Translations under genes and position numbers: made by a program
Notes under the pieces: model-generated
Told to the model about the DNA's origin: nothing
Seen by the model: only the letters and a program-made list of their open reading frames with translations
Databases searched by the model: none
In this document: positions 1-64,000 of the stretch, one piece after another
Layout: the number at the start of each line of letters is the position of its first letter
Position numbering within the stretch: the stretch's first letter is position 1
From: Styela clava
Taxonomy: Eukaryota
Assembly: GCF_964204865.1 (NCBI RefSeq)
Contig: NC_135259.1
Span: 11,594,001 to 11,658,000, forward strand
DNA: 64,000 nucleotides
Direction of reading: 5' to 3'

Positions 1-443
1 ATCATACTCGATCGAAAGCTACGTTTTGAATTGAAATCTTAATAACTTTTGTGTAAGGTTCAGTTTATGAATATTTAGAAGGCCATGTTCCATTTTTCTT
101 ATCAATAGATCATGGAAATAAAAATCAGAAGTTCTTATAGTACAGGAAGTTTTATTGTTCTTTAATGCTAGAATTCTGTAGCCAATGAAAATATTATCTG
201 GCTTCAGGTAATTCAAAATACCTGGTTCAACGTTGACGAAAGTTAATGCTCAAAATGTGAGCATAATTAAAATATATTTTCACTTGGCTTTTGTTTTGAA
301 AAAGCTCAATCATTGAACTTTGAATCATACCATTCGAGCCGTTTATATGGAGCTAGAGTAGTTCAGAGGTATACGATTTGCTCACGTCCATTTCTGGTTT
401 TTGTTCATACCCGTTTAACTTTAACAGATTAATTGTTTTGTAG

Positions 444-1632
444 GTTAAACGAGAACCTGAAGGCTCAACAGTTCGATACACTAAATGGATTAATGAGATT
501 TCCCAGGAACAACTTTATACACAAATTTATACATCAAATGGACCATCAGTTGTTATGCCAACATGGTTTTGTCACAGAAATGTTTATGATAAAGTTGGTG
601 GTTTCAATGAGGGAGGAAAAGGAGTACCAGAGGATTACTTGTTCTTCTTGGAACATTTGAAATTGGGAGGAAAGATACTTAGAGTGGATAGAGTTTTACT
701 TATGTACAGGTTGGCTCACAAAGTTTTCAATATTCTCCATAGTTGGATACCTAGTATTGCTTAGGTCATTGCTATTGAGTGATCCACTAATTTGTTGGTT
801 AATGATTTTGCATAAGATGACTTGTACTCAACTAACTGCCACAGAGAATTAGCTCAGTCCTTCAACTCGAGGTTTGTGTACTTATACCTGACACTCGTCA
901 TAACCATCTCTCGATCGCAAGTTATAAACCATATGCGGATATTTATTTGTGATGAGATGAATTTTTTGCCTTGCAAGCGCTCGCTAGTTGCAGTATCACC
1001 CACTACCCAGGATCAGAAATATTCAAAGTATTTATTTCCCCATCAGACCGGATTATGGATGAAGTGTTATAAATCATATGATTAAGTTGAGACTCCAAAT
1101 CCATATTTGCTTATATAAGACCTTTGCTGGGCTATTATTATGTTTGCTTGAAATAGAAATACTCAATATAAGTTTTATTGTTTTCCAGTAATATTTATCA
1201 AAAGCTCTATACTGTCATTGGTAACTTTTTTCTAGACACCATCCAGATGCTACTACTGCATCTGTGTCAGAAAATACAATTTGGAAGATTCGAATTGAGG
1301 TAATTCAAGAAAGAGTATTGAAAGACTGGAAGCAATTTACAATTTGGAATGCTGGGAAGCAAGGACGTAAATTTTATCGGGACTTGACTGATGAAAATCG
1401 AGAAAAAGTTTCAGCATTTTGTGATGTTGATACAAAAAAGATAGACAAGGGAGTTTATATTTTCGAAAATTCCCCTTTGAAAGTGAAACCCAGAGTACCT
1501 ATTTTACATTTTTCTAAAGCGGTAAAACCGTTCGTTATCTGTATGAAATTGGATTTGACAGGTGGTGAATTTGAGAAAAACTTAAATTCTTTGAATCTTG
1601 TGGAAGGCGTGGATTATTTTCATTTCAACTGA
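444..1632 (+). CDS. B3GNTL1: Queuosine-tRNA galactosyltransferase (B3GNTL1/QTGAL), 3' two exons: 444-709, 1236-1632; 5' part not identified in window
   Basis: Spliced frame reads [17 protein letters not shown]...[16 protein letters not shown]...[12 protein letters not shown]...YR|HHPDATT...[14 protein letters not shown]...AFCDVD...[33 protein letters not shown]. This matches the recalled C-terminal half of human B3GNTL1. GT/AG sites are phase-compatible; AATAAA at 1918-1923. Confidence 0.93.
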
Positions 1633-2030
1633 ATCTTTGGAAGTTTTGCTAACGTAGTACATTTATTTTCAGTGGCAATACTTTTTTTTATATTTTTGAG
1701 ATACTCATTTTAACAGTTTTATGGTGCATTACTTAACAATTTTAAATCGAGAGTTAACATGAGTTATTGGGTATAATCTCCTTATTACATATTTTATAAA
1801 TGTTTATGTGAGCACTTGTTGCTGGCATGGTCCTGTGTTCCGGCAAACAGCATCTTCATGACCTATCAAATGTAATTACTATAAGACCATAATGGTTTGT
1901 TTACTTTATGCAAAGCAAATAAATGTACGGGCATGAAGTGTCTTAAAGTATATCATCTAATTCTATCGTACTCACACCACAGTTATTTTATTGTAAATAA
2001 GTTAACTAAATAGAGAGGATACTTACATCA

Positions 2031-3281
2031 ATGCAATCAGCAATTTCTTTCAGCATTTTTCAAGATATCCAAAGACAAAAACATGACACATATATCATCC
2101 ATTTCAAGATGTAAGTGGGTAGTAATTTTTATTGGTCTTGCCTTGCAGGTTGTCGTTTACGACTTTGTAGACGTTCTTCCAGTCTTACAACCACAAACTA
2201 TGCAGCTCTCTAGCCAAGTTTATTAGCTTTTGTGAAAGCATTCAACAAAATATATAGACGCATGAAATCCAAATTGGGCTAATTCCATTTTTCTAGTTTT
2301 GAGAAAAACGCAAAAAACGTTTTTTATTTCTCTAATACCTTACATCGAGGATGTCTAGTTTTTATGGTCCACCTAAGTTAGATGGTATAAAAAAATTTGT
2401 GCTCCGCCCCAATTTTTTTTGGACTTGACCCTTTTTGGCTCTCAATTTTATTGGACTTAGGGTCCCTTTATTATGTTATTATAGAGGCTGGTATGGACTT
2501 AGCGCTTTGTATTATATTTTTTCAGAGGAGCTATGTCCAAAAAAAGGACTTAGCCCCAACTTACAATGCAGTTATCCAGAGCTAAGTCCACTATAGTAGA
2601 CACAGCTCTGTTTAGTTCTCAAATGCCCTAAAAAAAGCAGGGTTATGTCCATAGCTGTCTTGAGACCTAGAGATAAGGCAAATAGACCAAAATGTAGAGC
2701 TAAGTCCAGGAAAATCAGCAATTGAAAAATGTCATTTTTTGGAAAAGTGGACTGTTTGGTTTTGAGGTGTCGATATGTTCGAGCGATGGGGTTCAGCATT
2801 GCTCGTTATCCCTCAAACAGGGACATAGGTTTCTTAATCTTTTGCAGCCCAACAAGTGGTTCAATCATTTTTCTGCTCAATAAATTGCCTGTTACGAATA
2901 TGTATATTATGTGGATCATTTTTATTTTCATATTTCAGAATTTGTCAGCCGGCCGATATCAAACTTGATGAAAAACAAGCAGAAATTGAGATCTATAAAT
3001 CCATGTCAACATTGCATGGGCAGGTTAGTAGCCTTAATAAGCCTAACGTGGTCATCCTTGTTTTTAGCACAGACTCCCATAAAGTGAAACAAATTTTTTT
3101 GCTTTAGGCTGGGGTTGCATTCAGTCGAGAGATGGTGGAATACAATGAGACAGAAATGACTGGTTCAATTGAGATTTCAACAAAGGCGGTTTCAAGATTA
3201 TGGGGTGCTCTCACATTGAAGAGTAGTGTAGAAGGCGGCAGATGTGCTATACGAGTCCTCAACATAGTACCTCATGTATAA
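2031..3281 (+). CDS. RPP14: Ribonuclease P/MRP subunit p14 homologue (Rpp14/Pop5 family), 3 exons: 2031-2110, 2939-3023, 3108-3281 (112 aa)
   Basis: Canonical GT-AG introns with matching phases (2, 0) give MQSAISFSIFQDIQRQKHDTYIIHFKIICQPADIKLDEKQAEIEIYKSMSTLHGQAGVAFSREMVEYNETEMTGSIEISTKAVSRLWGALTLKSSVEGGRCAIRVLNIVPHV*. The segments LHGQAG, RLWGALTL and RCAIRVL parallel human RPP14 LFGEVD, KLWSSLTL and KCAFRVI. AATAAA at 3360-3365. The start codon is the least certain part. Confidence 0.85.
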
Positions 3282-3564
3282 CAAACACTGCCGTAACCAC
3301 AGTATAATAGCAGGAAGAACAATGCCACAATGAAAAATTATGTGGTTGATTGTATTTGGAATAAAAAGACCATGATGTATACTGAACTTATTTGCAATAT
3401 AGTATTGGAAAGAAATATGATGTTGATTAGGCTAATTGCATAGGACGATATATTCGCACATGGAATAGATATCACATGTGATGTCCAAGAATGTTAGTTT
3501 CAATGATTAATCATCTGCTTCTAATAAATTTTATAATGTTGATAATTATCTCAATTCATTTCAT

Positions 3565-6500
3565 CTACTTCGGGACGCGAGTTGTCTTCATCAGTGGTTG
3601 GTTGAAAAGAAATTTTTCAAACATCGTATATGCGTAACTCGGTGCCCATTGAGGAACCATATGTCCAGAACCCTAGAAAAGGTTTGTAAGGAATGAATAT
3701 CACATAATCAGAAAGCCTGGTTATGTTGTTAGCTTACAGATATTTATTGATATCTGCGACAAATGCACACTAGTGTGAATTAAAATTCCATAAAAACTAC
3801 AAATTCATTTTATTGATGGCTCCTGATTAGATGAATAGAAGATAATAATGCTTGCAATATTTACCTTAGATGAGTAAAGCCAAATGAAAATCCATATGCA
3901 AGACGTAGGGAGATTTTTTATAATAAAGAATACAATATAGAAAGGTTTTAAACCTATGAACTATGCATATACTTTTCTTTAAACCAGACTTGATATCAAA
4001 TTTGGTACTCACTCTGATAGTAGTGTAGGTAAGTTGCTTGAATGCTCGAGTAAATCCGGCTACTTGTCCATCAACATACCATGGTACACGATCATGCACT
4101 GGTGGAAGTCCGAGAGAGTCCACGAACCACTCGTCTCCCAGGAAATTACAAGCCATATCAGTGTCTCCGTTGTACACTAGGCCACGTAGTCCAGGAACTG
4201 CCATAAGTTTCTTATATTGTGCCATCATGTCAGAGAATTCGCGTTTGTACTGAGATCCCACATCCTCACTAAAAACAAGGAGTTGAAATCATAATATGTG
4301 CTTCATTGCACTGGGATGTGGGATTGAAGGAATCAGATACATGGGTATGTTCAGCACAGTCCATGCACTGAAACAACTGATTAGCTATTCCGATACCAAA
4401 CATGGACTGGTACAAAAGGTGGTGGTTCGACATATGAAGGAGCAAAATTGATCAGACATGATAAATGGCTGATACTAGATTGGTGACAGCCTGGGAATAA
4501 CAATTTATTGGTTTTCAAGTCCACTAAGAAAGAAAGCATTTGGTTGTTTATGAAGCTTTCTACATTTGTAGAGAACTATTACTTGATATCATTTTTAAAA
4601 TGTGTCAATTATTTTTCAATGCAAATTTAATTTAATATGTCTTTTTTACCTTGCACCAAATGTTCTTGAGGCTATAATGTTTACTTGTTTGTGGGCGAGT
4701 AATTGAGTGAACAGTTAGCATTCTGGAGATATATAACATCATTTAATCAGAGCTTCGCCTATGAAATGAACAGGGAATCTATATCCTGATTTTATCAAAG
4801 GCCACGCTCCTATACACGCACGCACTTAAACAACAAAAGAAAAAAAAACATCATTGAATTGTTATTGAATATACCCATGCAGGTACATACAAGTAATAAG
4901 GTAACACAGCTACGATATTGATGAAATATTAGACTCTGTGGTCAACACTATTTTGTACACTTGTACTTGCAAATATCCCATTTGGGAAGATGGCTTGGTA
5001 TGTGAAGAGCTTTTCGGACATCCGGTTTATTCAGATAATTCTTTTGTGCAGTAGAATTTATGCATGGAGGAGTTTCACGAAGAAGTGAATTGGCATATGG
5101 CATCTGCAAGATAAAGTGAGGTGTTTGTAGAGATGCTGAATCAAGATTACTGGATTAAATTATCACGATTCAGAGCAGGAGCCTTGGAATTTTGGAGGAG
5201 CCAGAGCTACCAAAAATATTAGTGGCTCCAGCTCCTAACGATATAATTATTTCTCCACATTTACAATTTTGTAATACTTCAAACAAATACTAAACTCTAT
5301 TCCTTTGATATTTCAATTTTTTATATTTGATTATTTATATAAATTTTTAGATTTGAAGTTAAATTTATACATCAATAACATCCAAAAAGTAATTTGGGCT
5401 AATGTTTCAGGGTGTGGTCATGCTAATAGGCTAAAAAATTAATTAAGCTCTAGAGCTGGAGCCTTCAGACGCAGATCCTATCATTCAAAAAGCACTACCT
5501 CAGTTTACCTTTGTTGAGAGCAGCTTCTTACGAAATCCTGCATCAAGATTTCGAAACAAATTTGCCATTGTAAATTTATATGTTTTCTGTCTCTGACTAC
5601 CGCCATCACAATCCATGTATAAAGCATATGTATTCAATCCACTGCTGTAGACTATTTCCATGACATTTTGTACCTGTGAGAAACAACAACAATTATGCAT
5701 TTAAGCAAGCTCAGTTCTTATCAAAATTCATGCACATAGCACACCAAGACAGAAATAGCCTAGCACAGTGGTTCCCAACCTTTTATGGGTATTCATAGTA
5801 TTATTTTGATTGGTATATTCCAAATCCCATTATAATCAAACAATGAATGCACAAGTGAAAAACACACCCTGTGAAATAACCTCATCAGATAACGAAACTA
5901 AGGCGAACTGGGGATTTCCTTGTAAAACGAGCAAGGGCAAGATGTGTTTAAGCATCATTAAATCTTTTTACATTCCAGAATATTTTGTTCCTAAATTAAA
6001 CAAACAATGTAATGGGATGCATTAGGTACTTACATAATCTCCACAAGCAGAATTTCTTGGCTCATGAAACGAGCAGTTATCTCTGGTAAATCCACCTACA
6101 CAACATGTACTAAGAAGTTTATTCCACAATCTGAAAAAATAACAAAATACAATGCAACCTAGGATTGAAAAATATAAATATTCTTTTTTGAAATATTTTT
6201 GGCGAAGGTCGTTTTGTTTTTCAAATACCTCAGTTTTGAACTTTTGATATAGGAAGAGGAAAGTCTATAGGACGGCTTACCATATGGCGAACTACGGCCT
6301 CTCGTCCAGTTACCATTCCATGTCGGGTGCGGGATCAGTTAGATATTTGTTTTTAGAAGCATGAACTTGGTGGTGGAGGAAGCCGTGACCGTCCGGTGGT
6401 TACGTGAACCCTACTGCGGCGAGGAGTCCAGCAATCCTCTCGTTCATAACTATCCCCGCAGGGTAATCAGAGGTGTGGTGGCAAACGTATTCCTAGCGCT

Positions 6501-9500
6501 AAGTGCAATGAGCCACACCACCGTGCAGTTCATCGTGATCCACAGTTCCATGTGATCTAAGCTCATTGGCTTTTCATCTCCCCACAGTACATAATGAAAT
6601 TATCTAATGTTCTCAAAATTGATATAACATGACTTGGCTATTTTCATGTACAGTATGTTTCTTTCATTATAACAATATCATTCTTGTCACCATAGATGAT
6701 TATAATTTAAATACGTACACATCTCCAAGAAGTCCATGATAATATGCAAAATATACCAGTGATTCGTCATTCAACTTCATACTACTCAAGCCATTACCAA
6801 CAGCAAAGCCCTGAACAAAATTATTTTTTTTCAATGTAAAACTATAAGCAAGCTCAAATGCTGTTAAATATAAATAATAGCAACGACCATGATCATACCC
6901 ATCGCCCTATCAATGCAGAATTGGATATCTATAACATGTTAGGTACTCCTTCTAAAATGCATTATACTTTATAGAAATTTATACAAACGTAGTTTGCCGT
7001 TGGTTGAATACTGTTTATTAGAATCTATAAACATCAGATTGAGAACATTCCCATTTTGGCAATTTGAGAATAAAAGAATACTAAGAAAGGTGAAAAACAT
7101 CTCTAGAACATACTTGTAATAATGACTTAATGTTCTGAATTTTTCACCAAAGCTATGTTTTTTTTTTCTGTTTTAGATTGAAATGAATAGTGAAACAAAC
7201 ATAACAATGAAATAAATGTGCCCTAAGGCCAGCATTACTCAATTCAAGAATTTTATACTCCAATCACATTATGTTCGCTTGAAACCAGTATATTAAATAT
7301 ATACTGGAAAAACAGTACTGGACATAAATAAAATCACCTTACTTGTGTACAAGTGCAATAATGCCGCTAGCAGTGATAAACAACACTGTTATAATATACA
7401 GTAAGCAAAAAACAAGCTGTTTCATTATCTATTTGAGCTGATAAACCAAAATTGTTATTACAGTAATCTGCAATTTTGTGGTTACAACATATCATGTGAC
7501 TCAAAAGTGTTAGATGAATCATGTGATGTACAATGATAACAAATCAATACTTTCTGAATGCATGACATATTGATATGCCGCTAACATTTGAAATGACTAT
7601 TACATCAACATTGTAAGGATCATATATTTTACAATCACATTGGGAATTTTGAACATATTTGAAATGGTTAGCTAAAGTAAATAAATCTTAAAACTTCCAA
7701 GAGGTAATACTTACTTTCAAGTTAAGTTTTTTGTCATCAGCAATTTGTTCAGTCAAAGTAGGAACATAAACACCTCCATAACTTTCTCCAGTTACGTAGA
7801 ATTCATTTTTCAAATATTCAGGAAACTTTTTAAAAAAATCCAGCAATGCAGCATAGTTATGCGATGCTACCTAAAAAGAATTTGAAAAGAGTTTAGTTTA
7901 ATAACATTTTTGGCATAACGAGTTCCCTAGGGATATTACATAGCACGCGTGCCACGACAACGAATGAAAACTATTTAGTAATGAGTTTGAAACTTCCGGA
8001 AAATAGGAGAAATATTACAGCTGGAGCCACATACCGATATGTATGGTTGAAGTATTTGTACTGATGGTATTCAACTGGACCCTAGAATATAATATGATAA
8101 ACATCAAAATACTTTTGAATTTATAAAACTGAAGGCTTTATACAGAGGCATTTATGATTGAGATCCATTAAATTTATTGATATGGTATATAGACAACAAA
8201 GCGAACAACCTAGAAACAAGTCCAAAATCCGTTTTGAGTCGTATTGTAGAGCCAATTAAATATCGCTAAACTATTATAAGGTGTTTAAAATAACAAGAGC
8301 ATGACAATGTTTTGAATTCACTAAAATAACTACAGCTTTTACTTTTGATTTCATACTTCTTTAAAATATCATAAATACCAAGAGCAAGTACTGGTTAAGG
8401 AGGTGATTTCGGCTTACTGCAATGTCATCCATGAACAAACATTCATTCCATCAAGTTGATGAATAACGAGGTGTATAATTTTATGAAAAGATCCATGGAT
8501 GATTTCTGAACGACTGAGCTTTGATTAAAAGTGCAGTACCTCTGAATCTCCAGTCTTGACATTGTTGTTATCATCATAAGAGTATCCGACACCAGCTGGT
8601 GATTCAAGGAAAATTACATTTGCAAGTTTGTTCCAACTGTACGGGTTCATGTATAGAGAATTGCCATCATTATGTACCTATGATAACAATATTGTTTTAA
8701 TAAAGTAAATAATATAAAAGACAATTAAAGAATATATATAAATAATAGATATGATTGAACATATTTTGAACAATATAAATAAATCCATTTTGAAAGTCAA
8801 TCCATTTCAGTACTGTACCTATTCCCATTCATTGAAAGTGAAAAGCATATATATATATATAGTTGTAATTTATACCCTTCACGTAATCACTCTTTGCGTG
8901 TTTAAGTGAAATTTTACAAAGCAAGAAAATTATCATTTTGTGTTGTGGCTATATTGTTGCATTTATATCCCAAGACTTCAAAATCTAGATTTCAAACAAA
9001 GATGGCAGGGAAACTGTCAAATAATTTAAATATTATTAATACAAAATATATCTTCAATAAAAATATCACACATGAATAGGTCCATTTTCTGACAGCAATC
9101 CATCGAGTGAACTACATCCTGGTCCTCCATTCAACCATAACACAACAGGATCAGAAGCTGAATTGCGTTGTGACTCCACAAACCTAATAAAAAAGATGAA
9201 ATAACACATTCACTGGTACCACTATAGCCACTATGAGGTCTACCTCTGTAATTTGTTACCGAAACGCAGCAGTTTGGATTGTTTTCTAGAATGGTTTGTT
9301 CATCGGTGATACATGACAGTGAACACAAAATGGTCCCAAAAATAATATTAGAGATAAGTTTGTCTTCTGTTATTTCAGTAGTTCTCTTCATACCCTTATC
9401 GTAAGCATGGGGGGCCCCCACTGCCGCTATGTTTAAAATTACTATTTTTATACATATCATGGTTGGCAAATGAAAATAGAGCTAAGATGAATCAATCCAG

Positions 9501-10070
9501 AATACTTTAATAAGAAATCTTGGTAAATACAGAATAACTATTTTATCTGGATATCTCCAATACTGATATACAACTAAACATAGGTCACGAAGGTTTTCAA
9601 CTCAAAATGATAAGAAATCTAACAAGGTCATAATCAATTATGCTCATAGTTCTTCAAGTCCCATTGGGAAAAAGCATTTTACAATATATCATATGGTCCA
9701 AAATCTGTTATAATAATGTGGGATTTTATTTTGAGTAATAATTTCATTCAATTTCGAAGTATACAGCTGATAACTGAGACTTGAAAATTGAAAAACACTA
9801 AAATATCAATCAACAAAATCCACTTCAATTCAAGCGGGCAAAAAATTGCACTCAATTAAATATTCCCGATAAAAATCAATAGAAATTTCTTTACCAATAA
9901 TGAAGATGCTTAGTTCCAGAAGCTTGCAAATATCCAGAATATTGTTTGAATTTTGGAAGAGTTGACAAACCAGGTAATTCCGTGATCAAATCTTCTTGAG
10001 GAGCTGCGTTTGTACAAGCAACCGTAAAACAAAAAATTCCAAACAAAGCCAAAGTATACCCACCCATCAT
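3565..10070 (-). CDS. CTSA: Cathepsin A / lysosomal protective protein (S10 serine carboxypeptidase), 10 exons: 9895-10070, 9072-9183, 8540-8677, 7715-7870, 6719-6810, 6034-6130, 5509-5673, 4967-5103, 4013-4268, 3565-3672 (478 aa)
   Basis: Signal peptide followed by [29 protein letters not shown], catalytic [30 protein letters not shown] and GSGHMVP. All introns are GT-AG and phase-consistent. Confidence 0.96.
6251..6525 (-). mobile_element. tRNA-derived SINE, second copy with B box deleted, in a CTSA intron
   Basis: Reverse complement aligns with the 15283-15600 copy (GGTGTGGCTCAT..., GGTCACGGCTTCCTCCACCA, CCCGACATGGA) and lacks the GGTTCGAATCC segment. Confidence 0.8.
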
Positions 10071-12180
10071 TAGTTTAATATTTATTAAACAGAATAAACT
10101 TAAATATAAACTACAACAAGACAATGCATAAAAAATTATGAACATATGTGTTTTATTCATTACACATTCAGATGACTACAGTTGAGAGTGCTGACAAAAA
10201 ATTGACATTTATTTCAGAGTTTCTCGTGGAGAAATCAGAAATAAGTTGACAGAATTCAGTCAGAGAAGCATAATACCAATAAATGACAATTAAATCAAGC
10301 TTGTATTTAGTTTCAAAAAAAGTTTAGGATTTTCAGAAAACTTTTTGAAAATACAGATGAATAGATTTATCAAATTTTGAGGAATTTTCTTATTTTATAC
10401 TAACTTGTTAAAATAAAATCTGACATATTACCTATTCAAGATTAAGTATCGCCCAATGTCATCAAAATATACCTATTTGCTCATTTCCTATTTTTTTCTC
10501 ACGATATTGTTCTTTTTCAAAAAGATTTGAAAAAAAAAGTGAAAAAGCATATCGTTTCGGCTCTCATAATGAATGGCAAAAAAGTTACATAAAAGAGATA
10601 GAAAATCTTTTATTATATATGTGTAAATAAAAAAGATATTGCAGACAAAATTACCATAATTGCTCTCCTTTATAATAAGTGGTATATAAAACAAAACTAA
10701 TTGAAGTGAGTATTATATTAAATAAAAGATGGCCACAAGCCACAGCAAAGAATATTTCAGAATTCTAGTCCCAATCAATTTCATATTCAGTACTTTAATA
10801 TTATCTATCTTCACCTACGGTAAACAAAACATATTATTAAACAAACTTTTTTTTCACTTTTGATACAATTATTGAATGTACTGAGTATCTTTCCCTTTGA
10901 AATAAGTATGATTACATTTTGTTCCAAATTTAGAATTTAACTTTTCAATTTGAAAATCAATAATGGGCCTACTTATTGTACCGACGCTATTGATAAAACT
11001 ACCTACGATCCATTAGCACCAGTAGGCTATATATTTATCAAAAAACCTTACTAAGAAGAAATAAAAAGTAGAATGATAAATATGAAAAAACTTGTTGCAC
11101 GTTACAAATCTAGCTAATCTACATAGAAAGAATCCTCAGTTTTACATTTTGCATCATAATTTATTTAGCTCATGAATATTTTAAATTTAAATTGGTTTAA
11201 CATTGAATGTGTTTTCACTCAAATAATGCTCTTTTAGATTAATTAAAAGTTTTGAATACATGTAGAACTTTCGATAAAATCAGATAACCTTACTCGAACA
11301 AGTTGAAATTAAGCAAGATAAAAATATTCCAAATACCGTAATTTTAATATATTTTTCAAGTTTTTTTAAACACATAGAAAAAGCCAATTTGAAATCACAT
11401 TGTAAAATTATGTCAATAAACCGAACCAATATTGATATGGAGTTTTCACAAAGATTTAAAGCATATGATGTCATTCTTGCTTATAGAGCACAAACATTCA
11501 CCATACGAGAAAAAAATGTATGGCTATGCCTGTATAGAAATAAACGTAAGTATTCATATGAAGTATTGCGCTTAGAACAATAAATTTGCCACCTGCACAA
11601 ACTTAGGAAAGTGTTAGTAATACAAAGACAATAAATAGCTGAATATAAAATAAAATGCTTGTTAGCATTATCATATTGAACTAACATAGTTTGTTCCACA
11701 TTTTAATAAATCATTTCTGAAATTCTGTTATACACTACAATTAAATAAGTACTGGTGCGGTGACATTACATGCGTTTATAGCCAACAAATAATAGCTTTT
11801 ACATATCGCAGCAAACAACCAAACATTTATACACAGTTGTTATTGTCAGAAAAGAAATTCATGATCATATGTACTTGATTTCATTGACATACTTACATCG
11901 ATCAAAAAGATAAAAGATGTAAAACAATATGACATAAATCTGATTATAAATTACAACAGTAAAACATATTCACTTGTTGAATAAACAGGGATGTAAGGAA
12001 ATCATTATCTGAATGGGGTTTTGAAAATATCTGTAAATGTTGCTTATTGTAAAAATAATTGACTGCCTAAGAGGCGGTAAAATTATGGTTGGTATCAAAA
12101 TCTTAAAGATCGACCATATCTAAACATAACACATTGACACAAACTTTACAACAACATAACAAATGTAAACAATTGTTTCA

Positions 12181-14256
12181 TCAACTTTTATTTGTTTGTA
12201 ATTTACTAGAAAACCACGAGCTTAGAGATGTTTTAGCAGATCCAATAGCACTTCCAAGATATCTTCCTGTATTAACTATTGTATCATTTGCGTTTGATAA
12301 TGCGCCCTCAATTTTTCTGCCTTGCTCACTGTTTTGCAATCGATGATGCAATCGTAACTTCATATCATTGATTGAATATTGTGCATGAAATGGATGTTGA
12401 TATTCAGATTCACCATCAATCACTTTGTGATCTCCTGTCTTCCATATTCTATAGTTTTTTGTGCGTTTCCAAGATGCTAAAAATGCCTCATTATAATCTT
12501 GTAACAGTTTTGGGTCTATCTCATCTTGGATCGTAATTGAAAGCATTTTTTGTAAATATTCTTCAAATAAACTCCGCAGCCATTCGTCTCCTCCTTTCCA
12601 CACTGTTGCCACATTATGAAAAACATCTGCATCATCATCATCTTCACAAATATTCGAAACAATATACTCCGCAAAACGCAAGTCGGCAGAAGACAAAGCA
12701 AGTTGTCTTTGAAGCGATAAATCATGGAAAATGATTTCAGAATTTTCGACGTCGATAACAACATCAGAGAGTTCTTTACGAGTTTTGAATAAAATATTTG
12801 TGGCACCCACAACAAATCCTTTTCTTGAACCTTGGTTTAATAGATCATGATGTTGTAATGAAATATATGGAAGACATAAATTCCCATCTGTAAATATATT
12901 CAGTGGAAATCCATAATCATCCAAATTATATGAAGCCGGTTTTAGGTTATCGTATAACAATGTATCCTCAACTTGTGTAGTTTGTAAGGTCTGTGGGCTT
13001 ATCTTCTCCGGAGAATCCATTGCCATTTCAAGCCTTGCATTTCCCAGTTTAAGAATGTAATTTTCCTCATCATCATGCTCTGGATCTAAGTGATGATAGG
13101 CAGGTGAATCTTCCATTTGTTCATTGGTTTCAGGACTCTCTTGAGCAGGTCTAAAAAATCCGAGTTTGCCGGCAATTCTAGTAGCAATACCACTAGATCG
13201 TTTGATACTCTGCCCATCTAGTGGAGGCTTACTAATATCTGTATCATCTGTTTTTAGACTTCCCAAAATTACTTCATTGGGAAATTCGTCATTATCAAGT
13301 GGTTTTTCAAGTAATTCAAAGCCTTGTTCGTCTGCTTCAGATTTCTCATGACTTTCAGATTCTTCAGCTGTATTCAATACAATATCCTCTTCCATAGAAT
13401 CAGAACTACTTTCATCTTTTATTACATTTTTGAGCAAGCCATTAACACTGGATGGATTGACAGTATCTACAACAATTTCCAGTTTTGATTCACTTTCATC
13501 CTGAATATTTTCATCTTTGGAGATATTTTTGTTGTCAGGGATCACAGTGCATTCAGAAAGACCAACTTCAATCATGCGAGGAAACAGTGAAAGGAGTGAT
13601 AATAAAGCGCCAACTAATTCACTGGCAGGTGTTGCATAAAATACAACACGTTTTTCCAGTAAAATTAGTTTGAATAGAATGAGCAATTTGTGTTTAAAAT
13701 TAGTCAGTAACTTTCTTACAGACAATCCAAAAAATAAATGTGACTCATCGGGTACGCTGAGTGACGCATTGATGTGATCATACAATTCTTGCAAAACATT
13801 TTTCTGTGAAAAATTTTCCAAAAAGGCATTTGTTATGACTGGCAGTTGTAGTTTTGCGTGAATTAAGCCAAATGCAGGTACTTTACTCAATATGACAACA
13901 CTTTTCTGTACTGTACCACGAGTGATGTCAGCGTCCCTTTGGGTTAATTGGTTGGCGTCTACCTGTCGACAATATGACACACAGTACACTGTTTGCTTCA
14001 ACTCAAACTCTTTTCTTGGTGGCAAGTGAAAATAAACAACGTCCTCTGGAAAGTTATGCGCACCATCCGGCATGGCAAGATATGGTAGAAACTTCCATTC
14101 TTCGGGCAAAAACAGCTTGTCCCCGGACTCGCAACTCTCCTTTAAAGGCGGATACGCATACTCCAAAACGCAACCCTTCTTATGATGAAAGCCGATCAAA
14201 AATACATGGTGAAGATTGCCTTGCTTCGTGAAGACTCCGCCCAAATCTTCCGCCAT
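12181..14256 (-). CDS. AVL9: Late secretory pathway protein AVL9 homologue (DENN-like), single coding exon, 691 aa
   Basis: Motifs GFHHKKGC, LPYLAMPDGAHN, SYCRQ, TRGTVQKSV, ILFKLILLEKRV, LCLPYISLQ, VGATNILF, LSSADLRF, WKGGDEWLR and HPF. First ATG is at 14256; the ORF track starts at an upstream GTG. Confidence 0.95.
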   Translation of the reverse strand: MAEDLGGVFTKQGNLHHVFLIGFHHKKGCVLEYAYPPLKESCESGDKLFLPEEWKFLPYLAMPDGAHNFPEDVVYFHLPPRKEFELKQTVYCVSYCRQVDANQLTQRDADITRGTVQKSVVILSKVPAFGLIHAKLQLPVITNAFLENFSQKNVLQELYDHINASLSVPDESHLFFGLSVRKLLTNFKHKLLILFKLILLEKRVVFYATPASELVGALLSLLSLFPRMIEVGLSECTVIPDNKNISKDENIQDESESKLEIVVDTVNPSSVNGLLKNVIKDESSSDSMEEDIVLNTAEESESHEKSEADEQGFELLEKPLDNDEFPNEVILGSLKTDDTDISKPPLDGQSIKRSSGIATRIAGKLGFFRPAQESPETNEQMEDSPAYHHLDPEHDDEENYILKLGNARLEMAMDSPEKISPQTLQTTQVEDTLLYDNLKPASYNLDDYGFPLNIFTDGNLCLPYISLQHHDLLNQGSRKGFVVGATNILFKTRKELSDVVIDVENSEIIFHDLSLQRQLALSSADLRFAEYIVSNICEDDDDADVFHNVATVWKGGDEWLRSLFEEYLQKMLSITIQDEIDPKLLQDYNEAFLASWKRTKNYRIWKTGDHKVIDGESEYQHPFHAQYSINDMKLRLHHRLQNSEQGRKIEGALSNANDTIVNTGRYLGSAIGSAKTSLSSWFSSKLQTNKS

Positions 14257-14616
14257 CACTAACTGACTGACGACAGGCGGGCACGAATTTGAATGCTAAC
14301 CTAATGCTTTACCTAATGGGCTCTCGTACAAAACGCTCAACTAGACAAGTGAGTCTCGTGACCGCCAGTCGCTTATTTGTTTGTCCGCAGCCGTTGAGGG
14401 GATTTCCCTATCTATCCCAGCATGGAATTGTTCGAAAAGTATATTCACTTTGGAAACCATAAGATCCTACTTCGACTATGAAATTTCTGTGTGTTTGTTG
14501 GGTACAAAATATAACTATAGATCCCTTTGTTATTATGTTGTTATTGGCGAAAGTATTCGTTTTCTTGTTGTTATGGTTGTTGTGGAAAGATCGGATTTCC
14601 CTTCAACTGGATCGAT

Positions 14617-15050
14617 GGACCTTTCCCCGAGCATCGACTTTCTTGTTTACTACGTGACATTTGCCAATCAGCAAGACGCACAAAGTGACGTAACAATTCT
14701 CCCTCTGTGCATCCGATCCGTTTTCGCACTCTATTCGTTAGTTTTCGGTTGTGTTTCGAAAATTCAAATATAAATCAGATAATTTAATGATCACTTTGTC
14801 TTCATAAGAGTTTTAATTTAACTGCAGTAAGAAAATAGTGTAGAAATAGCTGTGATAGACTAGGCTAAAATTCTTTATCGGTACTTTTAAAAAACAGATT
14901 GTTGTATGCGGTGAATCATAATGACGATTTGAAACAAATACCCAATTTTACAGCCGCCAACTCGCAAAACCACACTTAAAATGAGCCCCGAAAATATTGC
15001 AATGGTAGATGGGAGGAATTTTTCGGGGGTCATAGCTCGGGGAAAATTCC
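14617..15050. mobile_element. MITE of an abundant family (TIR GGA(C/A)(C/T)TTTCCCCGAGC, flanked by AT; possibly ISL2EU/PIF-like)
   Basis: Inverted termini at|ggacctttccccgagc ... gctcggggaaaattcc|at. The internal sequence recurs at ~16630-16790, ~25920-26240, ~29220-29940 (split), ~42885-43395 and ~43475-43640. The superfamily call is tentative. Confidence 0.65.
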
Positions 15051-15282
15051 ATTGCTTCAAATTTATCAGTGGTTGAAGATTGTTGCTATCGCTAGAAGCG
15101 TAAATATATACTACTACGCTAGAAGGCTATTACAATCTGTAACCACTGAAAGTTTTAAATCAATTGGTCAAGCAGTTGATGAAAAATATTTTTCCATCCA
15201 ACAAGAACATGCAAAATAATTCTAACAACAACATACCGTTATGGATGTATTCCCGACCCTTCGCACCACAAAAATTTTACGA

Positions 15283-15620
15283 CACGGCGGTGTGGCTCAT
15301 CGTGCTAAGCGTTAGAAATACGCTCACCACGGCACTTCTGATTACTTTGCGTGGGTTCGCGGGTTCGAATCCCATGCGGGGATGGTTATGTGCGAGAGGA
15401 TCGCTGGACTCCTTGTCGCGGTAGTGTGGTTCACGTAATCGCTGGTCGGTCACGGCTTCCTCCACCATAAAGTCCATGCTTCCGAAAACAAATAACTAAC
15501 TACCCCATACCGGTACCCGACATGGACTAGTATCCGGACGACAGACCGTGGTTTGCTATATGGTTAAGCGGTTTTATTGGCTCTCCTCTCCATCGGGATA
15601 AATATGTAAATCCTATTCTA
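15283..15620 (+). mobile_element. tRNA-derived SINE, near full length
   Basis: tRNA-like head GGCGGTGTGGCTCATCGTGCTAAGCG (A box) and GGTTCGAATCC (B box, 15362-15372), then a ~250-bp body shared with the inverted copy at 6251-6525. Confidence 0.8.
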
Positions 15621-15689
15621 TGCTATACTTTACTATTGCAATTCTTTGGATGCTTATTGGACACGTTAGTTGAAATAACGATCGTTTTG

Positions 15690-16060
15690 GGACACGTTAG
15701 TGGACTCTTTTGATTACTGGACCAATTGCTTTGAAATTTTCAGTGCTTGAAAATTAAATTTTTCGCGACCAGGCTGTTACTTTTATTTATTTCAGGTATA
15801 CCGGTGAGCTGCATGGGATTCGTTTTTATGTGCTATGACGTCATCCGAATTTGTCAATATGTGTCGCTACGTGTCCATATATTTGAGCATAGCTCCCTTG
15901 TTCTTTGACACATAATTTCATCGATAATAAAAAAAAACTTTTCTCATTGATTACTGGACCAATTGCTTCGAAATTATCAGTGGTTGAATATGGAATTTTT
16001 CTCTAGGAGGCTGTTACTTTTATTTTATTTTTCAAATTTTTCGTGAATCCTATGAGATTC
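15690..16060. repeat. Dispersed repeat with internal tandem duplication (ttgattactggaccaattgct...gctgttactttta)
   Basis: The unit is seen at ~15710 and ~15948; related fragments at ~15050-15135, ~34640-34780 (inverted) and ~36390-36460. Confidence 0.6.
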
Positions 16061-17096
16061 AATATTTGATACAAAATTTTGCTGTATTACTCTTTAACCA
16101 TTGGAACACGATTTTTTAATCCGCCAAGCGCGACAGCCGATTCTGGGAATTCTTGCTCAAGTAGAATTTTGAGGTTACCACTTACCAGTACTGTACTGAT
16201 ACCCAACCCGCAATGTTGCGAAGGTAAGGTAAACTACTGCTTCGCTTGATGTTCATATATTTGTAGACAGCGTTACTTACTGTTATAATACCGCAGTAAC
16301 TCGAATCATTTGGTAAGTCAATTCACGTTAAAACAGAATCATCACAGATTCTGTAAAATTCGTGTACCGGTAACAGTGCCGCTTTACCGATATGAAAGCC
16401 CAAACTGTCTCTTGAAGGGGGGCTTGTAGTCACAGTTATATTTCATGTCTTTTAAAATGGGGGCTTCTTTGAAGTCATTAAACTGCGCTTGGTGTTAATA
16501 TATTTGTAGACTGTGGTATCTGCTGTTACGTGTCTATATATTTGAGCCTAGCTCTCTTGTTTTGCGAGAGCGATTCATTTTCAATAAAATATACAACCAC
16601 ATGCCTCTTACGTGGACTAATACGGTAGCAAATTTTAGCCTAGTCTATTGCAGCTTTTCCAGGACTAATTTTTGATTATTGCAGATAAACTAGACTAGAG
16701 CTTATCGGAAGATATAATGACAAATAAAATAATTCATTTACAACTTATTTTTGAAAGCACAGCTGAAAACTGACAAATAACTTGTACTAAATCGCGATGC
16801 TTCTTCAATGTAGTGTAAATTTGAAGTGAAGTATTGTATTACATGGGGATGGCCGAATACTATTTGCATATTCAGATATTCCAAAAGTTTCCCAAAATCG
16901 AGAACCTACTATATCGGGCTGTCGATTTTGAGACCTAGATTTCCAGATCTAGAATCCCGGTCTCTAATGGACAATTTGCATATCTACATATTTCAGAATT
17001 TTTCTAAAATCTAGAATATACTATATCGGATAATATAAACTTACAATATGTTTGAATATTCAATAGGTAGTGAAGGTCAGACGTTGCGGTACCAGT

Positions 17097-18307
17097 CAGG
17101 GTTGCCAGATCCCAGCGATCAAAAAAAGCCAAATCAAGACACAAAAAAGCCAGAAAAAGCCAACAATTTTACCAAGTACAAAAGCCCCATGATTAGTCAG
17201 ATTTTAAGCCCTTGGCAACGTACTGATGATGATGAAGACGTAAAGCCATCATGTCATTCAGTGAGGCACACAAATAGAAAGTAAATTTCCTATAGAACTG
17301 TAGAAGGTGAAATAAATATCAAGTGGACAGAATTATTTTACCATTCAATATACAAGACGGGGTGCCGCTTCAGCATGTAATATACCTACATGTTTCTACT
17401 TAAACTTGCAATATACCTTAAAAAATTCTCCCTATATTGTATCTTACTATAGAAAAAATTCAACTTTTCAAATTTATAAATCATCAATTTCATTAAAAAT
17501 TTATCTAACGCCGTGCCTCTCACAGGTGAACCACTGATATCTAATTCAGTAATTTTAGCGTAGTTAATCACATCGTTCGTGAGACTAAATTTTGATTACT
17601 GCAATTGCAGAATTAAACTAGAGCTCACATAAACCATATCAGGCATAATGAAAATTGGGTGCTCCCGAAGTATGCGAACCAAGATGGCGGACATCGGAAC
17701 GTAACATGGGTAACAGGTTAGGGTTAGGCGATATTTTTTTTTCAATTTTCCTTATTTTAGTCCTATTATCAGTTCGAAGACTAGCCAAGAGCCTCCCGTA
17801 GTATTTATACCTAAAATTATGGCCTAACCCTAACCTAGTACACATATTACATTCCGATGTCCGCCATCTTGGTTCGCATACTTCGGGAGCCCCGAAAATT
17901 GAGTTATACAATTACTTTTTGGAAACAGAGCCAAAAACTGACAAATAACACGCAAAACTATGAAAACCAGGCAATGTTTACAACCCCGCTTGAACATCTG
18001 TCTGAGCAGCTGCGGAAACTGCAATTATTTCTTATTGGGTATGGTTAAGAGTTAATGTAACAAACAAGGGAATCGATGCTCCAGGAAAGCCTGATGTTAA
18101 GTAGCTAAGTGCAGGTAATAGACTATTGTTCAGTTGTTGAACACTAAATATTGTATTTTATATGATTTTAATAATAGACACTAGAATAGACTTGAAAAAA
18201 GCCAAAAAAAACGCCAAAAAGCCAAACGGAAATTCTGACGCCAAACGCGTTTGAAAAAAGCCAAAAATGGCAAATTTGGCGTTAAAAAAGCCAATATGGC
18301 AACCCTG
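17097..18307. mobile_element. Non-autonomous hAT-type element (Blackjack-like TIR CAGGGTTGCCA) with 8-bp TSD GTACCAGT
   Basis: TIRs at 17097 and 18297-18307, TSD at 17089-17096 and 18308-18315, subterminal AAAAAGCCA repeats. A second decayed copy lies at ~41890-42830. Confidence 0.85.
17658..17893. mobile_element. Palindromic MITE with long TIRs and 8-bp TSD GAAAATTG, nested in the hAT element
   Basis: About 70-bp inverted arms (gctcccgaagtatgcgaaccaagatggcggacatcggaa...ggttagggttagg), TSD at 17650-17657 and 17894-17901. The site is empty in the second host copy at ~42510. Confidence 0.85.
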
Positions 18308-19281
18308 GTACCAGTTGTCCACTGTGGCCATATATAGAAAGGGAGTGTGCTTCTCTCTCATTTCTGCGGGATCAATTGAAGGCTCTCTCGTTTCGACGAT
18401 AGACTTCCAACTTTTCCGTGGCCATAATGCATTTCTTACGATATTAAAAAATTGGGCACTCTGATGCCACTGCTACCATTGCAATGAAAATTTATAACAC
18501 TACTTTTGGGTGAGACAATAACATTCGCTTACTGCAGAAATTATTGCAGGATTGTTCGTCAGTCAAGGCACACGATATTTGGCAAATTCATTTCTAAACC
18601 TTGGCTGCAGCGAAACTTGCATTTGTTACTAATATGCTCTATCAGGCTTGCCAGTTGCTAGACTCAAATGCTGCATGTGTATATGGTATTTTGCGCGTGT
18701 ACAGTGCTGTATTATTGTATTGTTTTAAAACACACAACAAACGCTGAATGAAACTGGTTCAAGGCAATTCTGGTAGGTATGTTATTAACTTCACTCAACA
18801 TCAGACGCGATCGACTATTCGAGACGTGGCGATCGACTTGTTGGCCACCCCTGGTGTACAGCATTACAGCAAATGGGCCAGATGATTGTGAAACAGATAA
18901 ATCAAACCAAGACAAGAGCTGTTTTCTATGGAAAATAGCTTTACATGTTTTTATAGCTGTAAACTTTATTTTCAGCCAAAAGGTCATATCACTTTACCCT
19001 TGCTTTTGTAAACTGTTGAAAATTGAGAATCTGATATTTTCGATTAAAAATAACTTTTCAATTTAGCAAGACCAAATATATGTTTAATATAACTTATTGA
19101 AAGCAATTTTGCTTATAATATATATATGTTAAGGTAATTAGGCAAAATATATAGCAGCTCGAAGCAAGACAAGTAGCACTCACTTTTATAAAAAATGCGA
19201 GTGATGGACAGATTGACAAAGCTCTGTTTTTGTAAAAAAAAAACGTTGCAAATCTCTTTGAAAATGGTGATGGCAATTTTT

Positions 19282-22200
19282 CTACCAGCCGCTAGCTTCT
19301 GCTCCTTTGTCACGAGTGTCAGAAAATGCGTAGATAGCGGAAGAGTCACATTTGATTGCATTCACTCGGCCCATTTTACATGCTTCCTCCTGTAGAATAC
19401 GATTGTTTGCGTATGATCAGAGTTATACATAGCTATATTGGGATGAATATACCGCAAAACTAAGTTAATACAGGAATGTTAAATTTTACCAGCGTAGAAG
19501 TCTAACTCGGAAGAATATTGTTAAAATTTTGAAATGAAAAAAAATATATTAGTTATTTAAATACAAACCTTGCTCCTTTGTTTGAAGATTTTCTAAGTTA
19601 CAGATGAAAAAGTATCTACCAAACTTTACAATAGTAGAAAAAAAGCATCTTTGTAATTCCATGTGGAAGAAAAAAAAGACCAATACATGAGTTTTTCCTC
19701 TAGAATACTTCCTAGGACCTAGGACACGCTTTTTATCACATAGACATAAGGCTCAAAAGTGTCTAACTAGTTTCTCCCACCTGATCAATGTATACCACAA
19801 TCGATAGTAAATTGTCTTTATACTCTAAAGCAGGGGTCACCAACCCGTTGCCCACGGGCAACAAGTCGCCCGTGAAGACCACATGAGTCGCCCGCGGGTC
19901 TGTTCCAAAATAAACTTAATAACGGCGCTGATAAGTAAGCTACAACAATTAATTTTTGCCATGTTATTCTTGTAAAAAATCACACTTATATAACACTATG
20001 TTAAATATTATGGTAACGATCAATATAACTTTTATTTGACCGCAGTAATGTGACGGATCATTTAATACTCTCCCAATTATGACATCACACAGATGGTCAA
20101 CTTCCACGAACCTGCGGCTTTCGTATCCGTTGATTTGTGGAGCAGCAATGCCAATAATACAATTATTGATTTCAAAGAAAATTGAAAAAAAACCTACCAT
20201 TTTTACGATGAACGGAAGGTGGATTTCCTTTTACCGCCGTGAAAACAGCTCGCGTATGTCTCATTTGCGTGGAGTTTATAGCGACGACAAAGCGAAGAGA
20301 CATTTCACATCTTGTCACTATATATCCATTGGTCAGCGCAGTACGGGCAGAAAAAGCTGCCTTTTAATTCAAACGGCAATTCTATGTTACGAGATGGCTT
20401 GTACCAGTGTTTGGTACAAGCCATCTTAATGAATCAACATTTTTGGGCATGAACTTCACAAGGAACTAAGCACGGAATACGCCATACTGAGGAAGACCCG
20501 CTCAGAGTTGCATTGTCAAGTTACACGCTGGAGTACAACACACTGGTGGAAAGCATTAGACCAGATTTGTTCGATTTGGGTTTTCTCCTTGTTGAAAACA
20601 AGATATTCATATTAGTTAAATGTGTTTGTAAATGTAATATTCGGCAGTTCAACTGTTAAGTTCATTTCATCTTAGGGTTATGCAGGGTGTTTGTAAAAAA
20701 AAAAGTAGGTACACATTGTGGTTTCCGAAAATATTATTTTAGTGATCACTTTAAAATCAATTTGAAAAACACTTAGTTTGAAAATGGAAGGGTCATTGCT
20801 AGTAATTTATTTGCTACGTTGTGATAATTGTTTGATTTCCTGAAGAATCCTAAAGTTTATCAGTGTTTTTACTTGACTAAATATCAGTAATTATCAATAA
20901 TTGAAGGTTAATCGAGCAAATTGACCCGAATTGAAAATTTTAAAGTGTGCATTGAACTGGTAGCCCTCGGCTTAATCGTTACCCAGAATGTATCCCTCGG
21001 CTTCGAAAAGGTTGGTGACCCTGCTCTAAAGTCTAAACAGCGTCAGTAGCCCCGCTGTGCGTGATTTAATTCCGGTGGTATCAGGAAAAATGATAAACAC
21101 AAACTAATATTTTTGTAAATACTTCAGCACTAATACTACTAACTGCTTATATCCATGAACTATTGAATCCCACAAAACCTGGCATATATATTCGAACAGC
21201 AAGGGTTTGAAGCATATAATAACCTCATGTTCTTGGGAAAGTGTTTTTATTTTGTACTAAAATAAAAGCTGCTATCGTTTATTTATACTTGGCAATTTTA
21301 TTATCCAATTATTCAAATGAATTCAATAATAATTCATATATATATAATATATACTTAGAAACTTACAACGTTGTGTCCCATCTCTTTCAAGTTTTGAATA
21401 ATATCACCATCGAAACCAGCTTCGTAATAAAGAACATCCGGTACCAAAAAATCATGAAATCGTTTGTCTTTTATTGCATCACCAATATCATTTATACCAA
21501 AATACAAGGATCTGAAAAGTATAGATGAACAAGTAGAAGTGTAAATGTTCAGCTATACGAAAACTTGCATCATTGTTAACTGAGAATATGAAATGTATCC
21601 ATCAACTGGCGAAACAAGTCGGTTCACTGAATATCCGAGTTTTGAGCTCGAAGACCGGGACATTTAGATTGTCAAAATAGGTATAGTGACTAACAGTTTC
21701 GAGTCGTATCTGTTTTTTCAAATAGACCATTTGCCAAAGGGGAATTTTTTCTTCCTTCGCGGCTATCGAAAAACATCAATAGTATATATAACAAAAAAAC
21801 TGCAATAATCAATCTAATATACCTACTTAAGCATAACATTGGCCACTGCTCCTGGAATTCGGAAACCTCCCGAACCCCCAATGATAAAAGCTGGATCGCC
21901 ATTGCTGTCCAGAAATATAGCAGGCGTCATACAAGATAATGGACGTTTACCTCCCTCTATTTGGTTTGTCGCAGACAAATGAGAATCATGTTCATTGTCG
22001 CCATCTTGAGGAATGTAGAAAAGAAATTTATAGTACTGATTCAATGTTCCATACATCAGTGAACGTGATATTTATGCAAATACGACATACTAAGAAATGA
22101 AAATAACATGAATTCATTTAAAAATAATTAAATACATACTTGGATACGAAAAATCTGCCATTTCGTTGTTAAATACGATTCCTGTAGAAGGCGACATTAT

Positions 22201-25200
22201 TCGAGATCCCCATATAAAATCTATCGTTGAAGTTAAAGCGACAGCGTTTTTGTCTGGGTCAATCACTGATATATGCACGGTGGATGACATATGAGAGTCC
22301 AAAATCTTTGCACCATAATATACAGGATCATGAAACGTTCTATCATCAAGAATTTTATTCCGAGCAGAACGCGAATAATCTCCTGATACAATTTGATTTT
22401 GAATATTCAATACAGTTTGATCATAATCGGGATCCCCCATGCTGTATTGGGCACCAAAAGCATGTCGGAAGGCTTCATCAGTACGATGACACTGCAATGC
22501 AGGGTTCCTTTTGTAATCATCCGGTTTCATGTTAAATAAATCCATAACAGAAAGGATTGAGCCCAACACTGGTCCACCTGAAGGCAACGGCGGCGCATGC
22601 ATTGTATATCCAGCGTTAGCAAGTTTCATCGTGATTGTAGGTTTTTCAAGCACTGAATAATCCTGAAATGAAATTTTTTTCTACATCCATCAAAAGCGAT
22701 TAAAGTAAATACTGCATAATACTACTGAATCTGCATGTGGTTTTCATCCAAATCAGGCATCGTTGCGTAATACCTCGCACCACTGTCTTTCATAATTTAT
22801 TAAAAAAAATGAACAAGACTTACCATACTTGGATATTCAATTAAGTTTATACTAAACACGAGAATAGATTTTTTAATTAATACAACAAATACTGACCTAC
22901 AGAAAAATTTAGTATAACTCACTGTTAAATCTTGCTTTGTCAGAATTCCCCCTTGACATTGAATTTCGTGAATCATATTATCAGCAATTTCACCATTGTA
23001 GAAAACATCTATGCCTTGTTTTTGTATCTTTTCTAGTGTATCAGCAAGTAGAGGATTTTTCACTGTATCTCCTTCTTGTTTAACCTAGAAATATATGATG
23101 AGTCATTTTTTATTACTTTATCAATTATTGTTCAAATTTATGTCGCTAAATCACAAAAGTAAGTTTATAAAAGTAATTTACTGATGTAAACACTATGCTA
23201 CAGAAATTATGGGAATAAATTTTTATTTGTAAAAAATGGATTAAATGTGCCACCTTACTCTAACACTACTAGTGGAAATTTAAACGTTCACTGCAATCTA
23301 TCTGATATGGAATAAGTTTTCATTCCATGTATCCAAACCAATGCAATAGTTGAAACATAGTAACTAGACATAAAATAGACCAAGGATTGTTTTTGTTATT
23401 TTTGTAGTAAAACCGCATTTTTCTTTATGAGATGAAGTAGGTATCTTATGCAACGTTTTTAATTTAGAAATTTCTTCTGTGGTACGAGCCGTACCACAGA
23501 TTTGAAAATAGTTGTATATACTATATTTGTAATGAAGGACAACATTTTAACATTCGCGGGCAGGAGTGCTAACAGTATAAGTTTGTTTCTCACAAGCGCA
23601 CCAGTCACCCTCTATAGTACCATCTGCTGTTTTATTGATGCTACTTACTCCAGTTTTATCTTCAGTACAATAAACATCACTAAATGTTGAATTCGGATCC
23701 TTTTTTATAACATTGTCGTAAAGATTTTCCAACATTATAGCCATTTGCTTACTAACTTTGAACCCATTTCTAGCTTTATCAATTGCAGGTTGGAATAACT
23801 CTCCCCAAGATAAATTTCCTCCGTATTTCTTAAATGCGTACCTGTAGTATAAATGAATTCTATCGCTTATCGTGATTAAATTATATAGGCCCTAATAAAA
23901 TTTTCTTCGACATCTCTGTTCAATGTAATAACAAAATGTTTTACAACATTCTTGATTTAAACATATGAAAGAATTACCAAATGTTTCGTTAAAGTTTGCA
24001 AATAGTATAGATATATAGACCACTGGAAAACTTCGACATTCGTCCACAAGTCAATCTCTAATTTTTATCGGATCTACCAAAAGCAATACTGAAATGCTAC
24101 GTGTTAAAAATCATAAATTAAAAATCAGGGAAGGATTAACAAAAACGGGGAGGATTAACAAGAAAAATTTATTCAGCTAAATAACTTACTCCAGGCCTTT
24201 GAGTTCCCCTGGTACCGCAATAAACTTTGCACCTCTGATATAATCTCCCATTTCCAAAAACATTTCACGAGTTGCACCCGCGGGTGCCTTTTCTCTGGCT
24301 ATGATGGATGTGGTTGATTTTGTTGACGAATTGTAGATAGTCATTATACATCCTCCACCTGAATGAGTGTTGATAATCAACTGTTCACAACCGCTAAATC
24401 AATTTTGCATTTCTTATTACCCGAATCTAACAGCACTCATGCACGTATTTAGTTCCCTTTGTATCAGTATTTACATCAGAATACCGGTGTACACGAAAAA
24501 ATGCAACGCACTTCCTTATGTTTTCTCTTACCGTGAATAATGAATTACTCTATTCCTCAAACAGTGCTTCCCAACCAGTGGCGTATCTGCATAAAATGGC
24601 GCCCATGGCAACGTTTGAAAATGCACCCCCTTGATCGTTGACTGACTATTTTTATTAACAGCTTTTGTTGGAATTACGTTATTATTTAAATACAAATTGC
24701 TGATATTTTTAATTCCGAATTATATTATTGGAACATTTTAAAACTAAAACTTTTCACCGTTTTTGCGCCCCTATCCAAACGGCGCCCATGGCGGGAGCCC
24801 TGGCTGCCATACCCTAGATATGCCACTGTTCCCAACCAGTGGATCGCGATGCATTTCCAACACTTTCCAAAATGGGTCGCGACGCACTTCCAAATGGTGT
24901 ATACATTTTACAATTAGATCGGAAAATCGTGACATCATCATTACTTGACAATAATCTCATGAAACAATTAACAGTTGGAATTATTCGTTGTGTCTCGTTA
25001 ATAATTTTAGTACGCCCCTACAAGTGTTGGAAAGTGTAGGTAGGCTACTAGGTTGATTGATAATTTGTTGGATCAGAGTAGACAATAGCAAATACGCCGG
25101 TTTATGTAGTTGTTAATCTTACGTCGAATGAGTTGCATTTTGAATACTGGGTAAACCAGAGGTAATATACTTTATTTAAATTTCATAATTTTGTTTGATT

Positions 25201-26677
25201 TTTGAAAGCCACAATTTTTTCAAAAACAAAAGGTAAGGGAGTAAAAGAAAAAAAACACAACGTTTATATTGTCAATGCTACGTTGTGTGTGAGCTTGTCT
25301 CCTATCAATCCTCGACTTGATCTGATAATATTCAATATGCGAGCTCACGTTTTGCATTAATATTAAATTGCACGTGGATTATATCTTTTCTCGTATATTA
25401 ACATTTCATTGTGGGTCGCACAAAAAATGGAAATAAAAGTGCGTCGCGAACTGAAAAAGGTTGTGAAGCACTAATCTAAAATATTCATTGAAATACTCTG
25501 GATGTAACCATACCTATTCCAGAATAATACGGTTCGACGACACCTTGGCACAAAATAACCGCTATTGCTGCATCAACTGCATTTCCGCCTGCTTTCAAAA
25601 TATCACGACCGACTTCTGAGCATTCAAGTTGACCTATATTAAAAAAGAATTACCGGTAAATGTTATACTAAGGACTTGATATACGCATTATCGCGTGGGC
25701 ATAAACAGCGGTTAAACGCAGGTGTGTATACACTTTTCCCCGATTCGGTTGCCAATGGGTGTTCCCACAACATTTGACCAGAAAAATCATTTATTTTTAT
25801 ACTTTATCATTGAAAATATCGGATGCTTATTCCTAGAGTGATTACGCGAGTTGGCATAAAAACTGGTTGCGTGTTTCAAACTATCATTTTTATTCACTTG
25901 TCACTTAAAATTCCTGGTAGAAAAGTTTAGCCTAGTCTATCACGCCATTTCTAGACTAATTTTTGATTACTGCAATAAAACTAAAGACTCATAGAAAAAC
26001 GAAATGATCATTGAGTTATTTAATCCTAGCCTAAATCTTGGAAACACAACCAAAACTGACAAATGGAATTCAATACGTGTACCACTAAAACGGGTAATGT
26101 TTACAATCATGCCTGAAAATCTGTCCAAATGATCAAAGGGTCTAATCGGCTTGTAAAATTCATGTTGCTAGGTCACGTTTTGCGTCTTTCTGATTAGCCA
26201 TTATTACGGAAGTAAAAAAGGAAGTAGATGCTCGGGTAAACATCCAGTCTTCTTCTTTCCCCTAAGGCGGGTTGAATGTTTAAATTATCTACCTTCTATA
26301 TACACGTTGAGGAACAACGGGAGGATAAAATCGATGGTACGCTATGCTGTATTAGCACAACAATACTTATAAGAGTTATTGCGTTCTTGATATATATTGG
26401 TCTAGTCTGCACACAAAATCTAGAAAATTTAAATATTTTACTGCCTCTTCAAATGAATAGACAAAACAGTTGTAGGCCTACATACTATGTGGAAACATGA
26501 TGAGCGAACATGTTTACAATTGTAATAGATTCAAAATAAGTTGAATATAAGGATTAACTAATCTGAATTATGAATGCATTATTAGATGTTTTACAATCAA
26601 GAACTTTATGAATATCAAATGTAAACTAACATACCGGAAGCGACGGCAGCTTGATGGTATATGCCTGTTTGATTCAT
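19282..26677 (-). CDS. Gamma-glutamyltranspeptidase / glutathione hydrolase paralogue A, exons 26635-26677, 25514-25633, 24190-24358, 23649-23841, 22923-23084, 22140-22662, 21827-22004, 21367-21511, 19282-19389 (546 aa from MNQTGIY)
   Basis: GGNAVDAAIA, SGIGGG, AREKAP, IAVPGELKG, PPLPSGG, catalytic Thr in SS-TVHISV, NNEMADFS, KRPLSCM, GGSGG. Exon sizes are identical to the other two paralogues. The 5' end is uncertain. Confidence 0.93.
19831..21023 (+). mobile_element. Internally deleted hAT transposon (Charlie/SPIN/GTF2IRD2-like) in the last intron of GGT-A
   Basis: TIRs CAGGGGTCACCAACC / GGTTGGTGACCCTG and perfect TSD CTCTAAAG. Decayed transposase fragments include an N-terminal VCLIC...KRHFTSCH zinc finger and a C-terminal FGTSHLNESTF...LRVALSSY dimerisation motif. 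Confidence 0.85.
24562..25473. mobile_element. hAT (Charlie-like) MITE, TIR CAGTGCTTCCCAACC, interrupted by a younger element
   Basis: Left end cagtgcttcccaac[insert]cagtggatcgcg; right end cgtcgcgaactgaaaaaggttgtgaagcact. The TSD is not preserved. Confidence 0.65.
24576..24828. mobile_element. hAT-type MITE (TIR CAGTGGCGTATCT) with TSD TTCCCAAC
   Basis: TIRs cagtggcgtatct / agatatgccactg; perfect 8-bp duplication at 24568-24575 and 24829-24836. Confidence 0.88.
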
Positions 26678-29020
26678 CTTCTTCGTTAGGTGCTATAGCC
26701 TATATATAATATTATGATTAGACGTTGTGTTGTAAAGGCAGACGGGAGCGGTCCAATCCTTAATCCTTGATCTCTATTGCACCCTCTTTCTGAGAATGCC
26801 TGATCTCCACTCCTATCAACGAATGCAAAGATACCAAAATTCACCAGCACACAATTGATTTTTTATTACCAATTTGAACGCCACGATTCTCCAGTATCTT
26901 ACGGATAAATACTGTTACTTTCTGCCTCGACACTCCCCTCTTATCTTTTTTTATACAAACCGTGACGTGCTTATATATAATAAATTGGGTCACTGAGTTA
27001 ATGTACTATCAAGCACGGCTGGAGATCCAACCTTGATTGTACGGTCAAAACAACATGTTTTGTCCTCGGGCTGTGGCCTGAGACACGAATGCCGCACCAT
27101 AACTACGAATTGTTATCACCAACTCGTTTTGTCCTAGTTCAAATTATCTGAGTTAAACCCGATCCAATCCAATGCGTGAGCCAATTTTATATGGTCTGTG
27201 GGAGCTAATAGACAATAATTGAAGGTTCAACTTATTCGATAAAAGATTTTATGTCCTGAAACTCGTTCTGGGATGTCTTCTCTGTATACACTGCTGATTT
27301 CCTTCAGAGTAGACGTAAAGTTATATCTCGAAATTCTCAATTCATACCAACGTATTATTGTCTAGGATGCAAATACGTGCAATGCATTTCCTTTAAAGTA
27401 TGCTTGATCAATGTTTCAACACTTCGTCAGCAGAAATGCACTGAGATAAGAAACAAGTAACTTATGCAGATATATATGTTATGTATTTGTGGGCTACAGA
27501 TAATACGAATACACAGACAACTACAATGTTTATGAATGTTTCTTCTGCTTTTGTCAGAATTTCAGACCATACTCAAATTTGTTCCACTTTCACTCTAGTT
27601 AAATTTTTTACGAGGTTCAATGTGAATTTGTTTGTTAAATGATAATTATCCCTTTGTTGGCAAAAGAAATATTTTAAACTAAATTTGTGTGATTGACTGT
27701 TAGAATGATGAAGAGTATTAGTTTATAAATATATTCCACTAAGCGTGGAATTTCATTGACTAAATTTTTGTAGTTAAGTGCAGTGAAACTTTCAATCTCA
27801 AACTCGAACGACGTAAGAAATTTGTCTTAATAAAAAATTATCTATATTCGCTAATCGGTTGCTGTTTCCTCTACCATACAAGCTGTACACCACTTAAAAC
27901 TAAATGGAAGTTATCCTTATAGTAAATATTTTCACATATTTTTTTTAATTTAGAAAAAAACTTGATTTGCCGCATGATTATATTGCAGCAACTTTGAAAG
28001 TCACCATTCATATACCAAAAAAACATTCTTGAAGTTTCCTAGCGCTGATAGTTCCAATTTGCCGAAATATTTTGTCCTCGAAGCATCAAGGAAACATATA
28101 TGACCCCAGGACCAGATTATGCCTTTTAGAGGCCCTAGGCACCTTTGGTGCCCTATATTAAAAAAAAAGTAACAATAATGAAGGATTGGTTATAAGAAAG
28201 TTTCATTATTTATTACACTAATTCAGGGACAAGTTACGATTATTTTTGCATTATTCATTATTGGGAAACATTACTGCTCCGCCAGCCTCGCTGATTTTTC
28301 TATTTTCTTTCCCTCGTCTACTTGTAATTGCCCTTTGCTGATAATATATATTTTTTTCCCTTGACTGCTTGAGGTCATCGCAATTTTTTTTACCATTCTC
28401 ATTCCCACCTTAGTTGTGTGCTTGTTTCGTTGCTGATTTCACTTCACAACTTGCTTGATTTTGTTGTCTTTTATTGCGCAGATTGGGTTACTTGCTGCTT
28501 TAATACTTGAAACTGCTTGCAGCTTGGTTACAGGCTGATTTTTTTGTACTTATGTACTATTTTATTTATTTGGTTATTGGCTGTTTTTCTCATATCCATC
28601 CATGGGACCTCGATGTTTTTCATTCTCATTCTCTTTACTGTTTGCGGATTTAGGTTGGTACTTGCTGTTTTTTTTTTTTTACCCTGAGTCAGTATACGTC
28701 GTTTTTCTCTTTCTCCATTGGGCCTTGTTTATTTCCATTTTCACAACCAGTCTTTTCTGATTGCTTACTGCTGCTGCTTTGTCTCTTAATTTTTCTTGAC
28801 TGGTCTCCTTGGCCCCGCCGCTGGCCTCGCTGGTTGATATTTTCGCTCACTCCCCCATGTTTATTCTTCTTGACTGGTGTGCTTCTGACAACGCTACTCC
28901 CGCAACCACTTTTATTGTCTGCTGGTCCTTCCCTATACAACTTGGTCTACCCTATTTGGTTTGAACTCACCCTCATACCTGACCTGATGTTTGCTCATGT
29001 CTCTACGCTTCCCCTGCGCC

Positions 29021-30163
29021 CAGTGGCGTGCCTAGAGGGGGGCGAAAGGGGCAGCCTCCCGGGCAGCACGTTGTAGGGGGCAGCAAAACCAAGCTGTAGA
29101 GTAGGCGTTATTATACATTTTTTTCTCGATGTGTTTTTATTAAATTAAAAGCCCATGTTATGTGTTTAGTGATGTGTGACTGACTGGAGAGTCCACTATG
29201 GATGCGTTCTCGGTCATTAGCCCTATCACAGGTATTTTTGTACTAATTTTCTGATTACTGCAATTAAAATATATGATAAGACAGTATAATCATTGGGTTC
29301 CATTATCTTTGCACCACGTACATTTGCACCCAGGTACAATTGCATTTTCATACTTTTGTACCCACGGACATTTGCACCCGCAGATTTTGGCACCCACATA
29401 CAGACTGCACCCATGAACATTTAAACCCATGAATATTTGGACCCATGGACATTTGCATCAACGTAGCCCACATTTGCACCCGTAAACATTTACACCCATT
29501 GATACCATCTTCTTTGAAGTAAAAGAGATTCTATTGCCATTTGTGCCGAAATAAAGACATCCTAATGTTATGCTTTCTAATCAAAACTACCCGCAAACCC
29601 GAACGTAGCCTACATGGGTGCAAATGTACATGGGTACAAACGTCCACTGGTGCAAATGTCCGTGGGTGCCAATATCCGCGTGTGCAATCTATATACAGGT
29701 AGTAAAATCTATGGGTGCAAATGTCGGTGGTTGCAAAGGTATGCAAGTGCAAATGTCCTGGGTACAGGTAACGGGTGCAAATGTGCTGTCGCCCAATCAT
29801 TGACTTATTTGATTTTTTCTGAAATTTTCAAAACACAACCAAAAACTAATAAATAGCATGTGAAAACAAGGCAATGGTAAAACCATGTCAGAAAATCTGC
29901 TTGTGCGACTGCTAAAACATCTAAGTAGCAATCGGACATATAAATTAGTGGCTTGCTTTTTTGATATATGAGTTTGATCTCATACATGTGAGTTTGTTGC
30001 TCAGTTTGAATATTTATTCAATAAAACAAACGTTTATATCTTACTTGACTTTTAATTGCTTTAATTTATCTGTTTATCCCCCGAATTATTTTTGAAGTTA
30101 GGTATAAGAGGCAGCATTATCAGAAACACGCCCCGGGCAGCAGAAAAGTTTGGCACGCTCCTG
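29021..30163. mobile_element. hAT-type element (TIR CAGTGGCGTGCC) with TSD CCTGCGCC, containing nested repeats
   Basis: TIRs cagtggcgtgcc / ggcacgctcctg; TSD at 29013-29020 and 30164-30171. Confidence 0.8.
29296..29793. repeat. Foldback-type array of ~15-16-bp CATTTGCACCC units in inverted arms
   Basis: Direct catttgcaccc units at ~29310-29500 and reverse gggtgcaaatg units at ~29615-29785. Confidence 0.8.
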
Positions 30164-32176
30164 CCTGCGCCACTGCAACTGATGAGAACCGAGTGGACCA
30201 GAATCTTACTCAATTAACAACGTCACGCTTGGTAGCCCACGACGAGGCTAATGACCCCGAGAAAATTATATTAAACATACTGCGTTGAGTCAAAACGGGG
30301 TTATTCATGCCTCAGTGGAAGCCGTTCATCCTAAATTATTTTGTTTAAAGAAGTGAATATTCAAACCAAATTTCTGAGCAGAGGAATACTAAGAGTGGAA
30401 AACATCAATTTGATCTTTTTAATCTCTTGTGCTAACTGACCGTCATATCTCTGATTTACTGTTTCTGACATATTGAAACGATATCATACACACTGAAAAT
30501 ACCATAAAAAACATAAATTTGGCTTTACTGTTTATACATTTATAGATCATCGCAAGGGAAAATGTTGAAATTGGCGCGGCGTTCTGCTCTTTTACATATT
30601 GAAATTGAAACGATATCATAAACACTGAAAATAAAACACGAATGTTGACATAGTTAAAATTTGTTTGCATAATTATTTATTCCATACAATCCTAAGATTA
30701 ACAATAGATCAATTCTAGTATTTGGACAAATATCGCGTCTACATGCTTTTGCTGAGCATACGGTATAAGACTACTATTGATTTAAACATTTTGAATTTCC
30801 ATAATACAGCAACGGATAAATCCATTGCCTTTATGGGCGTGATGTCTATGCCGAGCGCAGTTTATAAACATTGATCGAGAAGTTTTAAAGGTATTGCGAC
30901 ACATCAGATTCAGCAGCATTTGAATAAAATTAGAAATACACTGATAATAAATATTGTCCCAGAGGTTGCTATAAACTATAAAGTGAACGCAATTTACTGT
31001 ATTTGATACTTTCAAATTCTTTTCGGCGTGCTTTTCATCAACGTTGCTTGATAAAGTTATAAAATTTCTGTGTTTTAGGTTTGAACGATGAAATACCATT
31101 TTTATCATAGTCAAGCCAGCTGCAACCCTGTTCGCAGAATGTTTTATGTTCATTCTCCATATTTAAACTGGGTAATGCCATGAATCACAAATAAGCTCGG
31201 GGTGTTGTAGTTTGTTAGACGATCTTATTTGAATCAATGAAATACGGAGAAGAGCAGCTGTTATAATCGATCAAAATGGATATGAGAAGTTAAATAAGAA
31301 AATGAAATGTAAAAAATTACAAATACACTTTGAATTGAAGAATTTATATTGGAATTTTAAATTGCATAATTTTTTTTTTATTTATCAAATTTATTGCTGT
31401 TTATAAGTAGTATCATCTCATATAATAAGCGGTGAAGCCGATCATATTCAACGAATGTCACTGTCCTATAAAAATGTTAAATCATTGGGAAAAGCATCTG
31501 AACTGCATTAAACAAAAAAAGTTCAAACATGGCGTTAAGCTTATTTCTATTGTCATTTCGGAATAATTACATCATGTTTACCCTGGTCGAACTATTACTA
31601 CATCTTGCTGATTGCATTGATTTATTGACCTGTGATTAGTGGTGATTTACTTTTGTTGCAGAATGTTTACGTTTAAACGTTAGCATTGCTCGTTAGGTCA
31701 GAAGCAAAATATTTGTTAATTGATAGATTACTGCCCTCAATTTCCTTTAATTTTTAATTGTTTTAGACTTTAGAAATATTTATTACCAACGGAAAAACTG
31801 GAAATCGTTAAGCGATTTATATATGAAAGATAGTATATGTTTTGTTTTATCAGAAAGTCACGACTAAAAGTTTCATTTCTGGAAAAGCTTGTTCTGAAGT
31901 TTTGCGGCCGTGTTTTTGAGTTGTTCTATGAGACGATGACTCTATGAGTATGATATAAATTATGTGAAATGCTTCACATGTCAAATTTGCATAAATATTG
32001 ATAAAAAGGTTCCAGTTCCAAGCTATTGAACATAAGGTTCAGAAAGATGTTATAGGAAGAAGCCGACGTATTACTACGTATGCCACATAAAACAAGTCGA
32101 TATTCAAGAATATTCTGTAAGTACTGTTATTGTAAAATCGTTGTAAATCTATTTGAAAATCATGTTGACAATTCGT

Positions 32177-35100
32177 CTACCAACCGCTAGATCCAGCCCC
32201 TCTGTCACGCAAGTCAGAAAATGCGTAGATAGTAGAGGAGTCGACTTTAATTGCATTCACACGACTAAGTTTAAGTGTTTCCTCCTGTAGAATACAATTG
32301 TATGATTAGTTTGGATTGAAACAGCAATCAACTATATTGGTATATCAACATTGCACACCTAAATCCAAACTAATCGAAAAACGTTTTAGCCATTTTATGT
32401 CACTTTTAAAAATTGTATTAAAATTTTAAAATTAAAAAGTGCGCCCTGGAATATATATATAACTTTTTTATCACAATGAATTGGCAATCCCATACCATAT
32501 ACAACGGGTAGTATTCACGGTGTGGCACCCAGAACATTCGCACCTGTATACTTTTGCACCCACAGACACTTCACGCATACATTTTCACCCATAGATTTTA
32601 TCATCTGCATATAAATTGCAACCGCAGACATTTGCACTCATGGACATTTGCATCCACGAACATTTGCACCCATGGACGTTTGAGCCCATTTGCACTCAGG
32701 GACATTTGCACCCAAGAACATTTACAACCATGGACATTTGACCCGCGTACATTTGTACCGACAGACATTTGCATACACGTACATATGCACCTAGCGAGCG
32801 GGTGCAAATGTATATGGGCGCGAAAGTAATGAAACCACAAATTTCACTTAGCACACTTGTACATGCTTATCTTTGCAGCCACGGAAATTTGCCCCCGTGG
32901 ACAATTACACTCATACATTTGCACTCTCCAAACTTTAGCATACCCATACAGATTGCACTCTTGAACAGTTGTGCCTATGGACATTTACACCCACGTACAT
33001 TTCGGCCACAGACATTTGCACCCATGGACATATAGACCCACGTATATTTGCGAATGTACAAAAGTATGCAGGCAAAAATGTCCTAGGTGCTGCAGTTGTG
33101 CAAATGTGCGGTTACCTTTTGGTTCATACGTGACAATTTAATGGAAACACCAATATAATATTGTGTCCTCGGTTTTAAAAACTTACAACTTTGTGTCCCA
33201 TCTTTTTCAAGTTTTGAATAATTCCGCTATTAAAACCAGGTTCATAATGAAGAGCATCCGGTATCAAAGAATCATAAAATCGTTTGTCTTTGATTGCATC
33301 GCCAAGATCATTTATACCGAAATACAAGGATCTAAAAAGTATCAAGTTGTGTGTAAGTGTAAATGTTCACCTATATGTTCACCCATATGAATCACCTCAT
33401 CAAGCTTTATTGGGATATAAAATATATCAGCCGTGAAGTCAAGTATAAGGACTAAAATTTTTGAGTCGTAAGTAATTTAATATTATAATTGACTGAATTC
33501 CCAAAAAAGGTAACATCCTTATTAGGGAAAAAACGAGATAGAAAAAGCCAAACGGCAATTTAACGTCATTTTAGATTGGCAACGAATTTTTTTTATGCGG
33601 CATTTGGAAGATATTCATCAACATTGGTAAAAACTCAGCCTTACATTATTCAATCGAATAAACCACCTACTTAAGCATAACCGTTGCCATTGCTGCTGGA
33701 ATTCGCAAACCTCCCGAACTTCCAATAATAAAAGCAGGATCATTATTGCTATCCAAAAATATAGAAGGCGCCATACAAGATAATGGACGTTTACCTCCAT
33801 CTATTTGGTTTGACGTGGACAAGTGATAATCATGCTTCATGTCGCCGTCTGGATAAATGTACAGAAAATAATTACAGCAGCAAATTCAATTCTCCATACA
33901 TGTCAGTGAAAATTAATATTTAAACAAATATGACATGGCATGATATGTTATGAAAGTCATAAAAATTCATATGAAAATAATAAAATACATACTTGGGTAT
34001 GAAAAATCTGTCATTTCGTTATTAAATACGATTCCTGTAGAAGCCGACATTACTTGACATCCCCATATATAACCGATCGTTGATGTCAAAGCTACTCCGT
34101 TTTTGTTTGGGTCAATCACAGATATATGTACGGTGGATGACATTCCGGAGTCCAAAACGATTGCGCCATAATATGCCGGATCATGAAATGTTTTGTCGTC
34201 AACAATTTTATTCCGAACAGAACGTGAAAAATTTCCTGACACGATTTCATTTTGTATATTCAGTACAGTTTGATCATAATCGGGATCACCCATGCTGTAC
34301 CGGGCACCATATGCATGTCGAAAGGCCTCGACAGTACGATGACACTGCAATGCGGGATTTCCTTTATAATCGTCTGGTGTAATGTCAAATGAATCCATAA
34401 CAGAAAGGATTGAACCCAACACTGGTCCGGCTGAAGGCAGCGGAGGCACATGCATTGTATAACCAGCGTTAGCAAGATTCATCGTGATTGTAGGTTTTTC
34501 AAGCACTGAATAATCCTTATTAAAATTTCGTTAAATGTCAATATCGAAAACGATGAAAGTAATTATACCTCAATTGAAAGAAGATGAGTCTTGTATTAAC
34601 GAAGTCTGGACCGCGGAACCGTCACACGATATGCCATTTTTCAATTTTGACGACGTCATCACACATAACTTTAAAGTGAAAAACGAATCCCATAGAGCCC
34701 ACAGAAACTCTAGTAATAAATAAAAACCTTCTAACCGACAACAACCACTACCACTGAAAATATCAAAACAACTGGTCCAATAGATAAAGATTTCTTTACA
34801 ACACCAAGAATAAGAATATATATAACGAATTCTAATAACAACAAGAATTTACAAAACGATGCGCAAATCCACCTAGTGTCTAATATAACCACTGACACAA
34901 AGCGAACTTTATTTTAACTCACTATTAAATCTTGCTTCGTCATAATTCCACCTCGACATTGAATTTCATGAATGATATTATCAGCAATTTCGCCATTGTA
35001 GAAAACATCCACGCCTTGTTTTTGAATCTTTTCTAGTGTATCAGCAAGTAGAGGGTTTTTCACTATATCTCCTTCTTGTTTAACCTGGAAAGATGCGACA

Positions 35101-38100
35101 TTTCATCTTGAATACTTTATAAATTTTTGTTCCAATTTCACATCGCCTACTCGCAAATGTAAGTTTAAAAAAGAAGTTTACGAAGGTAAACACTATGTCA
35201 CAGAAATAAGAACCGCAAATTGGGAATCAAGATTATGAAGGTGATTTTTCTTTTTAAAAATTTGCGCGCAACTTAATTTGAACAATACAATGGTTATTAG
35301 TTTTATTTTAACAACCACTGATTCAGACACATTTACATGATCAGTAGCTAAACATGTAGGCATCTCATGCGAGTTTCTTTTCTCAAAAGCGAACCAGTAG
35401 CCACTATCTGAGTTATGTGTTATTTATTTTAATAATTCTACTTACTCCCGTTTTATCCTCGTTGCAATAAACATCACGAAATGTTGAATTCGGATCCTTT
35501 TTTATAACGTTGTCGTAAACATCCCTCAACATTATAGCCATTTGCCCACTAACTTTGAACCCATTTCTAGCTTTATCAATTGCAGGTTGAAATAATTCTC
35601 TCCACGATAGATTTCCCCCGTATTTCTTAAATGCGTAACTGTAGTATATAATAAATTTTATTTCCATCGCTTACGGTGGTTAATGTAAATTAGGTAAATT
35701 TTTTACTTCACATATCTATCCTCCATGGTTATGCACTAACAAATGTTTTACAATATATTGAAGATTAAAAGAACTTAAAAAATATTCTGACACCAGCACC
35801 TAATTGAAAGAATTAACGAATGTTTCGTTAAGGTTTGCAAATAATATATATTAACTGGAAATCTTGAACCTTCGTCCACCAGTTAGTTGATCTCGTTTGT
35901 TTATCGGATCTATTAAGGGCAATAAAAGAATGACAAGTGTTAAAAGATATAAATTATAAAAAAAAATTGCAAACGGGGAGGATTAACAAGAAAACCATAT
36001 TCTGCCTAATAACTCACTCTAAACCCTTGAGTTCACCAGGCACCGCAATAAATTTTGCACCTCGGTTATAATCTCCCATTCCCAGAAACATTTCACGAGT
36101 AGCACCCAAGGGTGCTTTTTCTCTAGCTATGATGGACGTGGTTGATTTTGTTGACGAATTGTAGATGGTCATTATACATCCTCCACCTAAAAGAATGTTG
36201 ACAATCAACTTTTACAACTGGTAAATAAATTTTGAGCAGTCCTTGTTATTTGAAACTCGCACTCACACACGCATTCGTTGGTCACGAATCGACCCTATAA
36301 ATCATTTTTATTGAACTGTTGTTGTAATTAATATTATTTTTGGTATTTTTCTCATAAATTTTCTTTTTATCTACTAGATGAAAAACCTTGAGATTTTCAG
36401 TGTTACAGATTGTGGTTCTCGCTAGAAGCCTATTACTTTTATCTATTTCACAGATTCATGTATGCTCTTTGTTTTGATACTACTTCGTTTTGGTCTTCTT
36501 TGTATTTTTATTTTCGAGAATTTATCTCTTGTTTTGCATAGCATTAGCATTTATATTGGAACAGTAATGTATAGTCTTCACAGAGAATATCCTGTGAATG
36601 CAACTACTGTATGCTATATCGTAGTATACTATATCGTAGAACATTTGCAGGAACAATAAATATTTGCACGAATACTTCAAATGTAGTCATACCTATTCCA
36701 GAATAAAACGGTTCAACGACACCTTGGCACAAAATAACCGCTATTGCTGCATCAACTGCGTTTCCACCTGCTTTCAAAATGTCGCGACCGACTTCTGAGC
36801 ATTCAATTTGACCTATATATATTAAAAGAAGAATCAAATGCTATTATGAGGATGGAAGGTATAGATTCGTAAATACGATACTAGCACGTGGGCGCAAAGG
36901 ATAGTTAAAAGCAGGCGTACATAATTTAATGGAAATAAATTCAGTGAGTTTGTATAGTTCCGCACCGCTGATGTTAGTCAATAAGGAACACTGTCGATAT
37001 TAACTCGATATTCGGCACAGTGCTGGTTGTATCATTTGATGGCTGACCGTACATTTGAACCCATACATTTGCACTCGTATATCCGCGGGTTCAATCTATA
37101 TGAGGGAGCTAAAATTCATGGGTTAGGGTTACTATGGGTTCAAATATCTATAAAAAAAAATCCATAGGTGCAACAGTATGCAGGTGCAGTTGTCGTGGGT
37201 TCAAATGTAAAGGAACCCATTTTATGATTAGGTACCCAGTAAAATACATCGAACAACTGTTTCTAATTGACATTGTTGCGTCATAATGTACCTACTGGCG
37301 CAATCTGGTGTGGGTCTGATGGGCGGGAATTTGAATCGCGTATTTGTTTGCATAACTAGAGTTCGTAATCATTACTAGATGTAACATTGGAATGTTTTTT
37401 GGCGCGAATGTACGCGGGTGAAAATGTACTTAGCGCAAATATCGGTTGGTGCAAATGTACGTGAGTGGAAAGGTAGGCGGATCAGATGCAATCTGCAACT
37501 GAGTGTGAGAGTAGTATGCAGGTTTCAAACCCGAATGCAAGATGATGGAACCTGTTGAGATACCTAAAGTTTGCTGTCAAAGAAGAAAACCCTTTTTTTT
37601 AGCTAAAATTGCGTGGGTCATATCTATGTGAACTGGGATTTTTTAACACTCAACAATATACCGTAAAGGCGTAAAGTATAAGAACGAGAGCGGCTTTGTT
37701 GCATTGAAAAGGTAACGAGGGTTTGTCTTACTGAATTACGTCCTAACATTAAGACTGTTGTCACAAACATCATGCTTGTGTTACTCACTGAGAGATTTGT
37801 TGTAGGCCTACACTACAAAGGTACAAATATTTAGTTAGTTTGTTACATATGCTGGGTTATTTACACTTACACACTTGAACTGGACACAAGTATGGACCTG
37901 ATTCAATGCATTACATGGGAAAATACTGGGATTTATATTGAAGCTATCCTATGACTAAGGACCACTATCTACTTATCTGTGATCCGGGGTCTGGGAGTGT
38001 GATATTTTCAAGGGAAGATCATGATAATCATAAAGAAACAAAAGTGATCTGGGCTGAAAAATCAGACAAGTTTTTCAGTCTAGATTTTCAAGCGTTCGAT

Positions 38101-39824
38101 AAGAGTTGTTAATTTGGAATATCAGTTTAAAGAAGCCGAGATGCATATTGCATCTTGGGTCGGCAACAGGTGTAAGAAATAAGTTAATTGTATGACTGAC
38201 CCTCACTGACAAATGCTCAAGATTACAAATTTTGAAATGAAGACTTTCTAAATTCAAACCAAATTTGTTACACAAAATGCAACGTCCGAAACTAGATTTC
38301 GATGTATGTTGTTTACTTTTTAGCTTTGTTCGGTTACTAAGAAAAACAGAAGCTAACCACTTAGTTCAGGGCTGTGAAGCCTCTAATACAGGAGCGCCAA
38401 ATACAAATAACTGGGTAAAACCACGGGCCGCATTTTCATTCAACATAGACTTTGTAGTAGACCCACGCGAAAAAATTTTGGTCGTTGATTCTATGACATG
38501 CATTGTTTGATTCGCACAATCTAGCTGTTAGGTCATTGTAACTTTATAAGCATAGATAATAAATTGTAACCAGGTATATCTTTAACAAGCGAAGGGATAA
38601 AAAGTACTGGCACGCAGTGGCGTAGCATCCACCCCCGCAAACCCCGCGGTCGCGGGAAGGCCCACAGCGCAAAGGGGGCCCAAGCGATTAGAATTTAGAA
38701 AGGGAGTCGTCGATTTTCGGCGACTTGTGGTTTGATCGCACCGGCAAAATTACGAAGGCTATCAGAACGATGTCGAAAGACAAACCTCTCAGTGACGCAC
38801 AGAAACAGGGCAGAATAGTAAGCACGTATGAAAAAAAATGTAAAGTAACCAAGATAAACGGCAAATTTTAGGTTACCATTGCCTTTTAGCGACATGTTAT
38901 GCTTTTTGACGAAAAAAAAAACGCTGTTGTAGCTTATGTTCGAGAGTTTTAGGGTCATTTCCACGAAATATTTTGCGGGGGGCCCACGAGAGTCTTGCTA
39001 CGCCACTGCTGGCACGTACTTGATTAGACTAAATTAAAAACTCGTTTCGCGGGCCGCCGACCATTGACACTTCTCCGCGGGTCGCACAATTGTTTCCTTG
39101 TTGCCGCAGGTTGTACAACCCCGACTCAGATGTTATTATTGGGATTCGGATTTGTAATTTTTTTTGTACTCCTACCCACTTTCGCTCACCAAAATTATTT
39201 ACAACTATACAAGTAGGCCTAAGCTTCGTCTGTGAACTTTATTTTCTCGTTTTCATGTATGCTGTTTATGAACCTTTGATTTCAGTAAGATTGTCGTGGT
39301 GTGTTTTTCCACTTGTGTTAGTGAATGGGAACAAACGTTAGTTATAGCGTTTTCCATAAAGCCTTCTCCAAGTTTTGCCAGTTTTCCCTATCTTTCAGTC
39401 GTCATTGTCGTTGTTCTTTATTTTTTTTTATCTGTGTTGCAGGCGAATAATCGAGATAAATATACTTATACAATCGTATTGTATTAGTAGAAACGTAAGC
39501 GCAACATTAGTATGTTAACGTAAAAAAAATTTTGTATTCAAATGTCAAAGGTGGGCCAAATAATTTGTTTTCCCCAAGAGAAAAAGAGTTGGTTCACAAA
39601 CACAATTAAGATACCTAAATTGTTTTACTGGTTAAACAGATAGATGGGCAAAAAAACGACGAGTAAGCGAAAGTCTTCACATTTGTAAGGAATTTAAAAA
39701 ATTCGAATAATGAACCAGTTTTTTACATTTTTGACAAACAGAAATTTAGTGTAGTGAGGTGTAAAATCTTAACTAACATACCGGAAGCGACGGCAGCTTG
39801 ATGATATATTCCTGTTTGATTCAT
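32177..39824 (-). CDS. Gamma-glutamyltranspeptidase paralogue B, exons 39782-39824, 36693-36812, 36018-36186, 35446-35638, 34923-35084, 33993-34515, 33671-33848, 33187-33331, 32177-32284 (546 aa from MNQTGIY)
   Basis: Same exon sizes and phases as paralogue A, intact frame. Motifs GGNAVDAAIA, AREKAP, SS-TVHISV, TSTIG, NNEMTDFS, RPLSCM, GSSGG. The 5' end is uncertain. Confidence 0.93.
32520..33116. repeat. Foldback-type CATTTGCACCCATGGA arrays (probably two adjacent elements) in the last intron of GGT-B
   Basis: Many degenerate catttgcaccc units with short inverted ends at ~32800-32837 and ~33060-33116. Confidence 0.8.
37041..37552. repeat. Further foldback MITE copies/fragments (CATTTG(A/C)ACCC family), one containing GGGTTAGGGTT
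   Basis: tacatttgaaccc ... gggttcaaatgta inverted pair (~37050-37210), plus gtgcaaatgtac units at ~37400-37550. Confidence 0.65.
38615..39008. mobile_element. hAT-type MITE (TIR CAGTGGCGTAGCA) with TSD CTGGCACG, in a GGT-B intron
   Basis: Perfect 13-bp TIRs and perfect 8-bp TSD at 38607-38614 and 39009-39016. Confidence 0.9.
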
Positions 39825-40569
39825 CTTCGAGGTCAGATACCAGGTCAAAATATTCGAAACGCTGCAAAATTTCGGACCAAAGGGTCACATGTGTTTGTAA
39901 ATCGTAGTCGCACCTTGTATGCAATGCTCCGTCCTTTTAGTTACGGTAAGTTTAACTAATCTTTCATCTGCGTTAATGCCACTGCGATAAAGAACAACTA
40001 TGCGTCATATATATATTTGTGGATAACGTAACAAAATGAACTAAACCCTGCTTTAACCAAAACTCTTTTTAAAAACAGAAAAATTATTTCCTCTTGTGGA
40101 AATATTTATTTTGTTCCATATTTTCTAAAAATATAATAAAAAAAATGCACCAGTCAGTGGCGGTAAATATATGAACTCAAAAAAAACATAGTCAAAACAT
40201 GCCACATTGAAAAAAATAAGTAGTTTTTGGGTAAACTTTACTATCTCGACTGAAAAATCAGAAATTATTGGCGAGCAAAATTTTGGTAAATTACATTATT
40301 TTTGTGTATGATTCTATTTGTATACTTGAAATGTTTTGTATAGTAAATTTTGTTTTTTGTTAAAACCATTCACAAAGCAAAATTCTTACTATTTCATTAT
40401 GGCCCATTTATAACAATATTTTTCCTGCAATCACTATCACAATCTAAAAACTAAACAAACTATATCAGCAATAAAAAAAAGTAAGTATACAACTTCAAGA
40501 CCCCAAAGTTGAATTGAATTCATAAACTGCTAGAAAATCACTAGGACAGAAAGCCAACAAAGCTTGTTA

Positions 40570-41030
40570 GTTGTTATTACGAGTATAGACAATCACAAAA
40601 GATGACAGTTTTCTTTTCCCTTCATGCTTCCTTAAGTGACAAAATCCATCAAACCTGATGCCGTTGAGGGGTTTATTTGATGCACCTTTTTGCAGAACCC
40701 AATAATGCTCAACATTGCCCATTCCTTTGTATTCATCAATGACGCATGGTACTATAATAATATGATCCTCTCTTGGCTTGCCATAGCTTCGAACAACCCC
40801 TCCATACAATAGATACAAATCACAGGACAATAGGTAGCCACTTGAGGAGCCTATCCAATAGCTTGATACCCCATTTTCGATTAGTCACAAAAATCTTGGA
40901 ATACTCAAGGAGTACGACTAACAGTTGGCTCAGGTTCCAGTGTGAAATTGACAAACTTCACTTTGGAGTTTGAGTTCAGAAGTTGAATAGGCCTATTGCT
41001 TTAGCAATTGGAAGAGTTTTGACATCTGAA
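40570..41030 (-). pseudogene. Decayed, internally deleted piggyBac transposase remnant
   Basis: Frameshifted minus-strand fragments RPIQLLNS, KWGIK/YWIGSSSGYLLSCDLY and IIVPCVIDEYKGMGNVE occur in the same order as the piggyBac motifs KIRPL..LLN, KWG.K.W...SSGY.....IY and P..I..YN..MGGVD. Confidence 0.6.
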
Positions 41031-41889
41031 TTGCTATTATTTTCCCTGTGTAACTGTTGGACAACTGAAAGAAATTTAAAATGTTATACTGTCTGTGTCT
41101 TAAATATGACATACCATTAATAAAATTTGATTCCTCTGTTATATCAACTACTATCCATAAATAATTGATATTGCAACTTCAGATTGAATAATATACTCAA
41201 AAATGTTATTATTATTAACAATTTATTGGCGTTCATTGCAGTTTATTACTGCAAGGTGGTCCAAGGTTGTTGGCATTTACAGCCACAATATTATTTTTGT
41301 ATTGTTCGCAGGCCACATCAGTGCAATATGCTCATTGCTCACAAGATTCAAAACTATCGTTTTAGAATATATTTTTTTGGCACCGACACAACCTGCAGAC
41401 ATCAGGCATTGTGGATTACTCTCTTATCAAGTTAAAAATCTGTTTTAATCGGTCATTTTTTTCAAACTCTGTCAACACTACACATCAGATATGCTCACAG
41501 CAGATATATTCATTACTCTGTTACTAAACTTCGCAAATGTGAGCTAGGGCTGACAGGAGGGGTAGTAAGTAAGACAATGCGACAGGGGGTACCGTATATC
41601 AGTATATTGCAGTATTGCTACCGTAGGTCATAACTGCTATCGTACGATATCAGTAGGGTGCCGTACCAGTTAGTACAGCAGTAACTGTTATAGCCAAACT
41701 GTAATAACAGATTCCCCTTTTTTTTTAGTTGTCTACTGGTCTATGAAGGCTATTGCAGTATTGAAATATTGTGAGCGAATATTCCCTACTGAAAAGAAGT
41801 TCAATTTGTGGAACCTCAAGGTCATTTAAGGCTGTCAGAATAAATGAATTACGATAAGATAGTTAACAATATAGTCCTGCCCAGCACAC

Positions 41890-42830
41890 CAAGATTGCCA
41901 GATTCCAGTGATCAAAAAAAGCCAAATCAAGACCAGAATAAGCCAATAAGTACAAAAGTTCCATGATTTGATGCCCATGGCACAATAGCGGGTTTGCAAT
42001 ATGCTGATGTAGAGCCATCAGTTGATTAACTGAGCCACACAAATGTCTTCTCCCATTGAAAGTTGTATTTTCGGTTGCTGTCATGGCGATTTACACTTCA
42101 GCGGGATGAAGGGTTTTAAGGTAAAAGGGATTAATTGAACGCAGCACCAAAATCTGCATTCGACATAATACAGTTAAGCTGACACCCATATGGAAAAGTT
42201 GAAAAAAAAAACAATAAAAAAATAAATATCAATCGGACAGCATTATTCAATAACAGGGCAGCAGGTGCCCCTTCAGTATGCAGGTATGTGATATACCTTA
42301 AAACATTCTCTCTAAACATTTCGAAACCATCGTTTTTATTAAAAAAATTATCTAACCACATAACCAGTGCCGCTTACAGGTGGACTACTGATAGCTAATT
42401 TTAGTGGAGTTAATCACATCGTTCGTGAGACTAAATTTAGATTACTGCAACTAAACTAAAGCTCCTGGGAAGGCATACCGGTACGCGGTACCGGTACCGA
42501 CAATTACATGAATTAAGTTATACAACTATTTTTCGGAAACAGACCCAAAAACTGACAAATAACAGGCAAAACTAGGCAATGTTTACAACCCTGCTTGAAC
42601 ATCTACCGTATCTGAGCTGAGCGGCTGCAATTATTTATGATTGGTTGTGGTTAATTTAAGGTAATAAACAAGGAAATCGATGTTTGGAGAAACCACACCA
42701 TGAATATTGTATTTCATATGATTTTCATAATAAACACTAGAAGAGACTCAAAAAAGCCAAGCGAAAATTCTAACGCCGAACGTGTTTGGAAAAATGGCAA
42801 ATTCGGCGTTAAAAAACCCAATATGGCATT
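41890..42830. mobile_element. Second, decayed copy of the Blackjack-like hAT element
   Basis: caagattgccagattccagtgatcaaaaaaagccaaatcaagac...ggcgttaaaaaacccaatatggca is colinear with 17097-18307, minus the nested MITE. Confidence 0.75.
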
Positions 42831-45079
42831 GGTCATATTATATATACCGGTACGCTTTGGCATTGGTAACCCTGCAGCACACTATGGATCTTTCTCCGAC
42901 CTTTGACTCCAGGAGAATCTCCCTATAGATCTTTCCCCGACCTTTGACCCCTGAAAAATTGCAAAATTTTCGGGTCTATTTTAAGAGTGCTTTTGCAAGT
43001 TGGCGCCTGTAAAATTGGGTATGTGTTTCAAACCATCATTACAAATCATCGCATATAACAATCTGTTTTTTAAAAGTACCGGTAAAGAATTTTAGCCTGG
43101 TCTATCACAGCTATTTCTACACTATTTCTTTATTACTGCAATTAAACTAAAACTCCTAGGAAGATAGAGTGATCATTGAATTATCTGATTTATATATAAG
43201 TTTCTGAAACATAACTGAAAACGAATAGAGTTCAAAAACGCGAAAACCAGGTAATGTTTACGACCACGCTTGAAAATCTGTCTGAGTGAGAAAAGTGTCT
43301 GAGCGGATGCGAAAAGGGAGCATTGTTACGTCACTTTTTGCATCTTACTGATTGGCCAATGTTACAAAGTAAACAAGGTAGTCGATGCTTGAACCAGTTT
43401 ATATGTTCAAAACCATATTTTTATAAACATTCAACCACATACCGCTTACAAGTACCGATAGCTAATTTTGTAAATTGTAGCCTAGTCTGGCAGCTTATCA
43501 GTAACTAATTTTGTAATATTGTGACTATACTAGAGCTCCTCAAAAAATAAAATGAATTTCTAGTTGTATGATTCACAACTAATCTTTGGAAACTGAAAAC
43601 TGACTAATAACACGCAAAACCACGGAAACATGGCAATGTTTGCACCAGTGCTCGGCGACCTTTATTGAGAGAGAGGGATATTTTATTGAAGTTGTCAAAC
43701 AAAGAAAACACATATAGATATAGATATACAAATAAATAATAAACAAACACATGCTTTCAGTATATGACTGGGTGGCAACGATAAGACATCAGGAACACCT
43801 ATGTGTTTCAGATATTTATTTCCACCGTGCAAGAATAAATGTAAAGCAATTAACGCACACAAAAACAAAAATAAAAAAAACTAGCAAATATTGCAACAAA
43901 CTGATTCATACTTAAACAAATCAAAATTTGGCATACACAAGTTGTCACAACACAGTTGTGCAGGTCATGCAATCATCCGTTGAATAAGATTAAACATAAG
44001 CTCGAAATATGGATCAAGGGTTAATATAATAGAGTCATTTGGTTGACCGATGGCTTTGTATATGAGAGATCATATCTTAAATTTCACATCACATTTTCAA
44101 AATTACATTTTTATTGCCCAGGAAAAATAACGACAGTTACGTTGCCTTTAGCTTTACTAAAGTAAATCAAGATGGCCCAGCATGTGACCAATACTTGCTT
44201 TGCTCGTATTTTTGAATGTTAAAAGAGGGGGGAGCAGTCACCGGAAGGGGGACACGAGTCGTAAAAGGTTGGGAACCACTGCGCAACAGACTAGTAGGCC
44301 GATATTTACAAGGGATACGTCCGATCGCCGCTGTTTTTGACAGCGGGAACAATGGTAGCAAATATTTAGCAGTTTCGAAAAGTGGATTCAGGCAGACATT
44401 TGTTAAATAGTTTACCGGAGACAGTGCAGGAGAACGTTTTTTGAAACTATGTCAGACATACTGTCTGGGCCGGAAGCGGTTGAAGCATTGATGACACAGA
44501 TTGTTGCTTCGTATTACAATTGTTACTAGGATTCATACGCGGAACAGTTTGAAAACACAAATTTATTTTTTTATAATATATCAGTAAATATCACGCGTTC
44601 AGGGAAGAAACAATATGACTACAGTTAAGTCATCAGATTCCTACAATATTTGCTGTAATTGTGTGTTCAGGTCCCGGTTGTATTTGCACTTTGCGTTTAA
44701 TTTTTCGCTCATTTGCAAGAGCCTTTATCGGCTTATAAGCAAGAAGACAGAATTGTGGACATTGTTACGCCCGGGAAGTGTATCATATCTGTTTTGTATG
44801 ATAGGCTTGGGATTCTACGAGTTACGACTACGACTACAGTAATGCCGGTCATGATCAACAATTATCACTGTCCTTTGAGTATGTATTTTAAGTGGGAGAA
44901 AACATCTGCATTAAAAATGTTCAATTTAGACTTCGAGCCTATTTTTATTGTCGTTTCAATATAATTACATCCATTATAATTTGTATATCACATTATCCTG
45001 TCTTATGTATTACTAATTAATATCTTCCAGCTAATCTAGTGATATTGCCACATGCGTTTTTGTCTTGATTGCTCAATGT

Positions 45080-45595
45080 CATCTTGCTGATTACATTGAT
45101 TCATCGCAAAACCTACAGAAATTTAGTGGTGATTCGTTTCTCTTGCCGGATGTTTATATTTGAACGTCACCACAGCTCGTAGATCTGAAAATATTTGTTA
45201 ATAGTTAGATTGCGGCTGTTAATTTCTGTTTTCCTAAAATCGTCGACAGTTTAGTTAAAGATCTGATGTAATTTTACTCGTGGAAAAATATATTCTCGTT
45301 CAGCGATTTACCGACAAACGGTAGTGTATATTTTGTTTTATTACAAATGCATGGATAAATTTTCATACTGGGTAAAACTTGTTCTGAAGTTTTGCAGCCG
45401 TATTTTCTTTCATTAGTTTTATAGAAATGATTTAAATCACGTGAAATGCTTTGCATAATTGATTGGAGGATAAACACAAATATTGATAACAGTTTTCAGT
45501 TGTAAGCTATGTTCAGAAAGATATAATAAAGAGAAGCGGACTTATTGTCACGCATGACACGTATAAACAATTTGATAATTGAGAATTTACTGTTA
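45080..45595. repeat. Diverged duplicate of the GGT-B 3' flank (31601-32118)
   Basis: Colinear anchors catcttgctgatt, ttagtggtgatt, aaaatatttgttaat, cttgttctgaagttttgc, gtgaaatgctt, aaatattgataa and gttcagaaagat. Confidence 0.8.
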
Positions 45596-48529
45596 CGAGA
45601 GTCTACGGCAAAAAATGTCATGAGTGAAGCTGAAAGCTATTTTCGATTTCCACAGATAGTTGTTGTGAAAGTATATTCATTCAATTATCAAAACTGGATA
45701 GAGTTATGTAGATAACCTCTTTGACTATGTGGAGGTATTGTATAGTATTCTTAACTTTACATTCTTGCTTCGACACGCTCTTTTTTGAAAAAAAAAAACA
45801 CAAGCAAACTTGTTTGCAGGATAAATATCACGCGTTCAGAGAAGGTAATAATAAAAAGTTGAGTCTGCACAGCATATTCAAACAATATCCGCAATTGCGT
45901 GTATATAGTTTCCGCTTGTACTTGCACTCTACGTTCATATTCTAACGATTGTTTTACAGAAGGCAGGATTGAATGCAATGTGTCTACTTTAAGAGGTGTA
46001 AAGTAGTCAGAAGCTATAAATGCACATAATTTTATTGCTTGATCGTAATTAAAATGTATACAGATGTGGGGACATTTTGAGGTATATATATATGCATGCA
46101 CATGCTTATATTTATTGTTAATACAATTTAGCGCTGCAAGTTTCATTTTTAGTTTAGTATAAGTAGTAGTAATTTGATTATACGGTTCGAGCTTTGCGCT
46201 AAGCATTTAAAGAGCATTATCGTCTGAAGAGATGAACATGTGCGATAGAGACCGACGCGGCACGGGTCCTATGAAATTAAAATATTCAAATGACATTTTA
46301 CTATTCGTATATCCGATACCACGCGACCTGTACCGCTCTGCTTGGCACGAAACTCGCGCGCCGGTAAATCGATCGCTTAGATTTTGCAAAAAGTGCACCA
46401 ACAACATTTCGTAAATGTAGAAACGTCAATTCAAATAAGGTATTTAGAATACCGTTCCCGGAGTTAAGATGTTATTAGTCATTTCACGCATGACCGGGAT
46501 ATAAAAATCATTATCGGAAATACGAAGACGTTCTCAATACGTTTTCGTTCAAGGTGTGCTCTTTATCGTCAGCTTGCCTAACGGTCACTTAGAAATGCCC
46601 TTATTCCAGATTTTAAATCACCATTTAAGATTCACGCAATCACAGCTTTGTACTGTGGGTCTGGGACGTTTAATTTGCAAACGACGATAAGTTAGATTAA
46701 AGCCGATGCAATTGAAAAAAATATGAATAAATTTAATTTGGGCTTTGAAATCACTCCTTAATTTCATTAACATCTGTCGCCTACGTAATAGCATAGTTAT
46801 ACCGTAAATATATACTACTACGGTTATACCAATATTATGAAACTTTGATCTCCGCCGACCCACAAGAATTAATAATTGCGCACAGGAACAAGAAGTGGAA
46901 ATATAAAAACGTACAGGGGACAAAAAATGATCGATTATGACAAAATTAACCAATAAAAATCGCTTTGTTGCCGATTTTCAATTTTTCTATTAATTTCCAA
47001 ACCGACCTCCGACGTTCTGGAATCATGTTGTGTGTAATATATGTTGTTATTGGACTATTCGGTATTCGTTAGAAATATTCGAATTATTTGAGTCGAAAAA
47101 ATATTTGATTTTGCCCACCACCTTATTTGCCACTATGAAAGTTGAAAAACGTGGGAAATAAAGAGTCGTTTAAAAAAAGCTGCGTGTTTGTGTCACTTCA
47201 ATTCCAGTCAGAATCAAATATTTAAAACTCATCGTAACTAACAGCCCCAAATATCACACTAAAATACCATTCCTATTTCTAGCTTATTATAGCATGCATA
47301 AGCAAACTAGCAAAAATATTCATGTATACCATACTTTAGCTCTTGTAGCTCTGAATCGGAACGTGCCACGTCTTTTCCAGCTAAAGAGGACAAATTATAT
47401 TATCAATTTCGTTATTTTATTTTCATGTCAAAATGATCGATGTCAGGTAATTGCATAATATAGTTTAATATTAACAAAAATCTCATTTGGTGTTCCGCCA
47501 TAATTTTAGACTATAAAACGTGTTCCGCGGTGCAAAAAAGGTTGAAAATCACTGCTATAACGGATGGCCTATCATCTAAGTACTTGCATTTTAGGTATTC
47601 TTTCATCCAACATAAACTTGTAACTGGACGAGAGACACTGGCTTGTAATATAATTACTCTCGTAGCTTCTTTCTTAACAGAAATAAACATAACCATGTTC
47701 GTTAAATTCTGCCATTATTGCTTGCTTTGTGTAAATGACACATTGCTGGCATTGTGTTGTGTTTATTTCACTGATATCAACCCCGAGTGAATTGTCCAAA
47801 TGCGTGAGTTTTTTATTGTGGTCAAAAGACATATTTCGATGTTTATCGGATAACCTACAGATGAACTCGAAATATATACCAAATAAGTATAGTATTTTCA
47901 ATAATTTGCGATAGCGTCTGCGCTTGTACTGGCTATATATGACGTTTCGTTGTCGATTTTAAAAAAATCTCAAAAACATTATTTTAGTTCACCTTAAAAA
48001 TATGTCATTAGTTGATAGAAAATCTATCGATATAAAAACTTTGATAATAGCTTATATTGCCTAATGCCCCATATTATTCTACATATATACGATAAGTGGA
48101 ACTGTATTTGGATAAGATCGTTTTATTATAAACTTTAAATTTTTATATGTCTATTAGCTTTATCTAATATTCATTTCAACAGCAAAAAATCGTAAAAATT
48201 CAAATTAGAGGTAGATTAGACATAAAAATTGTATATTTGTTCATGATACTATGTCATCATTTTAAGTTTCTGACTAGATTTTCCCCTCCCGTCGAGATTC
48301 GCACTTAAAGTGTTCAAATCTTTTATTGTTCGTTTTCCGACATTTTTGTCGAGATTTTTAATGGTTCACATACAACTTCAGTTACGTTTTTATTTGCTTT
48401 GTTATTCTAAATATCTTTTTATATGAATGTTTATATGTTGTAGTGTGGTTACTGGAGCTGGTATACGATCATGACAATTTCTACTTTTTTGTAGTCAATA
48501 ATAAATATAAGGCTTCAAATCGTAGAAAA

Positions 48530-51500
48530 ATGAAGAAGAACTGTGGTGTTCCGACTGCAATATTGGTTGCTATCATGGCACCTCTCCTGGTGAGTAATTA
48601 TATTTGTTTATCAAAATATTATGTGCTAATACCTTATAAGTGACGGGAGAAATGACACAGACCGTCAAAATTTTGGTGTCTTGTAGATGGTAACTATATT
48701 ATCGATGTACAAAGAAAATTATTGGTCAAACATACATAATTAAACATAAGTTCAATAAACCCCAGAGGACCCCAGTAAACTGGTCTCGTTTTTCTACACA
48801 AAATAAATTGTTTGCAAACGTTTTAAAATTACAACTCCTTGTTAAAAATTTAACTTTTGAACTTTCGGAATCAATCAACATTTGCCGACATTTTCTCAAA
48901 TGTTCTGTCACGCTTTGTATCTATGATTATTCATCAATCGATTATTTCTTTTAAGTTGTTGTTCATACACGCTAGACGTAACGTATGTGTATTACATATA
49001 CGTTCGCATCGGTTTACGGTAACAAGTATTTCCTGGGTTTATTTAACATAACATACGTTGTATATTGATTTGTGATCTTTAGGTTTTTAGGAAGTTCCTC
49101 GTTAAATCAAAACACATTTGGATACTAGGTAATGATCGTTATTCGGAAAAATTTGAGCTAAATAGGTCAGATAGGAGTGGCAGATATAATATTTCATCTT
49201 TTAAAGATTTGAAACGAATAATCGTTTCTTATGGAGATTTTATTTTGGCCCTGTGAATGTAGAAAAGACGTTTGAAAAATGCATTGATTGCGAGTGGAAA
49301 AAGATTTATTCAAATATGTTTATCTTAAATGGGGTTGTTGTTGATGTTGTGAAAAACATTTTTTCTCTCTATTTCAGTATTACGGATTTGAGATATCGCT
49401 AGAAAGTTATTATTTTAATTAAAGTGCCAGGCGGACTCAATTCCCCCCATTTTCGGGGGGGGGGGGCGATAATAAATATCTCTTGTTTAAATGTACTATT
49501 TTCAGTTCGACTTGTGCCAGAATTTCGGAAATTCTCATGCGTTGACAGAGGAGATGGATCAAACAAAAATATACCATCACGCAGCCGTAGCCGCTGGTAT
49601 TTATATTTAGCATTTAACTCTCTCGCCGCTCGTTAGTCCATATGGGATTCTCAACGCTATTAAGTCTAGCACATCGTAACCTACTGTTAATATCGCTCTT
49701 AGCTGTTTATTGACGTAATGCCCTGATATGAGAGAAGCGATAAAACCTTCCAGCCGTGACGCAAAGTGCGAATCGTATAAATAGCGTGGATTTCAAAATC
49801 GCCTGTCAGACGTCTGAAAATGTCGACTCAGCTCAGACAGAAAATACTCCTTTATAACGACTTATTATTGCTTTAGCATGTATTTTCAGTCATACTAACT
49901 ATCCCTGATCATTCCTGGCGCTGTGTTGTTTTGATAAATATGATTTCGACTGCTCCATAGTTGGCAGAGGTATGGAGATTTTTTGTATGTAAAAAAAACG
50001 TAAAATTAATGGTAATTTTAACGCGTGAATGCGCGTATGAGATTGTTTACGTCGTTCTACGCGCATTTCCGTCGAAAAAATTTAATTTTTTTGCATTGGG
50101 GGTGGTCTGTGCAGTAATAATAAGAGCTGTGACGTCATCAGTATCGGTAATTTGACCTTGAACTTGACAATACTGTAAATACAATTGTGAATTTCAGAGT
50201 AATAACCATTTATGCTATAATAGTCGTTTCGGTATTGTTATGTTAGGAAAAACTTGACGAAAACGTTGAAAAAAAAACTAATTAATTAGGAATTAATTAT
50301 TAACCCTCTACTGTACACAGAATATCTCAAAGTCCAATTTTTTTTTTAGAAATTTTTGAAATTTTTTTGCAAAATTTTTTTTCGAGGAGTGTGTTTTAAA
50401 GATATATTGCTGAATAGAACTCTAGCAGACGCTTTTAAAAAGCCATGATTGAAGCTTAAGGGCTTAATGGTTGACAAAAAAAATAAGTTTAAAAATACCC
50501 ATAAAATGGTCAGGGATTGGAGCGGTCGGAAGGTTAATAACTGTTAATGAATATTGGTAATTTTATATTGCTGTTTTTATATTCTGAATTAAACATACTT
50601 AATCACAAATATAATATATGCATAATTTATCAGGTCAACTGGAATGCTCTGAAGTAGGACGTGATATTTTGAAAGCAGGAGGAAATGCAGTAGATGCAGC
50701 AATTGCAGTTATTTTGTGCCAAGGTGTCGTCGAGCCATATTTTTCTGGAATAGGTATGTATTATTATTGGGATATTTTTGGGTGATCATTGTAATTAATA
50801 ATGGTCTAGTAACCACATGTTTGGTTACAAATATAGTAGGCTAACAGACCCATTTACCAATTGAGCGCCCCGATTTGACGTCGCGTCATGAGCATAGCTA
50901 TTTGGGCGCCGGGTTGCAGACCCATCCAGCTATTTTGGGGATTTTGGAAAATATTTTTGAGAACTGATTTTGTCTATTGAGTCCATTTTTATTTGGCGCC
51001 CAAAAGGCCGTCGACAAGCTGGGACAAAATCAGCAGGAGTCTATAAGGCAGTGCCCAAACGGATGATCTTAAACGTATCATGTCCTAGATCTTATAGTGG
51101 AATAGTTTGACATATTTTCTGCTAAAACTTTAGGTGGAGGGTGTATAATGACCATCTACAAATCGTCAACAAAATCAACGACGTCCATAATATCTAGAGA
51201 AAGAGCGCCATCAGCTGCAACTCGTGACATGTTTTTGGGCATGGGAAACAACAAACACGGAGCAAAATTTATTGCGGTGCCTGGAGAACTCAAGGGCTTG
51301 GAGTAAGTTATTTAATCAGACTTACATACATAAAATAGCAAAGTAAAGTAACACAAGTATTCGAGCATGAAGAAAAAACGAAACCTGAGTTTTCAAGTGT
51401 CCAAATGCGTTCCGAACTACATATGATAGAGTAATTCCTCTCTGCAAAATATTTTCTTTATTTTAATTTTTAAATTCGCTTCCTTACGTTTGTTTGATGT

Positions 51501-54500
51501 AGGGTGCGTAGTCGCTCCCCTAGAACTCTTTGAGTGCCGAGACTGGGATTCCTTTAAAGGTTCGCTTTCAAGTCTCTAATAATAACGAGTAGAATTCTTA
51601 GTTGTGTATTATATTCTTTAATAACGAAAATGGTAAAACTGATATATAAGGATTGATAATAAATTGATCAAATAGTGAAATGATTTAAATCAAAATTAGA
51701 TTGAGACAGGAGCATGCGGTTGCAATGCGTGTCGCACGCGAGTCAAACAGATTTTTAAATAAATCTAGGTACCACAATGTGTGCTTGATATGTCGGCAAG
51801 TCGGTGACAAAAGAATATAAATCCGAACGGCATTTTAAAATCTTGTGGGCAATAAACACTTTCCAAAGTTGAGATTTTGCTTTGAAAGTCTTAGCAATGT
51901 TCGGAAGCAATAACATTTGCGGAACACTTTTTCCGTTATGGGGAGTTTCAAATCTTACCCTAAATGTAGATATATGAAGACTTTTGCATGTTTTAGTGAG
52001 TTTTTTGGAGGTTTTTGCATGTTTTAGCTTGTTAAATGAAAAATACTGATCAATGTGTTTTCACAATAGGAGCGTTTGTTTTGTATTGCACTGTTTACCT
52101 ATTCTCGGCACTATTGTGGCCCGCGAACGATGCAAAATAATTTTGTGGCCCCCGGAGCCGACAACTTTGGACCACCCTATACTCGTATATACTCAGTGTC
52201 TGATTAGATTCACTGCACTTGAGTGTCGGTAGCTAAAATCTATTTCGTACTACAGATACGCTTACAACAAATATGGAGGCAATTTATGTTGGGATAAGTT
52301 GTTTCAACCCGCCATTGATAAAGCAAGAAACGGCTTCAAAGTTAGCGGACAAATGGCTATTATGTTGAAATATCTTTACGACAAAGTCATAATTGAAGAT
52401 CCGGATTCAATATTCTGTGATGTTTATTGCAACGAAGATAAATCTGGAGTAAGCAATTATACACCATATAATGACTATTTTGTTTTTAGTTTTCGCTGTT
52501 GTTCTACAAGACCAGTTGCTTTAGTAATTTTGTTCAATATATCATTATTTTCCATAAAAAGAGTGAGTTACCAAGTGATTTAGGAGAAGTCTGCACTTTT
52601 ATACATAACGACACAGACAATGTATATTTAGTTAATATTTTGTGTTTACAAAAAATCTCTGTTCAGGTTAAACAAGAAGGAGATATTGTGAAGAATCCTC
52701 TACTTGCTGATACACTAGAAAAAATTCAAAAACATGGCGTAGATGTTTTCTACAGTGGTGAAATTGCCGATAGTATTATTCATGATATTCAAAGTAGAGG
52801 TGGAATTATGACGAAGCAAGATTTATTGGTAATTTCTCAAAACACTTTTTTTAATCACGTTTTATGTTTTCTAAATTTCTCATGACTATAGTAAAACATT
52901 TATCACACTGTAGAATAAAATTATAGCGTGGAAGTTTGCAATTTAAGAATAATTATGAATTAACGTCGTTGCAGAAACATGTTACTAACTGAATTTCTAG
53001 TCTTTATACTTTAATGACATTATTTTCAACTATAATTTATTGCAGGATTACACAGTAATCGAAAAATCTACAATCAAGATGCGTCTTCCTAACGGCGACC
53101 ACACGATGCATGCGCCTCCGTTACCTTCTGGAGGCCCGGTAGTGGCAGCAATCCTTTCCGTTATGGACCTTTTTGACATTACATTGGAAGAATTTAAAAG
53201 AACACCAACATTGCAATATCACCGAACAGATGAGGCATTCAGACACGCTTTCGGTGCTAGATACAGTATGGGCGATCCCGCATATGACCAAATTGCACTA
53301 AATATTCAAAATCAAATAGTATCTGGGCAATATGCAAGGTCTGTCCGTACTAAAATTTTTGACGACAAAACATTCCACGATCCGGCTTATTACGGAGCTA
53401 AATTTTTGGACTCCAGTATTTCATCCACATTGCATATATCTGTACTTGATCCGGAAGGCAATGCTGTCGCTTTGACATCAACAATAGATTATTACTGGGG
53501 ATCTCGCATAATGTCATCTTCCACTGGAATCGTCTTCAACAACGAAATGGCGGACTTTTCATATCCAAGTAAGATCATTCTCTTTCAAACATTATTTACG
53601 TTATCTTACTATTATTAGTACTGTTTACAATTTATAGAATTTTATTCGGGAGCAATTTTTCTTAATCCTAATAAAATTATATTTTCCCAGATGGCGATAG
53701 TGAGCACGACTCTGAGTTGTCAGCAACAAACCAAATAGAAGGAGGTAAAATACCCTTATCTTCCATGACACCTGCTATGTTTTTGAACGATAATGATGAT
53801 CTTGCTTTTATCATCGGAGCATCGGGGGGTACACGGATTCCAGCAGCAATTGCGACTGTCATACTCAAGTAGGTATACTTCGCTATCATAGCACACGTAC
53901 TAGAAGTAAACTTTAAAGCCTGTAACAATTTTACTTTGTGATATACATATTCATGTATATCTATGTTCAGCGTTTTGTCTTTCACTTTTTGTTAGGTTCC
54001 TCTATTTTGGTGAAAATGACATTGGCAGTGCAATAAAGGACAAGCGTTTTTTTGACGCTTTGATACCGGACGTTCTTTACTACGACGCTGGTTTTGATGA
54101 TGAAATTATACAAAATTTGAAAAAGATTGGTCACAATGTTGTGAGTATTTGCTGTTGTTTTGATTAACCATTCATACGCAGTCATGTATGAGCACTAAGG
54201 CTCGTTGTAAAATCCCATCAATGATTGTCTAACAAACGACAAAATAATTCACGATATCATAAATCATCCAAGGTAGACGCAAGCAAAAATACATCAATAT
54301 AAAAAATAAAAAAATAAACGCTTTTTTGAGTCATATATATGTCTGAATATAAGCTTGTAGCGGATATGAACACTGTCGGTGAAATATTATCTTTGGCACC
54401 CATGTGCAGTTTTTTGTTTTTGCAATTTACTTAATATTTAACTACTACTACAACATTTGTTACAATGTTGGCTCAATTATTTGAGATCAGAAAAATTACG

Positions 54501-55086
54501 GCATATATTCTTAGGCTTTATTCACAATTCTACTCCGAACAAAGATCTGTAGCCTTTAATCCTCCACCATATGGGCAACAAGTTTCTTTTTCAAGGTTTT
54601 CGCTTCTACGTTGTAGTTGTTCATTTACTTCAACCATTGGTGAGGTGGTGGGCTTGGGGTTCGATGCTGAGGTATTAAGAAGCTCAATTTTCACGAATAT
54701 CATTTAACTGAAAAAGCTAGAGCTGAATGTCGAACGTATCATTTGTTTTAAGCAATTAGATTACTTTTCTCTTTTGGTATTCAATTTATTTGTTTGACCT
54801 TCTGACTCCAACTTTTCTTATATACCACGAAAGGAGCTACTATTTATTTGGAAGGACCGTTATCTTCCCAATTTGGCATTTATTAAATGTCGGGTGAGGT
54901 GGGGATGGAATTTGAACCCGAAATATGTGATCTGCGAATTAGCAATTACAGAAACGTTACTTACTTGTTCTTATTCAGAGAGAGACAACTTACACCGGTC
55001 GAGTGAATGCAATCAAATGTAACTCTTCTGCGATATACGCATTTTCTGACTTGAGGGATATAGGGGCAGGACCAAGTGGCTGGTAG
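48530..55086 (+). CDS. Gamma-glutamyltranspeptidase paralogue C with N-terminal hydrophobic leader, exons 48530-48589, 49506-49596, 50634-50753, 51134-51302, 52256-52448, 52667-52828, 53046-53568, 53691-53868, 53996-54140, 54979-55086 (582 aa)
   Basis: Reads MKKNCGVPTAILVAIMAPLL|FDLCQNFGNSHALTEEMDQTKIYHHAAVAAG|QLECSEVGR..., with SS-TLHISV, TSTID, NNEMADFS, IPLSSM, GASGG, ending DLRDIGAGPSGW*. All introns are GT-AG. Assignment of exon 1 rests on phase match and hydrophobicity. Confidence 0.92.
50304..50533. mobile_element. piggyBac-like MITE flanked by TTAA
   Basis: ttaa|ccctctactg ... cggtcggaagg|ttaa; the TIRs are imperfect. Confidence 0.5.
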
Positions 55087-55871
55087 ACAAATTGGCAAAG
55101 ACATTACTTTTAATTCATGGAATGTCGAATAAAAGGATTCAAATTGAAGTGCAACAAAGTATGCATATGTAAGAAAATTCGGCCTATGTATCAGCTTAAG
55201 CAGTATTTTGTTTAATTTTTTTGTTTATGCTCTGTCTTATTGACATATTCAAAATTGAAATAAGAGCAAATCATAAAGTATGATTTATGGATCTTTTGTA
55301 TTTAACAACTTGCAACAGGAAGTTATTACAGGCCGACTAAAGTTTTTAAAACTACTTTCCAAATATAACCAAAGATTATACCAGCTGTCCCGATAAATAA
55401 GCCATACTCTCTATTATATATCCCCTTGCATTGTGTAATTTCCTTATAGTGAAAGGTGTAACAGATTCAAGCTCCTCTTCTTTGCGAGTCGTGATTTGAA
55501 TACAGAAATACTTGAAACCTGGATTTATAAACCACGGCCGGATGAATAAAATATTCTTTTATGGAAGAGCAATAAATTATATAATTTTTTCATATATATA
55601 ACAAACGTTAATTTGCGACGAAATGATTTGTTACAAAACTGATTCTGCATTCCAGACAAATGTAGTCACGTGGAAAATTTATTTACTCGGAATTTCGAAA
55701 TTTTCGGGACATACGGTATCATTTATACATATGTGCCCTGTCACAAATTGTCGAGCACGTGTTAAATAAAAGGATTGAATTCAAGAAGAAGCATACTTAT
55801 TATATTAGAATCGAAAAGTATTTAAATCGAACAGAATAAAAATATACATTCAGTTACGCAATCCGACTTTA

Positions 55872-56783
55872 TTACTCAGACAGCGTCTTCGTGTTCAATC
55901 GTTTTCTGAAATATAAAATAAATTTTCTTAGTTGCAATGAATATCAAAGAATGATAAACAATTTCTTGGTAAATTTGCAAAAACTGTGCAAATGGATTCA
56001 TTACTTACCTTGCCGTGCTCTTTGCACTGTATTCGGCCGCGTATATTTGTTTGTATTTTTTCCTCAAACACGCTACACAAGAACAATCGTCGTCTTTATT
56101 TTCTTTTTCACGAGTGTCAAGTTGTTGAGTAACGTTATCGGGTTCCCGATGTTCATGGATATTTCTATCCTAATATTAAAATTCATTAGTAATGCAAAAC
56201 GTTAAAAAACTTGCTTGAAGTCAATGGTTTAACTCGTAATTGGCTTATATTTATGGCCACCAACACACTCGAATCCATCGATATGATCAACATACATGTT
56301 TCGTGAATTACTATATAGACACCATGGATATCCTGATATATGCCATAAAGTTTATCGTTCTGTGGAAACGTCGTGAAAATACATTTGACAGCTGCACGTT
56401 TTTTATCAATCTCAAACTATTTTATCACAAATTCAAAGCAGTTCGTATAAGTAATGTATAAAGATGTTGTGAGGCAGCTTTCATTCATTGTCAGGCTAGA
56501 GTGATATACTCGCAAAAAATAGACGTACCTTCCAGATCCAAAACATCAATTTTAAGCATATCAAAAATATGCATACAGACAGGGTTCCAAGCAGTATAGA
56601 CGTTCTATGAGGTTCCAAAATCCCACAAATTGTATCTCTAACGCGGGTTGAAATCCATGCAATGGCATGTCGAAAAAATCGCAATATCCACAATTTTTCA
56701 CTAGGCGCTGCTATATTTACAACATGCTGCACATTTCTACGAGACACGAAACGTCTGGGATTGTGCACGAATACTTTCCTCAT
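55872..56783 (-). CDS. Uncharacterised ~149-aa single-pass membrane protein with CxCxxC motif, exons 56529-56783, 56009-56169, 55872-55905
   Basis: Three open exons are joined by AAG|gtacgt...tattag| (phase 0) and AG|gtaagt...tatttcag| (phase 2). AATAAA overlaps the stop codon. A hydrophobic stretch SILLGTLSVCIFLICLKLMFWIWK is followed by a charged tail containing DDDCSCVACLRKKY. No homologue recognised. Confidence 0.68.
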
Positions 56784-57706
56784 TTTAGAATAGCAAATAT
56801 ATTTACATATTGAAACAGTATTAAAAATCAGCTATGGCATCAGTGAAAAATACTTTTAGATTTCATCGCTTTTTGGACAAGAGGCGTCAAGTGCTCTCAG
56901 ATATTGATCGGTGATTTCTGTATCGAGGATTCCATTTTTGACGAAACTTCAGCCTGGTGGCATTATACAGTATGACGTCACTGAAATAAGATTCCGAGTA
57001 TTCAACCACCAGAACCACGTTTTCCCAACCGGGGAGAAATTTTGTTTTGTATTTGTAGTATTACAAATATTCTTTAGTTCTTTATTATTACTCTAATTTT
57101 AATACTTATTCATACACACATAATAAACTACAAAGGTTGGTAATCCCTAGACTAGAATAACAATGCGAAACGAGCGACTATATGTATCGCTCCCAAAAAC
57201 GGCAATCTGGCAACCAACTGAAGAAAGCGTTGGAAGTTAGTTGTTCCACCATCTGGCAGCACATACACGATTGGCAGTCGTTTTGAAATGCCTTTTCGGG
57301 CAGTGGTTCTCGTTGAAATTATCAAAAGCGATTCCAAATGGTTTTAATAATAGTATAAATATATGTCCCTCTTATGATTCAATTCAATTTGACATAATAT
57401 TCATCGCGCGATAATCTACGCTACTTCAAACCCGGACATGACGGTTTTGTTTTTAATTTATTTATCATATAAATACTGCTTTAGTATGGCACTTCAACAA
57501 TATGATTAGTGAACAATTCATCGTTTAACCGCAAAGGTCGTTGTTGAATAAGTGTAGAGAATTCAACTTTTTGTCACATTGTTTTCTGCAGTTCAGATAA
57601 ATATCACTGTGTAAATAAAGTGTAAGGATTTGTGTGGAAATTATCAAACACCTTTGATTTGAACATTTTCATTACGCAAATATAAAACCTGGCATCAAAA
57701 ATCAAA

Positions 57707-59017
57707 ATGGATGAAGAAAGTGTCGATAGCAAGACTTCTACGGAAACATATAACCTGAAATCTAGAACCTTTCGGATACCGTCGCACAGTGACAGTATTT
57801 TAGAAGTATTGAATTCCCAGCGAGAAAGAGGAGAATATTGTGATATTACAGTTCTTGTCGAACATCAACGATTTACAGCTCACAAATGTGTTTTAGCTGC
57901 AAGCAGTCCGTATTTTGACTCTCTACTTTCTTCTGATAATGACGGGTTATATTTGCGGCAAGTGAGCGTCGACAGTTTCAGAACAATACTGGATTTCATG
58001 TATACATCTAAACTTCAACTAGAACCTGGAAAAATTCAAGATATACTCTCGGCAGCAAAGTTTTTGCAAGTCAAAGGAGTTGTGTCAATATGCTGTCGAT
58101 ATCTCGAAACACAAATCAAAGCGTTGGCAAAAAATATACAAAATAACCCAGAGCAGAATTCGAGTCCAGCAGCTGTGTTGTCGGTTGAGTCGAGAGTCCC
58201 AGAAAATGCCACGATACCAATGGCAAACTATTTATCCCCCATTGCTGGACAAAATCCAAACCAGCCATTCCTACGGAGACCACCTCAGTTTTTGCCACAA
58301 AATAACTACATTGGGGCTCCAGATGTAGGGCGGCCTGCTCAACACGAATTAGCAAATAATTACAACTTCAGTCCACCTGCCTTTCGAAATGATGACGCGT
58401 CTCGATACTCAACAGCGTTTCCTAAAGTTCCCCAACCTAAAGAAATGTTTCATTCAAACCCATCTAACCAATATCAAATAAATCCATATAACGATCAACG
58501 GCACAATAACTTTCAGCAAGGCCTGAATTTCAACGATGCCAAAAGCGATGAAAGGATTCCTCGACGTCCCGATCACGGGAATTATCCAGACAGAAGAAAT
58601 CACAACTATGATCCCTCAAGGCGTCATCAAGTTAACGCAGATGGGCGTCTTTCGCACTGGAATCCGAATTTTGGAATTAGTGGTCCACATAATGTAAGTA
58701 GTCCAAAGCCCCACTCGAAATCGGCTGATATGTGGGACCGAAAACGCGGTGAACGCAATTTACTTTTATCTCAACCAACATTATCGAACCTAGGTCGGAA
58801 GGAAAACAAACAATTTCCTCAAATCTCTCTCACTGACAATGCAAAATCAGTGCGACAAGCATTTAGGACAAATGATGACGAATTTGCCTGTCCGTCACTT
58901 ATTAATTCACCGATCCCTCGATATCACTCAAACAACCATGGTCGAGCTTCTGCTTCTAAAAAATTTTATATTGAACAATCACATTCCCCGGGCGGATTTG
59001 CTACAATCTCTTATTAA
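57707..59017 (+). CDS. BTB/POZ-domain protein with long low-complexity N/Q/P-rich C-terminal region (436 aa)
   Basis: HSDSILEVLNSQRERGEYCDITVLVEHQRFTAHKCVLAASSPYF...FRTILDFMYTSKL...AAKFLQV is a ZBTB/KLHL-type BTB. No BACK, Kelch or C2H2 motifs follow. An alternative spliced 3' end (acceptor at 59234-59235) is possible. Confidence 0.85.
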   Translation: MDEESVDSKTSTETYNLKSRTFRIPSHSDSILEVLNSQRERGEYCDITVLVEHQRFTAHKCVLAASSPYFDSLLSSDNDGLYLRQVSVDSFRTILDFMYTSKLQLEPGKIQDILSAAKFLQVKGVVSICCRYLETQIKALAKNIQNNPEQNSSPAAVLSVESRVPENATIPMANYLSPIAGQNPNQPFLRRPPQFLPQNNYIGAPDVGRPAQHELANNYNFSPPAFRNDDASRYSTAFPKVPQPKEMFHSNPSNQYQINPYNDQRHNNFQQGLNFNDAKSDERIPRRPDHGNYPDRRNHNYDPSRRHQVNADGRLSHWNPNFGISGPHNVSSPKPHSKSADMWDRKRGERNLLLSQPTLSNLGRKENKQFPQISLTDNAKSVRQAFRTNDDEFACPSLINSPIPRYHSNNHGRASASKKFYIEQSHSPGGFATISY

Positions 59018-60829
59018 TATGTGCAATTTTCTATCAATTTTCATTGCAACCAATGGCTTTTTTATAAACATGTACCTTTGACTAATAGTTTTTCTAATAA
59101 TTGTTGATGAACGTAATCGATTCTCCAAATAGATATGTTTTGATTTGTTGAAATTTGCTGAATCGATTCCAACACTAGGCCCACAGTCACAAATATTTGT
59201 CACATGTGTTTATATAGATTTTTTATTTTCCCTAGAATCGGAAGACATTACCCACATATTCATACCCGCCGTATCGTCAAAGGATTACGTGATTCGAAGA
59301 CAAATCCCCTCTTAGAAAAAAGGGGAAGCTATTGAGGCTATTTATCCAGACTTGACACTCATGGGCAAACGTGTTATTTCTACATATTCTCTTTTTATAT
59401 CTTAAAGTGCCTATTTATGTCTCGACTATGTCATGAATGAAAGTAAATTATATATATGACGTCCATTTTAAAGCGTTATGTTGAAGCTTGTTGTTGATTG
59501 TTACCGACTTACCAATGCTAGACGATTGTTGAGTTGCTATATTCGTTTTTTTTCGTGCTAACTTGCTTCGACAGATTTCAATAACACACATTTATCAAAC
59601 AAAGAATATTATTGAAACTTTGATGTTGTATATGTATTAACTGCATATCTGTGTTGTTTTTATTACCCTATTTTCCTAATAAAATAGAGAAAACACGTGG
59701 CAGACATTTTCAAAATGAAATGATATGACAGAGAGGAAAATGATAATAATATGCAAAATAGTAGAGATAGTCGTATACTCATATTCATGTTCTCTTTGCC
59801 ATATTGTTGGCGATTGAAAACTCCGCAAAAATTTTTAGGAAGTTGATTCTGAAAAGTAGCTCTATTTTATATTATTTATTCATCACATTTTGCGAAATTC
59901 ATATTCATATGCGAAAGCTATTGTCTTATTCCAAGAGATGTGTGATCAATTTTATTCGGAACGGTAGCAGTAGCATCAGAATGCCCGATTTCTAATTTCA
60001 AGAGAGCAATGATTAGGGCTTGGAGGAAATTGTATATTAGATACTGAAATTTGAGCAGTCATGTAACATTTATGGTTTGAGAATATTTATTTTTTGCCAT
60101 TTAGATAATACAGATTTACTTGTATAATTCGAATAAATCTTAAATAAATGATGAAACATTTACTCCGGGTACAATTAAATAATCAAATTAAATGGAACAT
60201 AAAAAACACGAATTTTGGGGCGATTCCTCTAGGAATGCGAATTAGCGTTTATCTGCATATTATGTACTCATTCATTTTAGTGTATGACCTTATTACCGAT
60301 AGTGAGCTATGTTGAAGACTTTAGTCGATCGCGGTCAAAAGCATGTTGGCCACCCCTGCTATAGAATAACACATTGAATGCATTTTACAAGGCAAGGTTC
60401 GAGAATTTCTGTTATATCTATGTTATTTGATCTTATTAGTAAAATACAATTTCAAAATGTAAAATGCAAACCAGTTAATTATAAACCAGTCTGTCTTTTT
60501 ATAGACTTATACAAACTTGAGTGTAGTATATTTTTCTATTTATTTATTCTCTAGTTTTTCTTAATATCGTTGGTACTCAGAACAATCTGTAAGGTCAGTT
60601 TTGTGCTAACGTCATAATATTATGCGATCACATTATGTATCTGAATCACATCATTAGCTGATGGTGTTGGAATGGAAGTGGAAGCCCACACGATCCAACC
60701 TATTTTTCAATGTAAACAAGAAAACAGTTGGAAAAATAATTGAAGAGGATTTTATGATTAAATGTATATTTATTTACTTACCCGGGTTTTCAAAACCGCT
60801 AAGACGTCTGCATAAATTATAGCGTAGAG

Positions 60830-60915
60830 CAGAGGTTCCCAAACCAAGGCCCGCGGGCCAAATCCGGTCCGCGGGCCAAATCCGGTCCGCGTAACGATTC
60901 AAAATGGCCCGCCGA
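60830..60915 (+). mobile_element. Left end of a Charlie-like hAT MITE with duplicated ccgcgggccaaatccggt unit
   Basis: cagaggttcccaaaccaaggcccgcgggccaaatccggtccgcgggccaaatccggtccgcg; no right end found. Confidence 0.55.
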
Positions 60916-63900
60916 GCTTGAGTGAAATAGTGTGCAACAGATTTTGTTTCACTTTTTTGCATTCTAGATAGCGTTCTCAGCCTCTATAGCAGCCTGTTTC
61001 GCAACTACAAAAATTGAAAGCAAATAAGCGATACATTAAGCATAAGACAATACAAAATTTATTTTAGGAAATCTAAGTGCAAGGGCGTGAAAATACTATC
61101 CACTGCTATTTTGAATATTTTTATTTTTCTAATTTTTAAAGAAAAAACTTGAATATACATATAAATATTTTTGGTAAAACTATATATAAAAAAACGCATT
61201 GAGCGAACGAACGGTGAGGACGAAGTGATATTACAAACAATTACCTACGTTTCTTGAGTTATATGTATTTATAAAAAGTGCATTGATTATAACATTTATA
61301 AAATGATTCCAAATTACCCGAGGAAGTCTTTGAAATATACTGTCTCAAAATAAATAAACTTAAAAGTTTTTAATACTACACTACAAAACTACAGAATACT
61401 ACAATACTACAGAATTCAATATTACACTATTCCTACTCGATCACCGGTTGAAGATATTTTTATCAGTTTCAATGAAGACATATTACCGCATTGCCGCGTC
61501 CTACTGAAATAGAATTATCGGAAGAGCCTTCAATTTTATATACATAGGTAGCTTCTGCTTACATTCATTTTAAACATAGGTACGAAAAAAAATATAAAAA
61601 ATAAAATGATAAAGTAGTAGTAATATGAAAAATTAGACCATTATAAAAAAGTAAAACCCAGCATGTTTATATCTGCCGTGAATCCACCATCTGTTGCAGT
61701 AATGTTGCTTAAAGCTCTTCAGGAAACACTTGTTAAAAACACATCACTTGTGTGTATGGAAACGTACCATATCCCAGACAACTAAATATAAAACTATAGT
61801 CGTAGACAAGTTGATTTCTTCAGCTAACTAATATCACAACACAGCACTATTGAAAATAACACCGTATCGTATATAACTAAGTTGCGTCCCAGTTTGACAT
61901 AGCCAAGCAACACAACGACGATAACACCGATGGTGCCGTTACATATGAGAAAAAGCCTTCAAAAACAATGAGATTCCGAGTACCTGCGGGTGCCCACGTA
62001 AATAGGTCCCGCGAGCCGGAAAGTGGTCCACGGGACGTATGATGCACTTCCCTGTCTCCGAGAATCACCCAAACTACTAGATGACTAAATTGCTCCACAC
62101 TTCAACTAGTTTGCGTAAAACAAAGTTGTTCCTGACGAGTGGAAGAAATGAGAAGATGATGTCTCAAATCTATTGGGAGGATATATACATTAATGGAACA
62201 TACGTTTCATACATGGAACTTCACTGGGATTGAAAATCTTTGCAAAATTGTATATTACTGATTCTAATGTGAAGTCGTTAGTGCTCGCATATTACGCTAT
62301 CCATTTTCAGAATAGTAATGCACGTTTTAATTTGTGTGTAAACTAATTTCTTTTCTCACCTAAGACTTTACATTTGAATTTTAGGGGCAAATAATCTCGT
62401 TGTAATTGATTATCTAAGTTTATGTCTAGGCTTGTCCATTGGACATAGTTTTCTTTTCGATCCCCTCTCACAGTCATTTATGCATGTGCCATCCTATTCC
62501 ATGAGATTTCCATTGGATTATAGTTCAATAAAAATATTGAATTTATGAAAATTTAAGTTCTAGTGTCTGCTGAATAGAACAACTACATTTACAAAGTACA
62601 AAGAGACACGCGAAACGACAAGTATGTTGACTTTGTTAACTTTGAAATACAGAGGTATTTTCTAACTATGAAAATTCAGTATCCCGGCGCCCACCGCTGA
62701 AACCTATCGAAAAAGTTTCCAGCGATAGGGAACGCTTTCTTTTCTCGGAAAACAAGCCAAACACAAAATTTCTGAGTTATGTGGACACTATCCCAGACCT
62801 ATACATGCCAAGTTTTGAACGTACTATCGCGCCACCACGTTACCTCCCCACCATGTAGAAATCGTGTCGGTAAGGACATAATATTACTTTTGTGGACGCA
62901 CAAAAATTGTTTCACTTATCCCGCGTGTCCCAATTGCCACACGTCTCCCATGAGAAATGCAAGGTAGAGGTAAAAGATTGGTTGGGGCGGTTGAGGTGTG
63001 TAACACCCGGTAGTTCTAAGTCGAGTGCCACCTCGAAAGCGACAAACCCAAATAGTGGCCAGTGCATCACGCGACCAATTACCGGCCGATCCGACCCGGA
63101 CGTAGGTGTCGTTATAGGTCCAAATAATTTATACCTATTATGGATCTTGGCACCGTTATACGTCGATGCAGGATCAATTTTCGCCACCTCGCTACATCAT
63201 TGACTATTGCCACACATGATCGCACACTCGCACAGAGCCCAAGTAACTAATATAATGGCGACATATTGACAGTAAAACAGTCAGGGCAAAAGTAGAGACG
63301 GGTTGCCTTATTTGGGACATAGTTTATTAGAAACGTGTATTCAAAAATTGAGAATTCACGCGACATAATAAATCTACAGAATAAGTTCATTGTTCTGTCT
63401 GAACCACAATGGAGACTATTTCCAAGTGAGCAACAGATTCGATTTCGTACACACATGAATTCCATTTAGATGATGTCTATTTCACAAAGTATCGCTATTG
63501 TTATTTTAAGTTAATGTTATTGTGTTAAAACTAAACCTTCGCCTAGGCTCGCTGTCATATATAGTCTTGCGTGAGTCAACTGTATTGTTATTCGATTGTT
63601 TGCTTGTGAATCACACCTCATATAGTATGTTTGTGGTCAAATTTCAATACTACATCTATTCTTCCTACTGATTGAATATAATAATATATACCTCACGCGA
63701 AGAGATAGGCTACAAAGCTGTGCAGAATTTTCCCGCGAACGACGAACACATTCGGGTCTCAATAGTATTCAAAATATCCCATGAAAATACACATAAAGTC
63801 GGAACCCAATTATCTAATTTACATACACGTTTCTGGACTTTTTGCAATTGAGGAACAGTTGTTTTCAAACATTTCAACATAAAGACGTTTATACAGAAGT

Positions 63901-64000
63901 ATACGTATCATTTGTGAACATCGAGAGCTAGAAATGGTTGCTTTATTTCGAACGTAATGATTGCGGGTTATTACAAAATATTTTAAAAACTCAACTGAGA

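What the first reader, a model, noticed from the sequence alone, without database searches (positions are those of the whole stretch)
1236..3281. Candidate tRNA-maturation operon: QTGAL followed immediately by RPP14
Seen: the QTGAL stop (1632) and the RPP14 ATG (2031) are 398 bp apart on the same strand. The QTGAL AATAAA (1918-1923) is only ~110 bp before the RPP14 start, with AG dinucleotides at 1947-1948, 1981-1982 and 2012-2013, leaving almost no room for an independent promoter. Known: QTGAL galactosylates queuosine in tRNA-Tyr, RPP14 is an RNase P subunit, and ascidians resolve operons by SL trans-splicing with little or no intercistronic DNA. Inference: two tRNA-processing genes are co-transcribed as a functionally coherent animal operon.
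Basis: partly seen in the sequence, partly recalled or inferred. Interest (0 to 1): 0.7.

Follow-up and report, generated by a model that had tools for sequence, protein, structure and literature searches.

The report
Old sea-squirt operon: QTGAL then RPP14
In the sea squirt Styela clava a tRNA-sugar enzyme gene and an RNase P subunit gene lie 398 bases apart with RNA covering the gap, are numbered as near neighbours in two other sea-squirt orders, and are likely an ordinary leader-spliced operon whose shared tRNA theme is probably coincidence.

Summary
Coordinates and gene names hold: QTGAL (stop 1630-1632), then a spliced 112-aa RPP14 (ATG 2031), in Styela clava, whose genome carries a spliced-leader (SL) gene array. 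RNA contigs from 6 of 6 runs laid (3 studies) cross the predicted junction. The gap is CpG-poor, unlike QTGAL's upstream region. Accession or gene numbers keep the pair together in Clavelina (consecutive) and Ciona (cyclin Q between). A shared transcript resolved by SL trans-splicing is likely (about 0.75-0.8) but not shown: no SL junction was seen, and contigs also merge overlapping transcripts. The best acceptor is the CAG at 1980-1982. Functional coherence is weak: an unrelated cyclin interrupts the pair in Ciona, RPP14's partner POP5 lies on another contig, and among 34 Ciona tRNA-processing genes this is the only close pair of 561 (0.12 expected; about 1 for 100 genes). One point in favour: POP5 also sits next to a tRNA enzyme. 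Verdict: new member of a known kind.

The parts
444..709 (+). QTGAL (B3GNTL1) third coding exon found; two earlier coding exons lie just upstream of the window (L002:9047/9052-9290 and 9829-9980)
   Evidence: tblastn; joint 707/1234 (cut +2, GT..AG) in X1, X5, X9, not X10; single copy
1236..1632 (+). QTGAL last coding exon, stop TGA 1630-1632
1633..1982 (+). Predicted QTGAL 3' UTR; RNA-covered, CpG-poor, strongly different between haplotypes; its 3' end at 1982 is inferred from the Ciona pattern
   Evidence: end not observed
1918..1923 (+).
1957..1982 (+). Predicted trans-splice acceptor: branch-point-like CTAAT 1957-1961, no AG from 1949 to 1980, CAG 1980-1982
   Evidence: prediction only, no SL junction seen
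1983..2030 (+). Predicted 48-nt RPP14 5' UTR behind the leader, free of upstream ATG
2031..2110 (+). RPP14 coding exon 1
   Evidence: joint 2110/2939 GT..AG; protein P0127
2252..2772 (.). Multi-copy repeat inside RPP14 intron 1, absent from one haplotype
   Evidence: skip 2251/2773 in X1; 40 of 114 candidates scored, mostly 83-85% identity
2939..3023 (+). RPP14 coding exon 2
3108..3281 (+). RPP14 coding exon 3, stop TAA 3279-3281
3565..3671 (-). Last coding exon of a convergent cathepsin A-like gene whose RNA is merged with RPP14's in contigs

Best explanation
QTGAL and RPP14 are two separate, spliced, same-strand genes that likely form an ordinary and old ascidian operon, probably kept together by its structure and not by a shared tRNA job. 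Mechanism, step by step. (1) Inferred: one promoter in the CpG-rich, single-copy stretch just upstream of QTGAL's first conserved exon drives a transcript through both genes. (2) Shown: RNA sequence runs unbroken across the gap. (3) Inferred: the 24-nt spliced leader is trans-spliced onto the CAG at 1980-1982, giving a capped RPP14 mRNA with a 48-nt 5' UTR. (4) Inferred from Ciona: the same cut makes QTGAL's 3' end at G1982, with no AATAAA needed and no intercistronic DNA. (5) Inferred: because RPP14 has no promoter of its own, breaks between the genes are selected against, which explains the linkage kept in three ascidian orders.
For: Organism: 100% hit to a Styela clava protein. SL system: leader core found 1801 times against 18 for the reversed control; with a GT donor 136 against 0, mostly in a tandem array on C8; the unit has a TATA box, leader exon and GTAAGT donor at a 1634-nt period. 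RNA: 6 of 6 RNA-like runs (3 studies) hold a contig crossing 1982/1983 with at least 31 nt on each side; X6 and X9 carry stop to ATG in one contig. Promoter signature: 20 CpG in 300 nt upstream of QTGAL (o/e 1.8; single copy) against 5 in the 398-nt gap (o/e 0.55) (Fisher p 3e-4). Acceptor: of 7 AGs behind the last upstream ATG, only 1981 combines CAG, pyrimidine share 0.67 (four confirmed introns 0.56-0.83) and a branch-like motif at -24. The divergent haplotype has 28 listed substitutions in 1682-1954 and 1 in 1955-2025 (p 0.015, boundary chosen after looking). Linkage elsewhere: Clavelina CAK8681489.1 and CAK8681488.1 on one contig; Styela's own older accessions are also consecutive; Ciona KY21.Chr8.424 and .426, while the Styela neighbour cathepsin A maps elsewhere in Ciona. 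Against a tRNA-specific reason: cyclin Q between them in Ciona, 1 close pair of 561, POP5 on C4.
Against: No SL loose end at any AG in 0 of 6 runs, and no poly(A) loose end; I had no positive control that these contigs keep such short tips. Contigs merge independent transcripts: X5 and X9 run on from RPP14 into the opposite-strand cathepsin A gene. The runs are 'RNA?' by the tool's guess, and X1 and X3 look alike and are one study. Ciona has promoters that overlap acceptors and outrons peaking near 100 nt (PMC4691747, passages), so a small internal promoter fits in 398 nt. CpG is a blunt marker: Ciona promoters are only modestly CpG-rich (PMC3333190, abstract), and the 400 nt before the cyclin H ATG, which has a 120-nt gap, have o/e 1.27. 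Strand and distance in Clavelina and Ciona are not visible, and the C. intestinalis RefSeq numbers are 54 apart. The first haplotype carries changes at 1973 and 1995, and the second a 2-nt insertion at 1977. POP5 also lies 257 nt before a prolyl-tRNA synthetase, which favours some tRNA theme.
Confidence: 0.68

Rival explanations
1. RPP14 has its own small promoter inside QTGAL's 3' UTR (with or without a short outron and SL); the two transcripts overlap or read through, and shared regulatory DNA keeps them linked.
For: No SL junction seen; contigs merge overlapping transcripts; promoters overlapping acceptors and roughly 100-nt outrons exist in Ciona (PMC4691747 passages); a 227-bp Botryllus gap with linking transcripts had no SL on the second gene (PMC3691228 passages); lower haplotype divergence at 1955-2025 would also fit a core promoter.
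Against: Gap CpG is at gene-body level; the only TATA-like word is at 1795, in the variable part; a good acceptor sits in the conserved part; in Ciona 12 of 12 unbiased downstream genes of such close pairs were trans-spliced (PMC1488885).
Confidence: 0.17
2. The operon is real and is kept because it couples two steps of tRNA maturation: 5' leader removal by RNase P and galactosylation of queuosine on pre-tRNA-Tyr.
For: Linkage kept across three orders although ascidian synteny is described as largely absent; galQ is already added on intron-bearing pre-tRNA-Tyr in mouse and human (PMC12313893 passages); POP5, the other Rpp14/Pop5-family subunit, lies 257 nt before a prolyl-tRNA synthetase; the MFSD1-cyclin C pair of unrelated function is not numbered together in Ciona (MFSD1 is on an unplaced contig).
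Against: Cyclin Q lies between the genes in Ciona; the other 32 listed tRNA-processing genes are at least 33 IDs from any other, including QTRT1, QTRT2, GTDC1, POP1, POP4, POP5 and RPP30; one close pair is expected 0.12 times for 34 genes and about once for 100; the POP5 run also holds an unrelated UPF0172 gene; Ciona operon members are not tightly co-expressed (PMC1488885); no in vivo link of queuosine enzymes to the RNase P step.
Confidence: 0.12
3. A stable unresolved bicistronic mRNA is translated for both proteins, as for vertebrate RPP14-HTD2.
For: Unbroken contigs and no SL or poly(A) end seen; vertebrate RPP14 is discussed as bicistronic (search listing only; partner name recalled).
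Against: 11 ATGs lie in the gap, which would block scanning to RPP14; the species has SL genes; no HTD2-sized frame follows RPP14 (longest frame 61 aa).
Confidence: 0.03

Closest known systems
Ciona SL-resolved operons (Satou et al. 2006, PMC1488885, parts 3-5 of 7 read; Satou et al. 2008, PMC2760879, section 10 and passages read)
   Same: Same-strand close pair in an ascidian with SL genes; RNA across the boundary; no reliable AATAAA; predicted AG acceptor doubling as the upstream 3' end. About one fifth of Ciona genes (2,909 in 1,310 operons) are so arranged.
   Different: Styela (a stolidobranch) carries a different, 24-nt leader; the SL junction and exact abutment were not shown here; the upstream gene has introns, whereas 60% of Ciona first cistrons are single-exon; Ciona's own copy has cyclin Q between the two genes.
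QTGAL/B3GNTL1 (queuosine-tRNA galactosyltransferase, GT2 family)
   Same: 59-64% identity to eight full-length homologues, several so named, with Pfam PF00535.
   Different: Activity untested in ascidians; the start codon of the Styela gene is unresolved.
RPP14 (RNase P/MRP p14, Rpp14/Pop5 family); vertebrate RPP14-HTD2 bicistron
   Same: Best PDB hit human p14; a separate POP5 exists.
   Different: Fast-evolving (21-32% identity to eight homologues), 112 aa, shorter C-terminus; no second frame behind it.
Botryllus fuhc two-gene locus (PMC3691228, passages read)
   Same: Short gap (227 bp) in a colonial ascidian with linking transcripts.
   Different: There no SL was found and rare read-through was favoured; here that test is still open.

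Membership tests
Ascidian SL-resolved operon | Same-strand neighbouring genes that are separate proteins | tested here: met
Ascidian SL-resolved operon | Species has spliced-leader RNA genes | tested here: met
   no Rfam match for the unit
Ascidian SL-resolved operon | No untranscribed DNA between the mRNAs (under 100 nt) | tested here: inconclusive
   RNA contigs cover the whole gap in 6 of 6 runs, but mRNA ends cannot be read from contigs
Ascidian SL-resolved operon | Downstream mRNA carries the SL at an AG acceptor | tested here: inconclusive
   no SL loose end in 6 runs, no positive control; candidate acceptor predicted
Ascidian SL-resolved operon | Unresolved dicistronic precursor molecules | tested here: inconclusive
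   single contigs in X6 and X9, but contigs also merge the convergent gene
Ascidian SL-resolved operon | Upstream poly(A) added at the acceptor G; no own promoter for the downstream gene | not testable with these tools
   needs raw reads, 3' RACE, TSS-seq; CpG contrast is only indirect
Functionally coherent (pathway) operon | Members confined to one pathway wherever the cluster is kept | tested here: not met
   cyclin Q lies between the genes in Ciona
Functionally coherent (pathway) operon | Pathway genes cluster more than chance | tested here: inconclusive
   1 of 561 pairs, 0.12 expected, pair chosen after the fact; POP5 beside a tRNA synthetase in Styela
Functionally coherent (pathway) operon | Co-regulation of members | not testable with these tools
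   contig depth cannot rank genes
QTGAL (B3GNTL1) | GT2 domain with DxD motif and orthology to named QTGAL proteins | tested here: met
   (motif DAD visible in the alignment; its role recalled)
QTGAL (B3GNTL1) | Galactosylates Q34 of tRNA-Tyr | not testable with these tools
   activity known from vertebrates (PMC12313893 passages)
RPP14 | Rpp14/Pop5 family, closer to p14 than to POP5 | tested here: met
   POP5 is a separate gene

The most novel reading that the evidence does not exclude
Ascidian operons group tRNA-handling genes on purpose: an operon older than the split of the three ascidian orders ties RNase P subunit RPP14 to QTGAL, and the sister subunit POP5 sits in a second tandem with a prolyl-tRNA synthetase, giving a chordate case of pathway-coherent, long-conserved operons.
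Probability: 0.12. Interest if true: 0.62.

Novelty: new member of a known kind. Interest (0 to 1): 0.3.

Why it matters
As an ordinary operon it adds a stolidobranch example to a class mapped mainly in Ciona, and an unusually old one: the pair seems to have outlasted the reshuffling between three ascidian orders. That makes it a handy test locus for how boundary-less operons form the upstream 3' end and how genes such as intronless cyclin Q enter or leave operons. It would matter more only if tRNA genes proved enriched as operon partners. My searches found no held paper naming both genes or Styela with spliced leader; most subscription papers and the Ciona databases were not searchable.

Tried and rejected
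No run is on record as RNA; nine are guesses, of which 6 were laid. Contig depth (X1: QTGAL exons about 65, two gap haplotypes 27+45, RPP14 exon 1 123) first looked like an SL step at 1996. The narrow lay showed it is a haplotype bubble. A step estimate could not separate acceptors, so depth was dropped. Intron stretches without RNA cover (3751-3900 in X1, X5, X9; 2111-2230 in X6, X7) suggest little DNA in those runs but are listed only here. The Ciona 16-nt leader gave 133 hits with one mismatch against 44 for the control, only 2 exact: not this species' leader. No retrocopy of the RPP14 5' end that could record the acceptor. No Rfam match in 1-4500 and no unusual fold of the gap (z 0.69). 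The published Ciona operon list (PMC7986045, file 3, contents and part 1 seen) uses KH numbers that I could not map; gene-name searches in supplements of PMC7986045, PMC6952182 (file 14 not searched) and PMC10810493 found nothing. Matsumoto 2010 (PMC2860165) is not held. Related genomes could not be searched directly, so linkage rests on accession and gene numbers. No outgroup species gave both genes; that the human genes are unlinked is recalled. The word-indexed RPP14 searches returned only the Styela protein. One search's gene list was picked by name prefix; POPDC was dropped as unrelated.

Full report
Observation. The motifs themselves are not beyond chance. AATAAA occurs in 80 of 160 equal tiles of the window, and the last 110 nt hold 7 AGs against a shuffle mean of 5.3.

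Genes and organism. The QTGAL last exon matches a Styela clava B3GNTL1 protein at 100% and named queuosine-tRNA galactosyltransferases at about 66-68%. It is single copy, with two more coding exons just upstream of the window. The second gene has exons 2031-2110, 2939-3023 and 3108-3281 and gives 112 aa. It passes Pfam PF01900, its best PDB hit is human p14, and POP5 is a separate gene on C4. The three introns covered are joined with GT..AG ends in X1, X5 and X9 and not in the DNA run X10.

Trans-splicing machinery. A recalled stolidobranch leader core occurs 1801 times against 18 for the control. Followed by GT it occurs 136 times against 0, largely as an array on C8. Four identical units at a 1634-nt period show a TATA box, a 24-nt exon and a GTAAGT donor. 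An earlier AI note had pointed to such arrays; I checked this myself. The species can therefore resolve operons, an inference from gene structure; Rfam has no match.

RNA across the gap. Six of the nine RNA-like runs were laid (three studies). All six hold a contig crossing 1982/1983 with 31 or more letters each side, and X6 and X9 carry stop to ATG in one contig. This is not proof of one transcript: X5 and X9 continue into the opposite-strand cathepsin A-like gene. No leader or poly(A) loose end appeared in any run. Short tips are often pruned in such assemblies (my knowledge) and I had no positive control, so this is inconclusive, but it leaves the defining feature unshown.

The AATAAA. X1 and X3 (one study) each hold two haplotypes across the gap. 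In the divergent one the hexamer is destroyed, yet it is expressed and also crosses the junction. In Ciona 16 of 18 operons lack the signal, and the upstream poly(A) is added at the G of the acceptor AG (PMC1488885, parts 3-5 read).

The acceptor. Seven AGs lie behind the last upstream ATG. Only 1981-1982 is a CAG with pyrimidine share 0.67, a 34-nt distance from the previous AG and a branch-like CTAAT at -24; four confirmed intron acceptors score 0.56-0.83. The divergent haplotype shows 28 listed substitutions in 1682-1954 and 1 in 1955-2025 (4 of its 33 are not listed), p 0.015 with a boundary chosen after looking. It also has a 2-nt insertion at 1977, and the other haplotype differs at 1973 and 1995.

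Promoter signature. The 300 nt before QTGAL's first conserved exon hold 20 CpG (o/e 1.8) and are single copy apart from one 66-nt weak match; the gap holds 5 in 398 (o/e 0.55). This is indirect. Ciona promoters are only modestly CpG-rich (PMC3333190, abstract), values before eight cyclin ATGs range from 0.32 to 1.43, and Ciona has promoters at acceptors and short outrons (PMC4691747, passages).

Linkage in other ascidians. Styela's older RefSeq numbers for the two proteins are consecutive, which calibrates the method. In a C. robusta table (PMC12258801, supplementary file 4, searched rows only) B3GNTL1 is KY21.Chr8.424, CCNQ .425 and RPP14 .426. These are serial numbers per chromosome (PMC6836712, passages), which I take to follow position. 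Chance of lying within two numbers is about 2e-4. Cathepsin A maps to other Ciona chromosomes, Styela's intronless cyclin Q is on C16, and ascidian synteny is described as largely absent (PMC10950049 and PMC4122922, passages). Strand and distance are not visible in these numbers.

Functional coherence. Of 34 Ciona tRNA-processing genes picked by name, this is the only pair of 561 within two numbers; the next is 33 apart. Chance gives 0.12 such pairs for 34 genes and about 1 for 100. Cyclin Q interrupts the pair in Ciona. Short tandem gaps of unrelated genes are common in Styela: MFSD1 to cyclin C 417 nt, an unknown frame to cyclin H 120 nt. Ciona operon members are not tightly co-expressed. 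On the other side, galQ is added to unspliced pre-tRNA-Tyr (PMC12313893, passages), and POP5 lies 577 nt behind a UPF0172 gene and 257 nt before a prolyl-tRNA synthetase, so both family members neighbour a tRNA enzyme. Housekeeping enrichment of operons explains this most simply (inference).

Verdict. Likely an SL-resolved operon (about 0.75-0.8 in all), probably generic in content (0.68), with tRNA-driven coherence at about 0.12 and an internal promoter at about 0.17. About a fifth of Ciona genes are in operons (PMC2760879, section 10), so this is a new member of a known kind; its age is the most useful new fact. No held paper names both genes or Styela with spliced leader, and the scan's index had no note on this pair. 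PMC7986045 was read in passages plus one supplement part; PMC3691228 in passages; the RPP14-HTD2 papers were seen as a listing only. Interest 0.3.

Noticed in passing
L002:8900-9060 (just upstream of the window) and L003:7872: QTGAL's start codon is unresolved. The database N-terminus fits only one ATG exon in 60 kb upstream, inside a high-copy hAT transposon, so it may be an annotation patch. Candidates: a small exon from the ATG at L002:8901, or a leader-supplied UUG that would be in frame if the acceptor at L002:9050-9051 is used (arithmetic only).
   Followed up: partly
L048:297-3338 (G000:C4): Three same-strand frames without apparent introns in a row: UPF0172 (EMC8/9-like, name recalled), POP5, and a bacterial-type prolyl-tRNA synthetase; gaps 577 and 257 nt; a likely second operon.
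   Followed up: partly
window 2111-2938: RPP14 intron 1 carries a 521-nt multi-copy repeat that one haplotype lacks; that haplotype's intron appears unspliced in contigs of X1 and X3.
   Followed up: partly
window 3282-3671: RPP14 and a convergent cathepsin A-like gene (stop 3565-3567) are bridged by RNA contigs, suggesting overlapping 3' UTRs.
   Followed up: partly
window 10100-14300, minus strand: A 704-codon intronless AVL9 frame lies about 2 kb upstream of the cathepsin A-like gene on the same strand, with a CpG rise only before AVL9: possible operon with a single-exon first gene.
   Followed up: no
window 21800-23900, 33900-36850 (minus), 52200-54200 (plus); 57686-59014: Three gamma-glutamyltranspeptidase genes and an intronless BTB-domain frame.
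   Followed up: no
L038:7-2220 and L047:112-2361: MFSD1 then cyclin C (417-nt gap) and an unnamed 365-aa frame then cyclin H (120-nt gap): further operon candidates.
   Followed up: partly
L004-L011: Seven of eight dispersed leader-core matches lack the GT donor, as expected of leader tags copied back into the genome.
   Followed up: no
L002:6394-8499: A 702-codon intronless frame with a weak Plavaka transposase match ends about 550 nt upstream of QTGAL's first conserved exon on the same strand.
   Followed up: no

What the first reader, a model, noticed from the sequence alone, without database searches (positions are those of the whole stretch)
19282..55086. Three-gene GGT cluster with a systematically remodelled gamma-glutamyl pocket
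Seen: all three copies are intact and keep the nucleophile Thr, the Arg of ARE/SRE, the Glu and second Asp of NNEMxDF, and the Gly-Gly oxyanion hole. However, the conserved TSTIN reads TSTID (A, C) or TSTIG (B); PLSSM reads PLSCM (A, B); T-[AST]-H reads TVH/TLH; FGS reads WGS/WGC; and the lid loop lacks the usual aromatic gate (NGDNEHDSHLS, NGDMKHDYHLS, NGDSEHDSELS). C also has RFF for RFH. Known: human GGT1 Asn401/Glu420/Asp423 bind the glutamate alpha-amino group and Arg107/Ser451/Ser452 bind the carboxylate. Inference: a lineage-specific family of active Ntn-hydrolases with altered and mutually different donor specificity, possibly acting on non-glutathione amides.
Basis: partly seen in the sequence, partly recalled or inferred. 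Interest (0 to 1): 0.7.

Follow-up and report, generated by a model that had tools for sequence, protein, structure and literature searches.

The report
Sea squirt glutathione-cutter copies, retuned pockets
A sea squirt carries three intact copies of a glutathione-cleaving enzyme gene that differ at a few normally fixed active-site positions, and two appear to lack the membrane anchor, so they likely still cut glutamyl bonds but on a shifted set of substrates, possibly inside the cell.

Summary
Three intact GGT genes of the ascidian Styela clava (name from NCBI labels of identical proteins) form a recent triplet (75-84% identical) in an ascidian subfamily that groups loosely with vertebrate GGT5.

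Two of six glutamate-binding residues changed: Asn401 to Asp/Gly (Asn in 241 of 253 homologs) and Ser452 to Cys (0 of 253). Arg107, Glu420, Asp423, Ser451, the nucleophile and the oxyanion glycines are kept. WG, WGC, RFF/RFY and an aromatic-free lid occur in other homologs, and His fills the Phe433 position.

Selection is purifying (dN/dS 0.14), with no positive selection detected.

Best reading: gamma-glutamyl hydrolases with a loosened donor site and new leaving-group preference, A and B probably soluble. Donors lacking an alpha-amino group are less likely, because Asp423 is kept. No activity was tested. The scan had not noted these genes before; it had noted a rebuilt glutathione-synthetase copy in this genome.

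The parts
19282..26677 (-). GGT gene A, 546 aa, no N-terminal anchor in the model. Coding exons 26677-26635, 25633-25514, 24358-24190, 23841-23649, 23084-22923, 22662-22140, 22004-21827, 21511-21367, 19389-19282
   Evidence: same sequence as P0002; PF01019 502.8 bits; AlphaFold2 pLDDT 96.5
32177..39824 (-). GGT gene B, 546 aa, no N-terminal anchor in the model. Coding exons 39824-39782, 36812-36693, 36186-36018, 35638-35446, 35084-34923, 34515-33993, 33848-33671, 33331-33187, 32284-32177
   Evidence: same sequence as P0003; PF01019 490.7 bits; in-frame stop 22 codons upstream of the ATG
48530..55086 (+). GGT gene C, 582 aa with a hydrophobic N-terminal exon. Coding exons 48530-48589, 49506-49596, 50634-50753, 51134-51302, 52256-52448, 52667-52828, 53046-53568, 53691-53868, 53996-54140, 54979-55086
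   Evidence: P0123; 9 of 9 introns joined in contigs of runs X1, X6 and X8; PF01019 482.6 bits
48530..48589 (+). Signal/anchor exon of C; no homolog found upstream of A or B
22219..22281 (-). A: nucleophile Thr (TVH) through the Asn401-equivalent Asp (GAT)
21931..21942 (-). A: PLSC, Ser452-equivalent Cys (TGT)
34072..34134 (-). B: nucleophile Thr (TVH) through the Asn401-equivalent Gly (GGT)
33775..33786 (-). B: PLSC, Ser452-equivalent Cys (TGT)
53427..53489 (+). C: nucleophile Thr (TLH) through the Asn401-equivalent Asp (GAT)

Best explanation
Three recently duplicated GGT-family enzymes of Styela clava that likely still self-cleave at the conserved Thr and hydrolyse gamma-glutamyl amide bonds, but with a loosened donor site and a rebuilt leaving-group site, and of which A and B likely act as soluble, unanchored enzymes while C is likely anchored or secreted. 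Shown: intact genes, GGT fold, catalytic Thr/His/Thr/Thr and Gly-Gly kept, Arg107/Glu420/Asp423/Ser451 kept, C spliced with its hydrophobic first exon. Inferred: the glutamyl group still docks through Arg107, Ser451, the 452 backbone, Glu420 and Asp423; Asp401 (A, C) can replace the Asn401 side-chain oxygen as Glu does in Bacillus GGT; Gly401 (B) and Cys452 (A, B) weaken or loosen binding. Aromatic residues at His81/Ser82, Ile at Tyr403 (A, B), Trp404, His at Phe433 and a one-residue insertion at Lys562 would reshape the cysteinylglycine/acceptor site. These enzymes would therefore favour hydrolysis over transpeptidation and prefer gamma-glutamyl amides other than plain glutathione, differing among copies.
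For: Fold: pLDDT 96.5, pTM 0.95; TM 0.87 to the B. licheniformis precursor, rmsd 1.7-1.8 A to human GGT1 chains. dN/dS 0.24/0.16/0.17 for A-B/A-C/B-C; 0.144 on the window subtree against 0.06 elsewhere. Of sites at least 70% conserved and unchanged in the parent-type copies, only 7 change in A/B/C, three of them Asn401, Phe404 and Ser452. Human contacts: Ser452 binds through its main-chain N, its side chain only through water; Asn401 through its side-chain O; His81, Ser82, Tyr403 and Lys562 form the CysGly site; Y403A keeps under 10% of transpeptidation (PMC7949050 passages). B. licheniformis GGT has Glu at 401, and its S461A mutant is more active than wild type (PMC6769717 passages). Ser82 is Ser in 183 of 247 homologs but Tyr/Tyr/Phe here. 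A and B begin at the same Met in two NCBI annotations, have no homolog of C's first exon upstream, and A lacks the first Cys of the CX3C pair kept by the other five chromosome copies' alleles.
Against: No activity data. Human S452A has about 1% activity (cited in PMC6769717), so Cys452 could cripple A and B. Pocket enrichment is weak: Fisher p 0.075 at the 90% threshold and 0.24-0.69 at 80%; p about 0.014 only when derived changes alone are counted (hand calculation, after seeing the data). No positive selection: M1a/M2a p 1.0, M7/M8 p 0.088, branch-site p 1.0, on six sequences with near-saturated dS outside the triplet. Much of the leaving-group change is ascidian-wide and shared with copies that keep a canonical donor site. 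Lys/Arg follows the insertion in A and B, so Lys562 may be functionally kept. The 5' ends of A and B were not confirmed with reads; an AG precedes each ATG in phase 0, one hydrophobic candidate exon lies upstream of each, and A and B carry 4-5 N-glycosylation sequons. B has the CX3C Cys in another allele.
Confidence: 0.5

Rival explanations
1. The donor site no longer needs an alpha-amino acid: the enzymes are amidohydrolases for non-glutamyl donors (glutaryl-, beta-aspartyl- or D-glutamyl amides).
For: Asn401 is replaced four ways (Asp, Gly, Ala, Ser) in the five daughter copies on this chromosome, each reachable by single steps from Asp (codons GAT, GGT, GCC, TCT against AAC). The sister copies go further: E420N in P0004; R107K, E420V and D423V in P0133. 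A B. subtilis triple mutant that includes this site gains glutaryl-acylase activity (PMC8062742 passages).
Against: A, B and C keep Glu420 and Asp423, the two salt bridges to the alpha-amino group. Asp433 to Asn, the switch in class IV cephalosporin acylases, is absent. Asp401 adds negative charge, which favours an amino group. No Asp/Glu racemase match was found in the genome (not proof of absence).
Confidence: 0.2
2. Relaxed duplicates: weakly active or inactive GGT-fold proteins kept for dosage, structure or binding, with pocket changes drifting in after the parent copy took the catalytic role.
For: dN/dS rises from 0.06 to 0.144 (LRT 18.5), about 8% of sites fall in a neutral class on these branches, and there is no positive selection. 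Human S452A is nearly dead. A lacks CX3C, whose loss is recalled (not retrieved) to block autocleavage of human GGT2. Eroded pockets recur in this genome's other GGT expansion, and 19 of 253 homologs have two or more pocket deviations.
Against: Thr381, His383, Thr397, Thr399, Gly473/474, Arg107, Glu420, Asp423 and Ser451 are kept in all three copies. No derived change at 55 highly conserved non-pocket sites. Most invertebrate GGTs lack CX3C. C is spliced in contigs from three studies.
Confidence: 0.18
3. Ordinary glutathione-degrading GGTs; the substitutions are functionally neutral and all three copies are ectoenzymes with an unannotated signal exon.
For: Asp for Asn and Cys for Ser are near-isosteric. 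Acidic residues at 401 occur in Bacillus, scallop and oyster GGTs. WG, RFY/RFF and aromatic-free lids occur in other homologs.
Against: Cys452 occurs in 0 of 253 homologs and Gly401 in 3 of 253. Tyr403 is lost in A and B. Canonical-looking GGT1-type genes exist elsewhere in the genome (C6:14.71 Mb, C5:23.29 Mb), and the parent copy keeps all eight pocket sites.
Confidence: 0.12

Closest known systems
Human GGT1 (PDB 4GDX, 4Z9O; EC 3.4.19.13 / 2.3.2.2)
   Same: Same fold (rmsd 1.7-1.8 A, 37-38% identity). Thr381, His383, Thr397, Thr399, Arg107, Glu420, Asp423, Ser451, Gly473/474 are kept, and the lid has the same length.
   Different: Asn401 to Asp/Gly, Ser452 to Cys (A, B), His81-Ser82 to two aromatics, Tyr403 to Ile (A, B), Phe404 to Trp, Phe433 to His, an insertion at Lys562, Gly380 to Ser. 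A and B have no anchor in the models; A has no CX3C. Not grouped with vertebrate GGT1 in the trees.
Vertebrate GGT5 (shark P0093, anchovy P0135, characiform P0199)
   Same: The ascidian clade groups with GGT5, a lamprey protein and a mollusc clade (SH-aLRT 97, 94, 0.825). Like human GGT5, it differs from GGT1 at His81 and Tyr403.
   Different: Human GGT5 keeps all six glutamate contacts (PMC7949050 passage); these copies keep four or five. The grouping joins long branches and was not tested with an AU test.
Parent-type ascidian GGT (S. clava P0008; orthologs in Ciona, Phallusia, Clavelina, P0009, P0011)
   Same: Same exon pattern including the 523-nt exon; about 62-64% identity; shares Ser380, aromatic 82 and, in the Styela-like copies, the GD-x-x-HDS lid.
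   Different: The parent keeps TSTIN, PLSSM and FG, and has a long cytoplasmic tail plus a transmembrane segment.
Bacillus subtilis / B. licheniformis GGT (PDB 3A75, 4Y23)
   Same: Acidic residue at the Asn401 site; tolerance of change at the second Ser (S461A is active).
   Different: The bacterial enzymes have no lid loop; these copies have a full-length lid and 28-32% identity.
Class IV cephalosporin (glutaryl-7-ACA) acylases and D433N E. coli GGT
   Same: GGT fold with an altered alpha-amino site.
   Different: The defining Asp to Asn change at human 423 is absent.

Membership tests
GGT family (PF01019, MEROPS T03) | Full-length Pfam match above the cut-off | tested here: met
   483-503 bits, profile positions 1-510/512
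GGT family (PF01019, MEROPS T03) | GGT/Ntn-hydrolase fold | tested here: met
   Model of A: pLDDT 96.5, TM 0.82-0.87 to GGT precursors; B and C were not folded
GGT family (PF01019, MEROPS T03) | Thr nucleophile with His383, Thr397, Thr399 and the Gly-Gly oxyanion hole | tested here: met
GGT family (PF01019, MEROPS T03) | Autocleavage and gamma-glutamyl hydrolase activity | not testable with these tools
   Needs recombinant protein
Canonical GGT1 | Six glutamate contacts R107, N401, E420, D423, S451, S452 | tested here: not met
   4 of 6 in A and B, 5 of 6 in C
Canonical GGT1 | CysGly site H81, S82, Y403, K562 | tested here: not met
   YY/FY/YF at 81-82; I/I/Y at 403; Asp then K/R/I at 562
Canonical GGT1 | N-terminal type II membrane anchor | tested here: inconclusive
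   Present and spliced in C; absent from the models of A and B, whose 5' ends were not checked with reads
Canonical GGT1 | Orthology to vertebrate GGT1 | tested here: not met
   Separate from shark and catfish GGT1 (quick trees, SH-aLRT only)
Vertebrate GGT5 | Phylogenetic grouping | tested here: inconclusive
   SH-aLRT 94-97 for a group that also holds mollusc proteins; long branches
Vertebrate GGT5 | All six glutamate contacts conserved | tested here: not met
Class IV cephalosporin acylase type | Asn in place of Asp423 | tested here: not met
   Asp in all three copies
Bacillus-type lidless GGT | Acidic residue at 401 and no lid loop | tested here: not met
   Acidic in A and C only; lid full length

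The most novel reading that the evidence does not exclude
A and B are cytosolic animal GGT-fold hydrolases, freed from the membrane, that with C and the sister copies break down a non-glutathione gamma-glutamyl(-like) peptide made by this genome's divergent glutathione-synthetase copies: a parallel, sea-squirt-specific version of the gamma-glutamyl cycle.
Probability: 0.12. Interest if true: 0.75.

Novelty: new variant of a known kind. Interest (0 to 1): 0.4.

Why it matters
Animal GGTs are known as cell-surface glutathione hydrolases with a nearly invariant donor pocket (own knowledge; the invariance is confirmed). This chromosome holds a natural series at one pocket position (Asn, Asp, Gly, Ala, Ser at 401) in six paralogs under purifying selection, with a canonical parent as a built-in control. 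That is a ready test of what Asn401 and Ser452 do in a eukaryotic GGT, where human and Bacillus mutagenesis disagree. If A and B are truly unanchored, they would be soluble intracellular animal GGTs, which would need either low glutathione activity or another substrate. On its own, pocket drift in duplicated invertebrate GGTs is not rare, so the interest is moderate.

Tried and rejected

Positive selection: none detected; six sequences give low power.

Orthologs of A/B/C in other species: none above about 57% identity outside S. clava and the parent-type P0009 among near-length, representative and short-fragment searches, so the pocket changes could not be dated.

Homolog of C's first exon upstream of A or B: none; only chance-level hits and one phase-0 hydrophobic candidate each.

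Asp/Glu racemase family in the genome: no match; this does not show absence.

RFF, WGC and the aromatic-free lid as special features: rejected, since they occur in other homologs. Pseudogene status: rejected.

The careful tree did not finish; quick trees were used, and no AU test was run. No complex prediction or docking was run: no glutamate or glutathione ligand is offered.

The primary paper on human GGT2 and CX3C could not be retrieved, so that point is recalled only.

Literature searches (listings only) showed no paper on these genes. Subscription journals and supplements were not seen.

Full report
Setting. The window is G000:C13:11594001-11658000 of a 377-Mb genome. Proteins matching the window genes are labelled Styela clava in NCBI. 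The Pfam search gave 95 exon matches, which I group into about 18 GGT loci: six on C13 (three here, three at 5.76-5.81 Mb), six on C9, two each on C5 and C6, one each on C14 and C17.

Observation. Exon models from coordinates give three uninterrupted frames with 25 of 25 GT-AG introns: A 546 aa, B 546 aa, C 582 aa. Identities are A/B 84%, A/C 78%, B/C 75%. For C, 9 of 9 introns, including the one after the hydrophobic first exon, are joined in contigs of runs X1, X6 and X8; X5 shows seven the same way and two with a small shift (4 runs, 3 studies, RNA status a guess). Proteins from two NCBI annotation versions differ at 5, 7 and 3 residues for A, B and C, none at the listed pocket sites. The AlphaFold2 model of A has pLDDT 96.5 and matches GGT precursors (TM 0.82-0.87) and human GGT1 chains (rmsd 1.7-1.8 A). 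Human numbering was checked against PDB chains.

How unusual the changes are. The background was 253 of 256 homologs outside the Styela C13 clade (top hits to C; 3 dropped for gaps). Rare: Asn401 is Asn in 241 (Asp 1, Glu 2, Gly 3); Ser452 is Cys in 0; the residue after the nucleophile is Val in 1. Not rare: Trp404 11, Cys406 7, Tyr or Phe for the RxH His 33, and a lid without F/Y/W 20 of 111. The lid has the human length, and His occupies the Phe433 position in all three copies and in the parent. The one Asp and one of the two Glu cases at 401 are scallop and oyster GGTs. B. licheniformis GGT has Glu there, as does B. subtilis GGT (PMC8062742, passages).

Is it pocket-specific? Of 63 sites at least 90% conserved, 8 are pocket sites. 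A and B deviate at 2 of 8 and C at 1 of 8; each deviates at 2 of 55 others, both shared with the parent copy (Fisher p 0.075 for A and B, 0.34 for C). At the 80% threshold there is no enrichment (p 0.24-0.69). In the background, 213 of 253 have no pocket deviation and 19 have two or more. Only seven sites that are at least 70% conserved and unchanged in parent-type copies change in A/B/C; Asn401, Phe404 and Ser452 are among them. The signal is focused but small.

Phylogeny and selection. A, B and C form a clade (SH-aLRT 100), sister to P0004 + P0133 (99), within an ascidian clade (100). Its other members (P0008, P0009, P0011, Ciona, Phallusia, Clavelina) keep Asn401 and Ser452. The ascidian clade groups with vertebrate GGT5, a lamprey protein and a mollusc clade at SH-aLRT 94-97 (quick trees, long branches). 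Pairwise dN/dS is 0.16-0.24. My codon models (M0 log-likelihood equals IQ-TREE's) give 0.144 on the window subtree against 0.06 elsewhere, with no positive selection (M1a/M2a p 1.0; M7/M8 p 0.088; branch-site p 1.0). Codons at 401 are AAC in the parent and GAT, GGT, GAT, GCC, TCT in the daughters, which fits one Asn to Asp change followed by further single steps (inference).

What the changes mean. In human GGT1 the alpha-amino group is held by salt bridges to Glu420 and Asp423 and a hydrogen bond to the Asn401 side-chain oxygen. The carboxylate is held by Arg107, Ser451 and the Ser452 main-chain nitrogen, with the Ser452 side chain acting through water (PMC7949050, passages). All salt bridges are kept here, and Asp can supply the oxygen. 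Mutagenesis of the second Ser is contradictory: about 1% activity in human, more than wild type in B. licheniformis (PMC6769717, passages). The change that gives glutaryl-acylase activity, Asp433 to Asn, is absent (PMC8062742, passages). A gamma-glutamyl donor is therefore still most likely, with B the loosest.

Human His81, Ser82, Tyr403 and Lys562 bind cysteinylglycine; Y403A and K562 mutants lose most transpeptidation. Here 81-82 are YY, FY, YF (Ser82 is Ser in 183 of 247 homologs) and 403 is Ile, Ile, Tyr. Asp follows the DxR motif where 205 of 253 homologs have Lys or Arg; Lys/Arg comes one residue later in A and B, Ile in C. Part of this is ascidian-wide.

Location. C has a hydrophobic first exon. 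A and B start five residues before the first core strand in both annotation versions. No homolog of C's first exon lies upstream, although the codons just before the ATG still resemble C's stalk, and B has an in-frame stop 22 codons upstream. A lacks the first Cys of the CX3C pair, and B is polymorphic for it. Against this reading: the 5' ends were not checked with reads, a phase-0 AG precedes each ATG, one hydrophobic candidate exon exists upstream of each, and sequons remain. A soluble location is likely, not shown. GGT is described as membrane-anchored, with glycosylation needed for maturation, in PMC12663528 (passages). The role of CX3C in human GGT2 is recalled, not retrieved.

Context. 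The genome keeps canonical-looking GGT1-type genes (C6:14.71 Mb, C5:23.29 Mb) and has a second expansion with eroded motifs on C9, C6 and C14. An earlier scan note (e1-9518488) reports a glutathione-synthetase copy with a rebuilt pocket. I found one canonical locus on C18 and two weak matches on C4, and divergent synthetase-like exons at one of them, but did not check that pocket. One glutamate-cysteine ligase locus was found. Any link to these GGTs is speculation.

Verdict. Real, intact, selected GGT paralogs with a small, focused change in the donor site, a rebuilt leaving-group site and probable loss of the anchor in two copies. A new variant of a known kind; interest 0.4.

Noticed in passing
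G000:C13 about 5.79 Mb (L032; P0133/P0010): A sister copy is far more altered than the window genes: R107K, N401S, E420V, D423V, S452T, yet intact with the nucleophile and Gly-Gly kept. It is the best candidate in this clade for a non-glutamyl donor or a non-catalytic role.
   Followed up: partly
G000:C13 about 5.80 Mb (L033; P0004): Sister copy with N401A and E420N.
   Followed up: partly
G000:C9 10.43-10.49 Mb and 1.49 Mb, C6:12.64 Mb, C14:6.35 Mb (L037-L046; P0121): A second, separate GGT expansion with eroded motifs (RS[VI]AP, NDQIGEY, ALSTTCP). P0121 also lacks an N-terminal anchor, so anchor loss may have happened twice.
   Followed up: partly
G000:C13 5754306-5767028 (P0008) and orthologs P0005, P0009, P0011, P0016: The parent-type ascidian GGT has a long acidic cytoplasmic tail, in P0008, P0009 and P0011 ending in a dileucine (resembles an endosomal/lysosomal sorting signal; motif recalled), and a His-rich stalk.
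   Followed up: no
G000:C4 15.64 and 15.67 Mb (L050, L051): Two weak glutathione-synthetase matches besides the canonical C18 locus; divergent synthetase-like exons are visible in L050.
   Followed up: partly
P0146 (scallop), P0159 (oyster): A mollusc GGT clade that groups near the ascidian clade has Asp or Glu at the Asn401 site and a short lid in these two members.
   Followed up: partly
window 51162: All four runs read T where the window has A, giving Asn instead of Lys at C residue 100 and restoring an N-glycosylation sequon.
   Followed up: no
window 31601-32118 and 45080-45593: A 550-base block 66% identical at the two places; a dispersed repeat or a remnant of the duplication.
   Followed up: no
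window 1225-1632 (+), 3866-4288 (-), 12181-14295 (-), 57686-59017 (+): Neighbours: an ORF without a Pfam match, a serine carboxypeptidase exon (PF00450), a 704-aa uninterrupted AVL9 frame (PF09794) and a BTB-domain gene (PF00651); no apparent link to the GGTs.
   Followed up: partly
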